Positions 1 through 64,000 of a stretch of DNA of 64,000 nucleotides are shown piece after piece. The notes under the pieces are model-generated. The model ran no database searches, was not told the DNA's origin, and saw only the letters and a program-made list of their open reading frames with translations. Both the position numbers and the translations under genes were made by a program. Source of the stretch: Planctomycetota bacterium (lineage in GTDB: Bacteria; Planctomycetota; GCA-002687715; CAIWVZ01). Positions within the stretch are counted from its first letter, which is position 1. Every line of letters begins with the position of its first letter. The stretch lies in assembly GCA_044222185.1 (NCBI GenBank), contig JBGANV010000006.1, positions 64,001 through 128,000 on the forward strand. The letters run 5' to 3'.

Positions 1-282
1 ACCTTCCAGATCGTGTTCGACACGAACTCGGGGAGCATCCTGCTCGGCGGGCTCACGGGACTCGCGACCTACACCTCGCAGCAGTTGATCGGCATCAGCC
101 CCGGGGCCTCGGCGACGAATCCGGGACCGCGGACGTGGGCGCTGGGCGGACCGAACGCCATGTCGAGCCCCACGGACATGATCTACACGCTCACGACGGC
201 AGGGGCGGCGATCGCCGGCACCGGCGTGAACAACCTCCTCTTCTACCCGAATCTCGGCGGATACGACTGGACGGCGTTCTGA
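1..282 (+). CDS. 3' end of a probable secreted protein (5'-truncated by window edge)
   Basis: Frame is open from base 1 (TFQIVFDTNSGSILLGG...IGISPG...YDWTAF*) with the local codon usage. Gly/Thr/Ser-rich extracellular composition. Followed by a hairpin at ~298-321. Confidence 0.7.
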   Translation, partial: TFQIVFDTNSGSILLGGLTGLATYTSQQLIGISPGASATNPGPRTWALGGPNAMSSPTDMIYTLTTAGAAIAGTGVNNLLFYPNLGGYDWTAF

Positions 283-381
283 GGAGTGAGGCGCGGCATT
301 CGGGGCGTCCGGGCCCCGAATTCCCTCCGTCCGGGAGTGTTCATCGCCGCCTCGGCGACTAAGAAATCCACGAGGCGGCCG

Positions 382-408
382 TGAACCCGTGGGGGATTCC
401 CCCGTTGA
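382..408 (+). promoter_or_regulatory. Putative ECF-type autoregulatory promoter (TGAACC-N15-CGTTGA)
   Basis: AAC-containing -35 and CGT-containing -10, the usual ECF pattern, ending 6 nt before the ATG of the ECF sigma gene. Confidence 0.5.
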
Positions 409-414
409 CCAGCA

Positions 415-996
415 ATGGAACTCCCGCGTAACCTCCCCATCGTGACCGACTCTCAACATCTCGACGAACCGCTCTGGGACCGCGTGCGCGGCGCCCTGCG
501 GCGTTCGTTCTCGCGGTTTGGCGCCCAGCTCGACGAGCTGGACGACCTCGCCGAGGAGAGCCTCGCCAAGATCTTCGAGAAGCCGCGCACGTTCCCCGTG
601 CCGCAGATGCTGATGTCCTTCGCGCAGAAGGTCGGCCGCAACCTCTGGCTCGATCGGGTTCGCCGCGAGCGAACGCGGCCGCGTACGGTCAACGATCCGG
701 GGTTGCTCGCGGAGCGGATGGACGGCGCGGGGAACGCCGGGGAGCCGTCACGCGAGGCCGAAATGCGAGAGGACGCGGCGCGACTTCGCGCGGCGATCCA
801 ACGCCTGCCGAACCGCCACCGCCTCGTGCTCGAAGCGGTGCTGATCGACGGCCTCGGCTACGCGGACGTGGCAGTTCGGCTCGGCATTCCCCGCGGCACG
901 GTGAAGTCCCGAGTCCACTACGCGGTTCGCGAGGTCCGTCGCGTGCTGGGCATCGCGGCTCCGCTGGACGTGGCCGTGGAGGATCCGGCCGCATGA
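415..996 (+). CDS. RNA polymerase ECF sigma-70 factor
   Basis: Region 2-like DDLAEESLAKI...RNLWLDRVRR and region 4 HTH AIQRLPNRHRLVL...GLGYADVAVRLGIPRGTVKSRVHYA. Start could be GTG at 442. Confidence 0.92.
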   Translation: MELPRNLPIVTDSQHLDEPLWDRVRGALRRSFSRFGAQLDELDDLAEESLAKIFEKPRTFPVPQMLMSFAQKVGRNLWLDRVRRERTRPRTVNDPGLLAERMDGAGNAGEPSREAEMREDAARLRAAIQRLPNRHRLVLEAVLIDGLGYADVAVRLGIPRGTVKSRVHYAVREVRRVLGIAAPLDVAVEDPAA

Positions 997-2009
997 CCGT
1001 TCCGCGCGACGCGTGTACTTGGAGCCGGGGCAACATCGAGGCCTACATGCTCGAGCAACTCGCGGGCGAGGACCGACGTGCGCTCGACAGGCATCTCGCC
1101 ACGTGTTCGGCGTGCGCAGACGACGCGCGCGTCGTGGCGTGTGTCCTCGGCATGATTCGCGACGCGCGCTCCCCATCGGACGCGAGCACCGTCGTCCACC
1201 GCACCGGGGCACCCGCCGCGGTGGCGGCCCTCGGCGCGATCGTCGTCGTCCTTCTCATGCTGGGCCTCGAGCGGTCCATGGATCCACGCGACCCCGCGGG
1301 CCGGGGCGGGCCCGAGGTCGCCGCCGCCGGTCACGTCGCGAACGCTGCCGAGGTGGACTGGCTCGTCGCCGCTCAACGCGCGGACGGCTCGTGGGGGCCG
1401 TCCGACGCGCAACCCGTCACGGCGTGGACCGTGGGCATCACGGCACTCGGGGCCGCGAGTCTCCTGGACGACACGCTGTCAGGATCCGCACCGATCGTCG
1501 GTGCGGCGCGGCGAGCTTGCGCGTTCGTCGCGGCGCACGTGGATCGCTTCGGCGGCGTCGCGCAGGCGGAGAGCCTCTCGCCGCTCGCGCGAATGAAGAT
1601 CCAGGCGGCTGCGGCGGCGGCGCTCGCACGCGCGGCGCGGCGCTGGCCCGCGGAATTCGGGAGCCCGGGCGGCCGCACCGTCGAGCTGCTGCGATCGCTC
1701 CAGGCCCTCGATGGTGGCCCCGCGGCGTCCGACCGGTTCGCGACTCCGGAGCGAGCGCTGGCGACGGCGCTGTCCTGGCGCGCATTCAGCGATGCGTCGG
1801 GGCTGCGGCCTGCGGCCGCGGGCCTGGATCGCGCGGTCGCCGCAGCGGCGCGCGAATTGGCGAGATTCGAGCGCGGCCACTCATCGGCCGTCTCGCTACG
1901 CGCCGTGCTGAGTGATCCCGGCGCGACGGGGTCGATGGAGATGCGCATCCTCGACCTCGCGGCGCGCACCCTGAGTCTGCCCGAGCCGCGGCTCGTCGCA
2001 GGCCTTTGA
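993..2009 (+). CDS. Zinc-finger (ZAS/zf-HC2) transmembrane anti-sigma factor with a prenyltransferase/squalene-cyclase-like repeat
   Basis: ATGA overlap with the sigma gene; HLATCSAC (HxxxCxxC); TM segment VAALGAIVVVLLMLGL; VDWLVAAQRADGSW resembles the QW/prenyltransferase repeat. Confidence 0.8.
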   Translation: MTVPRDACTWSRGNIEAYMLEQLAGEDRRALDRHLATCSACADDARVVACVLGMIRDARSPSDASTVVHRTGAPAAVAALGAIVVVLLMLGLERSMDPRDPAGRGGPEVAAAGHVANAAEVDWLVAAQRADGSWGPSDAQPVTAWTVGITALGAASLLDDTLSGSAPIVGAARRACAFVAAHVDRFGGVAQAESLSPLARMKIQAAAAAALARAARRWPAEFGSPGGRTVELLRSLQALDGGPAASDRFATPERALATALSWRAFSDASGLRPAAAGLDRAVAAAARELARFERGHSSAVSLRAVLSDPGATGSMEMRILDLAARTLSLPEPRLVAGL

Positions 2010-2038
2010 CGGGGCCGGCCCGACCGAGGTGTCGAGCA

Positions 2039-3616
2039 TCACTCGGCGAGCGCGAACGACTGCCCGTCCCGCGTGAACTTCAGGTCGATGCTCTGGGGCT
2101 TTTCCCCACCGAGGAGACGCATGCTGACTGCGGCGCCCGTGGGATCGATCGAGATCGGGCCCGTGGACAACCGCAAGATGGGGTCCGCGGCCTTGTCGCA
2201 CAGCGCAACGAACGCCTCGCGTCGAGCCTGCGCTCGACCCGGCGCGGCGAACAAACTGTCGTAGAGCGCGAAGTCCCGGTTCTGGACGGCCTCACGCCAC
2301 GCGGCGACGAGACCCGTGAGGCGTTCGTTGTCCGTCGTGCCGCTCTCGGGTCTGGACTTCCGCGTGATCATCGCGAAGGAGTGCATGCACGTGGTGAGGG
2401 CGCTTTCGTGCTCGCGCATCTGATCCGTGCGAACGGCCGTCGAGATGACGAAGATCTGCTCGCCGCCGAACGTGACGATCGCGACGCCCCGATGCGTCGT
2501 CCCGTCGGGCGCGCTCGTCGTCACGGAAGCTTCGAGGGCCGGTTGCCCAGCGATCTTCGTCGTCGTGGGCCTTCCAAACGCGACCGTGAGTTTGCGCGCG
2601 ACGTAGGACGCCTGGAGGCGCGCGAAGAAGTTGTCGGCGATCGCCGGCAGATTCTCGGCCGTGAGTCGCTCGGGCGTGCTCGACCGATACCGGAACACGG
2701 AAAGCTCCGCCGGCGCCATGTTCGACGCTCCCTCCGGCTCGCCGAGCACGAACGAAAGAAGCGCATTGGCGCCGCGTGTCTCCCGATGAACCCGGAACGA
2801 GCCCGGCGCCAGCATGCTGAATCCGCCGCTGTCTTCCATGTGGAGGACGACATCCGCGCGGGGAGGTTCGGGCTGACCCGTGGGTTTGGATGCGGCTGCG
2901 GCGGTTTCGCCCGAGGGCGCGGCGACGACGCGCGGCTCCTGCGATTCGATGACCGAGCGCCGTGCCCACACTTCCTTCAGGGCCTCCTTGGGAACGCCCT
3001 GGCGGCTTAGCACCACGAGCTGATCGACGGTGATGTCGAACCGGCTCTCCGACGCTCGAATGCGGCGCACGATCTCGTCACCGGTCGCGCCCTCGCGCGC
3101 GATGCGCGTGATGTCGTCGAGCGTGATCGCAGCCGGTTTCGTATCGGCCCCGGAACGGCTGCCCGGCATGGACTTCTCGCGCAGTGCCCGCACCACCGCA
3201 GGGGAGACGCCCCGCTGCATGAGATTCAGCCATTGATCCGTCGCGAGCTGGAACGTGTTCTCCGAAGCCGCGATGAGTCCGATGATCTGGGAGTCGGGTA
3301 CTCCGGAGGACGTGAGATTCAGGATGTCCTCCACGTCCAGCTTCGTGGTGGCCGTCTTCTCGACGGCCGCACTCAGCCGCGCGACGATCGGCTCGGGGAC
3401 TCCGGCATCGGTGAGCTTCTTGACGTCTTCGCGCGTCACCGCGGGGGTGCCGTTGCGATCGAGAAGGGTCGTCAGCTCCTCGGTTCGAAACCCCGCCGAA
3501 TGAAGCCAGAGGATCTCGGAGACGGACGGCGGATTCGTGGACCGCCGGGTCTCCTGCGCGAATGCGCCGAGCGCAATCACCAGGGAGATGAAAGGGAGCA
3601 GGGCGGTTCTCTTCAT
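2039..3616 (-). CDS. Secreted hypothetical protein with three helical repeats and a PsbP-like region
   Basis: Start MKRTALL has a GGAGG RBS and signal peptide AFA|Q. Three repeats of the type DILNLTSSGVPDSQIIGLI...LMQRGVSPAVVRAL. GFSMLAPGSF...TKIAGQPA resembles PsbP/Mog1. Confidence 0.75.
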   Translation of the reverse strand: MKRTALLPFISLVIALGAFAQETRRSTNPPSVSEILWLHSAGFRTEELTTLLDRNGTPAVTREDVKKLTDAGVPEPIVARLSAAVEKTATTKLDVEDILNLTSSGVPDSQIIGLIAASENTFQLATDQWLNLMQRGVSPAVVRALREKSMPGSRSGADTKPAAITLDDITRIAREGATGDEIVRRIRASESRFDITVDQLVVLSRQGVPKEALKEVWARRSVIESQEPRVVAAPSGETAAAASKPTGQPEPPRADVVLHMEDSGGFSMLAPGSFRVHRETRGANALLSFVLGEPEGASNMAPAELSVFRYRSSTPERLTAENLPAIADNFFARLQASYVARKLTVAFGRPTTTKIAGQPALEASVTTSAPDGTTHRGVAIVTFGGEQIFVISTAVRTDQMREHESALTTCMHSFAMITRKSRPESGTTDNERLTGLVAAWREAVQNRDFALYDSLFAAPGRAQARREAFVALCDKAADPILRLSTGPISIDPTGAAVSMRLLGGEKPQSIDLKFTRDGQSFALAE

Positions 3617-3773
3617 GGACTTTGCCTCCCGGACATGAGATTTGCTCTCCCACCTATCGGGTCGGCCCGCCCTCGAACTTGACTTCTGGTGAATCTTCTC
3701 GGATGTCTTGGATTGTCGCCCGCGGTGAACCCGGTCGATCTTCTCGGTATCCCGTGCGCGACAGGACGACTTC

Positions 3774-5717
3774 ATGGCCCCGATGAGCATCGGTGACGGA
3801 CGACTTCTGATGGCCCTCACGACCCGTGAGTGGCTGATGACCGATGGGCGCGGTGGCTACTCGTTGGGGACCCATGCGGGCCTCAACACGCGCAAGTACC
3901 ACGGCCTTCTCGTCGTCTCGCGGCCGCCACCCGTCGGCCGCCTGATGCTGGTGTCACGCGTCGAGGACACGTTCGTCGCGGACGACGGCGTTCGGATCCC
4001 GCTCGACACGGGGTGTTACGAGCCCGGCATCCTCCATCCCGAGGGGTACCGCTCCCTCGTCGACTTCCATGCGAACCCCCTGCCGCAGTGGACCTACCGC
4101 GCCGCCGATCGGGAGATCCGCAAGACGCTGGCGTTCGACCCGACCGCCGAACGGCTGACGGTGCGGTGGGAGCTCGTCTCGGGTGAGCCCGGGGCCATCG
4201 AGGTCCGGCCGCTGCTGACGAGGCGCTCGCATCACGCCGTCGCGCGGGCCGGCGACTTCGATTCCCAGGTGGACGTCGAGCCGGGCCTCGTCCGCTGGCG
4301 ACCGCACGCGGGTGAGCCCGCGACCGTGATCCGTTTCGACGGCGCGGTGATCGACCCCACGCCCTACGTCTACGGGGACGTGCTGTACTCGCTCGAGAAG
4401 GAGCGCGGGTACGACGCCGTCGAGGACCTGCACGCCCCGGCGTTGATCCGCCTCGCGCTGACGCCGGCGCTCGCTGCCGAACTGCAGATCTCGGCCGAGG
4501 ATGCGCCGGCGCCGCGCGCTCGGTTGCCCGCACCGCGGGCGGGCCGTCCCATGCCGAAGGTCGGTCTGCTGGCGGAGGCGCGATCGGCGCTCGTCGCGGC
4601 GGCGGACCATTTCCTCATCAACGGGCCCGATGGCATGCCTGGCATCGTCGCCGGCTACCCGTGGTTCGAGGAGTGGGGGCGCGACACCATGCTGGCGATC
4701 CCGGGCCTCTGCCTCGCCACGGGGCGTGCCGCGCACGCCTGCGCCATGCTCGAAGCCTGGTCGCGGCGTCTCGGTCAGGGCCTGCTCCCCAATCGCGTCG
4801 GCGACCATCACTCGGTCGACACGAACGCGGCCGACGCTCCTCTCCTGTTCATCCGCGCGATCGAACTCGTCGACGTCGCGCTACGTGACCGCCGGAGAAT
4901 CGAGCAGCGGTTCTTCGCCGCCGTCAACTCGATTCTCGACTGGTACCACCGCGGAACGAAACACGGGATCGGCGTAGGAGCCGATGGGCTTCTTCGCGCA
5001 GGCGAACCCGGCGTGGCGTTGACGTGGATGGACGCCGTCGTCAACGGTGAGCCCGTGACCCCACGTCGCGGCAAGCCCGTGGAGTTGAACGCCCTGTACG
5101 CAGAGGCGTTGCGCTTTGGCGCCGAACTGGCGGACCGGCGCGCCGACGACGAACTCGGCGTCGTCTACCGCGAACGGGCCATGCGCCTCGAGATGGCGAT
5201 GCGCGATCGCTTCATCGATCAAAAGAGCGGCACCATTCGCGACGTGGTAGACCTGTCGGGCCCCGGAGATGCGGAGGCGTTCAGGCCGAACCTCCTTTTC
5301 GCACTTGCATCCAAGTCCACGCCGTTCACGACGGAGCAGGCAGAGCGCAACCTCGCGCGAGTCGAACTCGAACTCCTCACTCCCTATGGACTGCGCACGC
5401 TCTCGCCGCACCACGCGGCCTACAGCCCCAGGTACTTCGGCGATCAGGGAGCGCGTGACCGCGCCTATCACCAGGGCACGGTATGGCCGTGGATGATGGG
5501 GCTGTACGCCGATGCCCTCATCCAGACTCGCGGCGACAACGCCCGCACGCGGCAGAAGATCGAGGCTGCGCTCGTCCCGTTGCTGAAGTTCGTCGTCGAG
5601 CACGGGATCCTGCCGGAGGTGTTCGATGGCGATGCTCCGCACGCGCCCGGAGGTTGCCCCGCCCAGGCCTGGAGCGTGGCCGAAGTGCTTCGCGTCGTCG
5701 ACTGGTTGATGCGGTAG
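3774..5717 (+). CDS. Glycogen debranching enzyme (amylo-alpha-1,6-glucosidase, GDE_N + GDE_C type)
   Basis: REWLMTDGRGGY...TRKYHGLL, AGYPWFEEWGRDT, LTWMDA...TPRRGKPVELNAL, AYHQGTVWPW, PGGCPAQAWSVAE. Confidence 0.93.
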   Translation: MAPMSIGDGRLLMALTTREWLMTDGRGGYSLGTHAGLNTRKYHGLLVVSRPPPVGRLMLVSRVEDTFVADDGVRIPLDTGCYEPGILHPEGYRSLVDFHANPLPQWTYRAADREIRKTLAFDPTAERLTVRWELVSGEPGAIEVRPLLTRRSHHAVARAGDFDSQVDVEPGLVRWRPHAGEPATVIRFDGAVIDPTPYVYGDVLYSLEKERGYDAVEDLHAPALIRLALTPALAAELQISAEDAPAPRARLPAPRAGRPMPKVGLLAEARSALVAAADHFLINGPDGMPGIVAGYPWFEEWGRDTMLAIPGLCLATGRAAHACAMLEAWSRRLGQGLLPNRVGDHHSVDTNAADAPLLFIRAIELVDVALRDRRRIEQRFFAAVNSILDWYHRGTKHGIGVGADGLLRAGEPGVALTWMDAVVNGEPVTPRRGKPVELNALYAEALRFGAELADRRADDELGVVYRERAMRLEMAMRDRFIDQKSGTIRDVVDLSGPGDAEAFRPNLLFALASKSTPFTTEQAERNLARVELELLTPYGLRTLSPHHAAYSPRYFGDQGARDRAYHQGTVWPWMMGLYADALIQTRGDNARTRQKIEAALVPLLKFVVEHGILPEVFDGDAPHAPGGCPAQAWSVAEVLRVVDWLMR

Positions 5718-5726
5718 GCCGGCGCC

Positions 5727-7172
5727 TCAGCGGCGCTTCTCCGCGCTCACCGGCTCGACGAACTCCACCACGTATTGGCGTGCGATCGTCGCGTCGTCAT
5801 CCAGGCTCACCGTGGCGAGATAGCGCCGGCCCGGCATCACGACGAGGTCGGCAGGCAGGAACGCCACGCAGTTCGACACGCCGTATCCGCCGCTCGCGAC
5901 CCACGCGCGGCGCATCGTGAGTGGTGGGCCCGCCGGCAGGTAATGCGCATCGAGCGGTTGGATCGTGGCGGATGGCCGGACCTTCGCCGCCCAACGTCCG
6001 GCGACGAACGAGATGGACCACGCGCGGCTCGCACCGAAGAAATCCGTGGGAACGAAACCGGGCGGCGGATAACAGACCTCCTTCAATCCCTTGGGGACGG
6101 AACCGCTGCGATCCATCGACCACATCGCCGACCACGCGTGGGAGCACCCGAAGCCCGTCTTTCGCAGCGAGGGGTTGATGCACCAGCGGCGATGGCCCAG
6201 CGCCGTGATGTTCGATTCGTCGGAGTCGTCCATGTAGCCGTCGACGGAATCGGCCATGTCGCCGCCGACGTAGAGATTGCTGTTGCCGGCGCCGCGGCGG
6301 CCCTGCTCGTATCGCCCAGGCGGCAAGCCACCGGGGTCGGGAGGCGTGTGATCGAGGCGGTCGAGCTTCTCGCAGACCTCCGCGGCGGCGTTGCACAGGT
6401 CGGTCATCACCGGATCGAGAGTCACGTCCTCCCACGGGACTCCGCACAGGTAGCGGTACGCCTGGAGGCGCCGCAACGCCGCATGGCGACGCGGCGCGGC
6501 CGGATCGTCAGTGGGCAGACTCTCCGGCAGCGGCGCGGACAGGATCGATTCGATGCGCCGCCGGACTTCGGCCGCGGGCCGTGGATGCGGGACGAACCCG
6601 TTCAAGAGCTCGATCACCCCGCTCCGCCACTTCTGCGTCATCACGGTCTTCTTGTCGACCGCGAGCTTGGACGCTCCGTCGAGCGCTCCGCCGATCCACG
6701 TCGCCGTCCAGACTCGCGAGCCGTCCGCGCTCACCTCTTCGTAGGCGCCGGACAACTGGCCGAGCACGAAACTCGCCGTGATGAAGTGCCCGCCGTTCGG
6801 GTGCCAGCTCTGGTAGCCGCCTTCGAGCAATCCGCCGCGATAGGTCGCACTCACGCGCGCGCCGTCGGCCCGGGTCTCGTTCAAGTTGCCTTCGATCTTG
6901 CCGTTCAGGTACGTGGTGACGATGCCGCGCTTGCCGTTCGGCAGATAGGAGGTGAACGGGCCATCCAGAAGCCCATCCTTGTAGTGCGACTCGACGGCCA
7001 GGATCCCGTCGCGAAAGTACTCCTTGCAAAGTCCCGACCTGCGGCCCTTGGCGTCGACGCCGTACTGCGCCTTGAGGCCGCCCGTGTCCCAGGTCTCGAT
7101 CTTCTCTTCGGTCTGGGCGCACAGCGGTGCCGAGAGGACGAGCGCGACGACGAGTGGACGCCACACGTGCAT
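5727..7172 (-). CDS. Secreted protein: MORN-variant (YwqK-like) repeats fused to a CAP-like domain
   Basis: Signal MHVWRPLVVALVLSAPLCA|Q; repeats such as YKDGLLDGPFTSYLPNG; CAP-like AYRYLCGV...LDHTP...YMDDSDESNITALGHRRWCINP. Confidence 0.78.
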   Translation of the reverse strand: MHVWRPLVVALVLSAPLCAQTEEKIETWDTGGLKAQYGVDAKGRRSGLCKEYFRDGILAVESHYKDGLLDGPFTSYLPNGKRGIVTTYLNGKIEGNLNETRADGARVSATYRGGLLEGGYQSWHPNGGHFITASFVLGQLSGAYEEVSADGSRVWTATWIGGALDGASKLAVDKKTVMTQKWRSGVIELLNGFVPHPRPAAEVRRRIESILSAPLPESLPTDDPAAPRRHAALRRLQAYRYLCGVPWEDVTLDPVMTDLCNAAAEVCEKLDRLDHTPPDPGGLPPGRYEQGRRGAGNSNLYVGGDMADSVDGYMDDSDESNITALGHRRWCINPSLRKTGFGCSHAWSAMWSMDRSGSVPKGLKEVCYPPPGFVPTDFFGASRAWSISFVAGRWAAKVRPSATIQPLDAHYLPAGPPLTMRRAWVASGGYGVSNCVAFLPADLVVMPGRRYLATVSLDDDATIARQYVVEFVEPVSAEKRR

Positions 7173-7624
7173 GGTGGCGATGTTAGCCGAAGGAACGATC
7201 GGGGCTGGCTCGCGCTCGGTCCCTTCGACCGTGCCGGCGCGCCCGCCCGAGAAGCTTCCGCCACGGTCGACGTCGTTCCGATCTTCGACAGGTTCCGCGC
7301 GGCGCTCGCGGCGAACCGTGATGCGGCGTGGACCTGGATGATCGACATCCCGCACCCGGGGCTCATTGGGCACGCCTCGATGGCGCTTGCGGTCCTCGAT
7401 TACGTCGGGTGGTGATGACGGCGGGGGGCGCGGACAGGATTCGACCGACGACGCGCTGGTCGGCCTCGCGGGTGCAACGCTGCCCCCAGTGACTGAAGCT
7501 GTGGCGGGAGCGTGCGCGACCGAGCGCGATTTGGGAGGCCGGACGGTCGCCGTCCAAGAAACGAGTCTTTGCGCGGCAGCGGCCGAGCGGCGAAGATCCG
7601 ACGTCATCGGCCAGAGGAGACATC

Positions 7625-9343
7625 ATGAAGCTGACGTCGTTCGTTCTCGGGTTCGGGGCGCTCGTCGTCGGAGTCCCGGCGCAGACCACGCGCAACGTGC
7701 CGGGCCAGTACCCGACGGTGCAGGCGGCCATCAACGCGTGCGTCAACGGCGACACCGTGTTGATCGCGCCCGGCACGTACTCGGGCGGGATCAATTTCCT
7801 GGGGCGTGCGATCACCGTGAAGGGCTCGCAGCCGGCGCCCGCGACCGTGCTGCTCGGGACGGCCGGTGGTCGCGTCGTGACGTTCTCGACGGCGGAGAGC
7901 GCGGCGTCCATCCTCCGCGACGTGAAGGTCACGGGTGGCAACGGCGGGATCCTGATCCAGAACGCGTCGCCGACGATCACGAACTGCATCATCCAGAGCA
8001 ACGCGTCGACGACGGATGGCGGAGGCGTGGTGATTCACGCGAGCGGGGCCGGCTCATTCACGCCGACCATCTCGAACTGTGTGATCGGCGGGAACTCGGC
8101 GCTCAACAGCGGCGGCGGCGTCTTCGCCGACGCGACGAACGGGGCGGCGTTGCAGCTGTCCTGTGATGGGTTGTCGGTCGTGCAGAATGGTGCCGTCGGC
8201 CTCGTCGCGTCCAACACGGGTGCGGGGGGTGGGATCTACGTGACGTCGTCGGGGACGGCGACCTGCGCTCTCACGCTGTATCGGTCCACGGTCAGTCAGA
8301 ACTCTGCGGCCGGCAACGGGGGCGGCATTTACGCGTTGACCCCGACGATCGGATCCGCACTGACGATCCTGTCGTGCAGGATCCTCGACAACACGGCCGT
8401 CGTGAATTACGTGCCGCAGGGCGCGGGGGCTGGGATCGGTTCGGTGGCGGCGCAGACGACGCTCCAGAACACGCTCGTTGCCGGGAACGTCTCCAATTCG
8501 TTCGGTGGCGGCATGTTGATCGAGAATTCCGGTGTCGGACCGTCGGCGTCGATTCGCGGGTGTACGTTCGCGGACAACGTCGGGAGTTCGGCAGGAGTCG
8601 TGACGCAGGTCCCGCTGACGATCGAAGGCTCGATCTTCTGGGGCAACACAGGAGTTCAGGTTGCTCCGACGGCCAGCGGAGCGGTCAACGTCACGACGTC
8701 GGACATCCAATCCGGGATCTACACGAGTCTGTCCGGGAACATCACGGCCGACCCGCGCTTCGTCGACGCCGCGAACCGGGACTATCACCTCTCCCTCGGT
8801 TCGCCGTGCATCGACGTGGGCGGGAGCGGGGCAGGGCTCGCAGCTACGGACTGGGAGGGCACCGCGCGCGTCGTCGGCGCGGGGATGGACATGGGGTTCG
8901 ACGAAATCCCCGCCATCGGCCTCGCCGGGTCGAATGAGGACCTCGACCTCCTGGCGCGCATCAACGGCATCGGTGACCCCCACGTCACGAGCGTGGCCGC
9001 TCCCGCGAACAGCCAGCTTCGCCTGCAACTGCGTTCACCCGGCGGGACGTTCGTCGGGACGACACCGCTCGTGTTCGGCCGCGCCTACACCACGGGCGGG
9101 TTCATCGGCACCACCGCGGGATTTCCGACGATCCGCTTCGACATCGGGCCCTCGTTCCTGATGTTCGGCTCGTTCTCGCAGCCGTTCTACACGCCGGGTC
9201 TCCCCGCAGCCGGCGTGACGCTCGACTACGCCATCCCACCGGGCCTCGCCGGGACGACGCTGCGCGTGCAGGGATTCGCCGTCACGTCCATGGCGTCGAA
9301 CGCTCTCTTCGCCGCGAGCGAGGCGCACGACATCGTGTTCTGA
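7625..9343 (+). CDS. Secreted right-handed parallel beta-helix protein with shared C-terminal domain
   Basis: GAGGAG RBS; signal VPA|Q; VPGQYPTVQAAI...GDTVLIAPGTY; GGGI/NSA repeats; NITADPRFVD...DYHLSLGSPCIDVG...DMGFDE tail. Confidence 0.88.
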   Translation: MKLTSFVLGFGALVVGVPAQTTRNVPGQYPTVQAAINACVNGDTVLIAPGTYSGGINFLGRAITVKGSQPAPATVLLGTAGGRVVTFSTAESAASILRDVKVTGGNGGILIQNASPTITNCIIQSNASTTDGGGVVIHASGAGSFTPTISNCVIGGNSALNSGGGVFADATNGAALQLSCDGLSVVQNGAVGLVASNTGAGGGIYVTSSGTATCALTLYRSTVSQNSAAGNGGGIYALTPTIGSALTILSCRILDNTAVVNYVPQGAGAGIGSVAAQTTLQNTLVAGNVSNSFGGGMLIENSGVGPSASIRGCTFADNVGSSAGVVTQVPLTIEGSIFWGNTGVQVAPTASGAVNVTTSDIQSGIYTSLSGNITADPRFVDAANRDYHLSLGSPCIDVGGSGAGLAATDWEGTARVVGAGMDMGFDEIPAIGLAGSNEDLDLLARINGIGDPHVTSVAAPANSQLRLQLRSPGGTFVGTTPLVFGRAYTTGGFIGTTAGFPTIRFDIGPSFLMFGSFSQPFYTPGLPAAGVTLDYAIPPGLAGTTLRVQGFAVTSMASNALFAASEAHDIVF

Positions 9344-9393
9344 CGAGCCGACGCCGCGCGCGAGCGCTGCGGCATGCAGCCCCGAGGCCGCGG

Positions 9394-12003
9394 TCACGGC
9401 ACGACGACACGCGTGACGGGTGAGTAGCACCCGAGCACGGCGTTGGTCACGTCCGCCGTGACGGCCTCGATCGTGGTTCCGGGCTGCACGACGTATGGCC
9501 CAAAGGTCATGTTCGGCCACGTCGCCGCGAAGTGGTAGGGCGGCACGTCGATGGGAATGGCGATCTGCGCCAGCAGGTCGGCGGGGTCGCTGAAGCACAA
9601 CCCGAGCCACGGGCCACTGCCGAGCGGTGCGCACGGTTCCATGCTGCAGAGCCCGAGGTACTCGTGACCGGGCCGCATTCTCCGGTCTCGCACCGTGACT
9701 CCCGCGGAGCTGACGGTGAAGGCGACGGCGGGGCGGGGGAGGCCCCAACGGGCGATCTGGTCCGACGCCACACCGCCGGCTGTCGCGAATCCGCCGCCGA
9801 CGTAGAGCACCGGGCCTGCGCCGTCGTCGAAGGCGCCGAACGACGTCACCCGCACGCCACCGGCAGACGGGAGCCCCGGCCCGTCGATTCCGCTTCCGAG
9901 AGGAGACCATGACGACCCGTTCCAGCGGGCGATGCGGTGTGCCGCGATGCCACCGATGGCGGCAAAGTCACCTCCGGCATAGAGCGCCATTCCCGTTCCG
10001 TCGTCGAACGTCGTCAGCGCCTGAACGAACGGAGTCGTCGGTCCTCCGGCGGCGGCCAACCAGGAGGCGGTCGCGCCGCGGAGTTGCAGGATCGCACCGG
10101 GCGGCGTCGCCGTCGCGGGCGGTCCGGCGGCGTACAGGGCTGGTCCTATCGCGTCGGTGTAGGTTGCGAGGCTCGTGATGGTCGCCAGTGCCGCCGTCGA
10201 TGTGGTCGCGACGGGTTGCCAGGTTGGGCCGGCCAATCTCCAGAGGCCCGCACTCGCGGCCGTGGCGCCGCCGGCATAGAGCGCCGGGCCGGAGCCTGCG
10301 TTCGAGAAGCCGAGAGCTTCGACGGTGTTCAGCGCCACGATGCCCGAACCACCCGTGGCGCTCCACGCGGAGCCGTTCCAGATCGCCACGCGCGCACTCG
10401 GGACCCCTCCGGCGGAGCTGAAGGGGCCGCCGACTACCAGGAGTGGCGGTGTCGGTGGAACATCGAGCGCCATCAATGCGCGACAGGTTCCCACGAGACC
10501 CGATCCGAGCGCTGCCCAACTCGTCCCGTTCCAACGTGCGATGTTCTGCGCGGGTACGCCGCCGGCGCTCGTGAACGTTCCACCGAGGTAGAGACCACGC
10601 GCCGGTCCGGTGTGGATCGCGGCCAGTGCATTGGTCTCGCCGAAAGTGAACCCGCCGACCGCGGACCAGGACGTTCCGTTCCACCTCACGACTCCCCGGT
10701 GGTACACGCCCGACGTCGCCACCGACATGGCGGCATAGAGCGCTGGGCCGGACCCATCGTCGAACATCACCATGGCCGCCGGGCCGTTGCTCCAACAACC
10801 ATCGCCGTCCGGCATCGGTGACCACGTCGTGCCGTGGAGTCGCGCGACGCCCGACATTCCGGCGCCATTCAGCTCGGCGAACTCTCCGACCCCGACGAGC
10901 CCCGGACCGTCCGGCCCCGTGGACTCGGTGAGGTCATAGACCTGGCCGATGGCGACGGCACCGGCAGGGCTGATGACCGACCACGCGCTGCCGTTCCACG
11001 CGGCGACCTCGGTGAGCGGTCCCCCCGCGATCGTGAACACACCACAGGCGTACAGCTTCGTTCCGCCGCCATCGTTTCGGGCCGCGGCCTTCACGATTTG
11101 GGAGCCCGAGGCCGGATTCCCGATGACCCCGCCCCCGATGGCACTCCAAGCCGAGCCGTTCCATCGCGCGAGGCAGTTGATCGGCTGCGAACCAGCCGTC
11201 GAGAAGACGCCGCCCGCGACGAGAGCGGGCCCGGTGCCATCGTCGTAGACTCCGAGCGAGTAGACGTTGGCGTTGCAGCCGGTGCCGAGCGGGCTCCAAC
11301 TCGTGCCGTTCCATTTCGCGACGTGGGAGTACGCGCCTCCGCCGATCGAATCGAACGTCCCCGCAGCGAAGAGCGCCGGTCCCGTACCGTCGTTGAAGAC
11401 CTCCAGGGCGTAGATCTCACCGTTGATCGTGGCATTCGTCAGCGGACTCCACTGGGAGCCGTTCCATCGCGCGATCCGGTGTGCCGGCACACCGTGGATC
11501 TGACCGAAGGTTCCCGCTGCGTAGAGCTGGGGTCCCGTCCCGGAGTTGAACACTTTCAGCGCGCGAACGGGGAAGTCCCCGCTGCCGCCGGGGATGGACG
11601 ATGGGGCAGACCACTGGGCCCCGTTCCATCGCGCCACTCCGGGCGAGTAGACGCCTCCGGCCGTCTGAAAGTATCCGGCGGCATACAACTGCGTTCCGGA
11701 TCCGGAGTCGTAGGCCGCCAGGGCGTTCACGACATGGTCGGTCCCGGCACCGAGGGGCGCCCAACTCGTACCGGTCCAGCGGGCGACGCGATTGATCTGG
11801 ACGCCGTTGGCGCGAGTGAATGCGCCTCCGACGAACAACGTCGGGCCCTGCCCGATGTCAGCGACCGTGGCGGCATAGGCGGAGCTGTCGAATCCTCGTC
11901 CGGCGAATCCGTCGCTCCAGCCTGGCGCACAGGTCTGGCTCGAGGCCGAGGTGATGGCGAGGACGAGGACGCAGACGACGCTTGCGAATGGTACGCGGCG
12001 CAT
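9394..12003 (-). CDS. Secreted ~14-blade (double) beta-propeller protein
   Basis: Signal peptide; about 14 repeats of DDGxGPALYAGGxF...ARWNGxxWSPLGxG; Cys-containing C-terminal domain. Confidence 0.88.
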   Translation of the reverse strand: MRRVPFASVVCVLVLAITSASSQTCAPGWSDGFAGRGFDSSAYAATVADIGQGPTLFVGGAFTRANGVQINRVARWTGTSWAPLGAGTDHVVNALAAYDSGSGTQLYAAGYFQTAGGVYSPGVARWNGAQWSAPSSIPGGSGDFPVRALKVFNSGTGPQLYAAGTFGQIHGVPAHRIARWNGSQWSPLTNATINGEIYALEVFNDGTGPALFAAGTFDSIGGGAYSHVAKWNGTSWSPLGTGCNANVYSLGVYDDGTGPALVAGGVFSTAGSQPINCLARWNGSAWSAIGGGVIGNPASGSQIVKAAARNDGGGTKLYACGVFTIAGGPLTEVAAWNGSAWSVISPAGAVAIGQVYDLTESTGPDGPGLVGVGEFAELNGAGMSGVARLHGTTWSPMPDGDGCWSNGPAAMVMFDDGSGPALYAAMSVATSGVYHRGVVRWNGTSWSAVGGFTFGETNALAAIHTGPARGLYLGGTFTSAGGVPAQNIARWNGTSWAALGSGLVGTCRALMALDVPPTPPLLVVGGPFSSAGGVPSARVAIWNGSAWSATGGSGIVALNTVEALGFSNAGSGPALYAGGATAASAGLWRLAGPTWQPVATTSTAALATITSLATYTDAIGPALYAAGPPATATPPGAILQLRGATASWLAAAGGPTTPFVQALTTFDDGTGMALYAGGDFAAIGGIAAHRIARWNGSSWSPLGSGIDGPGLPSAGGVRVTSFGAFDDGAGPVLYVGGGFATAGGVASDQIARWGLPRPAVAFTVSSAGVTVRDRRMRPGHEYLGLCSMEPCAPLGSGPWLGLCFSDPADLLAQIAIPIDVPPYHFAATWPNMTFGPYVVQPGTTIEAVTADVTNAVLGCYSPVTRVVVP

Positions 12004-12269
12004 GGGGGGCTCCGCTTTGAGGGCTCGGTGTGGTCGGACGATGGCCGGATTCTACGGGTCGGCTTTCGCGTGTGTGGAAATCGGCGCAGGGCGCGCCGCC
12101 GGTCGCGCCCTCGGTCTGGCCGAGCGGAGGCGACGCTCGTAGCGCATGCGCGCACGTCGTGCTTCCCGCGAGACGGAGAGACGCCATCTCGTCCGGCGAA
12201 TGGGCGCTGCGAAGCCCCACGCGACCCTTCGCGCCTCCGCGGGAACCAGGTCGGGCACTGCGTCGCCGC

Positions 12270-13622
12270 TCACCAGTCGACCTTCCACTTGAAGAGTGCG
12301 ATCGCGAGAACGGCGACTTGGATGATGGCGAGGGAACGGAGCGGTTGGCGGCCTCTACCCGCGACGAGAAGCAGCAACAGTGCCAGCACGCCGGCTCCGA
12401 ACACGGCCCACGCCGCGGGGTTGATCGCCACGACGAACGGCGCTGCGATCGGGTCCGGGCCGTAGCGCCACGCGGGACCGAGCTGGAGCGGAAGGCCGAG
12501 CGAAAGCACCGGCAACAACTGGAGCACGAAGAGGATGACTGCCGCAACCGCGAACCGGGAAGCACCGCCTGCGTCGTGCTCGCCTCCGAGAGCGGCCGTA
12601 GGCGCGGCCAGGCGCGCGAGTCCCCGCCGCAGCCGCCAGGTCGAGCGCGAATCCAACCGTCCGTCGGCCGCGTAGGACACCACGCGGCGATCGAGGCCTT
12701 CGGACGGGAGCAGCTCACCGAGCGTCGCCAGCGCTTCGTCTCGCCGCTCCGCAGGAACGAGGAACAACACGCGTTGCTCTCGCTGGAGCCGCCGGCAAAG
12801 CTCGATCTCCCAGAGCACGTTCGGCCGCAGGTCCACCGCGTCGACGAGGATGGCGTCGACGCGCTCCACCAGGAGTTGCACCACTTGCTGCCAGCACGCA
12901 TCGGACGAGGCGATGGGGAAGGACTTGTTGACAGCGAGACACCAGTTGACGTTGCGCAGCCAGGTGCGATCGAGCGCGGCCGAGAGCCGCGCCACCTGTC
13001 GCGGGCCCCGAATGCGGCGCGCGCGGAACGACAAGAGGGCGAACTGTCCGAGGAGCAGCGGAACGCGCACGTACCAGCGCACGCGAATGTCGGTATCCGC
13101 CAACGTGTAGACGTGCCCGAAGTTGCCGATCTCGGTGCGCACCAGTCGCCGCAGCGGCCGCGTCAGACGTCCCCGGTTGAACGGCCGCAGCAGCAGGAGG
13201 CGGGGCGGGCGGGCCCAGAGCCCGACTACGAAGGCCGAGAGAGGCAGGGTGAGGACGAACGGTAGGAGGTAATGGGCGATGTAGAAGGACGGCATCGCCC
13301 AGAAGTAGATCCCGATGTTGATGTGGCGCACGACGCTCGCGAACCCACGGTTGACCTGGGCTTTGAAACTCTGATCGGACTCGTCGACTGCGGGCGCACC
13401 CGTCCACCCGAGGTACTCGGGCGTCACCGCGACCATCAATGCCAGCAGGAAGGCCAGGAATGGCAGCGCCACCGTCTGGATGCAGATGTTCACGAACGTG
13501 ATGGCCACGGCTACCGTTCGCCGTTGCTGCGCCCGGCGGAGGATGCGCTTTGCGTTCACCGGCACGCTGCGGTTCGCTCGCCTGTGGTCGGTCTCGGGGT
13601 GGGCGCGATCATTCGGCCGCAT
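12270..13622 (-). CDS. Polytopic membrane protein with a central soluble alpha/beta domain
   Basis: N-terminal and C-terminal hydrophobic helices flank LLLLRPF...WQQVVQLLVERVDAILVD...NVLWEI. Start may be GTG at 13559. Confidence 0.7.
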   Translation of the reverse strand: MRPNDRAHPETDHRRANRSVPVNAKRILRRAQQRRTVAVAITFVNICIQTVALPFLAFLLALMVAVTPEYLGWTGAPAVDESDQSFKAQVNRGFASVVRHINIGIYFWAMPSFYIAHYLLPFVLTLPLSAFVVGLWARPPRLLLLRPFNRGRLTRPLRRLVRTEIGNFGHVYTLADTDIRVRWYVRVPLLLGQFALLSFRARRIRGPRQVARLSAALDRTWLRNVNWCLAVNKSFPIASSDACWQQVVQLLVERVDAILVDAVDLRPNVLWEIELCRRLQREQRVLFLVPAERRDEALATLGELLPSEGLDRRVVSYAADGRLDSRSTWRLRRGLARLAAPTAALGGEHDAGGASRFAVAAVILFVLQLLPVLSLGLPLQLGPAWRYGPDPIAAPFVVAINPAAWAVFGAGVLALLLLLVAGRGRQPLRSLAIIQVAVLAIALFKWKVDW

Positions 13623-13638
13623 CGTGTGCGCCGTGAGG

Positions 13639-14202
13639 TCACTCGAAGATCGCGCTGACGTCGACCTCGAACCCCGGGAGCTCGGCGCCGCCGTCGAGAG
13701 TGTCGTCCTCGGTGAGCACGCGCTCGTGGCGCGGTTTGGTGTGAACGGTGACGGTGCGGGCCTCGGGGTCGACGATCCACACCTGCTTCGAGCCGGAGGC
13801 GAGGTACTCGCGGACCTTGGCGTTCATCTCGCGTTTCGTGTTCGAGGGTGACAGCACCTCGATGGCGATGGTGGGGGAGCCCTCGATGAATGCCGAGTTC
13901 AAGGCCTTGGAATCGAGGATGGCGCTGAGGAACGAGATGTCGGGACCCCGCACCGTGTCGGGATCGCGTTGCGTGACGAACCCGCTGTCGGCGAGCACGC
14001 GGCCGAGCTTGCGCGACCTGACGAAGTTGCCGATGAGTCGGATCAGCTCCGCGACCACCGCGCCATGTGGTCTCCTCGGACGCGGCATGACGACGACCTT
14101 CCCCCGGACCAGCTCGCACGGTTCGTCGATCTCCAGATCAGCGAACTGTTCCGCTGACATCGGACGAAGGCGTTTCATGCGATCGATGAGTGTCTGGTCC
14201 AC
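13639..14202 (-). CDS. Uma2 (DUF820) family PD-(D/E)xK endonuclease-like protein
   Basis: ELVRGKVVVMP...HG, VRGPDISF, PTIAIEVLSPS, KVREYLASG...VWIVDP, LPGF. GTG start has GGAG upstream. Confidence 0.92.
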   Translation of the reverse strand: MDQTLIDRMKRLRPMSAEQFADLEIDEPCELVRGKVVVMPRPRRPHGAVVAELIRLIGNFVRSRKLGRVLADSGFVTQRDPDTVRGPDISFLSAILDSKALNSAFIEGSPTIAIEVLSPSNTKREMNAKVREYLASGSKQVWIVDPEARTVTVHTKPRHERVLTEDDTLDGGAELPGFEVDVSAIFE

Positions 14203-14401
14203 GTCACGGCTCCGGGAGTTGATGGCGCGATGTTGGCGCAGGGTCCGTCGATGAGTCAAGCGAGACGTTTCTCCTTCGCGAGAAAAGTTGCTGGTGTGCG
14301 CGTCAGAAAGGCCTGCAGGTCGAAGGCGCGTTCTACGAGGCTCGTGGAGAACCCGTTTTCCTCGGGAGGTCGAGCCGCGTGCTCGGCCGTCCGTGGCGTC
14401 T

Positions 14402-15337
14402 TCATCGTGCAAGAACCGCACCCACGAGAAGGCTCGGTCCCACGAGCAGGTTCCAGCGATAGAAGTCGCCGGCGAGGCCGCGAGCGTCGTCCGTGCGGGT
14501 GTGGAGATGCGCAATCACGAGGCACGTCGTCGCGAGTGCGGGGCCGATCAGGAAGCCAGGTTTCAGCGACCCCAGCGGGAGGGCGGCGACGAACGCGGCG
14601 ATCGCGAGTGCGTGGCAGACCCGTGAGACCGCCGCCACCGTCGGCGCGGCAAACGCCATGGGCCGCTCGAACGCGCCGGGATCCCCAAGTTGCCGCAGCC
14701 GCGGCTGCAGACTGAAGAGCATGTCGAAGCCGGCGGCCCAGAGCATGGTCCCGATACCGATGGCCGTCGGCGCGAGGACGTCCGCATCGATCGTTCCTCG
14801 CAGTGCGAGGAACGCACCGATGGGGCTGACGCCCAGTCCAAGTCCCAGGAGGAAGTGCGCGACGCCCGTCCGCGCGCGCACGGTCGCGTACAGGAGCAGG
14901 AGTCCGACGACGCCGATCGACAACTTCCCCGTGAGCTCGTTCTGCATCCAGGCGACGAACACGAAGACCAACGCCGCGTGGATGGCGAACGCGAGCCAGA
15001 TCGCGCGCGGCGTGGAGTCGAGCTTCTTCTGCTCGCGCCGCGTGCGCGGATTGATGACGTCTTCCGGCGCGCCGAAGTACCGCAGGAGGCTGACGGCCAG
15101 CGCGCGCCCGAAGAGTACTGAGATCAGGATCAGTACGGTCTCACCCAGCGTCGGCCACGGCGGGCGCGCGATCAGGACGCCGATCACCGGGAACGGTGCC
15201 GCGTGCAGCGTCCGCGCCACGTGAACGCGGCGATGGACCGCACTGACGATCCGCCGCACGCGTTCGAGCCAGAACGGGATCTCGGGCGGAGCGAGTCGTG
15301 TCGATGACGTCGACTCGTCGCCGCCCCCCGACGTCAC
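14402..15337 (-). CDS. UbiA/MqnP-like membrane prenyltransferase homolog with degenerate Asp motifs
   Basis: DVINPRTRRE, AHFLLGLGLGVSPIGAFLA, LWAAGFDMLFSLQ; about 8 TM helices; GTGA overlap with the S9 peptidase stop. Confidence 0.8.
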   Translation of the reverse strand: MTSGGGDESTSSTRLAPPEIPFWLERVRRIVSAVHRRVHVARTLHAAPFPVIGVLIARPPWPTLGETVLILISVLFGRALAVSLLRYFGAPEDVINPRTRREQKKLDSTPRAIWLAFAIHAALVFVFVAWMQNELTGKLSIGVVGLLLLYATVRARTGVAHFLLGLGLGVSPIGAFLALRGTIDADVLAPTAIGIGTMLWAAGFDMLFSLQPRLRQLGDPGAFERPMAFAAPTVAAVSRVCHALAIAAFVAALPLGSLKPGFLIGPALATTCLVIAHLHTRTDDARGLAGDFYRWNLLVGPSLLVGAVLAR

Positions 15338-17370
15338 TTCGTCTTGAGCCACTGATCGAACCACTCGAGAACCGTCTTGTTCCACAGCTGGCCGTTCTTC
15401 GGCTTGAGCACCCAGTGACCCTCGTCAGGGTAGTAGAGGAACTTGGACGGGATGCCCTTGCGTTGCAGCGCCGTGAACAGCTCCAGACCCTGACTCACGG
15501 GCACGCGGTAGTCGAGCTCGCCATGCACGACCAGCGTCGGCGTCTTGAACGCGGCGACGAACTGGTTCGGCGACCACTTGCGGTACAGCTCGGGGTTCTC
15601 CCACGGCGGACCCTTGAACTCCCACTCGGCGAACCAGACTTCCTCCGTCGTCCCGTACATCGCCTCCAGGTTGTAGACGCCGGCGTGGGACACGAGCGCC
15701 TTGAACCGGTGATCGTGGCCCAGAAGCCAGTTCACCATGTATCCGCCGTAGGACCCGCCGGCTGCGCCCAGCCGATTCGCGTCGATGTACCCCGTGGCGA
15801 TCATGGCGTCGAGGCCGCGCTCGATGTCCTCGTAGACCGCGCCGCCCCAGTCGCCGGAGATCTGCTCGCAGAACGGATGGCCGAAGCCCGTCGAGCCGTG
15901 CGGATTGGGCGCGAAGACCACGTAGCCCTGCGCGGCGTAGATGGCCGGGTTCCAGCGGGTAGACCACGCATCCATCCACGCACCCTGGGGTCCGCCGTGG
16001 ATGAACGCCAGCATGGGCCACAACTTCGTGGCGTCGAAGTTCGGCGGATAGATCACCCACCCCTGGATCGATTCGTTGCCGGCACCGCGCCACGTGACCG
16101 GGGCCCGCGTCGGCATGGCGCGACTCTTCGTGAGTGCGAGACCGTGGGACGTCAGCCGCGCGAAGTCCTGTGTCTCCGTGTTGAAGCGGAACAGGTCCGG
16201 CGGATTGACGAGGGTCGCGTGCACGACGACCGCCGTCTTGGCATCGGCAGTCAGTGACGCCGAGTACGAGTTCGGGCCGCTCCACACCTTCTCGATCTTG
16301 TCCGAGTTCGGTTTCACCTCGAACCATGCGTGTGACCCGCCCTCCTCGGTCGAGACCAGGAGGTTGCCGTTGGGGAGCCAGAGGATCTCGTCGACGCCGT
16401 CTTCGAGCGCGGTCGCCGTGCGGCGCGTCGTTCCATCCTCGACCTTCAGCAGCATCAGCCGGAAGAGGTCGCTCTCGTAGCCGCCGCGCGCCTGCGAGCG
16501 ATACGCGACCCACTTGCCGTCGGGCGAAGGCACTGGCGAGCCATCCCAACCCAGGTTGTTCGCCGTGAGGCACTTCACCGGGCCGCCCTCCGCGGGAACG
16601 GCGCACAAGTCGGCATTCGTGCTCCAGGCTTCCGCCGGCGGTGCCGCGCCGCGCGTGAAGTAGATCAGCTTGGAATCGGGGCTGAAGGCATAGTCGGACG
16701 GCCCGCCGAGGTTGAACGGCGGCGCTTCGCGATCCTCCTTCGTCACCTGGGTGACCGCGCCGTCGGCGACGTTCGCCACGAAGATCTGCGACCGCTTGCC
16801 GTCGCGGAACGCGTTCCAGTGGCGGAAGAGGAGGCCCGTGAAGATCTGCGCCTTCACGCCGCTCTTCTCGCGACGCTCGTCCTCGGCCTTCTGCGCGGCG
16901 TCGCCTTCGATGGCCGGGTAGACGTCGGCGGCGAATGCGAGCTTCTTGCCGTCTGGCGCCCACACGATTCCCGACGCGCCCGTCGACACGGAGGTCACGG
17001 TGCGGATCTCGCTCCCGTCGGGCTTCATCACGTGGATCTGGGGCAGTCCGTCCTTCTTCGTGACGAAGGCGACGAGCTGCCCGTCAGGCGACCACCGCGG
17101 CTCGGTCTCGCCCGTGCCCTTCGTGATCTGGCGCGGCTCGCCGCCGGCCATGGGCACCATCCAGATGTGGTTGACGACCTTGTTCGTCTCGAAGGACGCT
17201 TCGCCGACGGTGTAGAGCACGGACTTCCCGTCGGGGGAGACCTGCGGGTCGTTCACCCGAGGCGCCGTGATCACGTCATCGGCCGTGAGAGTCGGCTTGG
17301 TCGTTCCCTGCGCGGCGAGCGTGCCGCACACGAGAAGCGCCGTGAGCGCACTGGCGAGCTTGCGGTTCAT
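15334..17370 (-). CDS. Secreted S9 family prolyl oligopeptidase / dipeptidyl aminopeptidase
   Basis: Signal LAA|Q; PD40-type WSPDG repeats; IHGGPQ, GGSYGG nucleophile, HGELDYRV, PDEGHW. Confidence 0.95.
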   Translation of the reverse strand: MNRKLASALTALLVCGTLAAQGTTKPTLTADDVITAPRVNDPQVSPDGKSVLYTVGEASFETNKVVNHIWMVPMAGGEPRQITKGTGETEPRWSPDGQLVAFVTKKDGLPQIHVMKPDGSEIRTVTSVSTGASGIVWAPDGKKLAFAADVYPAIEGDAAQKAEDERREKSGVKAQIFTGLLFRHWNAFRDGKRSQIFVANVADGAVTQVTKEDREAPPFNLGGPSDYAFSPDSKLIYFTRGAAPPAEAWSTNADLCAVPAEGGPVKCLTANNLGWDGSPVPSPDGKWVAYRSQARGGYESDLFRLMLLKVEDGTTRRTATALEDGVDEILWLPNGNLLVSTEEGGSHAWFEVKPNSDKIEKVWSGPNSYSASLTADAKTAVVVHATLVNPPDLFRFNTETQDFARLTSHGLALTKSRAMPTRAPVTWRGAGNESIQGWVIYPPNFDATKLWPMLAFIHGGPQGAWMDAWSTRWNPAIYAAQGYVVFAPNPHGSTGFGHPFCEQISGDWGGAVYEDIERGLDAMIATGYIDANRLGAAGGSYGGYMVNWLLGHDHRFKALVSHAGVYNLEAMYGTTEEVWFAEWEFKGPPWENPELYRKWSPNQFVAAFKTPTLVVHGELDYRVPVSQGLELFTALQRKGIPSKFLYYPDEGHWVLKPKNGQLWNKTVLEWFDQWLKTK

Positions 17371-17410
17371 TCTGATCCATCTCCTCGATTGAGGCGAAGA
17401 TCATATCCGC

Positions 17411-19411
17411 TCACTGCGAGTAGATGGTGGCGGTCGCGATGCCGAAGATGTCGAAGAACCCCGTTCGCCGAGCCGCGAACGAGAGGCTCACGACTTCGGG
17501 GAACGACGCAGGAATCCCCATGAGGAAGGCGCCGTGGCGGTCGATGCCCGGAATGGCGAGCGTCATCGCCTCGCCGGAAGGGCCATGCAACGTGACCGTG
17601 CCAGGGTTGTTGTGGGGCGGGCTCGTCTGCGTCGTCGTGAGTACCAAGAGGCGATTGCGACCTCCGACGACGGGTGGGGCGAACTCGTAGACGAACGGGG
17701 CGGGCCAGCGATCGTCGGTGGCTTCCGCTTCTGCCGCGGCCTGCGGACGATCCCGCCTCGTTCCCTCCCGCCTCGAGGCGGGGTCGACGTCCGTCGTGAA
17801 CTCGACGCCTTTCAGGTTGAGACCAGCCTCGCCACCATCGGTCCGGATCGCCACCCGGAGCTTGGGATCGGGCTCCGTACAGAGGATCGGCAGGACGACG
17901 TCGGCCTGCCCCGGCTTCCATTGCGTCGTGTAGGAGATGGTCTCGGTGCTGATGACCACGTCGATCGGTTTTCCGGACACGTTGCCGCGCAGCCGCAGGC
18001 CGATGGAGCCGTCGGGAGAGAACGCGACGTTGTTCGCGTCGATCCAGCCGGTGAGAGAGCGCGTGCTGATCGTGTGTTTGCCGACTTTCAGCGGGCACGT
18101 CTTCGCGAAAGCCACCTCCGTCTCGGGTCCGAGAATGGTGCCGAGCGGCGTCACGCGCTTCGGCGCCAGCTCCGCGAACACGTTGCCGATGTTGCGCAGC
18201 GGAAACTGCACGCAGAGCACGTCGTGCATCTGCATCTCCCACACGACGGTCTGCGGCAACCGGGCGGGCCGCGATTCCACGGGCAGCGACGTCGACGGAC
18301 CGCTGTCCGTCTTGTCCTTGCCGCGCACGTAACTCGACACGAGGCGGCGCAGCGGATCCACGGAGCCCGCGCCGGGCCATGCGTGCATCTCGAGCCCTTC
18401 GTTCGTGAAGTGGCGGATGTACTTCGGAAACCGTGTGTTCGCCGTGAAGCTCGTTCCGGAGATCGCGATCGTGGGCGGCTTCTTGGAGTCGCCGGCCTTG
18501 GCGAGCAACTTGCCGCCCTTGCCCTTCCACTTCACGTCGAAGCGCTTGGACTCCCGCCTGGGAATCCACTCGAGCGCCGGGGAGTCGGGCGCGATGCCGA
18601 TCATCTTCACGATGTCGCCGGGATCGGGCTTCATGTCGAGGAACTTGATCTCCGTGTCCCGTTCGGACTCGGGCTTCCACAGCCCGGCGACGCGTGCAAC
18701 TTCTTCGGCGGCGACGAGCTGCCCGTCGTCGTTCCAGTGGCTGTCGTAGACGTAGTAGAGGACGCGGTCGGACGCCTTCGCGAAGGCCGTGCGCAGGTCC
18801 GCGAACGTGACGCCGGCGCGGGCCAGTCCGTCGGTGAGGATCGGGTACAGATCGCGGCGGGGATCGAACCCGCGGGGAAGGTGCTCGGGGTAGACCTCGG
18901 ACTTGCGGGGGATCGGAGCGAGAATCAACTTCACGCCGTTCGACGCGAAGCGCCGATTCACCGCCGAGATCATGGAAATCGCGGGAAGCACCGTTTCCGT
19001 CGCGGGACGGCTCAACAGGTCGACGCGCTCGCCGAGGTAGACCCAGCCGTCGCGCCCGACGCGGGCCTCCGACTTCGCCTCACCGAACTGGAGGAAGAGG
19101 AACGCCGCGTAGTAGGAGATGAAGCTCCGCCGCACGCGCGACGTGAAGCGCAGGTCGCGCTCGATCACCTTGCACTTGGTCCCGTCGAGCCAGCTCACGG
19201 TCTTGCGCAGTTCGTCCTCGCGAGCCTTCTCCTGCCCCAGGAGCTTGGGCGCCGGCACGGGCCATCCCATGTCGATGACGAGCGTCGACGAGATGAAGAG
19301 GCAGAAGAAGACCGTCAGCACGACGGAGATCCCCTTGCGCACGGCGGAGGGCGGCGTGACGCTCTGGGGCTCGCCGCCGGCCGACGGCACGTCAGAGGAC
19401 GGAGCCGACAT
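17411..19411 (-). CDS. AlgX/AlgJ-like (SGNH) polysaccharide O-acetyltransferase with C-terminal extension
   Basis: N-terminal TM helix; VGRDGWVYL, PIPRKSEVYPEHLP, YYVYDSHWNDDG, ISGTSFT, PQTVVWE. Confidence 0.85.
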   Translation of the reverse strand: MSAPSSDVPSAGGEPQSVTPPSAVRKGISVVLTVFFCLFISSTLVIDMGWPVPAPKLLGQEKAREDELRKTVSWLDGTKCKVIERDLRFTSRVRRSFISYYAAFLFLQFGEAKSEARVGRDGWVYLGERVDLLSRPATETVLPAISMISAVNRRFASNGVKLILAPIPRKSEVYPEHLPRGFDPRRDLYPILTDGLARAGVTFADLRTAFAKASDRVLYYVYDSHWNDDGQLVAAEEVARVAGLWKPESERDTEIKFLDMKPDPGDIVKMIGIAPDSPALEWIPRRESKRFDVKWKGKGGKLLAKAGDSKKPPTIAISGTSFTANTRFPKYIRHFTNEGLEMHAWPGAGSVDPLRRLVSSYVRGKDKTDSGPSTSLPVESRPARLPQTVVWEMQMHDVLCVQFPLRNIGNVFAELAPKRVTPLGTILGPETEVAFAKTCPLKVGKHTISTRSLTGWIDANNVAFSPDGSIGLRLRGNVSGKPIDVVISTETISYTTQWKPGQADVVLPILCTEPDPKLRVAIRTDGGEAGLNLKGVEFTTDVDPASRREGTRRDRPQAAAEAEATDDRWPAPFVYEFAPPVVGGRNRLLVLTTTQTSPPHNNPGTVTLHGPSGEAMTLAIPGIDRHGAFLMGIPASFPEVVSLSFAARRTGFFDIFGIATATIYSQ

Positions 19412-19646
19412 GGCGCTCCGGAAATCCGACGAGCGGAAGGTCTGGTGCGACGAACACGAGGTCGTCGCGAATGCAGTGGCGGGTTGAGACCACGGGAGTC
19501 GAAGGTGCGTGCGTGCGTCGATTCAGCGGGAGGCGCGAGCGTACGCGCGTGCCTCCGCAGCGGCAAGCGATGGACCGCGATCGCAGGCCTGCCTTCCGCT
19601 CACGTTCCTATCGACAACGCGCCGGGACTTCAGGAAGCGAGTCGTC

Positions 19647-21542
19647 TCACAGGTCGAACACGACGGGAACGCTCAACGTGGGCCCACCCGCGCCGAGCCA
19701 CGCCGCCTGGATGCGGCAACCTCGAAGCCCCAGGGCGAACGGGGGACGGATGACCGGGGGAAGCGCCCAGGCTCCAGCGCCGTCGAACGCGGATGGTGTC
19801 GCCGGTCCGAGGGCGCCGAGGCCGTCCGCGAGCACGAGCGAGGCGAACGGGTTGCAGTGGATCGCCGCGCCTGCGAACGGGAGGGCCGGTGTTTGCGCCG
19901 GATCGAAGAGGACGGTGACGGGCGCGTTCGCGGGGCCCCCGCCCACGCTCAACGTCATCGTCCCGCCGGGGGCGGGTGCCGTGGGCGTGAGCGCGGCCGC
20001 GCCCGCGTAGCCCGAGAGCACCTGGGAGGGGAGCGTGAGCTTGCCCAATCCGAACTCGTACGGCGCATTCGCCGTCGACAGGCCCGTCGGGTCCGCGAAC
20101 GCGCGCATGAGCGAGCGGAGCGCGCCGCGGGTCTGCGTGATGCCGGGCACCATCGTCGTGAAGAGAGCGGCAGCGCCGGCTGCGTGCGGCGCGGCGGCGC
20201 TCGTGCCGGCAAACGTGCCGTAGTACGGATCGATCACGGCCGACGGCGCCGTGATGTCGGGCTTGGCCAGCGAGGGATCCTCGGGTGACGGTCCGAAGCT
20301 CGAGTACCCGGCGATGATGCCGTTGCTCCAGTGGCTCACGTGCATGGCCGCAACCGCGAGCGTCTCCGGCACGGAGGCGGGCAGGCAGATGCTGCCGGCC
20401 CGGTGCGCGGCGGCGCCGCTGAAGCTCGCGGCGCCCCAGACGAAGAGTTTCACACGCTTGTGAGTCTGACCGGGGGGCAGATTCACGAGGCGCACGCGGA
20501 GGCTCGCACCAGGCACGGCGCCGCCTCCGTAGTAGATCTCCTCGTACGCCTGCTGCGTGCCGTTCTGCACGTTGCTTGCGGTCGCGATCACGGTGCCGGT
20601 GGCGTCGAGCAGGTCCAGGTCGTAGTCGATGGACGTCGTCGGCCACGAGTCCCACGACAGCGAGAAGATCGATCCGCCGAACACGTTCACGGGAATCGAA
20701 TTGCCGAAGCCGGGCCAATCCATGCTGCCGTCGCTGTCGCCGTCGACGAACAGCCCGTCCGTGTGGGCGCCGGCGGAGTTTCCGGCCGCGAGCACGGCGA
20801 GACCGCCGGCGCTCGAGAGGATGTCCACGAACTGGTGCGAGAGATCCCCGGCGGCGCTCCAGAAGTTGCCCGCCGTGATGCAGTAGGAGTTGGACGTGAT
20901 CAAGCAGCCTTGCGAGACGGCCCACTGGTGCGCGAGCACGATGTCCGTGTCGGCCTCGATGTGCGCGGCGTAGAGCTGCGCTTGCGGTGCCATGTCATGC
21001 ACGATCTTCAGGCACGAGGTTCCGTGGTTGCCGCCGCTCTCGAACGGCGACGTGGCGTAGTTGATCGTGATGACGTTCGGGGGGATGTAGCCGTTCGCGA
21101 CCGCGTTCGAGAACTGCGAGAACTGCGGATCGACGACGCAGACCTTGCTCCCCTGACCCTGGTTGCCGAGCGCGTGCTGGGCCGGCGCGTTGGTGAGTGG
21201 CACGCCGTTGTTGACCGGATGCGCCGTGTGCGGCGGACGAACGAACGTCACGCGTGGATCGCTCGCGAGCCGAACGAGAGCGGGCCCATCGGCGAGCCCG
21301 TCAGCCCAGTCCGGTCCACGGCGGATGGCCGTGACCCCCGCGCCGATCGCCGCGGATGTGCATGCGTCGGCGGGGTTCGTCCACAGCACGATGCGTCGCG
21401 GTTCGGAGTCACCACGTCGCGCGGACGCCTCCAGTCGATAGTCCAACGTCGGGTAGAGACGGTCGCGACCGTCCTGGGCGAGTCCCAGTCCGACGGCCAT
21501 GGCAAACGCAACGACGACGCGCACCTGTTTCAGCTGGGACAT
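19647..21542 (-). CDS. Secreted S8 (subtilisin-like) serine peptidase with shared C-terminal domain
   Basis: Catalytic D (VCVVDP), H (NHGTSC), oxyanion N (AAGNS) and S (FAGTSAAAPHAAG); KPDITAP; signal GLA|Q. Confidence 0.9.
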   Translation of the reverse strand: MSQLKQVRVVVAFAMAVGLGLAQDGRDRLYPTLDYRLEASARRGDSEPRRIVLWTNPADACTSAAIGAGVTAIRRGPDWADGLADGPALVRLASDPRVTFVRPPHTAHPVNNGVPLTNAPAQHALGNQGQGSKVCVVDPQFSQFSNAVANGYIPPNVITINYATSPFESGGNHGTSCLKIVHDMAPQAQLYAAHIEADTDIVLAHQWAVSQGCLITSNSYCITAGNFWSAAGDLSHQFVDILSSAGGLAVLAAGNSAGAHTDGLFVDGDSDGSMDWPGFGNSIPVNVFGGSIFSLSWDSWPTTSIDYDLDLLDATGTVIATASNVQNGTQQAYEEIYYGGGAVPGASLRVRLVNLPPGQTHKRVKLFVWGAASFSGAAAHRAGSICLPASVPETLAVAAMHVSHWSNGIIAGYSSFGPSPEDPSLAKPDITAPSAVIDPYYGTFAGTSAAAPHAAGAAALFTTMVPGITQTRGALRSLMRAFADPTGLSTANAPYEFGLGKLTLPSQVLSGYAGAAALTPTAPAPGGTMTLSVGGGPANAPVTVLFDPAQTPALPFAGAAIHCNPFASLVLADGLGALGPATPSAFDGAGAWALPPVIRPPFALGLRGCRIQAAWLGAGGPTLSVPVVFDL

Positions 21543-21629
21543 GGCGGGCTCCAAGGCTTCACCGAACGGCCGGCACTTTACTCCGCCTGCCGTCATGCAT
21601 GGAAGCGCGAGGCGCCGCGTCCCCCGCGG

Positions 21630-22988
21630 TCAGTACTCGATCAGGGTCCTGGTCACGCTCGAGATGCCATCGAGGCCCGAGGCATTGGTGCTGACGACCT
21701 GCACGTGGATCACCATGTCGAACCCGGGGAAGAGTGGGATGCTGTTCAAGCTGATCCCCGCCGTTCCGCTACCGACCCCCGAGAGACCGGTGAAGATCGC
21801 GGGGAAGGTGTTCACGGGGAAGAGCGCCTGGAAGAGCGCGTCGCTCAGATCGAGCTCGAACCCGCCCACGCCCGTCTGGATCGGCGTCGCGAGGCGGGTG
21901 AAAGCCATGGCCACGACGTACCCGCTCGAGGGAGATTGCGCCGTCACGTTGAAGGTCGCGAACTTGTTCCACGAGGTCACAGGGACGGCGTACCCGTTGA
22001 TCGACGGCGCGGGGAGCACCGAGCCCGTGATCGCTGGGGATGGCGTCGCCACGAGGACGCACCCGTCACCCCCGGCGCCGCCGGGGGAGCAGCCGCAGTT
22101 GAACATCGTCGCGCCGCCGCCTGCACCGCCCGTCGCGGCCACCGAGCCGGTCGCACCGATGGTCACCGACGGCGCCAGAAGCTGGATCAATCCACCCGCG
22201 CCGCCTCCACCACCGCCGCCGTTGCCCGCGCTCGTCCCGCCGGCGCCACCTTTCGCGAAGACGAAGCCGTTGATCGTGATGGGGCCGTCGGCGGCGATCA
22301 CGATGAATCCACCGCCACCGCCACCGCCGCCACCGCCGTCATTCAATGCGAGGTTGCTCGGATCGTCCACGTCGTTGCCGCCGCCGCCTCCGCCCGAGCC
22401 GCCGCGGCACGGAGTCACCGTCGGTCCTCCGGCGCCGCTCGCATTCGACGTGAGTCCCGAGTTCGGAGCTCCGCCGGATTGACCGACAGTCCCGTTTCCG
22501 CCTCCTCCTCCGCCGCCGACCGGATCGGTGAACGGGCCACCGACGACACCGCCGTCGGTGCCAGGCACTCCACCACCAGGACCGGCCCCGACGGTGCCGC
22601 CGCCAGTGGCTCCCGTTCCGCCAGCGCCACCGTTGTAGGCGCCCGGGCCGCCCACGCCGCCGGCGCCGCCAGCCGTGTTGTTCGTGCTCGTCCCACCCGC
22701 GCTCCCAGATGCGTCGATCGTCCCGTCGATCGTCACGGCGCCCTGGCAGCGGAGGATGAGGACGTTGGCGCCGGTGTAACGGATCGTGACGCCCGCGGGG
22801 ATGTTGATCGACGTGTAGTTGAAGAGGTTCTTCGTCGTCGTCGAGAAGAACATGGGACCTGCCGGTGCGAACGCGCCGTCGATCCCGGTGCCCCCGTTGA
22901 CGGGGACGAGCGAGGTCTGGGCGCAGACCACGATGCAGAGGACGGACATGGCGACGAACGCTCGATCGAGGCCGAACCGGTGATTCAT
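21630..22988 (-). CDS. Secreted glycine-rich protein with shared C-terminal domain
   Basis: Signal VCA|Q; GTGIDGAFAP...FNYTSINIPAGVT; long poly-Gly tracts; ends TLIEY. Confidence 0.82.
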   Translation of the reverse strand: MNHRFGLDRAFVAMSVLCIVVCAQTSLVPVNGGTGIDGAFAPAGPMFFSTTTKNLFNYTSINIPAGVTIRYTGANVLILRCQGAVTIDGTIDASGSAGGTSTNNTAGGAGGVGGPGAYNGGAGGTGATGGGTVGAGPGGGVPGTDGGVVGGPFTDPVGGGGGGGNGTVGQSGGAPNSGLTSNASGAGGPTVTPCRGGSGGGGGGNDVDDPSNLALNDGGGGGGGGGGFIVIAADGPITINGFVFAKGGAGGTSAGNGGGGGGGAGGLIQLLAPSVTIGATGSVAATGGAGGGATMFNCGCSPGGAGGDGCVLVATPSPAITGSVLPAPSINGYAVPVTSWNKFATFNVTAQSPSSGYVVAMAFTRLATPIQTGVGGFELDLSDALFQALFPVNTFPAIFTGLSGVGSGTAGISLNSIPLFPGFDMVIHVQVVSTNASGLDGISSVTRTLIEY

Positions 22989-23109
22989 GGCGAGACTTTC
23001 CCTTGGCATTGCAGCCAGGTTCCTTATCGGACTCCTGGAGGTCGATTCATCAGCAGGCCCGGCGGGCCGTGGGGTCGCAGGCGCCGACCCCGGGTAGAAT
23101 CCGCGACCC

Positions 23110-24894
23110 ATGGCCGATGAAAACAAGCGACAGGTCTTCGGCAGCTTCAAGGACTTGCGCAAGGCCCTGGGCGGAGGCGAAGACCCGCCTGAGCCTGAGC
23201 CGACGACGCCCGCTGGCGGTGGAGAGGGCGACGATCCGGCGTTGGACGAGGCGGCCGCCGAGCAGTCGATCCGCGAGATCCTGGCGTCCATGGGCGACGC
23301 GTTCGGTCCCATGGAGCACGGCCCGGCCTGCTATCGCGACGTCGAGAGCGAGGAGATGCTCTTGCTCGCCTCGTTCCGCGTTCGAACGATCTTCCCGGAC
23401 GCCGTGAAGGCCGAGGTCTCCGGGCTGCCCCGCGACCCCAGGCCCGAGGACTACGCCGGTCGCGCCGACCTGCGGCAGGAGCGCATCTTCACCATCGACG
23501 GTGAAGACGCGAAGGACTTCGACGACGCGATCTCGATCAAGCCGCTCGAGGACGGCGGGTACGAACTCGGCGTCCACATCGCCGACGTCAGCCATTACGT
23601 GACGAAGGGAACGGCGCTCGACCGCGAAGCGATCGCGCGTGCGACCAGCGTGTACGTCGCCGACCAGGTCGTCCCCATGCTGCCGGAGGAGCTGTCCAAC
23701 TTCCTCTGCTCGCTCATGCCGCATCGGGATCGCCTGGCGTTCTCGGTGATCATGCGCTTCGACGCCAAGGGCGAGGTCACAGGCACGCGCATCTTCAAGA
23801 GCGTCATCCGCTCCATGCATCGCTGCACGTACCGCGTCGTGCAGGACATCCTCGACGGCAAGGACACGGAGGAGACGCGCCCCTTCGCCGACATCACGGA
23901 GGACCTGAAGCACTTCGAGCGCTGGACGAAGCGCCAGCAGCAGATCCGCGACTCCAAGGGATCGCTACGCCTCCAGAGCTCGGAGCGGAAGTTCCAGTTC
24001 AACGAGAAGCACGAGGTCGTGAAGATCTATCGGAGCGCGAACTACTTCTCGCAGGCGCTCATCGAGGAGACGGCGCTCGCGGCGAACCAGGCCGTCGGTG
24101 ACTTCTTCCTGGCTCGTGACCTTCCCACGATCTACCGGATCCACCCGGAGAAGGACGAGGAAGAGCTCGAGGGCGTGAAGAAGACGCTGGCGCAGCATGG
24201 GATTCGCGTGCCCGACAAGCGACTGACGGGACGGGACATCGGACGCATGATTCGGGAGGCGCGCAAACGGCCGAACGCCGAGGCGCTGATCTCGCGCATC
24301 ATGGGCCTCGTCGAGCGCGCCGTCTACGAGGTCGTGCGGCCTGGCGAAGATGCCCCGCATTGGGGATTGGCGCGGCAGCATTACCTGCACTTCACGTCGC
24401 CGATCCGGCGTTATCCGGACCTCATCGTCCACCGCTGGCTGCATGACGTGATGACGCGACAGAAGGACGCAGTGTCCGAGCTGCTCGAACCGGAGCAGAT
24501 CCTCGAATTGTGCGACGTCGCGAGCCAGTGCAGCGGGCAGGCGGAACTCGCGACGATGGTGGAGTCCGCCGTCGACGACCTGAAGACGTGCCAGTACATG
24601 GATCGCTACGTGGGCCAGGAGCTCACGGCGATGGTGCAGCGCGTGTCGCTGTACGGCATCGAGGTGTTCCTGAAGGAGCACGACGTCACGGGATTCCTGC
24701 CGGCTCGCAACCTCGAAGGGCGCAAGAAGCTCGAGGGCCCCGTCCTGAGCATCGTGAATCCCAAGGGCGGGAGCCGCGTCTTCCGCGAGGGAGACCCCAT
24801 CGGGATCATCGTCGCTGCCGTGGATTTCGTGCGGCTCGAGGTGCTTCTCGAACTCGCCGACCTCCACCACAAGAAGAAGGCCTCGAAGAAGTAG
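23110..24894 (+). CDS. RNase II/RNase R family exoribonuclease (RNB + S1 domains)
   Basis: FTIDGEDAKDFDDAIS, VHIADVSHYV, HFTSPIRRYPDLIVHR, C-terminal S1-like region and basic tail. Confidence 0.93.
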   Translation: MADENKRQVFGSFKDLRKALGGGEDPPEPEPTTPAGGGEGDDPALDEAAAEQSIREILASMGDAFGPMEHGPACYRDVESEEMLLLASFRVRTIFPDAVKAEVSGLPRDPRPEDYAGRADLRQERIFTIDGEDAKDFDDAISIKPLEDGGYELGVHIADVSHYVTKGTALDREAIARATSVYVADQVVPMLPEELSNFLCSLMPHRDRLAFSVIMRFDAKGEVTGTRIFKSVIRSMHRCTYRVVQDILDGKDTEETRPFADITEDLKHFERWTKRQQQIRDSKGSLRLQSSERKFQFNEKHEVVKIYRSANYFSQALIEETALAANQAVGDFFLARDLPTIYRIHPEKDEEELEGVKKTLAQHGIRVPDKRLTGRDIGRMIREARKRPNAEALISRIMGLVERAVYEVVRPGEDAPHWGLARQHYLHFTSPIRRYPDLIVHRWLHDVMTRQKDAVSELLEPEQILELCDVASQCSGQAELATMVESAVDDLKTCQYMDRYVGQELTAMVQRVSLYGIEVFLKEHDVTGFLPARNLEGRKKLEGPVLSIVNPKGGSRVFREGDPIGIIVAAVDFVRLEVLLELADLHHKKKASKK

Positions 24895-24994
24895 CGCGTG
24901 CGCGCCGGTCCCGCGGACAGGTGCACGCGGGCTCGGACTGCGGATGGCTCATGCTGGTGGCTCCGGTTCGCCGGGAGCACGAATCGAAGAACGA

Positions 24995-25021
24995 TGTCGA
25001 TCTCGCGCGACCTCGTTCGTG
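24995..25021 (+). promoter_or_regulatory. Putative ECF42-type promoter (TGTCGA-N17-CGTG)
   Basis: TGTCGA -35 and CGT -10 upstream of the DGPF/YciI gene, the target arrangement known for ECF42 sigma factors. Confidence 0.6.
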
Positions 25022-25134
25022 TATGCACGCGGCAACCGACAGCGCGCGACTCTCGCAGGGGAGGAACGGAATCCCTTCGCCGTCCCTGCGGGGAGTCACG
25101 CGCGAAACCGACTCAATCACGGAGAAATCGACCC

Positions 25135-25488
25135 ATGGTCACCTACCTGCTGAGCATCATGCAACCGGACGGCCCACCTCCTGGCCCCGAAGTTCTGGAT
25201 GGCGTCATGCGGAACGTGGGCGTCGTCATGCAGGACCTGAAATCCAGCGGGGCTTGGGTGTTCAACGGAGGACTCCACCCGCCGAGCGCGGCGACGGTCG
25301 TTCGTGCCAAGGCCGGTGAGCTGCTCACGACCGACGGTCCCTACGCCGAAGGCAAGGAGCACGTCGGCGGGTTCATCGTCATCCGCGTGTCCGACCTCGA
25401 CGCAGCGCTCCGATGGGCCGGGAAGTTCGCACGAGCGATCACGCTCCCCATCGAGGTGCGCCCGTTCCAGCATGCAAGCTCGGGCTGA
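25135..25488 (+). CDS. YciI/DGPF domain protein
   Basis: GGAG RBS; [12 protein letters not shown]...[16 protein letters not shown]...IEVRP. Confidence 0.92.
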
Positions 25489-26689
25489 GATCGAGCGGGT
25501 CTTCCGCGAGGAGTACGGGCGCGCGGTTTCGGTCCTCGTCCGAATCTTCGACGACATCGACGTCGCCGAGGAGGCGGTCCAGGATGCGTTCGCGGTCGCG
25601 CTCGAGCGTTGGCCGTCCGAAGGCGTTCCGCCCAGTCCTGCGGGCTGGATCATCACGACGGCCCGCCGGCGCGGGATCGACCGGCTGCGGCGCGACAGGG
25701 CGATCACCCGAGCCCCGATCCATGCAGTGATGGCTGACTTGCAGGAGCCCGTCGAGGAATCCGTCGTGCGCGACGACCAACTGCGGTTGATCTTCACGTG
25801 CTGTCATCCGGCCCTCGGGTTGGCCGCGCAGGTGGCGCTCTCGCTTCAGCTCGTCGGCGGCCTCTCGACCCAGGAGATCGCGCGCGCGTTCCTCGTCTCC
25901 GAGTCGACGATGGCTCAGCGGCTCGTTCGGGCGAAGAGCAAGATCCGGGATGCGCGCATTCCCTATCGGATACCCGACGAGGCCGACGTTCCGGCGCGAC
26001 GCGGCGCGGTCCTCGCCGTCATCTACCTCATCTTCAACGAAGGCTACTCTGCCAGCGCCGGATCCGATCTTCTGTGCGCGAGCCTGTGTGCGGAGGCCAT
26101 TCGTCTGGGCAGGCTTCTGCGTGAGCTCATGCCCGACGACGGCGAGGTGGCGGGCCTGCTCGCGCTCATGCTGATCATCGACTCGCGTCGTCTTGCGCGC
26201 ACCACGCCCGAGGGGGATCTGGTCGTGCTCGCCGAACAGGATCGCGGGCGTTGGCACCGCGGATTGATCGAGGAAGGTCGCGCGCTCGTTCGCGAGTGTC
26301 TTCGGCGCGGTGCGCCGGGCCCGTATCAGCTCCAGGCCGCCATCCAGGCCGTACATGCCGGCGCCGCGAAAGCCGCCGAGACCGACTGGCGCGAGATTCT
26401 CCGGCTCTACGATCGGCTCATGGCTGTTGCTCCGTCCCCGATCGTCGCGCTCAACCGCGCAGTCGCTCTGGCCGAAGTGGATGGACCGGCACTCGCCCTG
26501 TCGATCGTCGATGGGCTTGCGCTCGAAAACCACCACCTCCTGCACGCCGTGCGAGCGGACCTCCTGCGAAGGCTCGGCCGGCGCGACGACGCGCTCTGCG
26601 CCTACGACACGGCGATCGAACGCGCGGCCAACGCCGCCGAGCGACGCTTCCTGTCGGCGCGCGCTGCCGAGCTTCGCTCCCTGCCGTGA
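25472..26689 (+). CDS. ECF42-type sigma factor with C-terminal TPR-like extension
   Basis: AEEAVQDAF...[49 protein letters not shown]; overlaps the DGPF gene. Confidence 0.93.
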
Positions 26690-26726
26690 TGCCTGGCGCG
26701 GGCCAGGCGATCACGTGTCGAGGGCG

Positions 26727-29700
26727 TCAGAGCTGGTCAGGCGTGCGGGCCCACGTGAGCTTCAACACCGTGGGGTTGCCCGGATCGAAGTACACGGCTT
26801 GCAGCGTCGCCGAGATTCCCAACGGGACCGGGGGCAACACGAAGCCCGGAATGACGATCTTGCCGCTTGCGTCGTAGGCGAACGGAATCGCGGGGCCGAA
26901 GAGCCCCAGTCCATCGAACACGGGAATCAGCGGTCCCGACGAGCCGGCGAACGGGCTGAGCGAGATGACGAGGTTCTCGGCGCCCGTCGGGAATGGCGCG
27001 ACGGGGTTCACGGCGCCGAGGTCCGCGAGAACGGTGACGGGAGCGAACGGAGACCCGCCTTCCATCACCATGGCGTAGGGCTGCCCGGGCCCGACGTTCA
27101 TCGGTTCACGGCGGATCGTGCCCTGGTTGCTCCAGTTCCCACCCACCGGCAGGGCGACGGAATCGCAGACGACACCGCCCGCCGTCACGACGTTGATCGT
27201 GATCCCGCCGACGAACTGGGTCGACGGGACGGACGGTCCGAGCTGTGCCGACAGCTGTGTGGATCCGACGAACGTCGTGGCCAGCGCGTAGCCGTCGGCG
27301 TAGACGATCATGCCGGCCGAGAAACACGTGCCGTCGATGACGATCGTCGTCGGGGGAGACGCGGGGCCGAGGATCGCGAACGGGCTGGGAGAGAGAGAGG
27401 TGATCTGGTGCACGTTCACCGAGAGCGTCGCGGACGATGACGTGGCCGACCCGCAGGCATTGGTGACGACGCAGTCGTAGGAGCCCACGTCCGTCGGAGC
27501 GGCGTTCGCGATGGCGAGCGACGCGCCGTTGGCGCCCGGGATCGGCGAGCCGCCCTTGCGCCACTGGTAGGCGAGCGGGTTCGCGCCCGTTGCCGTCACC
27601 GTGAACGTCGCGAGCCCGTCGATGCACACGGATTGCCCGACGGGGTCGGTGACGACGGCAGGCGGCGCGTCGACGGTGAGGATGGCGCCTGCGCTCGTCA
27701 CCGAGCCGCAGGCATTCGTGACGGAGCAGGAGTAGATCGCTGCGTCGGCGGCCGTCGCGGCGGCGATGAGGAGCGTCGCGGTCGTCGCGCCCGCGATGGG
27801 CGAGGCGTCCTTCAACCATTGATAGCTGAGCGGTGCCGTGCCGGAGGCCGTCACGGAGAACGTCGCCGGCGCGCCGTCGCACACCGTCTGCGGTGCCGGC
27901 GGAGTCGTCACTGCCGGGGCCAAATCGACGGTGAGGGTCGCGGCCGTGCTCGCGACGCTCCCACACCCATTCGTGACCGTGCACTGGTAGGAACCCTGGT
28001 CGGCGGCCGTCGTGACGGCGATGAGGAGCGTTGCATTGGTCGCTCCCGCGATGGGCGAGCCGTCCTTCAACCATTGATAGGTGAGCGGTGCCGTGCCGGA
28101 GGCCGTCACGGAGACGCTGGCGGGAGCGCCCTCACAGACCGTCGACGGCGACGGAGGCGTCGTGATCGAAGCCGCAGCGTCGAGCGTGAGCGCAGCGCCG
28201 TTGCTGGTGACCGTTCCACAGGGCCCCGTGATCACGCAGTCGTAGGTGGCGACGTCGGCGTTCGAGACGTTCGAGAGCGCAAGCGTCGCGGAGGTCGCAC
28301 CCGAGATCGCGACCGCGGCCTTCCGCCACTGGAAGCCCGTCGCACTCGTCGCCGTGACCATGAAGGATGCCGATCCACCCGGGCATGCGGTCTGAGGGCT
28401 CGGTTGTCCGGTGACGACCGGTACGGTGTTCACGGTCAACGTCGCCGGATTGGACGTCGCCGTTCCGCAGGCGTTCGTGATGACGCAGTCGTAGGTACCG
28501 GAGTCCGCCGTCGTCACGTTCGCGCGACTGAGGAGGATCGACGTTGCGCCGGCGATCGGCGCTCCGCCCTTGCGCCACTGATAGGTGGGGGTGCCCGTCG
28601 CGCTGACGAGGAAGAACACCGTCGCCCCGGAGCAGACCGATTGCGTCGCGGGGTGCGACGTGAACGTGGGTGCCGCATTCACCGTCAGCGTCGCGGCGTT
28701 GCTGGTCGTCGTGCCGCAGGCGTTCGAGACGAGGCAGTCGTAGCTGCCCGCATCGCCGGCCGCGACGCTGGGAATCGTGTATGTCGTGCTCGTGGCGCCA
28801 CCGATGTTGGAGCCCGCCTTGCGCCATTGGAACCCCGTGGCGCCCGACGCCGTCAGCGACAGCGTCGCGGGGTTGCCGACGCAGCCCGTCTGATTCGTCG
28901 GCTGCGACGTGATGACCGGAGTCGCGCACGTCGACCCGTTGTAAACGTAGAGCGCGAAGTCCTGGTCCGTCCCGTCAGCGTTGCCGGGCACTCCGTCACC
29001 GGCGATGTTGGTGGCCGTCACCGTGATCGTGAACGCACCTGTGACGCCCGCGGGAAGGAACACGAACTCGGCGTTGTTCTTGTCGTCGGCGACGCCGCCG
29101 GTCACCGAGGTTTGACCGGTGAACACATTGCCCTTGTAGGTGTTGCCGTTGACGACGACCTGCAGATCCAGGTTGTTCACGTAGGCGTTGCCGGTCGTCG
29201 GGCCAGGGGCATCCGTCCACGCGAGCGCGACGCGGAACGGCTGAGTGCTCGACGCCACGGATCCGGACAGCGTGAACGTGTTGCCCGTCGCACCGAAGAC
29301 CTGCGTCTGATCGACACGCGCCGTCGCCACGCCGTCGAACGCGCGACCCAGGTCGACGCGGCCCATTCCCTGTGTGTTCGACCACAACGTGTCGTTGCCG
29401 TTGACGCCGGTCATGTAGCGGGTCGTGCACATCAGCGCAGCCTTCACCATCGCGGGGCTCGGTGTGCCCCAGGCCTGGTTGATGAAGTACTGGTAGATGA
29501 GCGCCGTAGCGCCTGCGACCGCCGGACACGAGTGGCTCGTACCCGTCGACCAGCAGTAGAGCGTCTGTCCGATCGGCCAGTACGTGTTGCAGACGCCCAT
29601 GCCGGTGTAACTGAGGGATCGGCTCGCCGCGCCCTGGATGTGGACGCCAGGAGCCGTCACGTCCGGCTTCTTCCGGCCGTCCGCCGTGGGACCCCGTGCA

Positions 29701-31337
29701 CTGAACGCGATGATGTCGAGCGCGTTGTCCGCGCTCGTGTTGCCATAGCCGCACCCGTCGGTGCCAGTCTGGCGCACGTTCTCGCTGGCGCCCACCGTGA
29801 TGATGTTCTTGGATGTGGCGGGTGCGTGAATCGTGTTGGCGCTCGGACCGCCGTTGCCTGCCGAGAAGCAGATGATCAGCGGTTGATGGCCAGCCGTTCC
29901 GCTGACGGCGTCGCGGACCATCGCGTCATGAGCCTGCGAGTCGCTCGGATAGGCGTTCCCCGAGATCTGGTTCCACGAGTTGCTCGACATGCGAGCCCCG
30001 CTCGTGTACGCCTGCGACAACCGGGTGGGCGTCGAGCCGGTGAACTGGTCGGAGCCTGCATTGTTGAAGACCTTCGTGTCGCCGAGTCCGACGAAGGGGC
30101 AGATTCCGAGCCCGTAGTTGTAGCCCAGGGCATCCTCGGCGGAGGCGCCGCTCGATGCGTTGTACCCGCCGACGATCGAGGCGTTGATGTTCCCGTGTCC
30201 TCCGCCGCTTTCGCCCAGGGCGTCCGTCGTGAAGTTGTGGACGTACGTGACGCGGCTGGCATTCGCGGCGAGCCCGAGAACGCGGAACTCGGAGTTCACG
30301 TCCGTCGTCGAGCCCCGATCGACACCGTCATCCGTCACGTCGACGGAGAAGGCGAACTGGCCCGACGACGAAAAGCCCTTGCTCGAGAGCCACGCGAGAT
30401 AACCGGGACCGGATGGCGCCGTTCCGCCGGCGTTCAGGTTGCCGGCCATGATCTGCCCCTGCGCCTCGTCCTGCATGCGCGACGGCACCCACGACTCGAT
30501 GGCGAACACGGAGGGATCCGCGACGAGCCCTGCGACGACCTGGCGCGGCAACTGCACCGAGATGTCGACGAAGTTCAGCACCTCGCTCGGGGGGGTGAGT
30601 TTCAGGAACCCGCCGTCCGTCAGCCATCGGGCGATGGGGGCGGCGCGTTCGTCGTTGATCAATTGCACGGTGACGTCGATCGGCGCCTCCGACGCGAGGT
30701 CGATCCGGCGCAGGTCCGGCGAGAGTTTGAAATAGGGGTGATAGGGCCCGACCCATTGGATGGCGGGAGAACGCGCGAGGTTCGCGAGTGCACCCAAGGC
30801 GCCGGCGTCCACGGCGACCACGTAGGCATTCATCGCCATGGGGTAGACGATCGTGGCTCCCGTGGCGCGCAGCTGATCGAGCCACGAATCGCGGATCGGA
30901 CCGACGAACTGGACGAGCCAGAGCGAGCGATCGTCCGTCGTGAGCTGGTCGAACGAGCGCGCGCGAAACTGCGGCGGGATCTGTTGGAGCTTCGCTTCGG
31001 TCCGCTCGGGGTCGGCGGTGTCGAATGCGAAGTCGTTGATCGCGATCAGCGCATCCTCGTCGTGGAGGACGTCAGCGAGTGCATCGAGGGCGCTTGGTCC
31101 CCCCAGGATCGCGTCGCTGAACGTCAAGTGCAGGAACCCGCCGTAGTCCTCCTCGTGGATGACGGCGCCGCCGGCGCGAAGCTGTGCGAGCCGGCTGTCG
31201 CTCCTGGCGAAGGTGGCGCGGTGGGTCGGACCGCGGCTGCGGAAGCGGTCCGATGCGGCGTCGACCTGGGCGGGAAGCGCGGCAACGATCAACGAAACGG
31301 CGACCAGGAACCCGACGAACCGGGAGTGGTTTTGCAT
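26727..31337 (-). CDS. Large secreted S8 peptidase with six Ig-like repeats and shared C-terminal domain
   Basis: Signal LPA|Q; VTDDG, GHGNIN, FSAGN, KNIITVGASE, TGTSHSCPAVAG; FRVALAWTDAPG...NNLDL domain; six YQWxKxG...YDCxVTNACG repeats. Confidence 0.93.
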   Translation of the reverse strand: MQNHSRFVGFLVAVSLIVAALPAQVDAASDRFRSRGPTHRATFARSDSRLAQLRAGGAVIHEEDYGGFLHLTFSDAILGGPSALDALADVLHDEDALIAINDFAFDTADPERTEAKLQQIPPQFRARSFDQLTTDDRSLWLVQFVGPIRDSWLDQLRATGATIVYPMAMNAYVVAVDAGALGALANLARSPAIQWVGPYHPYFKLSPDLRRIDLASEAPIDVTVQLINDERAAPIARWLTDGGFLKLTPPSEVLNFVDISVQLPRQVVAGLVADPSVFAIESWVPSRMQDEAQGQIMAGNLNAGGTAPSGPGYLAWLSSKGFSSSGQFAFSVDVTDDGVDRGSTTDVNSEFRVLGLAANASRVTYVHNFTTDALGESGGGHGNINASIVGGYNASSGASAEDALGYNYGLGICPFVGLGDTKVFNNAGSDQFTGSTPTRLSQAYTSGARMSSNSWNQISGNAYPSDSQAHDAMVRDAVSGTAGHQPLIICFSAGNGGPSANTIHAPATSKNIITVGASENVRQTGTDGCGYGNTSADNALDIIAFSARGPTADGRKKPDVTAPGVHIQGAASRSLSYTGMGVCNTYWPIGQTLYCWSTGTSHSCPAVAGATALIYQYFINQAWGTPSPAMVKAALMCTTRYMTGVNGNDTLWSNTQGMGRVDLGRAFDGVATARVDQTQVFGATGNTFTLSGSVASSTQPFRVALAWTDAPGPTTGNAYVNNLDLQVVVNGNTYKGNVFTGQTSVTGGVADDKNNAEFVFLPAGVTGAFTITVTATNIAGDGVPGNADGTDQDFALYVYNGSTCATPVITSQPTNQTGCVGNPATLSLTASGATGFQWRKAGSNIGGATSTTYTIPSVAAGDAGSYDCLVSNACGTTTSNAATLTVNAAPTFTSHPATQSVCSGATVFFLVSATGTPTYQWRKGGAPIAGATSILLSRANVTTADSGTYDCVITNACGTATSNPATLTVNTVPVVTGQPSPQTACPGGSASFMVTATSATGFQWRKAAVAISGATSATLALSNVSNADVATYDCVITGPCGTVTSNGAALTLDAAASITTPPSPSTVCEGAPASVSVTASGTAPLTYQWLKDGSPIAGATNATLLIAVTTAADQGSYQCTVTNGCGSVASTAATLTVDLAPAVTTPPAPQTVCDGAPATFSVTASGTAPLSYQWLKDASPIAGATTATLLIAAATAADAAIYSCSVTNACGSVTSAGAILTVDAPPAVVTDPVGQSVCIDGLATFTVTATGANPLAYQWRKGGSPIPGANGASLAIANAAPTDVGSYDCVVTNACGSATSSSATLSVNVHQITSLSPSPFAILGPASPPTTIVIDGTCFSAGMIVYADGYALATTFVGSTQLSAQLGPSVPSTQFVGGITINVVTAGGVVCDSVALPVGGNWSNQGTIRREPMNVGPGQPYAMVMEGGSPFAPVTVLADLGAVNPVAPFPTGAENLVISLSPFAGSSGPLIPVFDGLGLFGPAIPFAYDASGKIVIPGFVLPPVPLGISATLQAVYFDPGNPTVLKLTWARTPDQL
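27415..28926 (-). repeat. Six tandem ~85-aa Ig-like coding repeats
   Basis: About 255-nt periodicity; 27790-27859 and 28045-28114 differ at only 2 of 70 nt. Confidence 0.85.
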
Positions 31338-31666
31338 GAGGAGGTGGCTTCAGTACCCCAGCACGCCGCCGTGGCGGCCGGAGGACGCTATGGACGTGGG
31401 CTGCAGGAGGACTCTTCGGACCAGCTTCGGGCACCGGGTCGAGCGGCAACTCTCCGGGCCCGGAGGATTCTATAGACCCGGGGACGTTGCGGCCAAAATC
31501 GGCGGCGAGGGGGGCGGCCGAACGCTCCGCTTCCGGAAGTTTTCGGGCAGCGGTTCATTGAGCGTGGGCTGGCGACCGCACGTGGGACCGACGAACGGCG
31601 CGCAGATCCGGTGACGTGTCCGTGGAAAGTCACGGAAACTCGACGCACGATCCCAACGTCACTGCC

Positions 31667-32749
31667 ATGCGAGCCTTCGACTTCTCCCGAGCGCAGATAC
31701 TGCCGTCGTTGCCGCGACGGGCCCGTTCCGTCGTCTTCGTCGGCGCGGGCGGGATCGTCAACAGCGCCGAGCTGCCCGCATACCTCGAGGAGGGCATCCC
31801 GATCCGAGGGATATTCGACGTGGATCGGGAGGCAGCGCACGCCACGGCCTCGGCGTTCGGGGTCGGACGGGTGTTCGACTCGCTCGCGCAGGCCGTGATC
31901 GAGCGAAACGTCGTGTTCGACGTCGCCGTTCCAGCGAGCGAGATCACCCGAGTGCTCGACCGTCTGCCGCGGGGCGCGCCCGTGCTGATCCAGAAGCCAC
32001 TCGGCCGCGACCTGGCCGAGGCCCGGCGGATCGCCCACCTTTGCACGCGGCGTCGCCTTCGCGCCGCCGTGAACTTCCAGCTTCGGCATGCACCCAACAT
32101 GCTGGCACTCACGGGAGCGCTCGCTCGCGGAGTGTTCGGCGAGCTGACGGACGTCGAGGTGCGCGTCAACACGCATACGCCGTGGGCCCGTTGGGCGTTC
32201 CTCGCGGGCATTCCGAGGCTCGAGATCCTGTACCACTCGATCCACTACCTGGATCTGATCCGCTCGTGGTTGGGCGAGCCGTCACGAGTTCACGCATGGG
32301 TCGGATCCCACCCGAGTTCGCGCGGGTATGCCGATACGCGCTCGGCGATCCTCCTGGACTTCGGGCCGACGACACGATGCGTGCTCTCGCTCAACCATGA
32401 GCACCGCTTCGGCCTGCGGCACGCTGCATCGGAACTGAGGATCGAGGGCGTTCGCGGAGCGGCCGTAGCGACGATGGGCGTGAACCTCGACTACCCGAAA
32501 GGGGAGGTCGACCGTCTTTCGATCTGCGCGGCAGGAGACCAGTGGCAGGACGTGCCGCTGCGCGGTTCCTGGTTTCGCGCGGCATTCGCTGGACCCATGA
32601 TCGCGCTGCAGCGATGGACCGCAGGCGGTACCCCATCGCCGACGAGGGTGGCCGATGCCGTGAGGACGATGGCCCTCGTCGAGGCCTGTTACCTGTCCGC
32701 GATGCGCCCGCGGCGCTCCGGACGCGGGCGATCGGCCCCGCGTGCATGA
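31667..32749 (+). CDS. Gfo/Idh/MocA family NAD(P)-dependent oxidoreductase
   Basis: VGAGGIV Rossmann motif, VLIQKPLG, AVNFQLR, YHSIHYLDL. Confidence 0.92.
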   Translation: MRAFDFSRAQILPSLPRRARSVVFVGAGGIVNSAELPAYLEEGIPIRGIFDVDREAAHATASAFGVGRVFDSLAQAVIERNVVFDVAVPASEITRVLDRLPRGAPVLIQKPLGRDLAEARRIAHLCTRRRLRAAVNFQLRHAPNMLALTGALARGVFGELTDVEVRVNTHTPWARWAFLAGIPRLEILYHSIHYLDLIRSWLGEPSRVHAWVGSHPSSRGYADTRSAILLDFGPTTRCVLSLNHEHRFGLRHAASELRIEGVRGAAVATMGVNLDYPKGEVDRLSICAAGDQWQDVPLRGSWFRAAFAGPMIALQRWTAGGTPSPTRVADAVRTMALVEACYLSAMRPRRSGRGRSAPRA

Positions 32750-33009
32750 ACGGCAATGCGACCGGCTCGGCGCCACGGGTGCAGGTTCGGGGCAGGCGCC
32801 CGTCACTTCTCCTGAAATCCGTGCGCTGATCAGCACACGGGGTTCACATGGTCCCCGCCCGCCGCGGAATCGCGTGGTAGCCTCCGATGTTCCACAGGGT
32901 TCGCAAAACGCGGGAAAGTCCCGCTGCGGACCGGTGTTTCGTGCGTTTTTGTCTTCAAAGAGGCCGGTTTTTGCGAGATCTACATTTTTCTTCGGCGACG
33001 AACTCGTGC

Positions 33010-33038
33010 TTGACTCCACCCGGAACGGTGGGCACGAT
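33010..33038 (+). promoter_or_regulatory. Putative sigma70 promoter (TTGACT-N17-CACGAT) with T-tract upstream element
   Basis: Good -35, 17-nt spacer, partial -10; several T5 tracts at ~32946-32990 in an otherwise GC-rich genome. Confidence 0.55.
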
Positions 33039-33188
33039 GTGCGCCGGTCGGGGCAGCCCGAGCCAGTGTTTTTCCGGCTCTCTGCCCGGAAAGAAGATGC
33101 GGGGCGGTGATCGCCTGACGCGATGCCGTTCCTCGTCGTGGTGAAAATCCTCTACTCGTTGATGCAGTCGGTTCACGGGAGTTTCAAC

Positions 33189-34325
33189 ATGCGTCCCTGT
33201 CTGTTGGTGTTTGCTTTCGTTGCGCTCGCTGGGTTCAGCGCCGCGCAGGGTTTCGAGTGTCAGGCCGTCGGGGCATTCCCGAACATCTGCTGCGCGGACT
33301 GCGAGAACGTTCAGTCAAACGCCTCGCTCCTTCCGGACAGCGGTGGCACCGGGATTGACAACACGGTGACGTGTGGCTTCCCGACTGCCGGCGCGCAGTA
33401 CGCCCGTATCGAGGCGAGCGGCCCGCTCAACGTTCCGGCTGGTGGCGTCGGCGGCACGATTCCGCGTCCCATCGACCTGAGCGTTGCCGAGCTCCGCATC
33501 CCGGTCCCGTCCGGTGCGACCGCCGTCAGCTTCAAGTTCGACTTCTTCAACGCTGAAGTTCCGAACGAGGCCACGTTCAACGACGGCTTCGCCGCGTCGA
33601 TCTGCGCCTTCGGCACCGATCTCTCGCTGGTCGACCTCGCCTACCGTGACACGTTCTCGGCGAACAACGGTTGCGTGGACAGCGTCAGCAACGGCGTCGA
33701 GACGGGCTCCGTCGGCGTCGACTCCGTCACGCACGTCTTCACGGCCACGGAACTCGCGGCCATCGCGGCCGCTCAGGCCGCGGGTGGTGCGTACCTCTCG
33801 CTCGCGTGCTGGAACGGTGGCGATGATTCCGTCGACTCCGGCGCGGGGATCGACTGCGTGTCGTGGGATTCGTTCTTCGACGTCCCGAACACGGGCGCAC
33901 TCGGTGGTGCATCCCGCATCGACAACGTGACGGCCAACCCGGCTGACACGTTCACGATCGGCGCGCCGGGGGCCACGCGGCTCCGCGTGCATGGCATTTC
34001 GGAAGCGGTCTTCATCGAAGGCTTCCACTGCCTCGTCGCCCAGGTCTACGGCGACAACTTCGTGCAGCAGTTCCCGGCGGCGGCTGACGGTGGGTTCTTC
34101 ATCGACCCGACCCGTCCGTTCGTGTCGCTCTCGGAAGGTCAGCTGACGGGTGGTCTCGCGGCCGGCACGGCTGCGCGCGGCCCGATCGTCAACCTGAGCT
34201 TCGCCGATCCGGCCCTTTGTGGCTCGATGGTGGTCTTCCAGGCCTACATCCAGGACGAGAACTTCCCGACGAACGTTCCGACCGTGAAGGTCTTCACCAT
34301 CGCGTCCATCGGCTCGCTGCACTGA
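33189..34325 (+). CDS. Secreted Cys-containing hypothetical protein, possibly an abundant surface protein
   Basis: GGGAG RBS; signal SAA|Q; SFKFDFFNAE...FNDGF...GDDSVDSGAGID jelly-roll-like core; C-terminal DPALCGSMVVFQAYIQD. Confidence 0.85.
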   Translation: MRPCLLVFAFVALAGFSAAQGFECQAVGAFPNICCADCENVQSNASLLPDSGGTGIDNTVTCGFPTAGAQYARIEASGPLNVPAGGVGGTIPRPIDLSVAELRIPVPSGATAVSFKFDFFNAEVPNEATFNDGFAASICAFGTDLSLVDLAYRDTFSANNGCVDSVSNGVETGSVGVDSVTHVFTATELAAIAAAQAAGGAYLSLACWNGGDDSVDSGAGIDCVSWDSFFDVPNTGALGGASRIDNVTANPADTFTIGAPGATRLRVHGISEAVFIEGFHCLVAQVYGDNFVQQFPAAADGGFFIDPTRPFVSLSEGQLTGGLAAGTAARGPIVNLSFADPALCGSMVVFQAYIQDENFPTNVPTVKVFTIASIGSLH

Positions 34326-34368
34326 TCGCCTGAGACTCCCGTCTGCCCAACCGCCGACGCGGAAGGAA

Positions 34369-34407
34369 GAGGACCGGCGCCCCGAGGGGCAGCCGGTTCT
34401 TTTTTTT
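34369..34407 (+). terminator. Rho-independent terminator
   Basis: GC stem ACCGGCGCCCC-GA-GGGGCAGCCGGT followed by TCTTTTTTTT. Confidence 0.88.
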
Positions 34408-34745
34408 GCCCGTCGTCGTCAGGCGCTGGCGCGACAGCACGCGGCAATCAGGCTCCGCGTGGGTCGCCCGGACCCGGTCGGTGATTTCCGGCCGGTGAGT
34501 CACGCCGGCGGCCGCGCAACCCCGCGTCGCGGGATACATCCACGCGCGGCCGGCTTCATCAAGTCGTGCCCGGCGCGCGCCTTTTCACCGCACGGCTTCG
34601 GGCGACTGCGCCGCCATTCTTTCGCTACACGAGTCGTGGCTCACGAGACGAGAAGAGGGGGGCCGACATCGCGTTCGATGTTGGATCTGTATCTCGCGTA
34701 GAGGGTGCCGCGAGGCACCCCAAGAAAAGTCTGGAGCCGAAACTG

Positions 34746-37316
34746 ATGAACCTCATCAGAAAGCCCGCGACAGCGATCACAGCGCTGACGATCGGTGTCA
34801 CGGCAGTTGTCTTCATGCACGCAGGTGCCGGGAACGGCGCGGCGAATCCGGCGAGGACGTCACCCTTGCCGGTGCTTGCCGCGGTATCTCCCGCGTCGCT
34901 GGTCGTGCCGCCGGCCAAGGCGGCGCTCGAGCCAATGGCTCAACTGCCTGCGACGTTCATCGAAAACCGTGGCCAGTTCGACCCCGAAGCGCGATTCGTC
35001 GTGCGTCAGGGTGCCACGGCGACCTACCTCACGCCGGACCGCTTCGTGGTCCAGGCCGTTCAGCCGAACCCCGCGGGCGGCGAGGCGGCAGTGCGAGGGG
35101 TGAACCTGTTCTTCACGTTCGAAGGTGCGGCCACGGACGCCCGGATCGACGGTGTCGCCCGGCTCGATGGCCGAATGAACTACCTCCTCGGGAATGATCC
35201 CGCGAAGTGGGTGACCGACGTTCCGACGTGGTCGGCGGTGCGCGCCACTGGGATCTATGACGGCATCGACGTCGCCTTCCGCGACAGCGCGGGCCGCGTC
35301 GAGTACGACCTGTTCATCGGTCGGAACGCCGATCCCTCGAAGGTCGTGTTGCGATGCGACGGCGCAGAGGCGCTCTCGCTGGACGAGTCTGGTGCTCTCG
35401 TCGCCAGCACCGCGGTCGGGACCATTCGTCAGGAGTGCCCGGTCACCTGGCGCGTGGGACCGAACGGGGAGCGTGAGAACGTCGAGTGCCGCTTCCGCCT
35501 GATCGACGATCGTCGCTTCGGCTTCGACGTGCCGGATCACCGGCCCGGCGAAGCCCTCGTGATCGACCCCGTGATCGTGTTCTCGGGCATCGTCGGCGGT
35601 TCGAGCTACGACGTTGCGCGCGCGATCTCGATCGATCCCACCGGAGCGATGTTCCTGACCGGTCGCACGGCGTCGACGAACTTCCCGCACTCCGCGGGAG
35701 CCTTCGACGGCGTGTTGAACAACACGGAAGCGTTCGTCACCAAGATCGCGGCAGGTGGCGGGTCCGTCGTCTACTCGACGTACCTCGGTTCGCCTGGCGC
35801 GGATCAAGCGTTCGCGATGACTCTCGATTCGCAGGGCCGTGCCATCATTACGGGCCAGTGCGGTAGCGGATTCCCGACGACCGCGGGCACCTATGACACG
35901 TCGCAGAACGGCTGGAGCGATACCTTCGTCTCCAAGCTCAATGCGACCGGCACCGGGCTCGTTTTCTCCACCTTCGTCGGTGGCAACAACGACGACTACC
36001 CGGGTGGGATCGACGTGGACGGATCGGACAACGTCTACGTGACCGGTGCGACCAAGTCCACGAACTTCCCGACGACGGCCGGCGCCTATGACTCGACGCC
36101 GAACGGTGATTGGGACGGGTTCCTCGTCAAGCTCGCGGCCAGCGGCGCGAGCCTCCTCCTGGGCACTCGCTTCGGCGGGACCCTCATGGACAGCGGTGTC
36201 GGCGTTCGGGTCACCCCGTCCGGCCAGATCGTGGTTGCCGGCGCGACGTCGTCGACCGATTTCCCGACCGTCGCAGGCGCGTTCGACACGACGCAAAACG
36301 GCGCGAGCGACGCCTTCGTCTGCAAGTTCTCCGCGTCGGGAGCGCAGCTCTTGTGGGGCACGTTCCTCGGCGGTGCTGGCAACGACCAGGCGCTCGCGCT
36401 CGAAGTCGATGCCCAGGATTGCGCGATCATCACGGGGCAGGCCTACGATGGCTATCCCGTGACCTCCGGCGCGATCCGGACGTCGACGCAGCTCGGCGCC
36501 GACGCGTTCGTCACGAAGGTCGCCGCGAACGGCCAGTCGCTCGTCTACTCCACTTTCATCGGTGGGGCATCGAGCGACGCGGGTTACGCGCTCGCGCTCG
36601 ATGTGAACGGCGCGCCGGTGGTCGTCGGGTACACCAACTCGGTGGACCTCGGAGTCTCTGCGAACGCGGTCCAGAGCGCGTTCCTCGGCGGTGGCGTGCC
36701 TGGCGACGGTTTCGTCACCAAGCTCTCCGTCGACGGATCGAGCGTCGTGTTCAGCACGTTCGTCGGCGGAGCCGGCTCCGATCAGATCAAGGGCGTCGCC
36801 CTCGATTCGCTCGGCGCGATCTTCATCACGGGCACGACGACCTCGAGTTCGCTCGGGGCGCTCACCCCGTCGATGGCGGCTCCTCAGGGACTCGATGACT
36901 GCTTCTTCATGAAGCTCACGCTCGGCCCCGCGGCCGTCGTCAGCCCCATCGGTCCTGGCTGCAGTTCGGGTGGCGTGGTTCCGACGCTGTCGAGCGGCCT
37001 TCCGGTCGTCGGCGGCACGATCACGACTTCGGGTACGTCGGCGCCGCCGCTCGCATACGGCGATCTCGTGTTCTCCGGCGCGGCCGGAGCCACGACGCTG
37101 CCGAACGGCTGCCCGCTCTACGTCGACCCTGTGACGTTCGCTACGCAGGGCCATTTCCAGGTCGGTGCGAACGGCACGTGGTCGGTGACCGGGATCGTCC
37201 CGAACGCCGAGAGTCTCGTCGGCGATCTCTTCTCGCTCCAGGCCGTGTTCCTGAGCCCGTCGGCCCCGGGCGGATACACCGTCTCGGCCGGCGTGCAGTT
37301 GGCGCTCGGCTACTGA
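34746..37316 (+). CDS. Secreted SBBP-repeat beta-propeller protein, paralog 1
   Basis: FIENRGQ...NYLLGNDP...YDGID...EYD...LVIDP N-terminal domain; repeats DAFVTK...LVYSTFxGG; C-terminal domain ending LALGY. Confidence 0.92.
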   Translation: MNLIRKPATAITALTIGVTAVVFMHAGAGNGAANPARTSPLPVLAAVSPASLVVPPAKAALEPMAQLPATFIENRGQFDPEARFVVRQGATATYLTPDRFVVQAVQPNPAGGEAAVRGVNLFFTFEGAATDARIDGVARLDGRMNYLLGNDPAKWVTDVPTWSAVRATGIYDGIDVAFRDSAGRVEYDLFIGRNADPSKVVLRCDGAEALSLDESGALVASTAVGTIRQECPVTWRVGPNGERENVECRFRLIDDRRFGFDVPDHRPGEALVIDPVIVFSGIVGGSSYDVARAISIDPTGAMFLTGRTASTNFPHSAGAFDGVLNNTEAFVTKIAAGGGSVVYSTYLGSPGADQAFAMTLDSQGRAIITGQCGSGFPTTAGTYDTSQNGWSDTFVSKLNATGTGLVFSTFVGGNNDDYPGGIDVDGSDNVYVTGATKSTNFPTTAGAYDSTPNGDWDGFLVKLAASGASLLLGTRFGGTLMDSGVGVRVTPSGQIVVAGATSSTDFPTVAGAFDTTQNGASDAFVCKFSASGAQLLWGTFLGGAGNDQALALEVDAQDCAIITGQAYDGYPVTSGAIRTSTQLGADAFVTKVAANGQSLVYSTFIGGASSDAGYALALDVNGAPVVVGYTNSVDLGVSANAVQSAFLGGGVPGDGFVTKLSVDGSSVVFSTFVGGAGSDQIKGVALDSLGAIFITGTTTSSSLGALTPSMAAPQGLDDCFFMKLTLGPAAVVSPIGPGCSSGGVVPTLSSGLPVVGGTITTSGTSAPPLAYGDLVFSGAAGATTLPNGCPLYVDPVTFATQGHFQVGANGTWSVTGIVPNAESLVGDLFSLQAVFLSPSAPGGYTVSAGVQLALGY

Positions 37317-37346
37317 TTCGCTGACAGTCCGCGCGGTGCACTCGAC

Positions 37347-37401
37347 CGCGCAGCAAACACCCGCGGCGCTTCGCGCTCGCGGGTGTTTTTCTTGCTGCGC
37401 G
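37347..37401 (+). terminator. Long hairpin / intrinsic terminator between SBBP paralogs 1 and 2
   Basis: AAACACCCGCG-GCGCTTCGCGCT-CGCGGGTGTTT then TTCTT; outer arms CGCGCAGCAA and TTGCTGCGCG also pair. Confidence 0.75.
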
Positions 37402-37640
37402 AAAGCTGAGCGCTCGTCGCGAAAGCCGTGCGCAGGAGCGGAAAACCAGAAGCGGCGAATTCACGCTTTCGGGTTTGTGCAGCTTGGTGGCACATCGGGC
37501 GCAGTCCGATCTCCAGAAAGCGCAGAACTTTGCATCAAAGTGGGATTGCAAGTTCCAAGCCGCTCTATGTAATGGGGCCGTCCATTCGCCCCAGATGGTG
37601 CTCCTCGTTCGCCGGCCCCGCCCACACCCCCCGACAAATC

Positions 37641-40217
37641 ATGAAGAAGACCCTCGGCGTCGTGCTCGTCGCGACCGTTGCGACGTTCTCTTCGCTGTCG
37701 ACTCGCTGCGACCGATCGCAACCACCGCATACCAAGGGAACGGACTGCTACGCGACGCTCGGTCGCCCCGCATCTGGAGCCGTCTCGACCCCGACTCGGA
37801 ACTCGACTTCCTCCTCGACGACGGAAGCTCTGTCGCGTCGTCCTCTGCCTCTTTCGTTCATCGAGAATCATGGCCAGTTCGCACCGGAGGTCGGACTCGC
37901 GGTGACGAGCGGGCTGAACACCACCTTCATCGGTCGCGACTTCTATCTGCTTCAGGTCGTCACCGAATCGGACGACCGCACGTCGAAGGTCGCGCACGGC
38001 GCGAACGTCCGGTTCACCTTCGACGGCTGCGAGCCCACGTCGATCGTGCGAGGTGCCGGACCACTGCCCGGGCGGGTCAACTACCTCACGCACCCGAATG
38101 AATCGGACTGGATCGTCGACGTTCCCACCTGGTCGCACGCGCGCATCGAAGGCGTGCGCCACGGGGCGTCGGTCGTCTTCCATGAGAATGGCGGCCAGCT
38201 CGAGTACGACCTGGAACTCGCTCCGGGCACGGACGCCTCCGCCGTAGTGATGCACTGCGAGGGAAGCACGAGCCTCGAGATCGACCCGTCGGGCGCGCTC
38301 GTGATCGGCACGGCCGTCGGCGCGATCAAACAGGAAGCTCCCCGCGCGTGGGTGTCGAACTCTGACGGCACTCGCCGGGAAGTTCCGACGCACTTCCGCG
38401 TCACCGATGGTGAGCGGGTGACGATCGAGGTCCCCGAGCGGCAGTTGGGCGAGCCGCTTCTCATCGACCCGACGATCGTGTTCTCGGGCCGCATCAGCGG
38501 ATCGAGCTACGAAACCGGCCGGAGCATCGCCGTCGACGCCCTCGGCAACGTCTTCGTCGCGGGGAAGACCTCGTCGACGACGTTCCCGTTGACCCCGGGT
38601 GCGTTCGACAGCACGTTCAACAACACCGAGGGGTTCGTCACGAAGATCAACCCGGCGGGCACCGCGATGGTGTTCTCGACGTACATCGGCTCGACCGGCG
38701 CCGACGACGTCTTCGGATTGAGGATCGATTCACAGAGCCGCGCCGTCATCACGGGGCGCTGCGGCACGGCATTCCCGGTGACTTCGGGTGCCTACGACAC
38801 GTCGCAGAACGGCTGGACCGACGTCTTCGTCACCAAGCTCAATCCGGCGGGGAACGGGCTCGTCTTCAGCACGTACTTCGGCGGCAACCTGGACGACATC
38901 GTCGGAGACATCCGCCTGGATGCGACCGGCAACGTCATCATCGCGGGGAGCACGGCCTCGACGACGTTGCCCACGACGAGCGGCGCATTCGACACGACCC
39001 CGAACGGCGGATGGGATGCCTTCGTCGCCAAGCTTTCAGCGACGGGTAACTCCCTGCTGTTCTCGACGCGGCTCGGCGGTGCCGGGCAGGACTCGGTCAC
39101 CGCGATCGCCATCAATGGCCAGGGGCAGGTGATCGTCACCGGGGCGACGGCATCCACGGATTTCCCCACGACCCCGACGTCGTTCGACACCACGTTCAAT
39201 GGCACCACGGACGCGTTCGTCACGGCGTTCAATCCCACGTGCTCGACCCTCGTGTTCTCGACGTTCCTCGGCGGAATCGGGGCCGACCAGGCACTGGCGC
39301 TCGACCTGGATGCGACGACGGGTGCGATCTACCTGACCGGGCAGGCCTATGACGGCTACCCGGTGACGCCCGGTGCGTTCAGCACCATTCCCCATGTGGG
39401 CGCCGAGGCCTTCCTGACGAGCCTCTCGCCGCAGGGCGACGTCCTGAACTTCTCGACCTTCCTCGGTGGCTCGGGCGGCGATGCGACGTATTCGATCGCC
39501 GTGGCCTCCTCGGGAGAGGTGTTCGTCGCCGGATACACCAACTCTCCCGACTTCCCCGCAACGGTCGGCGGCATCCTCCCCGGCTTCGTCGGCGGCGGCG
39601 TACCCGGCGACGGTTTCGTCTCGAAGTTCACCTCGGCTGGAGGTCTGGTCTACAGCACGTTCGTCGGTGGCAACGGATCCGATCAGATCCGACAGATCGT
39701 CCTCGATCCGTCGGGCGGCGTCTACGTCGTCGGCACGACGGCATCGACCGACCTTCCGACGACCGCTCCGCCGTTCTCCAACCAGGCCGGTCTGGACGAC
39801 GCGTTCTTCATGAAGATCGACATGGGCCCCGGCGCGAACGTCACGCCGGTCGGCCCCGGGTGCACGCCCGGTGGCCCGGCGCCGTCGGCCGCAGGTGACC
39901 GTCCGTACGTGGGGCAGGCCATGCTCCTCAGCGGCGCTGGCGCCGAACCGAACGCGATCGGCACGATCTTCGTGGGTGTCCCTGGATCCTCGACCCTCAC
40001 GCCTTGGAACTGCTCGGTCTACGTGAACGTTGCGGCGCTGGCCGTTCCCATGACGTTCTCGACGGACGCCCAGGGTTCGTGGTCCACGCTCGCCGTCGTT
40101 CCCCCGATGTCGTCCCTCGTCGGGGCCGTCGGCAACATGCAGGCCGTGGTGTTCGCGCCCGCGAACCCCTGGGGCTACCAGCTCACCGAAGGCCTCGCCC
40201 TCCAGTTCGGGTTCTGA
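37641..40217 (+). CDS. Secreted SBBP-repeat beta-propeller protein, paralog 2
   Basis: Same architecture as paralog 1 (FIENHGQ, LEYD, LLIDP, SBBP repeats); ends LQFGF. Confidence 0.92.
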   Translation: MKKTLGVVLVATVATFSSLSTRCDRSQPPHTKGTDCYATLGRPASGAVSTPTRNSTSSSTTEALSRRPLPLSFIENHGQFAPEVGLAVTSGLNTTFIGRDFYLLQVVTESDDRTSKVAHGANVRFTFDGCEPTSIVRGAGPLPGRVNYLTHPNESDWIVDVPTWSHARIEGVRHGASVVFHENGGQLEYDLELAPGTDASAVVMHCEGSTSLEIDPSGALVIGTAVGAIKQEAPRAWVSNSDGTRREVPTHFRVTDGERVTIEVPERQLGEPLLIDPTIVFSGRISGSSYETGRSIAVDALGNVFVAGKTSSTTFPLTPGAFDSTFNNTEGFVTKINPAGTAMVFSTYIGSTGADDVFGLRIDSQSRAVITGRCGTAFPVTSGAYDTSQNGWTDVFVTKLNPAGNGLVFSTYFGGNLDDIVGDIRLDATGNVIIAGSTASTTLPTTSGAFDTTPNGGWDAFVAKLSATGNSLLFSTRLGGAGQDSVTAIAINGQGQVIVTGATASTDFPTTPTSFDTTFNGTTDAFVTAFNPTCSTLVFSTFLGGIGADQALALDLDATTGAIYLTGQAYDGYPVTPGAFSTIPHVGAEAFLTSLSPQGDVLNFSTFLGGSGGDATYSIAVASSGEVFVAGYTNSPDFPATVGGILPGFVGGGVPGDGFVSKFTSAGGLVYSTFVGGNGSDQIRQIVLDPSGGVYVVGTTASTDLPTTAPPFSNQAGLDDAFFMKIDMGPGANVTPVGPGCTPGGPAPSAAGDRPYVGQAMLLSGAGAEPNAIGTIFVGVPGSSTLTPWNCSVYVNVAALAVPMTFSTDAQGSWSTLAVVPPMSSLVGAVGNMQAVVFAPANPWGYQLTEGLALQFGF

Positions 40218-40500
40218 ACGCGCGGGCGCGTCCTCACGCGCCGCGCATCCCCCGTCGGGCCAAAACCCGCAAGAAACTGCAGAGACCGGATCTCGGAGCA
40301 GACTGTTCCGCGGGGGATTCACCGTCTATGCTTCACGGCCAATCCCGCGCGGCCTCGCGCCGTCATCCCGTTCCCACGACCGAAAGCCGTGATCCATGCG
40401 ACTCCGCCGACCCCTGCGGTGCGCCTGGGCCGCTGACGCCCTCAGCCCGGCGATCGCGTCACATGGATCAAACGCGCTCCAAGAGCCGGAGATCGCCCGC

Positions 40501-42990
40501 ATGACCTGCCAGTCGCTTCGAACCTTCGTCCTCGCGTTCCTTCTCCTCGGTGTCTCGGGGGGCACGTCGTCCGCCCAGGGATCCGCCGGGTCGCCAGGGG
40601 GGAACCCGAATGCCGCATGGGCCGGATTGCCGCTCGTGTTCGCGCACAACGCCGGACAGCACGACGCATGGACGAGGTACTCGGCGCGGTGGGGGGGCGT
40701 GGCGGCGTTCGTCGGCGACTCTGGCATGCGGCTCACGGTGATGAAGAACGGGCCGAGCCGCGTCGTCGAAGGTGACACCGGGGCGAACGTTCGCCTGACG
40801 TTCGATCAGGCTCGCGACGGCGTCGTCGCGAAGGGGACGGATCTCCGCGAGACACGGTTCAACTATTTCCTCGGAAACGACCCCAAGGGTTGGTTCACCG
40901 ACGTGGCGACCTTCGGCAGCATCGCCTGGCACGAGGTGTGGACCGGCATCGACGCGCGGCTCTACGACGGCGGCGGACGCTTCGAGTACGACTTCGTGGT
41001 GAAGCCCGGCGCCACATCCAGCGACGTCGTGGTCCGGGTCGCCGGGTGCGACGGGCTCGCGATCCGCGACGACGGCGCTCTCGTCATCGCGACGGCCGTC
41101 GGCAACCTGATCCAGCCTCGCCCCAAGGCGTGGCTCCTCGGCGCCGATGGCACGAAGACGAGTGTTGCGTGTGCATTCCGCCTCATCGACGAAGGGCGCT
41201 TCGGCTTCGCCGTCGAGGGCGATGGCGCGCGTACCCTCGTGATCGACCCGTCGATCGTGTGGGGCGGATACATCGGCGGGACGAGCTTCGATTCCGGATT
41301 TGGAATCGCCGTCAACGCTGCCGGGAACGCATTCGTCTGCGGGCGAACGGCCTCCACCGACTTCCCCGTCACGGCTGGCGCGTTCGATACCTCGCGCTCG
41401 GGCCCCGAGGATGCGTTCGTCGCGAAGATCGCCGCCAGCGGTGCATCCGTCGTCTGGGCCACGTTCATCGGCGGCACAGGTCTCGATTTCGCCAACGTCG
41501 TGAAGGTGGACGCGTCCGACCAGGTGGTCATCGCGGGGTTGGCCTCGGGCTCCTTCCCGACGCCAGTCGGCTTCGACACGACCTACAACGGCAACGCGGA
41601 TGCGTTCGTCACGAAGTTCAACGCTGCGGGCAATGGCATCGTCTTCTCGACCTACCTCGGCAGCAACAACCAGGACGTGGCGACCGGCCTCGCACTGGCG
41701 CCCACGGGCGAAGTCACTGCGTGTGGCGCAGTCCAGGGCACGGGGTTCCCGTACCAGCCGGGTTCGTTCCAGAGCACGCCGACCGGTGACTGGGAGGCCT
41801 TCGCGTGCCGGTTGAGCGCCGCGGGAACTGCCCTCCAATTCTGCGCCCGGCTCGGCGGAGCGGGCTTCGACACGGCAAACGGTGTCGCGATCGACTCCAC
41901 CGGCAACACCTACGTGGCGATCAGCACCGAATCGGTGGGCGTCTCGACGACGGCCGGCGCCATCCAGGCGAACAACGGCGGGGGAGCCTCGGACGTCTAC
42001 CTCGCGAAACTCAACGTCGCCGGGTCGGCTCTCGTCTATGCGACCTACCTGGGCGGGATCGGCGCCGACCAAGCGACGGGGATCACGCTCATCGGCAACG
42101 ACGCGGTGATCGTCGGCCAGGCATTCGCGGGATTCCCGACGACACCCGGAGCGCTCCAACCGGTCGCCAACAACGGCGACGGATTCCTCGCGCGGATCAA
42201 CGCCACGGGAACCGGCCTCGTCTTCTCGACCTTCCTCGGCGGATCCAACTTCGACAATCTCACGGGCGTCGTCGCCGACGCGAACGGCGCGATCTGTGCA
42301 GCCGGTTGGACGTCGTCCGCGGACTTCCCGGTCACACCTCAGGCCTTCATGACGACGTACGTTGGCGGCGGTTCGCCCGGTGATGCGATCGTCGTGAAGT
42401 TCTCGCCGGACGGCCACGCGTTGTCCTACAGCACGCTGATCGCCGGCGATGGCAGCGATCAGTTCCGTGGTCTTGCGCTCGATCCCGCGGGCGGGCTCTA
42501 CCTCACGGGCGTCACGGACTCGACGGATCTCCCCGTTCCGACAGGCGGTTTCCATGGCACGAGCGTCGGTCAATCCGACGGGATCGTGATGAAGATCGCG
42601 CTTCCATTGGGTGCCGCCGTGACGAGCGCCGGCGTCGGCTGCGGGGTCGCACCCGTCTTCACGTCGAGCGTGCCGTTCCTCGGTCTGCCGCTGACCCTGG
42701 ACATCACCGGCGCCACCGTGAACGCCGGGGGCTACCTGCTTCTCAGCGGCGTCCCGTCGGCCGGGACTCTCGTCGCGCCAGGCTGCACCACGGCACTGGA
42801 CCTCGCCACGCTCTCGCCCGTCGCGACGTTCGTCACGAGCGGGACAGGCACCTGGAACTTCGTCAGCGCGCCGCTTCCGCAGATCGCGGAGCTCAACACG
42901 CTCACCGTGCGGTTGCAGGTGCTGATCGTCGGCGGGCCGGCTCCGGGGTTCACGCTCAGCAACGCACTCGAGCTCCGTACGGGCTACTGA
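40501..42990 (+). CDS. Secreted SBBP-repeat beta-propeller protein, paralog 3
   Basis: GGAG RBS; signal SSA|Q; FAHNAGQ, NYFLGNDP, FEYDF, LVIDP, SBBP repeats; ends LSNALELRTGY. Confidence 0.92.
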   Translation: MTCQSLRTFVLAFLLLGVSGGTSSAQGSAGSPGGNPNAAWAGLPLVFAHNAGQHDAWTRYSARWGGVAAFVGDSGMRLTVMKNGPSRVVEGDTGANVRLTFDQARDGVVAKGTDLRETRFNYFLGNDPKGWFTDVATFGSIAWHEVWTGIDARLYDGGGRFEYDFVVKPGATSSDVVVRVAGCDGLAIRDDGALVIATAVGNLIQPRPKAWLLGADGTKTSVACAFRLIDEGRFGFAVEGDGARTLVIDPSIVWGGYIGGTSFDSGFGIAVNAAGNAFVCGRTASTDFPVTAGAFDTSRSGPEDAFVAKIAASGASVVWATFIGGTGLDFANVVKVDASDQVVIAGLASGSFPTPVGFDTTYNGNADAFVTKFNAAGNGIVFSTYLGSNNQDVATGLALAPTGEVTACGAVQGTGFPYQPGSFQSTPTGDWEAFACRLSAAGTALQFCARLGGAGFDTANGVAIDSTGNTYVAISTESVGVSTTAGAIQANNGGGASDVYLAKLNVAGSALVYATYLGGIGADQATGITLIGNDAVIVGQAFAGFPTTPGALQPVANNGDGFLARINATGTGLVFSTFLGGSNFDNLTGVVADANGAICAAGWTSSADFPVTPQAFMTTYVGGGSPGDAIVVKFSPDGHALSYSTLIAGDGSDQFRGLALDPAGGLYLTGVTDSTDLPVPTGGFHGTSVGQSDGIVMKIALPLGAAVTSAGVGCGVAPVFTSSVPFLGLPLTLDITGATVNAGGYLLLSGVPSAGTLVAPGCTTALDLATLSPVATFVTSGTGTWNFVSAPLPQIAELNTLTVRLQVLIVGGPAPGFTLSNALELRTGY

Positions 42991-43077
42991 CGAACGCCGA
43001 TCCCGTACCTCGCAGCCGGGATCCGCGCTTCGCGCGCACCATGACGGGCCATCCGGCGGAGCGGTATGCTTCGCCCC

Positions 43078-43347
43078 ATGGCCCTCTTCATGGTCATCGA
43101 GCGTATGAAGTCCTCCGACCCTGGTCCCGTGGGCGAACGCTTCAGGAAGTTCGGCCGGATGATGCCCGCGGACGTCCAGTACGTGGCGAGCTGGCTCGAA
43201 CCGAGCGGAGCCCGCTGCTTCCAGGTCATGGAGGCGCCGGCGCGCGCGTCCCTCGACCCGTGGATCGCCGCCTGGAGCGACCTCACCGATTTCGAGGTCG
43301 TCCCCGTGCTCACGTCCGCGGAGTTCTGGGCATCACGGGGAACGTGA
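43078..43347 (+). CDS. DUF3303 family small protein
   Basis: LFMVIER...GRMMP...YVASW...RCFQVME...WSDLTDFEVVPV pattern. Confidence 0.85.
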   Translation: MALFMVIERMKSSDPGPVGERFRKFGRMMPADVQYVASWLEPSGARCFQVMEAPARASLDPWIAAWSDLTDFEVVPVLTSAEFWASRGT

Positions 43348-43552
43348 TCGAGGGTGCGCTCGACGCGCGCGCCGCTCTCGCGTCCCACTCGCGTCCCGAG
43401 CCGCGTCGGGTTCTCCGCGGCTGGCGGTGGCCGACGCATCGAGCCGGGCGATCCTCGTCGCGGTGATTTCCTCGGAGCGTTGCGTCGAGGGGCGGCACAG
43501 GTCACAACCGGGTCGTGATCGCCGAAGTCCCTGGTGCACGCGAGATGCGTGA

Positions 43553-45739
43553 ATGAGCGACGTCGTGGATGGCCGTCCGCCCCGCGTCGTGGCGTGGAGT
43601 CTCCTCTCGGTCATCGTCGTCCTCATCGCCGTCGGTGCCCAGGATGCTCGCACATGGCCCTCCGACAATCGCCCCTCGATCTGGATGCGGCAGGGTGACT
43701 CCGACCCGTGGTTCAGCGTCCTTGAGTCCGACTTCGGCGGCGATGAAGCGGTACTCGTCCGCGCGGATCGCTTCGCGCTCGATCGCTCCGATCAGACGGT
43801 CTGGCTCGCGCGGCTCGGCAAACGACTCGCCGCGCTCCCGGGGGTTTCGTCCGTCGTCGACCCGTTCCACTTGCCCGGCGGAACCTTGGCCGCCGAACCG
43901 GGGAAGGCACTGCGGGAGTCCGCCGAGCGGCGCATCGGTCACGCACTGAATCTGGCGCGCATGGATCCACCTCGTGCCGACTTCCTCGTCCGCGTTGCCG
44001 CCGATGCATCGCAGGCGACGTGCCAGGACCTCGCCGCGCGGCTGGACGAACTCGCGCGCGAAGCCGAGAGGCTCGGCATCCGCGTGGAGAAGGGCGGTCA
44101 TCCGCTCATCGCGACGGCGCTCGATGACGAGGCCCGTCGCGTCGAGAACGTCTTCTCGCCTCTCCTCGCCGTGGCGTCGCTCATCGGCGTGGCGTTGGCG
44201 CTGCGGTCGGCGCTGTTCGGCGTGATCGCCGTTCTCCCGGCGATGCTCGTCTCCGTGGGGATCCGCGTGGGACTCAAGGCGATCGGCTGGCCGGCCAACC
44301 TCATCCTCGTTTCCGTCGGACCCATCAGCTTCGTGATCGTGCTCGCGGCGAGCCTACACCTCGTGGCGTCGTTCCGCCGCGTCTTCGCTTCGGGTGCGAG
44401 CGCCGTCGCCGCGGCGCGGGCGGCGTTCCACGAGAAGCTCACGGCGGGAATCCTCGCCGGTGGCACGTCGTCCGTCGGATTCCTGGCGTGCCTGTCGAGC
44501 GGCGTCGACCCCGTGCGGCGTCTCGGCATGGCGGCGGCCGCGGCCATCGGCGCGGGCATCGCCGTCGAATACGGCGTGATTCCGGTCCTGCTCGCCGGGC
44601 TCGTCCGGAAACGGCCGGTGCTCACGCATCGCATGACGAAACGCTGGCGCCGCGTCGCGATCTTCGCCGTACGACGGCGGGCGTGCGTCGTGGGGATCAC
44701 GCTGCTCGTGATCGCGGCCGGCGGGGTGGCACCTCAGATGCTCCCCGCGGGAACGAACGCCCTCGACTACTTCCCGGTTGGTCATCGGGTCCGCGAGCAG
44801 TTCGTGCATCTCGACATGGATGGCGGCGGTCTCACGACGATCGAACTCCTCGCGCGCCGCACCGATGGAAGGCCGTGGGCCGTCACCACGCTGGCCGACG
44901 CGGCGGTCGACGAGGCGCTGTCGTCCGTCCCCGGCGTCCTCGCGGTCATCGGGCCGGAGGTCGTCGCGGCCGACGTACGGTCGACGGTGAAGCTGGGCGC
45001 GGCCGTCGCGGTGCCGCTGGCGATGCGGGAGTCGGGGCGCCTGGCGCGCGACGGGCGTTTCGCGCATTGGACGATCCGCATTCCGACGAGCGGGGCCGCC
45101 GAAACCCGAGCGCTCGCACACGCCGTGCTCACGCGCGCCCGCGCGACGCCGGTCCTGTCGCCCGCCGTAGCCGAGGTGGCGATCACGGGCAGCATCCTGC
45201 GCGTGTTCGAGGTTCAGTCCGAGCTCGTGGGAACGCTGTGGAGCTCACTCTCGCTCACGCTCGCCGTGACGATCGCCCTCTTCTTCCTCGTGATCCGCAG
45301 CTTCCGCGAGATGGTCGCGGCGTTGCTCGCGAATCTGCTGCCCGTCGGTGCCGTGCTGGTGGCTCCGTGGAGCCTGGGATGGCAGCTCGACGCCGCCACG
45401 TGCATGGTGGCGTCCGTCGTCCTCGGACTCGCCTACAACACGTTCCACCTGCTCCACGGGGCCGGTCCGTCCCCGGGGCGCTTCCGGCTCCGCCCTCCGC
45501 TGCGTTCGTTCGGTCGCGTGGGCGATCCCGCGGCGACGTCCTACCTCGTGCTCGCGCTGGGATTCTCCGTGCTGATCGCCTCGGGGTTCATTCCGACCGC
45601 GCGGTTCGGGTTCCTGACGGCACTCGGAGTCCTCTTCGCACTGCTCGGTGACTTGTTCGTCTTGCCGGCGATCTGGCTCGGCGGTCGCGTGGGGAGGTAT
45701 GCTCACGGGATGCCCCACCGGACGGATTCCTCCTCATGA
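43553..45739 (+). CDS. MMPL/RND family transporter-like membrane protein
   Basis: Two repeats of TM + extracytoplasmic loop + 5 TM; DFGGDE, TSSVGFL, LGFSVL...FIPTARFG, LLGDLFVLPA. Confidence 0.85.
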   Translation: MSDVVDGRPPRVVAWSLLSVIVVLIAVGAQDARTWPSDNRPSIWMRQGDSDPWFSVLESDFGGDEAVLVRADRFALDRSDQTVWLARLGKRLAALPGVSSVVDPFHLPGGTLAAEPGKALRESAERRIGHALNLARMDPPRADFLVRVAADASQATCQDLAARLDELAREAERLGIRVEKGGHPLIATALDDEARRVENVFSPLLAVASLIGVALALRSALFGVIAVLPAMLVSVGIRVGLKAIGWPANLILVSVGPISFVIVLAASLHLVASFRRVFASGASAVAAARAAFHEKLTAGILAGGTSSVGFLACLSSGVDPVRRLGMAAAAAIGAGIAVEYGVIPVLLAGLVRKRPVLTHRMTKRWRRVAIFAVRRRACVVGITLLVIAAGGVAPQMLPAGTNALDYFPVGHRVREQFVHLDMDGGGLTTIELLARRTDGRPWAVTTLADAAVDEALSSVPGVLAVIGPEVVAADVRSTVKLGAAVAVPLAMRESGRLARDGRFAHWTIRIPTSGAAETRALAHAVLTRARATPVLSPAVAEVAITGSILRVFEVQSELVGTLWSSLSLTLAVTIALFFLVIRSFREMVAALLANLLPVGAVLVAPWSLGWQLDAATCMVASVVLGLAYNTFHLLHGAGPSPGRFRLRPPLRSFGRVGDPAATSYLVLALGFSVLIASGFIPTARFGFLTALGVLFALLGDLFVLPAIWLGGRVGRYAHGMPHRTDSSS

Positions 45740-47427
45740 TGGCCCGCACGGCGCTCACGGTCGTGTTCGTCGGTGCCTGCCTCCTCGGGCAGAACACGGC
45801 GCGCATCGTCCTGGACGACGGACGCGAGATCGCCGTCAACCAGGGGGAGACCAGGCGGGAAGGCAACCTCACCGTCGCGCTGACGGCGGAAACGTTGACG
45901 GCGCGAAACGGGGGAGGGCCCGACGACTGGGGCGGCAACAAGTGGCCGACTGAACCCGTCTACTTCCAGCGGATCGAAGTGCGGATCCCCGGGCGCACGA
46001 TTCCGCTGTCGCCGCAGAACGGGGCGAAACCGCTGGGCGATGACCGCTGGGTTCTCGCGTCCGAGACCGACTTCAAGCACGTTCACCACAAGGCGAACGA
46101 CCCCCAGCGCGCCTGGTACGCGAAGAGCAAGACGTTCCACATGCTCGACGGCGGCGACACGTTCTATGCGCGCTTCGCACCGGCCGACGATCCGTGGGAA
46201 TGGAAGGCGTTGCCTGGCGATGCGGAGCGCAAGAAGGCACTCGCCGTCGCGAACCTCGCGCCCGAGCTGCTGCAGAAGTTTCCGCTGCTCTCACGGCTGC
46301 TCGACTTCTACACGATCCGCCCGAGTTCGAATCATCCCGATCCTCCGATCCACGATTGGGGCTGGTGGCTCAACGCGCAGAACCACGCGCGCCGCTGGCG
46401 GTCGACCAACCCACTGACCCTCCAGGGCTGGTACGGCTACACCGACATCCACGCGGCGGGCGGCGGGTTCAGCAACGGCCACTACGATCACCCCGCGTGG
46501 TTCCTCGTTCGCTACCTGCTCACGGGGGATCGCACCGCGTACACGGCGGGGCTCTACCTCATCCGCTTCAAGGTCGCCTACGGTTTGGTGGACACGGATC
46601 TGCCGCGCTCACGATGCTGGCAGCGTGGCTGGTGGCGGGGCGAGAAGGGCGATCGGCGCGGGTCGGCAGTGGGTCTCTCGGCCAACAAGGAGTGGGACCT
46701 CGGGCTCGTGCTCGCGAGCATCCTCGCACCGAACGATCCCATGATCGCCCACGGCATGGCCGTCCGCCGAGCGTCGCTCCTCGAGCGCGACGACGGCGTC
46801 GTGTGGAACGGCGCCGGTGGGGGCCGCGCGATCGGCCATTTCCTCGAGAACCTGCTCGACCACTACCACGCGACCGGTGACGCGGCCTTCAAGGAGCGCG
46901 CCGCGAGGTTCATCGAGCACGTCTTCACGAAGACAGGCGACCTTCCATATTTTCCCAACTCACTCCGCAAGGGGTGGAACGCCACGTGGGAGGAAGCCTT
47001 GGCGCACGTGTGGATCGCAAAGTGGATCGACGAGGGCATCGCACCCGGACGGCTGGACAAGTTGAAGGCCATGGTCGAGTGGCTGATCACGAACGGCGGG
47101 CGGTTCCGTTCACCCGGCGTCTACGAAGTGGCCTACGAGATCGAAGTGCCGCCGACGGAGACGTCGGTCAGGAAGTTCAACACGCCGTCGCATCAGACGT
47201 GGTGGGTGCAGGTGTGGCCGCTCGCCGAGCGTTGGTGGCCGGGCCGGTTCACCGAGGCCGCGAGTGCCTCGATGACGACGTGTCTGACCCGCATCGGACA
47301 GGGGTGGGCGCACGTGGCGAAGGGACAGCCTCCGCTCACGCCCGCGGCCTTGCAGGTGGACGATCCGGGGACAGGTCCGAGCTGCGAGAAGACCTGGCCG
47401 ATCTACCTGCACGTGCTCCGGAAGTAG
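45736..47427 (+). CDS. Secreted Trp/Tyr/His-rich protein, possible (alpha/alpha) toroid enzyme
   Basis: ATGA overlap with MMPL; signal LLG|Q; NGHYD...RYLLTGD and DHYHATGDAAFKE helical-hairpin motifs. Confidence 0.72.
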   Translation: MMARTALTVVFVGACLLGQNTARIVLDDGREIAVNQGETRREGNLTVALTAETLTARNGGGPDDWGGNKWPTEPVYFQRIEVRIPGRTIPLSPQNGAKPLGDDRWVLASETDFKHVHHKANDPQRAWYAKSKTFHMLDGGDTFYARFAPADDPWEWKALPGDAERKKALAVANLAPELLQKFPLLSRLLDFYTIRPSSNHPDPPIHDWGWWLNAQNHARRWRSTNPLTLQGWYGYTDIHAAGGGFSNGHYDHPAWFLVRYLLTGDRTAYTAGLYLIRFKVAYGLVDTDLPRSRCWQRGWWRGEKGDRRGSAVGLSANKEWDLGLVLASILAPNDPMIAHGMAVRRASLLERDDGVVWNGAGGGRAIGHFLENLLDHYHATGDAAFKERAARFIEHVFTKTGDLPYFPNSLRKGWNATWEEALAHVWIAKWIDEGIAPGRLDKLKAMVEWLITNGGRFRSPGVYEVAYEIEVPPTETSVRKFNTPSHQTWWVQVWPLAERWWPGRFTEAASASMTTCLTRIGQGWAHVAKGQPPLTPAALQVDDPGTGPSCEKTWPIYLHVLRK

Positions 47428-47498
47428 CTCCCGGCGCGCTGGACACGGGTGGTAAGCTCGCGGCCCTTCCCTGAGACAACCCCCACGTGGAGTTCCCC

Positions 47499-49091
47499 AT
47501 GAGTCGACGACTCTTCGTTGCGCTTCTTGCGTTCGCCGCGGCTGCGAGTGTTCCGGCGCAGGTCGTGAAATACGGCAACCCGTCGCCGGCGGGTTTCGGT
47601 GCGACGTTCGACGCGGGGGGACAGCTTCCCGTGGTCGGGAACCTGGGATTCCAACTGGTCGTGCATGGAACGACGAACCCGCTCGGGGGTGCGCTCCTCA
47701 TCGCATCCGGCTCGGCGACCGTCCCCATCGGGGCCGCGACGCTCCTGCTCGATCCGCTGACGCTGTCCCTGACGGATCTCCCTGCCGGGATCACGGGGCT
47801 CCAGCTCGGACTCGCGAACAACCCGGCGCTCGCGGGGCTTTCGGCGTTCGGGCAAGTGGGAATCATCGACCCCGCTCAATCGGGCGGATTCGGCCTCACC
47901 AACGCGATCCTCGTGACGGTCATGCCACGCGCGACTCCGACGCGCGCCTGGTTCAGCGGACAGAACTTCGCCGGGGGGCCCAGCATCCTCACGTCGCTCG
48001 ATCTCACGGGAGCGTCACCCGCATTCCGCGCGACGGGCTCCCTCGGGTTCAGCGGCGGAATCGCCTTCGACTTCAGCCCGAAAGTCGCCGCCTGCCCCTC
48101 GACGAACCTCGTCTACGCGCTCGGCAATCAGAATGTCAGCCAGTTCGTGCGCGTGTTCGACGCATCGGCCGATCCCAGCGGCATCGTGACGTGGCCCTTC
48201 GTCGCGGACATCCCCGTGGCGTCGCCCATCTCGTCGATCGTCGGCCGGCGCGATCTCGAGGTCATGCCGGACAACACGCTCATGTTCGTGACCTCGGGTG
48301 ACGGCAGCTCGTCGCTTCCCGTCCTCCTCCAGGTGTTCGACGTTTCGGGGCTGCCGTCGACGGCGCCGACGGCGTCGATTCAGACGATCACCTACGCCAA
48401 TTCGGGCATCGGCGAAGTCTGCCTGGAGATCTCGCCGGACGCGACGAGACTCGCCGTGGTGAACTCGAACGACAACCAACCTGCTCTGACGCTGTACTCG
48501 ATCCAGTACGGCGCCACTCCGCCGCTGACCTCGCTCGGCACCTGGTCCTTCGCAAACTCGGTGGGCTCCGATTACCCGAGCGACGTGCACTTCGCGCCGG
48601 ACGGCTCGTTCGTCGCGGTCACGGGCGGGAACGGCACGATCTCGCTCGTCGATCTCACGACGACGCCGCCGACGGTCCGATTGAACGGCGCCTCGTGGGG
48701 CGCGGCGACCACGTCGGGGTTCCACGGCTCGGCGATCGCCATCAGCAACGGCGCGCCGGTCGCGGTCATGGGCGAGGAGGGCAGTGCGGCGACGATCCGC
48801 TACCGCATGGTCGACCTGAACGTCTGGTCGCCAACCTTCGGCGCGCAGCTTTCGAGCTTCACGACGAGCACGGGGAACATCTCCAACCATCGCATGCATG
48901 GTCAGCAGAACATCGTCATCGGGATCGACGGCACCGGGGCAACCGTCGACTGCCAGTTCGTCGACGTGATCGACCTGGATCAGCCGCTCGGGGCCGGCGG
49001 TTTCCAGTCCTGGCGCGTGAAGATGCCCACGTCGGCGACGCTCACGCCGGGCGGGCTGTCGTGCATCCCACGCGACTTCGCTCTCTACTGA
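47499..49091 (+). CDS. Secreted protein: N-terminal copy of the shared domain plus a probable beta-propeller
   Basis: GGAG RBS; signal VPA|Q; PALAGLSAFGQVGIIDP...GFGLTNAILVTV; blades EVMPDN, EISPDA, HFAPDG. Confidence 0.85.
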   Translation: MSRRLFVALLAFAAAASVPAQVVKYGNPSPAGFGATFDAGGQLPVVGNLGFQLVVHGTTNPLGGALLIASGSATVPIGAATLLLDPLTLSLTDLPAGITGLQLGLANNPALAGLSAFGQVGIIDPAQSGGFGLTNAILVTVMPRATPTRAWFSGQNFAGGPSILTSLDLTGASPAFRATGSLGFSGGIAFDFSPKVAACPSTNLVYALGNQNVSQFVRVFDASADPSGIVTWPFVADIPVASPISSIVGRRDLEVMPDNTLMFVTSGDGSSSLPVLLQVFDVSGLPSTAPTASIQTITYANSGIGEVCLEISPDATRLAVVNSNDNQPALTLYSIQYGATPPLTSLGTWSFANSVGSDYPSDVHFAPDGSFVAVTGGNGTISLVDLTTTPPTVRLNGASWGAATTSGFHGSAIAISNGAPVAVMGEEGSAATIRYRMVDLNVWSPTFGAQLSSFTTSTGNISNHRMHGQQNIVIGIDGTGATVDCQFVDVIDLDQPLGAGGFQSWRVKMPTSATLTPGGLSCIPRDFALY

Positions 49092-49110
49092 TCGGCCGCG
49101 CGGCGCGACG

Positions 49111-50076
49111 TCATCGCGCGGCACGGACCTGGTCGATCACCCATGCGGCGGTATCCGCTCGATGACAGAGCGTGAGGTGGTTGCCCGGGAATCTCGCCGT
49201 CGGCGTCTCGGACGGCACCGCCAGCGCACTGGTCACCGAGACCACCATGTCGCCCTCGCCGTCGCGGAACTCGGCGAGGTTCGTCGGTGCGAAACGCGTG
49301 AGGGCGCCGGGGATCGAGATCCTGCCGAACGGCGGCATCGAGATCCTCAGGTAGGCCGCCTCCGTGCCGGCCGCCGCGGCCCAGCCGCGTGGCAGGTCGG
49401 GAAAGCCGATCCGGCCGATCTGGCGGATCTCCTCCGATAGGGGCGCGAGGTTCGCGAATCCGTCGACGAGCAACCTGAGTTCCGTCAGCGCGTCGAGCGG
49501 CAGCTTGGCCATGAACGCATCCAGGAAGGAGGCCGCGCCATCGAGGATGCGTCGGCCTGCATGCGCGACTTCGCTTCCCATGTGCGGGGTCGCCAGCGTG
49601 ATCACCTTCCGCACGCGACGCCGGGTGGGCGCGTCCTCGAGGACGGCCCGCGTCACCAGGCCGCCCCGGCTGTGCGCGACGATCACGACGGAATCGACGC
49701 CGAAACGTTCGCACGCGGTCGACACCATGGCCTTCAGCATGTCCGTCGCTTCGCCCAGCGGCGCGATCGTCCGCCCGCCGACGGCCGTCACCTGGTAGCT
49801 GAAGGCGAGTCCCCTCATCCTCGAACCTTCGAGGACCTCCAGCAGGCGGAGATCGAGCTTCGTCGTCGGCGAGACGCCCGTGCGCGGGCTCGTGGGTTCG
49901 AAGACGGGGAACGGGTTCTCCGTCTCGTTCATGCCCGCAACCGGGTGTGCCCAACGACGCACGTTGTCGATGACGCCGTGGACGAAGACGACCGGCGGCG
50001 ACGGATCGGCATCGCCACCAACGTCGGTCGCAAGCGCGCCGAGGTGTGGAGCGGGGCCTGGGATGCGGATCGGCAT
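49111..50076 (-). CDS. Alpha/beta hydrolase (lipase/esterase, PGAP1-like)
   Basis: VVFVHG, VAHSRGGLV nucleophile elbow, ITLATPHMGS, GDMVVSVTSA, terminal NH; GGAGG RBS. Confidence 0.88.
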   Translation of the reverse strand: MPIRIPGPAPHLGALATDVGGDADPSPPVVFVHGVIDNVRRWAHPVAGMNETENPFPVFEPTSPRTGVSPTTKLDLRLLEVLEGSRMRGLAFSYQVTAVGGRTIAPLGEATDMLKAMVSTACERFGVDSVVIVAHSRGGLVTRAVLEDAPTRRRVRKVITLATPHMGSEVAHAGRRILDGAASFLDAFMAKLPLDALTELRLLVDGFANLAPLSEEIRQIGRIGFPDLPRGWAAAAGTEAAYLRISMPPFGRISIPGALTRFAPTNLAEFRDGEGDMVVSVTSALAVPSETPTARFPGNHLTLCHRADTAAWVIDQVRAAR

Positions 50077-50107
50077 GGCGGCACCCTCCGCGGCCGGTGG
50101 CGGAGAC

Positions 50108-51313
50108 TCAAGTCGCGCGGCGCGCAACCAGCGGGATCGAAATCGCGGCCATCGCCGCCACGGACCCGCCGAACCAGAACGTCGACGCGGAGCCGAATGC
50201 GTCCCACAGAACGCCGCCGGCGAGGCTCGCGGCGAGCGTGACGAAGCCGTTCGCCATGGAGTAGATCCCGAGCGCCGTCGCCCGCCGTTCGGCAGGAGCG
50301 TGATCGACGATCAAGGCCTTGCCGATGCCTTCCGTCAGCGCCATGAAGCTGCCGTAGAGCGCGAACAGGGGCCAGATCGCGGACTCGCCTGCGACGGCGA
50401 AGCCGCAGTATACGCCGGCGTAGATCACCCAGCCGAGGCCGATCACGCGCCAGCGTCCGAGGCGATCGCTCAGGACGCCCGCCGGATACGAGACGATCGT
50501 GTAAGTGACGTTGAACAGGAGGTAGGCAAGCACGACGGCCCAGGGCGACAGGCCCACCTCGCGTGCCTTCAGGAGCAGGAACGCGTCACTGGAGTTCGCC
50601 AGCGAGAAGATGAGGAGCGGGACGAGGGTGCGCCAGTACGCCGCCGGCATGGCGAGGCGCGGTCCCGCGCCGCGAGTCGATGGCGCCACGGAAGACGTGA
50701 CGATCGGCCGATCGCTCACGAGGAACGTCGTGGCGAGCGACAACAGCCCGAGTGCGGCTGCGACACCGAACACGATCCGGAATGCAGGTCCGGACTCCGC
50801 CGCGGCCCGGCCACCACCGTCGGCCGGAGACCCCGTGAGCCACCAAAGCAGCATGGCCGCCAGGATGACGCCCACCATGGCGCCCGCCGTGTCGAGCGCG
50901 CGATGGAAGCCGAACGCGCGCCCTCGTTCTTGCGGGCCCGCGGCGTCGGCGATGAGCGCATCCCGCGGACTCGAGCGGAGCCCCTTGCCCACGCGATCCA
51001 CGAGCCGCCCGGCCAGCACCATGGGCCAGGCGTAGGCGAATGCGAGCATGGCCTTCCCGACGACCGGGAGTGCGTAACCGATCCGCACGTAGGGCATGCG
51101 GCGCTTCTGACCGTCGCTGTGCCATCCGGCCCAGGCGGACATCACGGCGACGAGACAGAGCGCCGCGCCCTCGATCCCGCCGAGTGCCGTCGCGGACGAT
51201 CCAAGCACTCCGACGACGAACAGCGGGATGAGCGGGTAGATCATCTCGCCCGACACGTCGGCGAGGAACGACACCCAGCTCAGCACGACGACGGTGCGGG
51301 GGAGACGTGGCAT
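50108..51313 (-). CDS. MFS transporter
   Basis: SFLADVSGEMIYP, DRVGKGLRSSPRDALIAD, GRAFGFHRALDTAGA, GVLSDRLGR; about 12 TM helices. Confidence 0.93.
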   Translation of the reverse strand: MPRLPRTVVVLSWVSFLADVSGEMIYPLIPLFVVGVLGSSATALGGIEGAALCLVAVMSAWAGWHSDGQKRRMPYVRIGYALPVVGKAMLAFAYAWPMVLAGRLVDRVGKGLRSSPRDALIADAAGPQERGRAFGFHRALDTAGAMVGVILAAMLLWWLTGSPADGGGRAAAESGPAFRIVFGVAAALGLLSLATTFLVSDRPIVTSSVAPSTRGAGPRLAMPAAYWRTLVPLLIFSLANSSDAFLLLKAREVGLSPWAVVLAYLLFNVTYTIVSYPAGVLSDRLGRWRVIGLGWVIYAGVYCGFAVAGESAIWPLFALYGSFMALTEGIGKALIVDHAPAERRATALGIYSMANGFVTLAASLAGGVLWDAFGSASTFWFGGSVAAMAAISIPLVARRAT

Positions 51314-51314
51314 G

Positions 51315-51698
51315 TCAGGCTCCGGGCCAGATGGATGCGCCGAACCAGCCGGCGGCGCCCGCGCCGAGGCATCCGAGAATCGTGATCGCCGCGTAGGCTG
51401 TGGCAGGCCCGACCGCGCCGCACTGCAGGTACCGCAGGGTCTCCAGGTTGAATGCAGCGTAGGTCGTGAAGCCGCCGAGGAACCCGGTGGAGAGGACGAG
51501 CCTCGTCGCCGGCGACGGGCCGTCTGCCCTGAGCCCGGCATGCGTGAGCCAGGCGAGGAGGAACGACCCCAGCAGATTCACAGAGAGCGTCCCCCAGGGA
51601 AACGACGATCCGATCCGAGCCTGCGTCCAGCGGTCGAGCTGATATCGAGCCACGGTTCCCAGCGCTCCCGCCATTCCGATCCAGAGAATCCTCATCAC
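51315..51698 (-). CDS. crcB: Fluoride channel Fluc/CrcB
   Basis: GALGTVARY, FPWGTLSVNLLGSF, TGFLGGFTTY; ~127 aa, 4 TM helices; preceded by a fluoride riboswitch. Confidence 0.95.
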   Translation of the reverse strand: MMRILWIGMAGALGTVARYQLDRWTQARIGSSFPWGTLSVNLLGSFLLAWLTHAGLRADGPSPATRLVLSTGFLGGFTTYAAFNLETLRYLQCGAVGPATAYAAITILGCLGAGAAGWFGASIWPGA

Positions 51699-51775
51699 GT
51701 GTCGCCTCCGGGTTTGGGAGTCGGGCGCCGCCGGAGGCCTGCAAGAGAGAACCCCCGCGGCGCGCCGTTCGATCC

Positions 51776-51829
51776 GCAGGAGTCATTGGCCCTCCTCCGC
51801 GGAGGGCGGTTTTGGCGGACTCCACCGCC
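51776..51829 (-). ncRNA. Fluoride (crcB) riboswitch aptamer
   Basis: Minus strand reads GGCGGTGGAGTCCGCC-AAAACC-GCCCTCCGCGGAGGAGGGC-CAATGACTCCTGC: stem GGCGG/CCGCC, pseudoknot GGAGT/ACTCC, AACCGC and ATGAC motifs; ~78 nt upstream of crcB. Confidence 0.92.
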
Positions 51830-52014
51830 GTCGGGACGGCGGAGATTTAGCATCTGACCCGTCACCGCGACGACCCCTCGGGCGGCTTCACGGACCCAGG
51901 CCGTGCGCCCGGCCGACTCCGCCGCCGTCGCCCGACCGGGAACTTTCGACGGTTTCATGGGTCGGAAAGCGGGCCGTTGCCTGGGGCGCGTCGACCGCCG
52001 AGAATCCCTCCCTC

Positions 52015-55000
52015 ATGGTCCGAGGTGTCATCATCTTCGCCGTGTGTCTCGCGCTCGCCGGAATGGCGCGCGCGCAGCAGATCGCTGAGGTGCCGAAACG
52101 TGACCCGAAGGCTCCGACGCCCGAGGCTCAAGCGCGATTGATGCTCGACGCCGGACGAGCGGCCCTCGCGGACAAGAACCCGGCGGAGGCCGTGAGGCAC
52201 TTCGCGAACGCGCTCTGGTACGACCCCTACGCCCCCGCTTTCCTCGCGAACCTGCTGGAGGCATCCGCCGCCGACCCTGATGCGTTCGACCTGTGGCTGA
52301 GCCAGTGGATTGCAGTGATCTCGGACGAGAAGGGCGCGGCCGCGGTCGAGGAGAAGTGGCGCAAGCGGGTCCAGGGCGTCGATGCGTGGCCGCTGAAGGT
52401 CAACACCGCGCGCGCCGAAGCCGTTGCCGAACTCGCGACGTTCGTGAAGGAGCAGGGCTCGAAGGGCGGGGAGGCTGCGAGCCATCCACACGCGCGGAGA
52501 TTCGCGGCGCAGTTGGGCATCGAACTGTGTCGCGCGTCGCCGGCGCTGATCCGGAGACATGGCCCGACCTTCACGGCGGTGTTCACGCCGGCCGTGCTGC
52601 CCGACCACCGACCCGTACTCGCCGCGCTCAAGGAGTTGATGGACCAACTCGTGGGTGAACAGAAACCCGGAGATGCGATCCGCGTCGCGCAGTGCCTGCT
52701 CGGGTTTGCGGCGCAATCGGGGTTCAAGCAGTTCGACGGTCCCAAGCCTCCGGACCTCGCGGCGGTCGCCATGGCGGCCCGGGCCGGTCTCCAACGCGCC
52801 CGTGCCCAGCTCGATGCGGCGCGGAAGGACGCGATTCTCACCATCGAACAGCTCGAGGCGATGACGCCGGAGGAGCGCGAGGCGTTCACGCGCGACCACG
52901 CCTCGTTCGCCAACCCGGGCGTCACGTTCTCACCGAACAAGCTCTACCGCGTCGAGACGACGTGCGGGCATGACACGCTCGTCGGCGTCGCGAAGACGAT
53001 CGAGCTCCACCATGCGCGGCTCGTTGGCTACTTCGGAAAGGACCCGTTCGTCGGACAGCAGGGACTCGTCCGGATCGTGCCCGAAAGCTGGGGCCTCGAA
53101 GCGGAAGGCACGCCGCATTGGTGGGCGGGCGGATTTCAATCCGGCCCCGTCACCACGTTGAAGTTCAGCTGTGGGAACATCGCGGGTCTCGGTCACGGGC
53201 TGACGCACGAGCTCACGCACCGCTTCGACGGTGCGCTTCATGCCGGTATCCCCGCCTGGCTGGCGGAAGGACGCGCCGTGTGGACCGGCGCCGCCTACGG
53301 GCCGCCCGCAGACCCAAGGTTCGTCCCGAACTACGCTCCGTTCGGCAGCATCGAAGACGCCTTCGTGAAGGGATACGCCGCGGAGGATCGCCTGAAGAAG
53401 CTCGTGGAAGGCACCATCGAGGACTATCGCCACAACTATCCGGCGGGGTGCGCGCTCTACGTGTACCTCTCCCAGTGGAAGGACGGCGACAAGCTCGTCT
53501 ACGCGGAGCGTTTCGCGCGCTTCGAAAACGAGTGCCGCACGGGCAACGGCAATTCGCTGGAGAACTTCACGGCGCACTTCTGCGACGGCCGGCAGGGGCG
53601 GCCGAAGGACTTCAAGGAGTTCGCCAAGCGCTTCGGCGAGTTCATCACGGGCTTCTACTGGCAGAACCGGGCCAAGTCGCCGTGGACGGGCCTCTTCACC
53701 GAGAAGGTCCCCGATTCGGGCCATTGGCCGTTCATCTACGACGGGCCCACGTGGCATCGCGGTCGAACGCGAGCGGAGCCGTGGTTCGGCCAGGATCAGG
53801 CCCGCCTCGCGGGCGACCTTCTCTACGCTCACGATCGCAAGAAGGACGCCGCCGCGGCGTGGGCGTGGTCGCTCCTGGTCGACGACTGGTCGCCGGAAGT
53901 CGCGGCGAAGCTGGCCAAGGTCTACAACGAACAGAACCAGTCCCACAACGCGTGGGTCGTCCTGGCGGAGACCTCGCGCCGTTTCCCGGGGCAGATGGCC
54001 GTTCCGGGCATGCCATCCGAGTTGAAGCGATCCTTCACGAAGGTCTTCCTCTTCCACGACGCGCTGCGCGACGCGGGGAAGCTCGCGGCGGATGGCGGAC
54101 GCCCGGCGAGCGCGTGCGTGCTCGCGAGCGACGAGTCGCGGTTATCCGAGTGGCTCGGCTTGTCGCAGCACGTCGTTTCGGCGAGCGCAGACGTGGCCGC
54201 GAAGTTGCTCCACCGATTGGACGAACCGCCCGTTCCCCTCGGACTCTTCGGCTGGGAGGAGGATCGACTCACCGACTACGAAGAGCGCCGCGTGAAGGAC
54301 CTGTGGTACGAGCTGCCCGATGGCGATCTGCAGGTGGGGCGCACGAAGCCGCGTGAAGGCACCGGCGAAACCGACCGGTATTCGGCGTGGCAGCACGCGT
54401 TCACGCGTTCGAAGCAATGGATCGGCGCTGGAGCCTACGCCATCCGCATGAAGGTGCAGGCGACGACGTCGTTCATCTCCGGCGCGGCGATCCTGGGTTG
54501 GACGCGACGCGACCGGAACGTTCGCGTCGGTTTCAGCTGCGGCGACTTCCTCTATTCGATCGGCGCCAAGGACGCGGCGAACAAGTTCGACTCGGTCCAT
54601 TGCAACCTCTGGGGCCTTCGCGAGCGTGACGGCGCGCTGTGGGGATCGAACCCCGGTCGCACGGTGAAGCTCAAGACGCCGAGCAACACGTTCGACCTCG
54701 ACATCTACGTGGATGGGGCGCAGGCCTACGCCTTCCTGAACGGCACGCTCGTCGGCACGTACCACACGCTCGATGGTGCGCCGATCGAAGGCTACGTCGG
54801 CTTCGCATCCGGACAGGGTGCGTACCTCGTGAAGGCACCCACTGTCGAGCGCTTCGATCGCACGCTCGCCGCTGGCATCGATCGCGGGTTTCCGGCGTGC
54901 CTCGACTTGTCACGCGATGGCACGACGCCGGGGCGAGAGCTCGTCAATCGAGAGGTGCGCGGAGTGCCGACGAATCGCCTCGGCACCGTCGTCGTCTGGA

Positions 55001-55440
55001 TGCCGCAACTGCCCTCCGCTGTTCAGCCCGACACGCTCGCCGCGCCGGACGAAATGGCGACGGAGACCAGCGTCGTCGCGCAGGCCGCGCGCGAGGCGAT
55101 GGTCGCCGCGAAGGCCGACCAGCCGATCGTCGTCGTGGTCCCCGCCACGCTCCCGAAGGACGTGCTCCAGAAGGTCGAGGCCGACGTGAAGAACGCCGTA
55201 CCCGGCGTGACGAGCGTCCTCGTGCACGCGCGCAAGGAGCCGCTCACGCGCAAGCAGGACAACCCCGAGTTGCCGCTCCGCACCACCCCGTCCTTGCTTT
55301 TCGTCGATCCGAGCGGGGTGCTGCGTTGCGTCGAGCCGTTCGAGGCCGTTCAGCAGCGGTTGCCCGGTGGGCTCGAACACTGGGTGACTGTGTTCGGCGC
55401 GATCGCTCGCGAACTTCCCACGGGAACGAACGCGAAATGA
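52015..55440 (+). CDS. Large secreted multidomain gluzincin-type (peptidase MA-like) protein
   Basis: Signal ARA|Q; THELTH (HExxH) followed by PAWLAEG; helical regions; beta-sandwich-like GYVGF region. Confidence 0.82.
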   Translation: MVRGVIIFAVCLALAGMARAQQIAEVPKRDPKAPTPEAQARLMLDAGRAALADKNPAEAVRHFANALWYDPYAPAFLANLLEASAADPDAFDLWLSQWIAVISDEKGAAAVEEKWRKRVQGVDAWPLKVNTARAEAVAELATFVKEQGSKGGEAASHPHARRFAAQLGIELCRASPALIRRHGPTFTAVFTPAVLPDHRPVLAALKELMDQLVGEQKPGDAIRVAQCLLGFAAQSGFKQFDGPKPPDLAAVAMAARAGLQRARAQLDAARKDAILTIEQLEAMTPEEREAFTRDHASFANPGVTFSPNKLYRVETTCGHDTLVGVAKTIELHHARLVGYFGKDPFVGQQGLVRIVPESWGLEAEGTPHWWAGGFQSGPVTTLKFSCGNIAGLGHGLTHELTHRFDGALHAGIPAWLAEGRAVWTGAAYGPPADPRFVPNYAPFGSIEDAFVKGYAAEDRLKKLVEGTIEDYRHNYPAGCALYVYLSQWKDGDKLVYAERFARFENECRTGNGNSLENFTAHFCDGRQGRPKDFKEFAKRFGEFITGFYWQNRAKSPWTGLFTEKVPDSGHWPFIYDGPTWHRGRTRAEPWFGQDQARLAGDLLYAHDRKKDAAAAWAWSLLVDDWSPEVAAKLAKVYNEQNQSHNAWVVLAETSRRFPGQMAVPGMPSELKRSFTKVFLFHDALRDAGKLAADGGRPASACVLASDESRLSEWLGLSQHVVSASADVAAKLLHRLDEPPVPLGLFGWEEDRLTDYEERRVKDLWYELPDGDLQVGRTKPREGTGETDRYSAWQHAFTRSKQWIGAGAYAIRMKVQATTSFISGAAILGWTRRDRNVRVGFSCGDFLYSIGAKDAANKFDSVHCNLWGLRERDGALWGSNPGRTVKLKTPSNTFDLDIYVDGAQAYAFLNGTLVGTYHTLDGAPIEGYVGFASGQGAYLVKAPTVERFDRTLAAGIDRGFPACLDLSRDGTTPGRELVNREVRGVPTNRLGTVVVWMPQLPSAVQPDTLAAPDEMATETSVVAQAAREAMVAAKADQPIVVVVPATLPKDVLQKVEADVKNAVPGVTSVLVHARKEPLTRKQDNPELPLRTTPSLLFVDPSGVLRCVEPFEAVQQRLPGGLEHWVTVFGAIARELPTGTNAK

Positions 55441-56477
55441 CCGGCGCGTCGTTCGAGCCGGACTCGCCGTCGCACGTCGTCGATCGTCGCTCCTTTCTCG
55501 AGAGGATCGTGCTCGCGTCCGTCGCCCTCGCCGTTCGGCACGACCGCGACCGCCCATCCGTCGGGCCGCCGCGTCGGTTCGCCCGGACTCTCGTGTTCGT
55601 GGACCTGGCCGGCGGACTCGATGGTCTGTCCGTCGTCGTGAATCCTGGACTCCGGTCCTACTACGCACGCCGCCCGACGATCGCCGTTCCACCGCCAGGC
55701 GCTTGGGGCGGCGCGTTGCCACTGAACCGAGCGGCGAGCGTCGGGCTCACACCACATTGGGCGCCGCTGTACGAGCTGTTCGCGCGGGGCGAGATGCGGG
55801 TCCATCAGGCCGTCGGTCACGCGACGAGCGGACTCACGCATTTTGCGAGTCGCGAACTCGTGATGAGCGGCCTGCGCGGCGACGGCGATCCGGTGGCGTG
55901 CGGAGGCATCGGGTGTCTCGTGGATGGCGCGCGGCGTCTCGGGATCTCGGCCGTCGGCTTCGGCTCGGAGTGGGCCCGGGATCTCGTGTGTACGAGCGGT
56001 CGCACGACGCTCGTTCCAGGCGAGGTGAGTCTCGACGCGAGCCTGGCCGAGGTTGCGCGATCGCTGCAATCCGACCCGTGTCCGATGATCGCGTGCGTGC
56101 GCGCGAGCGGTTTCGACACCCACGCCGATCAGGCGGCGACGCTCGCGACGCGGTTGCCCCCGGTCGCCACGGCGATCGCGACGTTCGTCGAGACGGTGCG
56201 CGCCGCGGGTCGTTGGGACGACGTTTCGATGATCCTCTTCAGCGAGTTCGGACGAGCCGTGTCCGAGAACCCGGACGGGGGGACGGATCACGGTCAGGGC
56301 GGCGTGTTCCTGGAACTCGGCGGCGCGGTGCGCGGCGGAATGATGGGAGCCCCGCTGACCGAGGCGGACCTGGCGGGGCCGGATGTCCCCGCCCGTACCG
56401 ACCTCGTTCGCCTCCTCCGCCGGACGGTCCTGCGCCATCTCGCCATCGGTCAGGACGCGTCGCACGCCGGCCGTTGA
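55437..56477 (+). CDS. DUF1501 family protein (probable Tat substrate)
   Basis: ATGA overlap; DRRSFL; LAGGLDGL...YYARRPTIA, THF, GFDTHADQ, FSEFGR...EN...GTDHG. Confidence 0.88.
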   Translation: MTGASFEPDSPSHVVDRRSFLERIVLASVALAVRHDRDRPSVGPPRRFARTLVFVDLAGGLDGLSVVVNPGLRSYYARRPTIAVPPPGAWGGALPLNRAASVGLTPHWAPLYELFARGEMRVHQAVGHATSGLTHFASRELVMSGLRGDGDPVACGGIGCLVDGARRLGISAVGFGSEWARDLVCTSGRTTLVPGEVSLDASLAEVARSLQSDPCPMIACVRASGFDTHADQAATLATRLPPVATAIATFVETVRAAGRWDDVSMILFSEFGRAVSENPDGGTDHGQGGVFLELGGAVRGGMMGAPLTEADLAGPDVPARTDLVRLLRRTVLRHLAIGQDASHAGR

Positions 56478-56593
56478 TGGGGAGTCGCCGTCGCGACCGC
56501 GTTTCTCCACCGGGCCGCGAGACCGGGTGTACCATGCGCCTCGACGACTGGGGCCAGAGGGGCCCCGAGCGTTCCAGGCGCGAGGAATCAGGC

Positions 56594-58165
56594 ATGGCGT
56601 TGCACGAGCGCGTATCGCGGGACGAGGGGCGGCGGGTCCGCCGGAGGCGCATCCGGACGCTCGGCGTTGCGGTGGTGCTGACGGCGATCGCCGTCACGGC
56701 GCGCGTCGAGGGGCAGGACGCGAAGCCCGAGGAACCGAGGGGCGCGTTCGATCTCACCAGGCTTCGGGGCGAGCTGTCACGCGCCGACGCACCTGACCGC
56801 GTCCCTGGGAACCTGGCGCTCGACTCGGCCGCGCGGGACGTGGCGAAGGCGTTTCGTGCGATCGGCCTCACGCCGGCTGGCGACCTCGACGGCAGTGCCG
56901 TCGGGTTCCATCAGTCCGTCATGTTCTCGGCCGGCGCGGCGCCGGCGGAGGACTGCTACATCGAGCGCACGTTGCGGGGCGACGTTCGTCGATGGCCGCT
57001 CGGCGAAGGCTTCGGTTGCGACGCCTGGTGTGACGTCGACGTCACGGGCGCCGGAGTCGGCTTCGGCATGGATGGGGCGGCGACAGCGTTTCGCGCCCCC
57101 TGCACCGCAGGAAAACTCCGTGACCTGAACGGCGGTCGGGTCGAGCCCATCTCCGTCGCCGACAAGATCCTCTTCATCTCGTCGTGGAACTCGCCGAAGC
57201 GAGCCGATGGAGTCGAGGTCCCGGCCTTCGCGAAGGGTGTCCGGGGAGCGGGCGTCCGCGCCGCCGTGTACGTCAGCACGCAAGGCGCCGCTTTGCGGCC
57301 GCCGAGTGGACGCTTCGTGGCCAAGAGTCGGTTCCAGCGGCCTGCTTCGGGCACACCCACCTTCTTCGTCACGCCCTCCGTCGCCAACGAGATCTGCGCG
57401 CTCGGCGACGGCGGCGGCGACTTGATAGGCGAGCTGGGCAAACTGACCGGCGACCTCAAGATGGAGATGGCGATCATCATGGACCCGGCGAAGTGCAAGT
57501 TCCGCATCCGCGTCAAGTGTCGCCAGGAGGACGTGAAGGTCCCGAACGTCGTGGCGCGAATCGACGGAAGCGACCCGAAACTCGCGTCGGAGTGCGTCCT
57601 CGTGTGCGCCCCCATCGACGCGACGGGCGGCTTCGGCGCGCCCGCGGCATTCGGGAGCGGCGACCCCACGCGGCCCGCGTCGATCGTCGCCGCGGCGGCC
57701 GATGCGCTTCGGCGCGCGCCCTCGCGCCCCAGGCGGACGATCGTCGTCGCCGCGACCTGCGGCGGCGAGCCGGACTTCGCGGGAACGAGCTGGCTTTCGA
57801 CGCACCTTCCCACGGGTGTGAAGTCGATTGCCGCGGTCCTCGGGGTGCGAGTGATGGCGCCGTCCAAGGACTCCAAACCTCCGAGTGCCGAGTCGTTCCG
57901 GCTCCTTTCGAGCGACCCGGCGGGGCGGGCGTCGGCGGCATTGGCCACGGAGGCCCGCACGGCTGACATCAGCTGCGATCCGGGTACGCCCGAGGAGGCG
58001 GCGCGGTGGGATCTGTCCGTGTTCTCGCGCAGGAAGGTGCCGACGGCGTGGATCGTCGCGCCCGCGGGTAACTCCGCGGGCACGGACGCGTCCCTGGCGG
58101 GCCTGCTCGCGCGCGCCGTCCGCGTCGCGGCGGATGCCGACCCCGTGCCGCCGGCGGGACGCTGA
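56594..58165 (+). CDS. M28 peptidase-like protein with PA-like insert and degenerate zinc ligands
   Basis: FRAIGLTPAGD...FHQSV, PNVVARIDGSDPKLASECVLV, PRRTIVV match the M28 scaffold. Start may be ATG at 56533. Confidence 0.75.
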   Translation: MALHERVSRDEGRRVRRRRIRTLGVAVVLTAIAVTARVEGQDAKPEEPRGAFDLTRLRGELSRADAPDRVPGNLALDSAARDVAKAFRAIGLTPAGDLDGSAVGFHQSVMFSAGAAPAEDCYIERTLRGDVRRWPLGEGFGCDAWCDVDVTGAGVGFGMDGAATAFRAPCTAGKLRDLNGGRVEPISVADKILFISSWNSPKRADGVEVPAFAKGVRGAGVRAAVYVSTQGAALRPPSGRFVAKSRFQRPASGTPTFFVTPSVANEICALGDGGGDLIGELGKLTGDLKMEMAIIMDPAKCKFRIRVKCRQEDVKVPNVVARIDGSDPKLASECVLVCAPIDATGGFGAPAAFGSGDPTRPASIVAAAADALRRAPSRPRRTIVVAATCGGEPDFAGTSWLSTHLPTGVKSIAAVLGVRVMAPSKDSKPPSAESFRLLSSDPAGRASAALATEARTADISCDPGTPEEAARWDLSVFSRRKVPTAWIVAPAGNSAGTDASLAGLLARAVRVAADADPVPPAGR

Positions 58166-58477
58166 GCCGCCGCGGGCGCAACCGCCGTTCGGTTCGCGAG
58201 GCGCGCGCGTCGTTCGCGACGCCGTCGGGCGCGTCGGGGAACGGTTTCGACTCGTGGCCCGATCGATCGCGCGTGGGCGCGTGGCGCGGCCTCACCCGAC
58301 GCCGGGATCGGGAGTAAGATCGGCCCCCGCGTCGGACGAGAGCGGCGCGTGGTGAGAAGTTCGCGCCTGCCGGTTCGGTGCGACGGAACGTCGCGTGAGA
58401 TCTCCTGATCGAGCGGCGTCTCGTCCAGGTCGATTGTGTCGGTGTGTCGTCATCGCACCGACGGAGGAGAGGGTGAG

Positions 58478-60121
58478 ATGTCTCCACGTTCCGCAACCGG
58501 TTGCGCCCTGACTTTCACGCTGGTGTCGGCGATCGCCGCTTCTCTCGGTGCGCAGACGGTCTGCAGTGCGGCGAGCTTCGGCTCCCTCACGGCCGATCCG
58601 ATCACGATCACGGGCTCGTGGACGATCGGCGACCTGTGCACCATCGACTTCCAGGGCCGTCACGTGATCCTCGCGTCACCCTGCACGATCCAGGTCGACC
58701 GCGCCACGATCCTCTGCGGCAGGCTCACGATGAACGGGAACACGCACTTCACGGGCGTGCCCACGGGCCCGCGCCGGTTGACCATCGACACGGCGAACCA
58801 CGGCGTCAACACGGGCGACGTCTCGATCGCGGGCACGATCGACATGTCCGATCCCGCCCAGGGAGGCGACGTCTTCATCAACGCGTTCAACGCATTCACG
58901 ACGACGGGCAGCGGCTGGATCAAGACGAAGTCGACGGCCACCGGCGGCTACGGGGGCTGGCTCTCGATCACGGCCGGGGGGGCCGTGACCATCGGCGGGG
59001 CGACGACGGCACTCGATTCCCAGGGCTCCACCGACGGTGATGGCGGCGACATCGACATCACGTCCGTGAATTCGACCGTCACGATCACGCGCATGGTGGA
59101 CGCGTCATCCGCGAGCAGCGATTTCAGCTTCGGCGGCTACGTCACGATCTCGGCGTTCGGTGCGGTCGTCACCGCGGCGGAGGTCCGCACGCGTGCGAAC
59201 GTCGCCGGAGACGTCGACGTGATCAGTCAGAGCAGCGGCGCGATCACGCTGGGTGCACCGATCAACGCCGACGGCGTCGGCACCGACGGCTGGGGCGGAT
59301 GGGTGACCATCAGCACCGCCGGCGCATGCAGCCTCGGAGACATCATCGAGGTGAACGGCTCGCTGAGCGGAGGCTCCGCCGGCGTCATCGACGTCGCGGC
59401 GCAGACGCTGACGGCCACGCCGAATTGCCGTCTCCGAGCGAACGGCAACGACAATTCCACACCGGGCGGTGACGGCGGATGGGTGACCATCGACGTCTGC
59501 CAGGCGAACTTCCTGCCCGCCAGTTCGATCGTCGCGCGTGGCAGCAACACGGCCGGCACGATCGACGTCACGACGCACGACATCATGACGATCGCCGGCA
59601 CGATGAATGCCTCGACCCCGGGTAGCGTCGGAGCCATCACGTTGACGACCCGTCTGTCCGCGCCGTATTCGCCCGTGCTCACGGGCTCGACCTTCACCCC
59701 GGCGCCCGCGGTCGTCCACCAACCGTCGCTCTCGCCCTGCCTCGCTCTGCCCACGTCCACGCTGACGGGCACGAGCCCGGTTCCCGCCGGCGGTGTGTTC
59801 CACCTCCAGGTCTCATCCGTGCCGGGCAAGCAACTGCTCGTCGTCGCGCAGCCCGCGCTCGCCTACCTGAACCTGGGTCCGCTGGGTTTCACGCAGATCG
59901 ACATCTTCACCAACGCGCTCCCGTTCGCCGACCCCGGCTTCTTCGGTCCGCCGATTCCGGGATCGATCACCGACTCCGCAGGCAACTGGCAGTTCAACTA
60001 CACGCTTCCCCTCACGCCGTCTCTCGCAGGGCTCTCGATCTTCGTCGAGGCCTACGTCCTGGACTCGACGGCGGCGAACGGCGTGTTCCACCAACCGCCG
60101 TACCTCCGGGTGAATTTCTGA
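58478..60121 (+). CDS. Secreted beta-helical repeat (haemagglutinin-like) protein with shared C-terminal domain
   Basis: GGAGGAG RBS; signal LGA|Q; about 10 repeats GG(W/D/Y)(V/I)xI / AGxIDV at ~30-aa spacing; ends PSLAGLSIFVEAYVLD...LRVNF. Confidence 0.87.
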   Translation: MSPRSATGCALTFTLVSAIAASLGAQTVCSAASFGSLTADPITITGSWTIGDLCTIDFQGRHVILASPCTIQVDRATILCGRLTMNGNTHFTGVPTGPRRLTIDTANHGVNTGDVSIAGTIDMSDPAQGGDVFINAFNAFTTTGSGWIKTKSTATGGYGGWLSITAGGAVTIGGATTALDSQGSTDGDGGDIDITSVNSTVTITRMVDASSASSDFSFGGYVTISAFGAVVTAAEVRTRANVAGDVDVISQSSGAITLGAPINADGVGTDGWGGWVTISTAGACSLGDIIEVNGSLSGGSAGVIDVAAQTLTATPNCRLRANGNDNSTPGGDGGWVTIDVCQANFLPASSIVARGSNTAGTIDVTTHDIMTIAGTMNASTPGSVGAITLTTRLSAPYSPVLTGSTFTPAPAVVHQPSLSPCLALPTSTLTGTSPVPAGGVFHLQVSSVPGKQLLVVAQPALAYLNLGPLGFTQIDIFTNALPFADPGFFGPPIPGSITDSAGNWQFNYTLPLTPSLAGLSIFVEAYVLDSTAANGVFHQPPYLRVNF

Positions 60122-60368
60122 TGTGGGCGGCGCGGCATGCCGGCTGAACCGACGAGTTGTAAAGGTCCGTTGTCCGGGCGGCGCGAGTCGTCGATCGCTG
60201 TCAAACGGCATTGACGGTGTGCGATGCCGCCGCCGTTCGGACCGTCACCCGGCCGCTACGCTCGTTCGGTGGCGGTCCCACGATTTCTCGCCGTATCCCC
60301 GCTGAAAGCCGCCTAATCTAGTGGATGTTTCGATCGACCCGCGCCTGCCTTGGGTCCGAAACGGTGTG

Positions 60369-60384
60369 CGGCACTCGTGTTGCT
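60369..60384 (+). promoter_or_regulatory. Putative sigma54 (-24/-12) promoter CGGCACTCGTGTTGCT
   Basis: GG-N10-GC spacing is exact; GGCAC and TTGCT match the consensus; 70 nt upstream of ATG 60455; palindrome at 60198-60217. Confidence 0.72.
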
Positions 60385-60454
60385 AAGGCGAGAACCGACG
60401 GTCTTCCACGTGCGACGAGAAGACTGTCGAACGCCCCGAACAAGGAACCCCACC

Positions 60455-61654
60455 ATGGCGCGCTGGCACGATCAGTTCTCCCGACTCCGACCGGCCATTC
60501 TCGGCCTGGTCCTGGTGCTCTCCGCGGCGCGCGGCCAGTCGCCGCAGACTCCGCAGGCACCGCTGGCGGATCCCAAGGCCGATCTCGGCCGCGCCCTGTT
60601 CTTCAGCCCGCAGTTGAGCACGGGCGGCAAGACGAGCTGCAGCACGTGCCACGACCCGGAGAAGTCGTTCACCGACGGTCGCGCCGACTCGCGCGGCCAG
60701 CTCGACATCGGGATCGGCCGCAATTCGCCCACGATGTTCGCCATCGGGCAGGTGGAGAGGTTCCGCGATCCCCGGCAGGCCGAGCTGGCCGCGCCCGGGC
60801 GCCGGCCGAAGGTCATGTCGCTCGAGGAGCGTTGCCTCGCTCCCATGGAGAACGAGCTCGAGATGAGCGCGTCCGTCGCCTCCGTCGTGAAGGCGCTGCG
60901 AACGGACAAGACGATGAACGAGAAATTCGATCACGCGTTCGCCGGCACGGGCACCGGCGTGACGAAGGATCGGCTGGCGCAGGCGCTCGCGGCGTACCTG
61001 CGCACGCTCGATCCACCGACGACACCCTATGCCGCGTTCCTCCAAGGCAAGCAGGACGCGCTCACGGAGGTTGAGAAACGCGGCCTCGCGGCGTTCTCGG
61101 GGAAGGGCGCCTGCGGTTCGTGCCATTCGGGCTCCGCACTGAGCGACGGGCTCATGCACGTCGTCGACCCTCCGGGCGGCCAGCGCATTCAGGATCGCGT
61201 TCATGCCGCCACCGAGCGGAAGATCGCGCTCATCAGGCGTGAGTACGAGGTCAAGAAGCCGGGCACGCAGGCGACCATGAGCGTCCAGGCGATGATGGCG
61301 GAAGCCGAGAAGCGCCGCGATCTCCCAGGAGGCGGTGGCTACGACCCCGCGCAGCTCGAGGTCCAGACCACGACGCTGTGGGACGTGGCGCGCACGGGTC
61401 CTTACTTCCGCGATGGCTCGGCCGCCACGCTGAAGGATGCCGTCTCCCAGCACGTGTCCGAGCTCCGCACGGTCGCCGCGCGGAAGGACGAGGTGAAGAA
61501 GACGCTTGCCGAACTCGATCGTGGAGGGAAGCGCAGTCCGATCGAGCTGCGCGTGTCGCGCGAGTCGACGGTTCCCAAGCAGATTCCAGGCGAACTCTCA
61601 GGTCAGGAGATTGACGACATCGTCGTCTTCCTGAAAGCCCTCTCTCCGCGTTGA
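60455..61654 (+). CDS. Di-haem cytochrome c peroxidase/MauG superfamily protein (atypical)
   Basis: LGRALFF, SCSTCHDP, RNSPT, CGSCH, TGPYFRDG, LSGQEIDDIVVFLKALS; signal ARG|Q. Confidence 0.88.
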   Translation: MARWHDQFSRLRPAILGLVLVLSAARGQSPQTPQAPLADPKADLGRALFFSPQLSTGGKTSCSTCHDPEKSFTDGRADSRGQLDIGIGRNSPTMFAIGQVERFRDPRQAELAAPGRRPKVMSLEERCLAPMENELEMSASVASVVKALRTDKTMNEKFDHAFAGTGTGVTKDRLAQALAAYLRTLDPPTTPYAAFLQGKQDALTEVEKRGLAAFSGKGACGSCHSGSALSDGLMHVVDPPGGQRIQDRVHAATERKIALIRREYEVKKPGTQATMSVQAMMAEAEKRRDLPGGGGYDPAQLEVQTTTLWDVARTGPYFRDGSAATLKDAVSQHVSELRTVAARKDEVKKTLAELDRGGKRSPIELRVSRESTVPKQIPGELSGQEIDDIVVFLKALSPR

Positions 61655-61765
61655 CGCCGGCGGACGTCTTCGCGGGAACGTCACCCAGAACTTGCGAGCG
61701 ATGGATCGCCCGGCGGCGCAGGGCCGTCGGGAGCGGTCCCGGTGCGTGTCAATGGAGGAACAGGT

Positions 61766-62665
61766 ATGAGATCGAAACGGTGTGCACAGGTCGCGATGGT
61801 CTCCGTCGCGCTCACGCTCGCAACGTCGGCAGCACTCGCGCACGGGTGGACGTTCTCGCCGGTTGGCGGCGGGAACGTCGGAGCGACGACGCAACAAGCG
61901 CCCGCGCGCTTCACGGCTGGCGTCAACAGTACGGAGCCAGGCGCGTCCATGGGGCCGGCGACCGCCAATCCGAGCGGCGGAGTGACGGGCGCAAAGGGCG
62001 GATCGACGGGCCCCGCCAGGTCCAAGAACGCCCTCTCTCACCTCGACAAGGACATCCACATCGATTGGAAGCTCGCCTTCCTGCCGGTCGTCAAGAAGGA
62101 GGGGTATGACCCCGTCGTCCTGACGATCGACGAAGCGCTGACGATGTCCCCCGCCGACGGTGGGTGGCTGCGCGAGAACCGACCGTCGCTCGTGCTGGTG
62201 ACGGATCCGCTCAGCAAGGACCACCAGGCGCTCGTGAACAAGCTGGAGAACGACGTGCGGTTCAAGACCGGCACGTACTTCTTCAACTGCTTCCGACTCG
62301 AGTCCGCGGACGCGGGCAAGGCTCCGAAGGAAGCCCGGCTCATGATCTACGCGGCGAACGGGGCGCTGCTCAACGAGATCGCCGTGGAGCGCAAGCTCCC
62401 GCAGGCGTTCTCCACGCTGGAAGACGCCTTCAAGACAGCGACCGGCGCCGAGCTCTCCGGCGTCGTGTGGAAGATGGACTCGGCATTGAAGACGCGCGCG
62501 GCCCTCGCGCACGCCATGAAGTACGCCGAAGGCGGCATCGTCTGCCCGGACTGCGGTCACGAGCGTGATGACGTCCTGGCCGAGATCGCACGGATCAAGA
62601 TCCGCCAGCAGGAGTGCGAGCTGGCGATCAACGCGCTTCGCGCGCCGACGACGAAGAAGTCGTGA
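61766..62665 (+). CDS. Secreted hypothetical protein with thioredoxin-like region and C-terminal CxxCxH
   Basis: GGAGG upstream; signal ALA|H; low-complexity linker; RPSLVLV...FNCFRL; C-terminal VCPDCGH. Confidence 0.75.
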   Translation: MRSKRCAQVAMVSVALTLATSAALAHGWTFSPVGGGNVGATTQQAPARFTAGVNSTEPGASMGPATANPSGGVTGAKGGSTGPARSKNALSHLDKDIHIDWKLAFLPVVKKEGYDPVVLTIDEALTMSPADGGWLRENRPSLVLVTDPLSKDHQALVNKLENDVRFKTGTYFFNCFRLESADAGKAPKEARLMIYAANGALLNEIAVERKLPQAFSTLEDAFKTATGAELSGVVWKMDSALKTRAALAHAMKYAEGGIVCPDCGHERDDVLAEIARIKIRQQECELAINALRAPTTKKS

Positions 62666-62673
62666 GAACACAA

Positions 62674-62867
62674 TGGTCGTCGCGGGATGGCGGTGGTGTC
62701 AGCCCATGAGTTTCGCTCGGTCGCGAGACCGAGTGGAACGCCGTGGTCCGACGTTCAGGCCATTTCGTGTGGGGACAGGGGTAGGTTTCCATCCGTCGCA
62801 TTTCGTGGCGGTGGGTGGACCGGGCCGGGTGTCGGATCCCGACCGTTGCCGTCACCCGTGACGACCA
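62674..62867 (+). ncRNA. Candidate structured non-coding RNA of unknown class
   Basis: The 5' and 3' ends pair over ~23 bp with G-U wobbles; internal 13-bp GNRA hairpin; further stems; fills the intergenic gap; directly followed by a terminator. Confidence 0.6.
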
Positions 62868-62898
62868 GGCGCCGCCGCAATACGGCGGCGCCTTTTCT
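62867..62898 (+). terminator. Rho-independent terminator
   Basis: AGGCGCCGCCG-CAATA-CGGCGGCGCCT followed by TTTCT. Confidence 0.85.
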
Positions 62899-62945
62899 CG
62901 TTCAACCGCCACTGATGCGGGATGTTTCAGCCTGGGAGTTCGAGC

Positions 62946-64000
62946 ATGTCTCGCCTCAGCCGTGCCACCGTTCGAGCCTGGTCCGTCTGCGTCGCCGTCT
63001 GTGTGGCGACTGCCGTCACGCCGGCGCAACACCATGAGAAGCCGGAGAGTCAGGGCTCCGTGCCCGCGAGCCTGCGACTGAAGGGCGACCCGGGGCGCAC
63101 CGTCGAGTTGCGCGGCACGACCGACGCGCCGTCGGTGACGCATCGCGCCATGGGCGGCATGGTGAAGGACCTGGGCGTCGTCTGCCGCACCTGCGTGGAG
63201 GCTGGGACCACGGCCATGCTGCCGACGCAGAAGACGTGGGCCGATGGCCTGATGCTCGGTGCCGACCTCACGATGATCGAGCCCTGGCTCAAGCGAATGG
63301 CGGGCGTCGATCCGGTGATCCTCTACACCCAGCGCGCAGCGGTCGCCTGTTGCCTGGCGCCGGCGAAGGGCGATGGGATGACTCAGGAGGACCTCGATCT
63401 CCTCCGGGACACCTTCCCGCGGCTCAAGACGATCGACGACGAATTGGATTCACACGCGCGGGCTCACCTGTGGCTGAACCGGATCCGCAAGCTCGGAGAC
63501 CAGTTCGGAGCCCTCGTCGATCCGCAATCCAAGGGGTGGTCGACGATCGACGTCGAGGGCGGCACCCGTGAGATCCGGATCGAGATGTTCCTCTTCTCGC
63601 GGAAGGAGGCCCATGACGCCTTCGTGCAGCGCGCGTTCCAGCCCGGCACGTTCCCGCTGTCCGGCGCCCTGCTCCCATCCGGCGCCACCGGGGCCGTGCA
63701 CCTCGAGCGAGGACTGTCTCCTCAGGCGTGGATGCGGCGGGTCACCTTCTCGACGGCACGACAGTACGCCCGCTCGTGGACGCGCTTTCGTTCGACCGTG
63801 CCGCCGTTCATCGAGGTCGGCCTCGCGCATTACTTCGAGCTGCGACCCGGAAGCGCCCACTTCGACGAGGCCGGTACGTTTCCTCCCGACCTGAAACCGC
63901 CGGAGGACATCGACCAGTTCGTCGCCGACTTCGTCACGGCTGGCAAGGCCGCGGACCTGACTCCGCTGTCACAGACACCCGAATCCGGCCTGTCCGCGCG
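62946..64000 (+). CDS. Secreted hypothetical protein (3'-truncated; absent from the ORF track)
   Basis: Manual translation MSRLSRATVRAWSVCVAVCVATAVTPA|QHHEK... appears open to the window end; GGGAG RBS; contains CRTC and VPPFIEVGLAHYFE. Confidence 0.8.
   Translation, partial: MSRLSRATVRAWSVCVAVCVATAVTPAQHHEKPESQGSVPASLRLKGDPGRTVELRGTTDAPSVTHRAMGGMVKDLGVVCRTCVEAGTTAMLPTQKTWADGLMLGADLTMIEPWLKRMAGVDPVILYTQRAAVACCLAPAKGDGMTQEDLDLLRDTFPRLKTIDDELDSHARAHLWLNRIRKLGDQFGALVDPQSKGWSTIDVEGGTREIRIEMFLFSRKEAHDAFVQRAFQPGTFPLSGALLPSGATGAVHLERGLSPQAWMRRVTFSTARQYARSWTRFRSTVPPFIEVGLAHYFELRPGSAHFDEAGTFPPDLKPPEDIDQFVADFVTAGKAADLTPLSQTPESGLSA

Follow-up and report, generated by a model that had tools for sequence, protein, structure and literature searches.

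A lineage-restricted terminal domain on many unrelated exported proteins of Planctomycetota, a possible envelope-docking module

Little is understood of how planctomycetes bring their very large exoprotein sets onto the outer membrane or past it. A 64,000-nucleotide stretch of one Planctomycetota genome (GCA_044222185.1 JBGANV010000006.1:64001-128000; hereafter the window) brings the question to a single locus, where a sequence-only reading picked out nine proteins with different cores that seemed to end in a similar beta-rich module, and took this module for a lineage-specific secretion or surface-attachment signal. All nine ORFs are present at the positions that it gave. Are their tails one domain, and what might such a domain do?

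When the nine 160-aa tails were compared with each other by BLASTP, strong links joined three SBBP paralogues (E 2.7e-35 to 4.7e-11) and two S8 proteins (E 8.5e-12), and matches across tail groups were marginal (best E 0.004 and 0.01). The likeness noted by eye is thus not significant pairwise across groups, and profiles were required to unite the tails. Searched against the 45,997 stop-to-stop ORFs of the source genome, iterated profiles from the three SBBP seeds recruited 205-213 ORFs each, the 58436 seed 134 (115-117 common to each SBBP set) and the 26727 seed 61 after iteration (10-14 in common with the SBBP sets); the 33123 seed gathered 6, with 4 also in the iterated SBBP set, and 25 paralogues of the 7625 seed were found in the source genome. 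Because most tails recruit many paralogues whose sets merge, profiles unite them where BLASTP does not. Profile-profile comparison by hhalign on subfamily alignments linked 26727 to 58436 (99.0%), to 19647 (98.7%) and to SBBP (96.9%), and 7625 to SBBP (95.2%, with 91.4% and E 9.2e-7 in a second run); 33123 gave the weakest links, 81.9% to SBBP and 82.0% to the 58436 subfamily. On these profile comparisons the claim of a shared terminal domain is largely right, holding for eight of the nine named tails, which form one domain superfamily. It fails for the Gly-rich ORF at 21630..23312 (minus strand), whose tail is not a detectable member: hhalign stayed below 1% against every subfamily, phmmer returned no paralogue, no subfamily HMM matched at E<1, and no Pfam or NCBIfam family was found for this ORF.

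The eight members sit on proteins of several kinds. The beta-helix protein 7625-9343 carries its own subtype, with a PPGLxGxxxRxQ signature, at 8999..9337 (plus strand; subfamily HMM E 3.2e-43). On the minus strand, the S8 peptidase 19647-21596, in which the Pfam S8 match covers residues 190-516 only, has the domain at 19677..19988 (26727-family HMM E 3.3e-20), and the 1536-aa S8 / Ig-repeat protein 26727-31337 has it at 26748..27107 (subfamily HMM E 4.3e-40), directly downstream of a choice-of-anchor Z repeat at residues 1311-1389. The remaining five lie on the plus strand. The most divergent accepted member, at 33936..34292 in protein 33123-34325, was placed by its six paralogues and by hhalign. 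The three DUF7948+SBBP proteins carry copies at 36939..37310 (protein 34566-37316; HMM E 9.3e-39, included in alignment A1), at 39840..40211 (protein 37428-40217, likely start 37641; HMM E 6e-43, the reference copy for folding) and at 42619..42984 (protein 40396-42990; HMM E 2.4e-32). The domain of protein 58436-60121, at 59729..60115, is a bridging member, matched by its own subfamily HMM (E 5.4e-69) and also by three others: SBBP (1.3e-4), 7625 (1.6e-4) and 33123 (4.7e-4). A tenth carrier, missed by the sequence-only reading, is protein 47487-49091 (plus strand), in which the domain lies at the N-terminus (47556..47921; iterated profile E 3.3e-14, non-iterated A1 profile E 1.2e-4) right behind a signal peptide, MSRRLFVALLAFAAAASVPAQ.

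The window holds a small part of a large set. Across the 7.08 Mb source genome, the non-iterated A1 profile found 119 ORFs with the domain (i-E<=1e-5), and the union of the iterated searches held 309, one of them being the unrelated 21630 seed, which leaves about 308 copies. More than one copy per protein occurs in only 2 of the 309 ORFs. In 215 of 309 cases no more than 10 residues separate the end of the copy from the stop; 11 of the 119 copies found by the non-iterated profile lie right behind a signal peptide and 2 are internal, while of the 309 from the iterated profiles 30 are placed behind the signal peptide and 21 internally. The C-terminal share is about 84-89% and the N-terminal share about 9-10%, so that the expectation of a terminal position stands as a strong C-terminal bias with a single copy per protein, but not as a strictly C-terminal rule. 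Nine proteins consist of little beyond a signal peptide and the domain. The association with Sec-type signal peptides was borne out: by a crude heuristic, a signal-peptide-like start lies upstream in 266 of the 309 ORFs, against 21.6% of 8,423 background ORFs.

Beyond this genome, 13,894 cluster representatives of a public library carry the domain (E<=1e-3), and among the best 150 of these matches 146 end within 8 residues of the C-terminus. Their cores include FG-GAP, RCC1, Kelch, GEVED, GBD_T9SS_assoc, LamG, astacin, matrixin, trypsin, Ig and DUF7948+SBBP. Every one of 23 genomes of the same order has the domain, with 16 to more than 100 matches per genome, as do 65 of 301 sampled Planctomycetota genomes, where its presence is coherent by family. 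Word-indexed protein searches with the tail returned the source genome's own proteins and nothing else, and a related-locus search with a single tail found no relative.

Comparison of 230 C-terminal copies shows that the tail motif first described by eye is the true core of the domain, which is some 115-135 residues long. This core reads [IVL]-P(80%)-x-x-P(73%)-x-L-x-G(77%)-x5-Q(84%)-A, with a Gly ahead of it that is 90% conserved; in order, a Gly turn leads into the loop [IVL]-P-x-(D/N)-P-x-L-x-G, a long strand with Q-A, a (T/S)-N turn and the last strand. About one third of copies have an extra Cys pair. Of the 221 copies ending within 10 residues of the stop, 52 close with F or Y, and background frequencies in ORFs of at least 300 aa are 2.1% for F and 0.8% for Y. 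As had been supposed, neither a TM helix nor a basic tail is present at the end of the copies inspected, which close on a beta-strand with no Arg/Lys cluster. Most of the conserved positions are Gly, Pro or Cys and the carriers include secreted peptidases, as would suit a structural cap or an aid to folding and stability of the kind of the PPC or P-domains of secreted peptidases, free of any targeting role. Such a role is very improbable: the 240 cores compared in the source genome form 79 BLAST clusters, including 58 singletons, which upholds the claim of unrelated cores bearing the domain as a single terminal copy and is too diverse for one common folding aid; stand-alone copies exist, and homologues of one core hold genuine anchors in the same slot.

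The domain is confidently predicted to be an Ig-like beta-sandwich in both of the divergent subtypes modelled, AF2 giving pLDDT 93.5 and pTM 0.84 on alignment A1 (reference copy of 37428-40217) and pLDDT 88.3 and pTM 0.81 on alignment A3 (7625 subtype). Foldseek of the model against the PDB returned nothing at E<=1e-3. The matches listed by VIA-align were only generic ones, to Ig, FN3 and macroglobulin-domain folds (best Z 8.6 and 7.4 for the two models), with no T9SS CTD, cohesin or dockerin structure among those listed for either model; generic matches of predicted folds such as these say nothing on function. A homodimer prediction of the domain scored 0.21 against a mark of 0.42 and speaks neither for nor against self-association. 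Ig-like sandwich modules commonly bind ligands, and it is conceivable, if rather improbable, that the domain serves for passive ligand binding or adhesion in the manner of a lectin or CBM, with an external substrate, a particle or other cells as its target rather than the cell's own envelope. Binding modules typically occur at either end of a protein and also on their own, as this domain does, and adhesin repeats and a carbohydrate-binding module are among the structural neighbours listed (Z 7-8). However, the domain differs from adhesin repeats in being hardly ever tandem or repeated (just 2 of 309), most of the cores are something other than carbohydrate-active enzymes, and the conserved positions show no evident aromatic or polar binding residues. 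The paralogues are also extremely divergent, 122 copies forming 106 clusters below 45% identity, which would imply hundreds of ligands.

At the level of sequence, the domain is without a match in the family libraries searched. Neither Pfam nor NCBIfam matched over the nine tails at E<=0.01 or any of the 26 members of alignment A1 at E<=1, a profile search of PDB sequences gave nothing significant (best E 0.23), and the 30 nearest ESM Atlas clusters had no Pfam family in common. Together with its distribution, complete in the order sampled and partial in the phylum, this agrees with the proposal of a lineage-restricted domain that has no Pfam or NCBIfam model. No description of it was found in the accessible portions of the literature on Planctomycetota secreted and surface proteins, on choice-of-anchor domains and on the Phycisphaerae dockerin.

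The closest parallels come from what occupies the same position elsewhere. In other phyla the DUF7948+SBBP core has homologues that are closed by Soli_cterm, post-COAP-1, Por_Secre_tail (PF18962) or SLH. Soli_cterm (TIGR03437, 'Solibacter uncharacterized C-terminal domain') is likewise an uncharacterised paralog domain that closes many secreted proteins of one lineage; its named carriers come from Acidobacteria-type sources, and on orthologous DUF7948+SBBP cores all 6 of the proteins tested had it, its end lying 0-30 residues short of the C-terminus. It spans 225 positions, however, and aligns to the planctomycete domain with an hhalign probability of 0.1-0.4%. A relationship to Soli_cterm or post-COAP-1 (NF041523) was rejected, there being no NCBIfam match and an hhalign probability of 0.1-2.4%. 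SLH-type modules, N- or C-terminal on exoproteins, keep these non-covalently on the envelope; as terminal modules they resemble the planctomycete domain, and one SBBP-core homologue carries SLH (PF00395), but there is no sequence similarity and the fold is different. Dockerins, which have an EF-hand-like fold, occur at either end of proteins. They too, including the GC-type dockerin (NF041540), are portable terminal modules proposed for docking secreted enzymes, whereas the planctomycete domain has no HMM similarity to dockerins, is a predicted beta-sandwich and came with no cohesin-like partner; NF041540 had no match in the whole source genome or on the tails. For the Phycisphaerae, one paper puts forward a 'planctosome', in which secreted enzymes would dock on a surface scaffold through dockerin and cohesin (PMC6461901).

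The T9SS CTD (TIGR04183 / PF18962; type B TIGR04131) offers a different precedent. It is also a small, single-copy terminal domain on many unrelated signal-peptide proteins of a restricted lineage, its passenger types overlap with those seen here (GBD_T9SS_assoc, GEVED, Ig_7), and PF18962 closes homologues of the SBBP core elsewhere. By analogy, a dedicated candidate outer-membrane machine might recognise the folded domain as a C-terminal sorting signal, carry its passenger through the outer membrane or onto it and perhaps cut the domain off and link the passenger covalently. The extreme C-terminal position of most copies, the number of cargo-like proteins, which runs from tens to hundreds in a genome, and cores typical of T9SS and PEP-CTERM cargo (GBD_T9SS_assoc, GEVED, LTD, Ig_7 'CHU_C associated') are in keeping with this, as are the Ig-like sandwich that T9SS CTDs are generally known to form and the lack of an exosortase or sortase in the source genome to serve the carriers. 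Against it, HMM searches link the planctomycete domain to neither Por_Secre_tail nor another sorting domain, its 115-135 aa exceed the 72 positions of the TIGR04183 model, and it is not strictly C-terminal, with 9-10% of copies N-terminal and a few internal; stand-alone domain proteins exist, no distinctive linker or cleavage motif was found upstream of the domain, and candidate machinery was not found. The sorting-signal explanation accordingly strikes us as unlikely.

Searches for machinery bear on these readings to different degrees. As first remarked, the window shows no dedicated machinery; an MMPL-like gene and an unknown gene upstream of 47487 had no paralogues found. Neighbour-family clustering of the ORFs flanking domain genes gave no clear recurrent partner, the analysis being noisy from spurious high-GC ORFs. 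Searches of the source genome for Por_Secre_tail returned no match and the controls were silent too, and the SprA model (TIGR04189) matched neither the source genome nor any of 14 control genomes. Sortase (PF04203, LPXTG) had no match in the source genome, while three control genomes matched. The exosortase PF09721 is absent from it, with the control matched, and in the phylum sample it occurs in 26 of 65 genomes with the domain (40%) versus 102 of 236 without (43%), a parity that rejects the domain as a genome-level substitute for PEP-CTERM. The PEP-CTERM model TIGR02595 likewise had no match in the source genome, where the controls were silent too; membership of that class was rejected on the tails, which have no hydrophobic helix or Arg/Lys cluster, and on the exosortase, which is absent and does not track the domain.

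The analysis shows that the domain is real and to which class its predicted fold belongs, as well as its copy number, its bias to the termini, its association with signal peptides, the variety of cores that bear it and its phyletic pattern. As to function, we infer, at even chances, a portable module that docks exported proteins on the cell envelope through a putative shared receptor. One copy would be placed on the free end, usually the C-terminus and at times the mature N-terminus, of Sec-exported proteins with many unrelated cores, among them beta-propellers, S8 and other peptidases, Ig arrays and beta-helices. After export the module would dock its passenger non-covalently to a common envelope component and so retain a large exoprotein set on the cell surface, by the logic of modules such as SLH or dockerin, which act as anchors or addresses, rather than that of a position-dependent translocation signal. 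Docking is preferred to a C-terminal secretion signal because of the copies directly behind signal peptides and the nine stand-alone proteins. Of the original proposal of a lineage-specific secretion or attachment signal, the lineage-restricted terminal domain holds, and these copies and proteins argue against a position-dependent secretion signal. An anchoring role is further favoured by the occupants of the same slot on DUF7948+SBBP homologues and by the choice-of-anchor Q and Z domains present on two window proteins. The docking reading is disfavoured because no receptor or machinery was found in the window or by neighbour analysis, because the most conserved residues may be purely structural and form no evident binding site, and because a conserved docking surface would be expected to vary less than these paralogues do; the strong C-terminal bias would also be consistent with a C-terminal signal from which a few copies have been co-opted.

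Whatever its role, the domain marks some 120-300 exported proteins in one genome and tens in each searched genome of the order. Naming it would improve the annotation of thousands of 'hypothetical' proteins and would mark out which proteins these uncultured bacteria probably display at the surface, and a 13-kDa module predicted to fold well is a concrete handle for finding a receptor or machinery. There is a slim chance that a large Planctomycetota clade has an undiscovered outer-membrane system for secretion or attachment, with this domain as the tag of its cargo; such a system would be a functional counterpart of T9SS or exosortase, serving hundreds of proteins per cell with machinery beyond present libraries. 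A dedicated system, should there be one, would amount to a new pathway of protein sorting.

The window (64 kb, 66-70% G+C) lies on contig C16 of a 7.08 Mb host genome of 16 contigs that is 93.8% complete, and the closest named relatives of its housekeeping RNB ribonuclease are Planctomycetota MAGs (60-62% identity). All nine ORFs flagged in the sequence-only reading are present, and at the starts chosen there most open with a Sec-type signal peptide. Pfam and NCBIfam models matched the cores of flagged proteins, namely S8 peptidase, Ig repeats and DUF7948 + SBBP propellers, together with a choice-of-anchor Q domain in 7625 and a choice-of-anchor Z repeat in 26727 (ORFs are named by their start); the last 110-130 residues were covered by no Pfam or NCBIfam model in any of the nine (0/9).

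Pairwise BLASTP of the nine tails was significant only within the SBBP trio (34566, 37428 and 40396) and between the two S8 proteins, with marginal cross-group matches (best E 0.004 and 0.01). Searched against the genome's full set of 45,997 translated stop-to-stop ORFs (80 aa or longer), seven of the nine tails recruited 5 to ~35 paralogues each, nearly all at the extreme ORF end; the 19647 tail had no significant paralogue of its own and was matched by the 26727 tail at E 8.1e-8, and the 21630 tail had zero paralogues. Iterated profile searches of the same ORFs merged most groups: the three SBBP seeds reached 205-213 ORFs, the 58436 seed 134 (115-117 in common with the SBBP sets), 26727 61 (10-14 in common), 33123 6 (4 in common) and 7625 25 (none in common), while 21630 reached itself only and shared none. 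Profile-profile comparison related 26727 to 58436 (99.0%), 19647 (98.7%) and SBBP (96.9%), and SBBP to 7625 (95.2%) and 33123 (81.9%); 21630 scored <1% against every other subfamily. Furthermore, hhalign of a curated alignment of 26 main-type tails (A1) against one of 17 tails of 7625 type (A3) gave 91.4% (E 9.2e-7) across the last 66 columns, and the 58436 tail directly matched three other subfamily HMMs. Judged by their profiles, eight of the nine flagged tails are members of one superfamily, 33123 being the weakest accepted. The shared domain claimed for all nine proteins therefore stands for eight, which align significantly at profile level and for which two divergent subtypes are predicted to have the same fold class, and fails for 21630, which was rejected for its scores of <1% and lack of paralogues. 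The window holds a tenth carrier, 47487-49091, with the domain immediately behind the signal peptide. Separately, a secreted Rax2/DUF5122-like beta-propeller protein (9394-12003, minus strand) differs in its C-terminal region, which contains Cys, matches no subfamily HMM of the terminal domain and may be a second kind of tail.

AlphaFold2 predicted a 10-11-strand beta-sandwich for A1 (mean pLDDT 93.5, pTM 0.84) and a beta-sandwich for A3 (pLDDT 88.3, pTM 0.81). In an alignment of 230 C-terminal copies to the A1 profile, G35 (74%), G89 (90%), P98 (80%), P101 (73%), G105 (77%) and Q111 (84%) are most conserved and L103, A112, D116 and G122 more weakly so, giving the signature ...G-x8-[IVL]-P-x-(D/N)-P-x-L-x-G-x5-Q-A-x3-D-P...G-x3-(T/S)-N..., which is the motif previously read by eye; the 7625 subtype has P-P-G-L-x-G-x5-Q. 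A Cys pair (G-x-G-C ... G-C-x-x-Y-L-D) occurs in only ~30-34% of copies. Two further details of the sequence-only reading were borne out: F or Y closes 52 of the 221 copies that reach to within 10 residues of the stop (background frequencies, F 2.1% and Y 0.8%), and the ends of the copies listed lack a TM helix or basic tail. In five members of the host genome (C1:1117461-1119257(-), C1:1725175-1727154(+), C14:352296-354284(+), C14:217222-219843(-) and C11:64243-66642(-)) the domain is followed by a conserved extension of ~33 residues, YGPxSGxxxW...P.LG..F.V.F.I, possibly an extra strand or a second tag.

The impression that the domain matches no known tag family held, since the 26 A1 members had zero Pfam or NCBIfam matches even at E<=1. 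A sequence profile search of the PDB gave a best E of only 0.23 and Foldseek of the domain model found nothing there at E<=1e-3. With VIA-align against 48,161 chains, the first model had a best Z of 8.6 (TEP1r macroglobulin domain, rmsd 3.1, 100 aligned) and the second a best Z of 7.4, and lower ranks for both were evenly scored Ig, FN3, MG and adhesin domains, which by the tool's own note is typical of an unmatched sandwich; that the domain is a passive ligand-binding or adhesion module, as such folds can be, is considered unlikely. The 30 nearest ESM Atlas clusters, with Planctomycetota as the commonest phylum, are labelled 'hypothetical protein' and share no Pfam family, and full-text literature searches turned up no description of the domain. 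Passages of PMC6461901 propose that peptidases of one Phycisphaerae family are organised in a 'planctosome' through cohesin and dockerin; going by those passages, the surface-docking concept is akin but the domains are different. The terminal domain is a real superfamily without a match in the libraries searched, confidently predicted to fold as a sandwich.

A non-iterated profile built from 26 C-terminal copies only found 119 genome ORFs at i-E<=1e-5 and 145 at 1e-3, and the union of iterated searches, unrelated 21630 seed included, comprised 309. Copies are highly divergent, 106 groups below 45% identity being needed for 122 that scored well, and domain genes are clustered, with 64 intergenic gaps <2 kb between successive ones (random placement expectation ~8%). 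The domain was found in the own genome, 4/4 same-family and 18/18 same-order genomes, at 16 to ~100 matches each, and in 3/18 other genomes of the phylum. An even sample of Planctomycetota gave 65/301 genomes at E<=1e-5, with presence coherent by family (e.g. f8 8/8, f25 6/6, f7 0/16, f15 0/17 and f28 0/11), and a representative library of 1.84 billion proteins gave 13,894 A1 profile matches at E<=1e-3, 2,551 at E<=1e-10 and 31 at E<=1e-30. The domain has undergone massive expansion in one Planctomycetota clade.

Only 2 of the 309 ORFs carry more than one copy. In this iterated union the copy ends within 10 residues of the stop in 215 and within 30 in 258, directly follows a signal peptide in 30 and is internal or unclear in 21. 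The C-terminal position proposed for the module holds for 106 of the 119 non-iterated matches, the remainder being 11 N-terminal and 2 internal copies; as this profile also finds N-terminal copies (E down to 3e-12), profile drift does not account for them. Similarly, at most 8 residues follow the domain in 146 of the best 150 public matches, and two proteins among those 150, P0079 and P0096, have the domain right behind the signal peptide. Association with signal peptides was upheld by a crude heuristic, which scored a signal-peptide-like start upstream of the domain in 266/309 carriers versus 21.6% of 8,423 background ORFs. Carrier signal peptides often end in A-Q or G-Q (VPAQ, LPAQ, GLAQ), as in those starting at 7625, 26727 (minus strand), 33189, 47487 and 58478 of the window, with 225/266 members versus 600/1,821 crude signal-peptide-like background ORFs; this pattern points to cleavage in front of Gln, and perhaps to pyroglutamate at the mature N-terminus. 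In one paralogue group (host genome C6:644344-648694(+), C6:445504, C8:140499, C6:25925, C5:59668 and others, three in tandem on C6) a signal peptide ending AQQPN is followed by a divergent domain copy, an FYG...Y..v.v.sNGy.tF region and a C-terminal NRY..Y.

By BLAST, the 240 cores that reach 100 aa or more sort into 79 clusters, of which one, linked by repeats, contains 133 and 58 are singletons, and nine proteins are scarcely more than signal peptide and domain. Among 99 public members scanned, cores include FG-GAP, RCC1, Kelch, GEVED, GBD_T9SS_assoc, Laminin_G_3, astacin, matrixin, trypsin, Ig, MopE, LTD and DUF7948+SBBP, with one Ser/Thr kinase fusion, and the terminal domain was never the best stretch of any known family. 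That fusion, P0032 (host genome C14:150280-153957(+)), combines Ser/Thr kinase, TM segment, TPR-like region, second hydrophobic segment, LamG-like region and terminal domain in one ORF; it could be a receptor kinase displaying the domain at its outer end, or the ORF could merge two separate genes. Many different sorts of signal-peptide protein carry the domain singly at a terminus, and it is very improbable that it is just a structural cap. No special linker was seen, the 25 residues upstream being of ordinary composition. A T9SS-like C-terminal translocation signal served by dedicated machinery is improbable, because some copies are N-terminal, stand-alone domain proteins occur and no processing motif was found upstream; the same three observations make a portable docking module the preferred reading, held at about an even chance.

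As the sequence-only reading had it, no dedicated machinery is visible in the window, whose other genes (ECF sigma/anti-sigma factors, glycogen debranching enzyme, S9 and M28 peptidases, AlgX-like SGNH protein, ribonuclease, MFS and MMPL transporters and cytochrome c peroxidase) offer no candidate. An ECF-type sigma factor with a zf-HC2 anti-sigma factor (415-2009, plus strand) and a second sigma-70-family gene of DUF6596 type (25304-26689, plus strand) lie amid exoprotein genes. Three abutting co-directional genes form an operon-like trio at 43553-49091 (plus strand), encoding an MMPL/RND-like membrane protein (43553-45739), a secreted protein of no assigned family (45736-47427) and the carrier of the N-terminal domain copy (47487-49091), and the trio has no paralogues in the genome. 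Host-genome searches found no GC-type dockerin, no exosortase (control positive) and no sortase (controls positive); PEP-CTERM, Por_Secre_tail and SprA were also without match, but control genomes were equally silent. Cross-tabulation of positives across the phylum sample ruled out exosortase as complement or correlate of the domain (26/65 genomes with it versus 102/236 without), and clustering of flanking ORFs gave no clear recurrent partner.

The DUF7948+SBBP core has many homologues in other phyla (7,653 at E<=1e-10), and the C-terminal families recognised on them are Soli_cterm, post-COAP-1 (1 protein), Por_Secre_tail and SLH. When 'TIGR03437 family' proteins were tested, 6/6 had Soli_cterm (TIGR03437), which stops 0-30 residues short of the C-terminus. 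P0159, an NCBI-sourced orthologue (54% identity), ends in the terminal domain, to which Soli_cterm and post-COAP-1 have zero profile similarity. 'Choice-of-anchor' in NCBIfam names is used here in its generally understood meaning. Since homologues of these passengers end in recognised modules, the terminal domain stands where sorting or anchoring modules stand on such proteins, and its putative role would be that of a common address or anchor of exported proteins.

Follow-up and report, generated by a model that had tools for sequence, protein, structure and literature searches.

On its + strand, the Planctomycetota genome segment studied here encodes a real, lineage-restricted non-coding RNA of 194 nt that is apparently expressed. 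The element is best classed with the structured RNAs that lie within 3' UTRs or intercistronic spacers, and the evidence does not favor a 6S RNA, a Y RNA or a riboswitch. In the best reading, to which we give roughly an even chance, it is a stable RNA in the 3' UTR of a transcript carrying a cytochrome c peroxidase gene (ccp) and a putative thioredoxin-like gene (gene A), where it would most likely have a role in cis.

Genomic setting

The window, i.e., the whole 64,000-nt stretch of DNA that was analyzed, corresponds to bases 64001-128000 of contig C16 in a genome of 7.08 Mb (67.5% G+C, 16 contigs, 93.8% complete). The element lies between genes A and B, downstream of ccp (Table 1), whose true start is probably the ATG at 60456. 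The gene A protein has a signal-peptide-like N-terminus and a conserved VCPDCGHER motif at the C-terminus, and it belongs to no Pfam family. In the atlas, the clusters closest to it are thioredoxin-like, which offers a lead, and only that, to a secreted thioredoxin-like product. By the same kind of lead from the nearest atlas clusters, the product of gene B may be secreted and DUF1570/peptidase-MA-like. The clusters retrieved for both proteins also suggest Planctomycetota, again as a lead. The 48 nt between the end of the terminator and the start of gene B include GGGAG, 6 nt before the ATG, and a GH24 phage-type lysozyme gene lies downstream of gene B. No reverse transcriptase, transposase or nuclease gene was found nearby when 10 neighboring ORFs were scanned for domains.

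Table 1. Features at and around the element (positions in the window; pair probabilities are means for the helix where so stated).
Feature	Position	Strand	Description
Di-haem cytochrome c peroxidase gene (ccp)	60350..61654	+	Pfam CCP_MauG, E 7.3e-37
Gene A	61742..62665	+	ORF, 307 aa; TGA stop 62663-62665
Linker between gene A stop and closing helix	62666..62673	+	8 nt, A-rich GAACACAA, unpaired in the MFE structure
Structured RNA (the element)	62674..62867	+	194 nt, 78 base pairs, 17 G-U; closing helix around a three-way junction
P1	62674-86 with 62855-67	+	13 bp, mean pair probability 0.96, 1 G-U
P1b	62688-96 with 62846-54	+	9 bp, mean pair probability 0.76, 4 G-U
P2	62710..62739	+	13-bp hairpin, GCGA (GNRA-type) tetraloop, probability 1.00; also an inverted repeat
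P3 arm	62747..62836	+	62747-56/62827-36 (0.88), 62758-61/62823-26 (0.95)
Intrinsic terminator	62867..62898	+	Stem 62867-62893, 11 bp (10 G-C), 5-nt loop; tail TTTTCT, TTTTCTCG
Gene B	62946..64000, continues beyond the window	+	ORF, 418 aa; no Pfam family

The preliminary description had placed a terminator directly after the element, and this was confirmed: the stem at 62867-62893 is followed by a U-tract, and the ATG at 62946 lies 48 nt past 62898. It is also the sole terminator-like site on the + strand in 59800-63200. Across the same interval, a sigma-70 consensus scan together with reading by eye found no sigma-70-like promoter, whereas TTGAC-N17-TAnnnT promoters are plain by eye upstream of a 6S RNA candidate and of many tRNA genes in the same genome. 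Since no such promoter was found and transcription through ccp and A would meet no earlier terminator-like site, the tail of a ccp-A transcript is the simplest origin of the element. An alternative sigma-factor promoter may nevertheless lie within the end of gene A.

Structure of the element

Approximately 80% of the nucleotides of the element are base-paired. The 5' and 3' arms of its closing helix were also detected as an inverted repeat. In the minimum free energy (MFE) structure, P2 is extended by 62704-08/62742-46, and the P3 arm encloses two smaller hairpins, one of them CCGUCGC-AUUUC-GUGGCGG at 62793-62811, with inner helix probabilities of 0.46-0.93. Four segments were reliably unpaired (P[unpaired] > 0.7), namely, AGC, GCGA, GGGG and AUUUC, none of them longer than 5 nt.

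The motifs named in the preliminary description were all recovered where it had placed them: TGGTCGTCGCGGG at 62674 and its partner CCCGTGACGACCA at 62855; ATGGCGGTGG at 62687 and the proposed partner CCGTTGCCGT at 62843; the hairpin GTTTCGCTCGGTC-GCGA-GACCGAGTGGAAC at 62710-62739; GGTCC at 62745 and GGACC at 62817; CCGTCGC at 62793 and GTGGCGG at 62805; and CATTTCGTG twice, at 62761 and 62799. Its folding proposals needed some revision. The first closing helix stands as described, but the second adopts a shifted register in the MFE structure (62688-96 with 62846-54). The interior is ambiguous, as the proposed GGTCC/GGACC pairing is not that of the MFE structure but exists as an alternative 3.3 kcal/mol away (-106.0 versus -109.3). 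Both copies of CATTTCGTG had been assigned to hairpin tips; both are present, but only the second stands at a tip. A 9-nt direct repeat in 195 nt has an expectation of about 0.1 by chance, on a rough estimate, and is not rare. The 3' arm of P2 is complementary to the gene B start region at 14/20 positions, which we take as chance.

Folding of 62666-62900 on the + strand gave an MFE of -134.1 kcal/mol, against -103.6 +/- 5.1 kcal/mol for 200 dinucleotide shuffles (z -6.04). When the terminator was left out (62670-62870), the MFE was -110.1 kcal/mol (z -4.90). In both cases, the shuffle comparison that had been suggested earlier yielded 0/200 sequences folding as well. Because shuffles can flatter a native sequence, 2500 random 201-nt windows of the same genome were folded as an extra control, with a GC-matched subset (n = 1442) lying within 0.03 G+C of the element. 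None of these 1442 windows folded as well (minimum, -107.1 kcal/mol), and 1.3% of all 2500 sampled windows did. After regression on G+C, the element had a z of -4.1, past the most extreme of the 2500 native windows.

The - strand of the element reached -83.6 kcal/mol (z -2.78, with 1/200 shuffles as good), 26.5 kcal/mol worse than the + strand, a gap that follows from the 17 G-U pairs among 78. The strand asymmetry and the G-U pairs together indicate that the structure is an RNA feature of the + strand, and the argument from G-U pairs made in the preliminary description is thereby upheld.

Known RNA families and partner proteins

Rfam 15 gave no match at the element at the gathering score; the one hit in the window was a fluoride riboswitch at 51770-51838. 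When 62500-63100 (601 nt) was searched at E <= 10, nine matches appeared, all far below the cut-offs and none of them a riboswitch. The best was RcsR1, with 24.5 bits (cut-off, 60), and the four alignments that were printed depend largely on the terminator hairpin. The Rfam comparison thus assigned the element to no known family. Identity with tRNA, tmRNA, RNase P RNA or SRP RNA was rejected because neither ARAGORN nor Rfam gave a match at the element, in line with the initial view that it lacks the hallmarks of these families. The housekeeping RNAs are found on contig C1 (RNase P RNA, 282.9 bits; SRP RNA, 43.2 bits; and tmRNA), and ARAGORN made 58 tRNA calls in the genome, some of them doubtful (two typed "???" and some at contig ends).

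The earlier suggestion of a divergent 6S-like RNA is not supported. None of the nine matches obtained for 62500-63100 at E <= 10 is to RF00013, and the MFE structure is a three-way junction with unpaired segments of at most 5 nt rather than a rod with a large central bubble. Furthermore, a separate full-length 6S candidate occurs at C1:77549-77724 (model positions 1-187, 42.1 bits against a cut-off of 46.4, E 1.1e-6), with the sigma-70-like TTGACG-N17-CATACT upstream of it, as read by eye.

Searches for partner proteins in this 93.8% complete genome returned 0 matches to Ro/Rsr (TROVE, PF05731) and 0 matches each to Hfq (PF17209) and CsrA (PF02599). A Ro-associated Y RNA was rejected, given no TROVE gene, no Rfam Y RNA match at E <= 10 and neighbors that consist of ccp, A, B and the GH24 lysozyme gene. 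A retron msr-msd was likewise discarded, as the next genes are B, which has no Pfam family, and the phage-type lysozyme gene, and no reverse transcriptase domain was found in the 10 ORFs. We also considered pairing of the CAUUUCGUG loops with start codons through the complement CACGAAAUG. The motif was found at 28 sites in the genome, 13 of which open a frame of at least 100 codons, and it shows no signal above six control 9-mers, for which the share was 34-58%. A full-text literature search found no specific description of the element.

Expression in sludge and wastewater communities

In a public run index, 20 runs under 11 study codes hold part of 62400-63200, and all come from sludge, bioreactors or wastewater. 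Six of these are metatranscriptome runs, each containing 0.19-0.20 of the sampled words from the 801-nt query; the RNA runs may come from one campaign. Contigs from two RNA runs (with different study codes) and two DNA runs were compared with 62200-63400 (1201 bases). Each RNA run supplied one contig, of 173 nt on 62693-62865 and of 183 nt on 62686-62866, with 0 differences from the genome. Their depths were 3.3 and 5.9, and such contigs give no strand, level or true ends. Within 62200-63400, the cover of the RNA contigs lies wholly within the element, with none on the flanks. By our own arithmetic, the chance that two random fragments this long both land within a 194-nt target is about 3 in 10,000.

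DNA carry-over is an unlikely source of these contigs since the flanks act as a silent control. The observations are strong, though not conclusive, evidence that the element accumulates as RNA, and they point to a discrete, stable RNA. Together with the lack of an Rfam family at the gathering score and a fold far above the controls, RNA contigs on the element alone support the "novel sRNA" proposed in the preliminary description. The parts of 62200-63400 left uncovered in the RNA contigs do not prove silence there.

The two RNA contigs stop short of the terminator, at 62865 and 62866, where P1 has its 3' edge, which is no more than a weak hint that the RNA has its 3' end there. A stop before the terminator is not predicted for a plain 3' cap that ends at the U-tract. 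Low coverage at transcript ends could also account for it.

Among the DNA data, a contig from run X13, under another study code, covers 62549-62781 and spans the end of gene A into the element. Since this contig bridges the junction between gene A and the element, the junction is not an assembly artefact. The partial shares in the DNA runs X10 and X13 proved to be low-coverage pieces of the same strain rather than conserved islands.

Comparative searches

The element is single-copy in its own genome. BLAST gave the self match alone, and R1, a covariance model built from the single sequence, gave 16.6 bits (E 5.8) for its next best hit. This single copy, and flanks in which no target-site duplication is readable, speak against the dispersed MITE copies that the preliminary description had named as a possibility to check. 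In BLAST searches of the own genome and 40 relatives, only fragments of <50 nt were found besides the self match. R1 was matched by none of 25 loci carrying an A or B homologue (best, 14.1 bits, E 0.24), by none of 22 other genomes of the order or class and, with stricter filters, by none of 150 further genomes in the phylum. No relative of the element was retrieved from metagenomes, scanned first with protein B and later with a three-sequence A alignment, or from genome-collection contigs, scanned with that alignment. A pattern scan for the motif pair found 27 genome loci and 4 viral loci, none matching R1 (best, 15.6 bits, E 0.28), and blastn against phages and plasmids gave no match.

A homologue that is "not found" is not equivalent to one that is "absent", because a single-sequence model such as R1 has little power when even the nearest relatives are so divergent, their A proteins being 24-37% identical. 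The class is sampled by 22 other species genomes, all of other genera, and the orphan status of the element may simply reflect poor sampling of the lineage. As no homologue was found, neither covariation nor a sign of selection outside this single genome was seen.

The flanking genes are better represented. Among the 40 relatives, homologues of gene A were found in 10 and of gene B in 19, and B often lies directly after A. Adjacent A-B pairs were found at nine further loci, including two on contig C14 of the same genome, and their spacers measure 17 to 195 nt. In two pairs (L045 and L047), the spacers are <20 nt and have no hairpin. Most others carry, at the position of the terminator, short G+C hairpins or small structured spacers, often without a U-tract, as read by eye. 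The six longer spacers showed no similarity to the element spacer beyond that of shuffles (p 0.13-0.91). The in-genome paralogue spacer of 195 nt on C14 is well folded (z -4.32) and unrelated in sequence (p 0.91). The spacer of G009 resembles the closing stem, with two apparent compensatory changes, but it was rejected as a relative: it does not outfold its shuffles (z +0.44), its stem is absent from the MFE structure, and the local alignment is not significant (p 0.20). One other locus keeps the ccp neighbor: in the relative G019, a ccp that is 55% identical adjoins an A homologue, followed by a small hairpin and a terminator, with no B.

Possible origin and role of the element

If, as the best reading has it, the ccp-A message carries a stable RNA in its 3' UTR, the element would be transcribed as the tail of that message and not from a promoter of its own. 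The 22-bp terminal helix (13+9 bp) would clamp both ends, so that the domain resists exonucleases. An endonuclease could cut in the A-rich 8-nt linker, the sole A/U-rich single-stranded stretch. After such a cut, and termination or trimming at the terminator, a discrete species of ~190-225 nt would outlive the decaying mRNA. A folded domain that outlives its message fits the lone appearance of the element in the RNA data.

The primary role would likely be exerted in cis: the element would cap and protect the 3' end of the upstream message, and together with its terminator it may form a boundary that limits transcription into gene B. We infer the role in cis from the plain hairpins found at the same position in most related A-B pairs, which may do the same job. 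The released RNA is possibly a by-product, or it might have a secondary role in trans. For any trans role, protein binding is more plausible than seed pairing, since the unpaired runs of the element are at most 5 nt long and no Hfq gene was detected. At 194 nt, the element has far more structure than a protective hairpin needs, a point against this reading as a cap.

The same expression data could arise if the element were an independent gene for a trans-acting stable RNA, either an RNP component or a protein sponge, with an unrecognised promoter inside the end of gene A. Such an RNA would mature by removal of the terminator and trimming to the terminal helix, like other stable RNAs. The RNA contigs agree with this in holding the element alone and in both ending at the 3' edge of P1, before the terminator. 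In stable-RNA precursors, the 5' and 3' ends are paired in a long helix with the terminator next to it, and the element has this arrangement. The GNRA loop and the three-way junction also suggest a compact fold. On the contrary, no sigma-70-like promoter lies upstream, unlike other stable-RNA genes of this genome; there is no adjacent partner gene, and no Ro, Hfq or CsrA was found in the 93.8% complete genome; and the element was not found in any relative searched. We therefore consider an independent gene unlikely. A bolder proposal would make the element the first known representative of a new class of abundant, compact stable RNA forming part of an unknown RNP. Its orphan look would then be due to the lack of an available genome closer than another genus, in a class that is deep-branching and barely sampled. 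This we regard as quite improbable.

Similarly low is the probability that the element is the transcribed relic of a foldback insertion, MITE-like or other, between the stop of gene A and a pre-existing hairpin, with no selected function and with an RNA stability that comes merely from the long inverted repeat. The terminal inverted repeat, complementary at 12/13 positions (92%), would be expected of such a relic. At the equivalent position, the element is also missing from 9/9 other A-B pairs and from the G019 ccp-A locus, which is insertion-like. However, the element is single-copy by both BLAST and the covariance model, no target-site duplication is readable by eye in the flanks ACAA and GGCG, and there is no phage or plasmid match. 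Moreover, inward of the 13-bp ends many pairs are G-U on the + strand only, with the - strand 26.5 kcal/mol worse, and thus the structure is not a DNA palindrome.

The preliminary description had also proposed an aptamer or attenuator for the downstream gene, i.e., a leader of gene B in which a ligand- or protein-sensing aptamer decides termination at 62867-62898. The order of folded domain, terminator, ribosome-binding site and gene is indeed that of a transcription-attenuating leader, and the motif UGGCGGUGG, present twice, could pair with the 5' arm of the terminator as judged by eye. Likewise by eye only, UGGCGGUG could alternatively pair with the terminator arm. Nevertheless, the terminal helix of 13+9 bp (0.96 and 0.76) looks too stable and would leave little room to switch, and the domain is absent from the B homologues in 19 relatives and from the two in-genome paralogues. 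No Rfam riboswitch appeared at E <= 10, and the RNA appears to accumulate alone. This proposal is accordingly very unlikely.

A recoding signal for the UGA of gene A, whether for selenocysteine insertion or stop-codon read-through, is hardly credible: the stop is TGA, strong structure begins after an 8-nt linker, the same frame has no further stop for another 124 codons, up to 63037, and the genome has a tRNA-Sec gene, but three full-length A copies (that of the window and two in-genome paralogues) stop at similar positions in the alignment, the extension is Arg/Pro/Gly-rich, crosses the terminator and overlaps gene B out of frame, and long open frames are common at 67.5% G+C.

Implications

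To our knowledge, the regulatory and structural RNAs of Planctomycetota and of other uncultured wastewater bacteria are almost unknown. The element adds a concrete example that family models fail to recognize and that sludge communities apparently express, and the metatranscriptome signal lifts it above a bare prediction. With a single sequence from a single species, the general significance is limited so far. If the element is a 3' UTR stabilizer, it would show how the product ratio is set in an operon of putative periplasmic redox and protease genes, and this in a lineage with no detected Hfq or CsrA gene. If it instead acts in trans as a stable RNA, an RNA-protein machine as yet unknown would be indicated.

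Comparison with known systems

The element resembles several described systems in part. It has the order of transcription-terminating riboswitch leaders, in which a folded domain is followed by a terminator, a ribosome-binding site and a gene. In contrast to these leaders, its closing helix is over-stable, it is not conserved and it has no family match. REP, ERIC and Correia-type elements are multi-copy intercistronic hairpins or foldback repeats inside operons. Like them, the element is a stable structure between two genes of the same orientation, with the potential to shield the message upstream and to determine polarity; unlike them, it is single-copy, much larger, branched and dependent on G-U pairs of one strand.

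Among structured RNAs, bacterial Y RNA and YrlA share with the element ends that form a terminal helix and a multi-branched interior, but TROVE/Ro was not detected in its genome and it has no RtcB or Rsr neighbor. The likeness to 6S RNA lies in the size of ~190 nt, in ends paired in a long terminal helix and in an RNA that is apparently abundant and stable, whereas the element has neither an RF00013 match at E <= 10 nor a central bubble, and the 6S candidate is a separate locus.

A further comparison is with 3' UTR-derived sRNAs, such as the enterobacterial CpxQ and SroC. These sRNAs are usually shorter, possess a single-stranded seed and depend on Hfq or ProQ. The element differs from them in being 80% paired, with unpaired runs of at most 5 nt and with no Hfq gene found in its genome. 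Like those sRNAs, however, it follows closely on a stop codon, lies on the coding strand and shares the intrinsic terminator of the operon, and its RNA appears separate from the coding region, at the level of contigs, in 2/2 RNA runs.

Spacers of the A-B gene pairs

The element lies between two genes for secreted proteins, A and B, and its genome carries two further copies of this pair (see the table), whose identity to the window pair is 43% (L031) and 35% (L037) for A and 30-31% for B. The 195-nt A-B spacer of L031 folds far better than its shuffles (z -4.32, 0 of 200 as good), and the spacer comparison found no sequence common to it and the element. Having a structured spacer may be a feature that recurs among A-B pairs. 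Furthermore, a near-identical terminator-like hairpin (ACAGGGCGGCGCC...GCCGCCCUGUUCGCG) occurs in the A-B spacers of L033 and L034, loci of the related genomes G021 and G015, which represent two species of one genus.

Repeats and complementarity

The element contains a 9-nt exact direct repeat, TGGCGGTGG, at window positions 62688-62696 and 62806-62814, the second copy overlapping the second copy of CATTTCGTG. Since the two copies of TGGCGGTGG have the same C-rich strands as potential pairing partners, alternative folds of the element are conceivable. The loop and 3' arm of its internal hairpin P2 (62723-62742) are complementary to the RBS/start region of gene B (62935-62954) at 14 of 20 positions (70%), including a perfect 7-mer right after the gene B AUG; this match is probably due to chance.

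Other RNA features of the genome

Features located in the window and in the genome (G000; C numbers denote its contigs)
Feature	Location	Strand	Remarks
A-B pair, L031	C14:368245-370464	-	Same genome as element
A-B pair, L037	C14:323589-325800	+	Same genome as element
Fluoride riboswitch (RF01734)	window 51770-51838	-	42.2 bits (cut-off 34), E 2.6e-8
6S RNA candidate, L017	C1:77549-77724	+	42.1 bits, full model length
tRNA-Sec gene	C1:1632625	+	
'tRNA-Ser' calls	C2:10, C5:10, C5:73231, C6:790270		ARAGORN

The organism probably makes selenoproteins, since its genome has a tRNA-Sec gene; this gene has no apparent link with the TGA stop of gene A. The identical 'tRNA-Ser' calls, all starting CCCCCCGCGG and placed at or near several contig ends, look like an assembly-breaking repeat and not true tRNA genes.

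Across the whole window, no Rfam family other than the fluoride riboswitch reached gathering score. The L017 candidate on C1 scores slightly below the Rfam cut-off for the 6S model (46.4 bits), and annotation relying on Rfam would probably overlook it. This locus is likely a 6S RNA. Read by eye, TTGACG-N17-CATACT lies immediately upstream of it.
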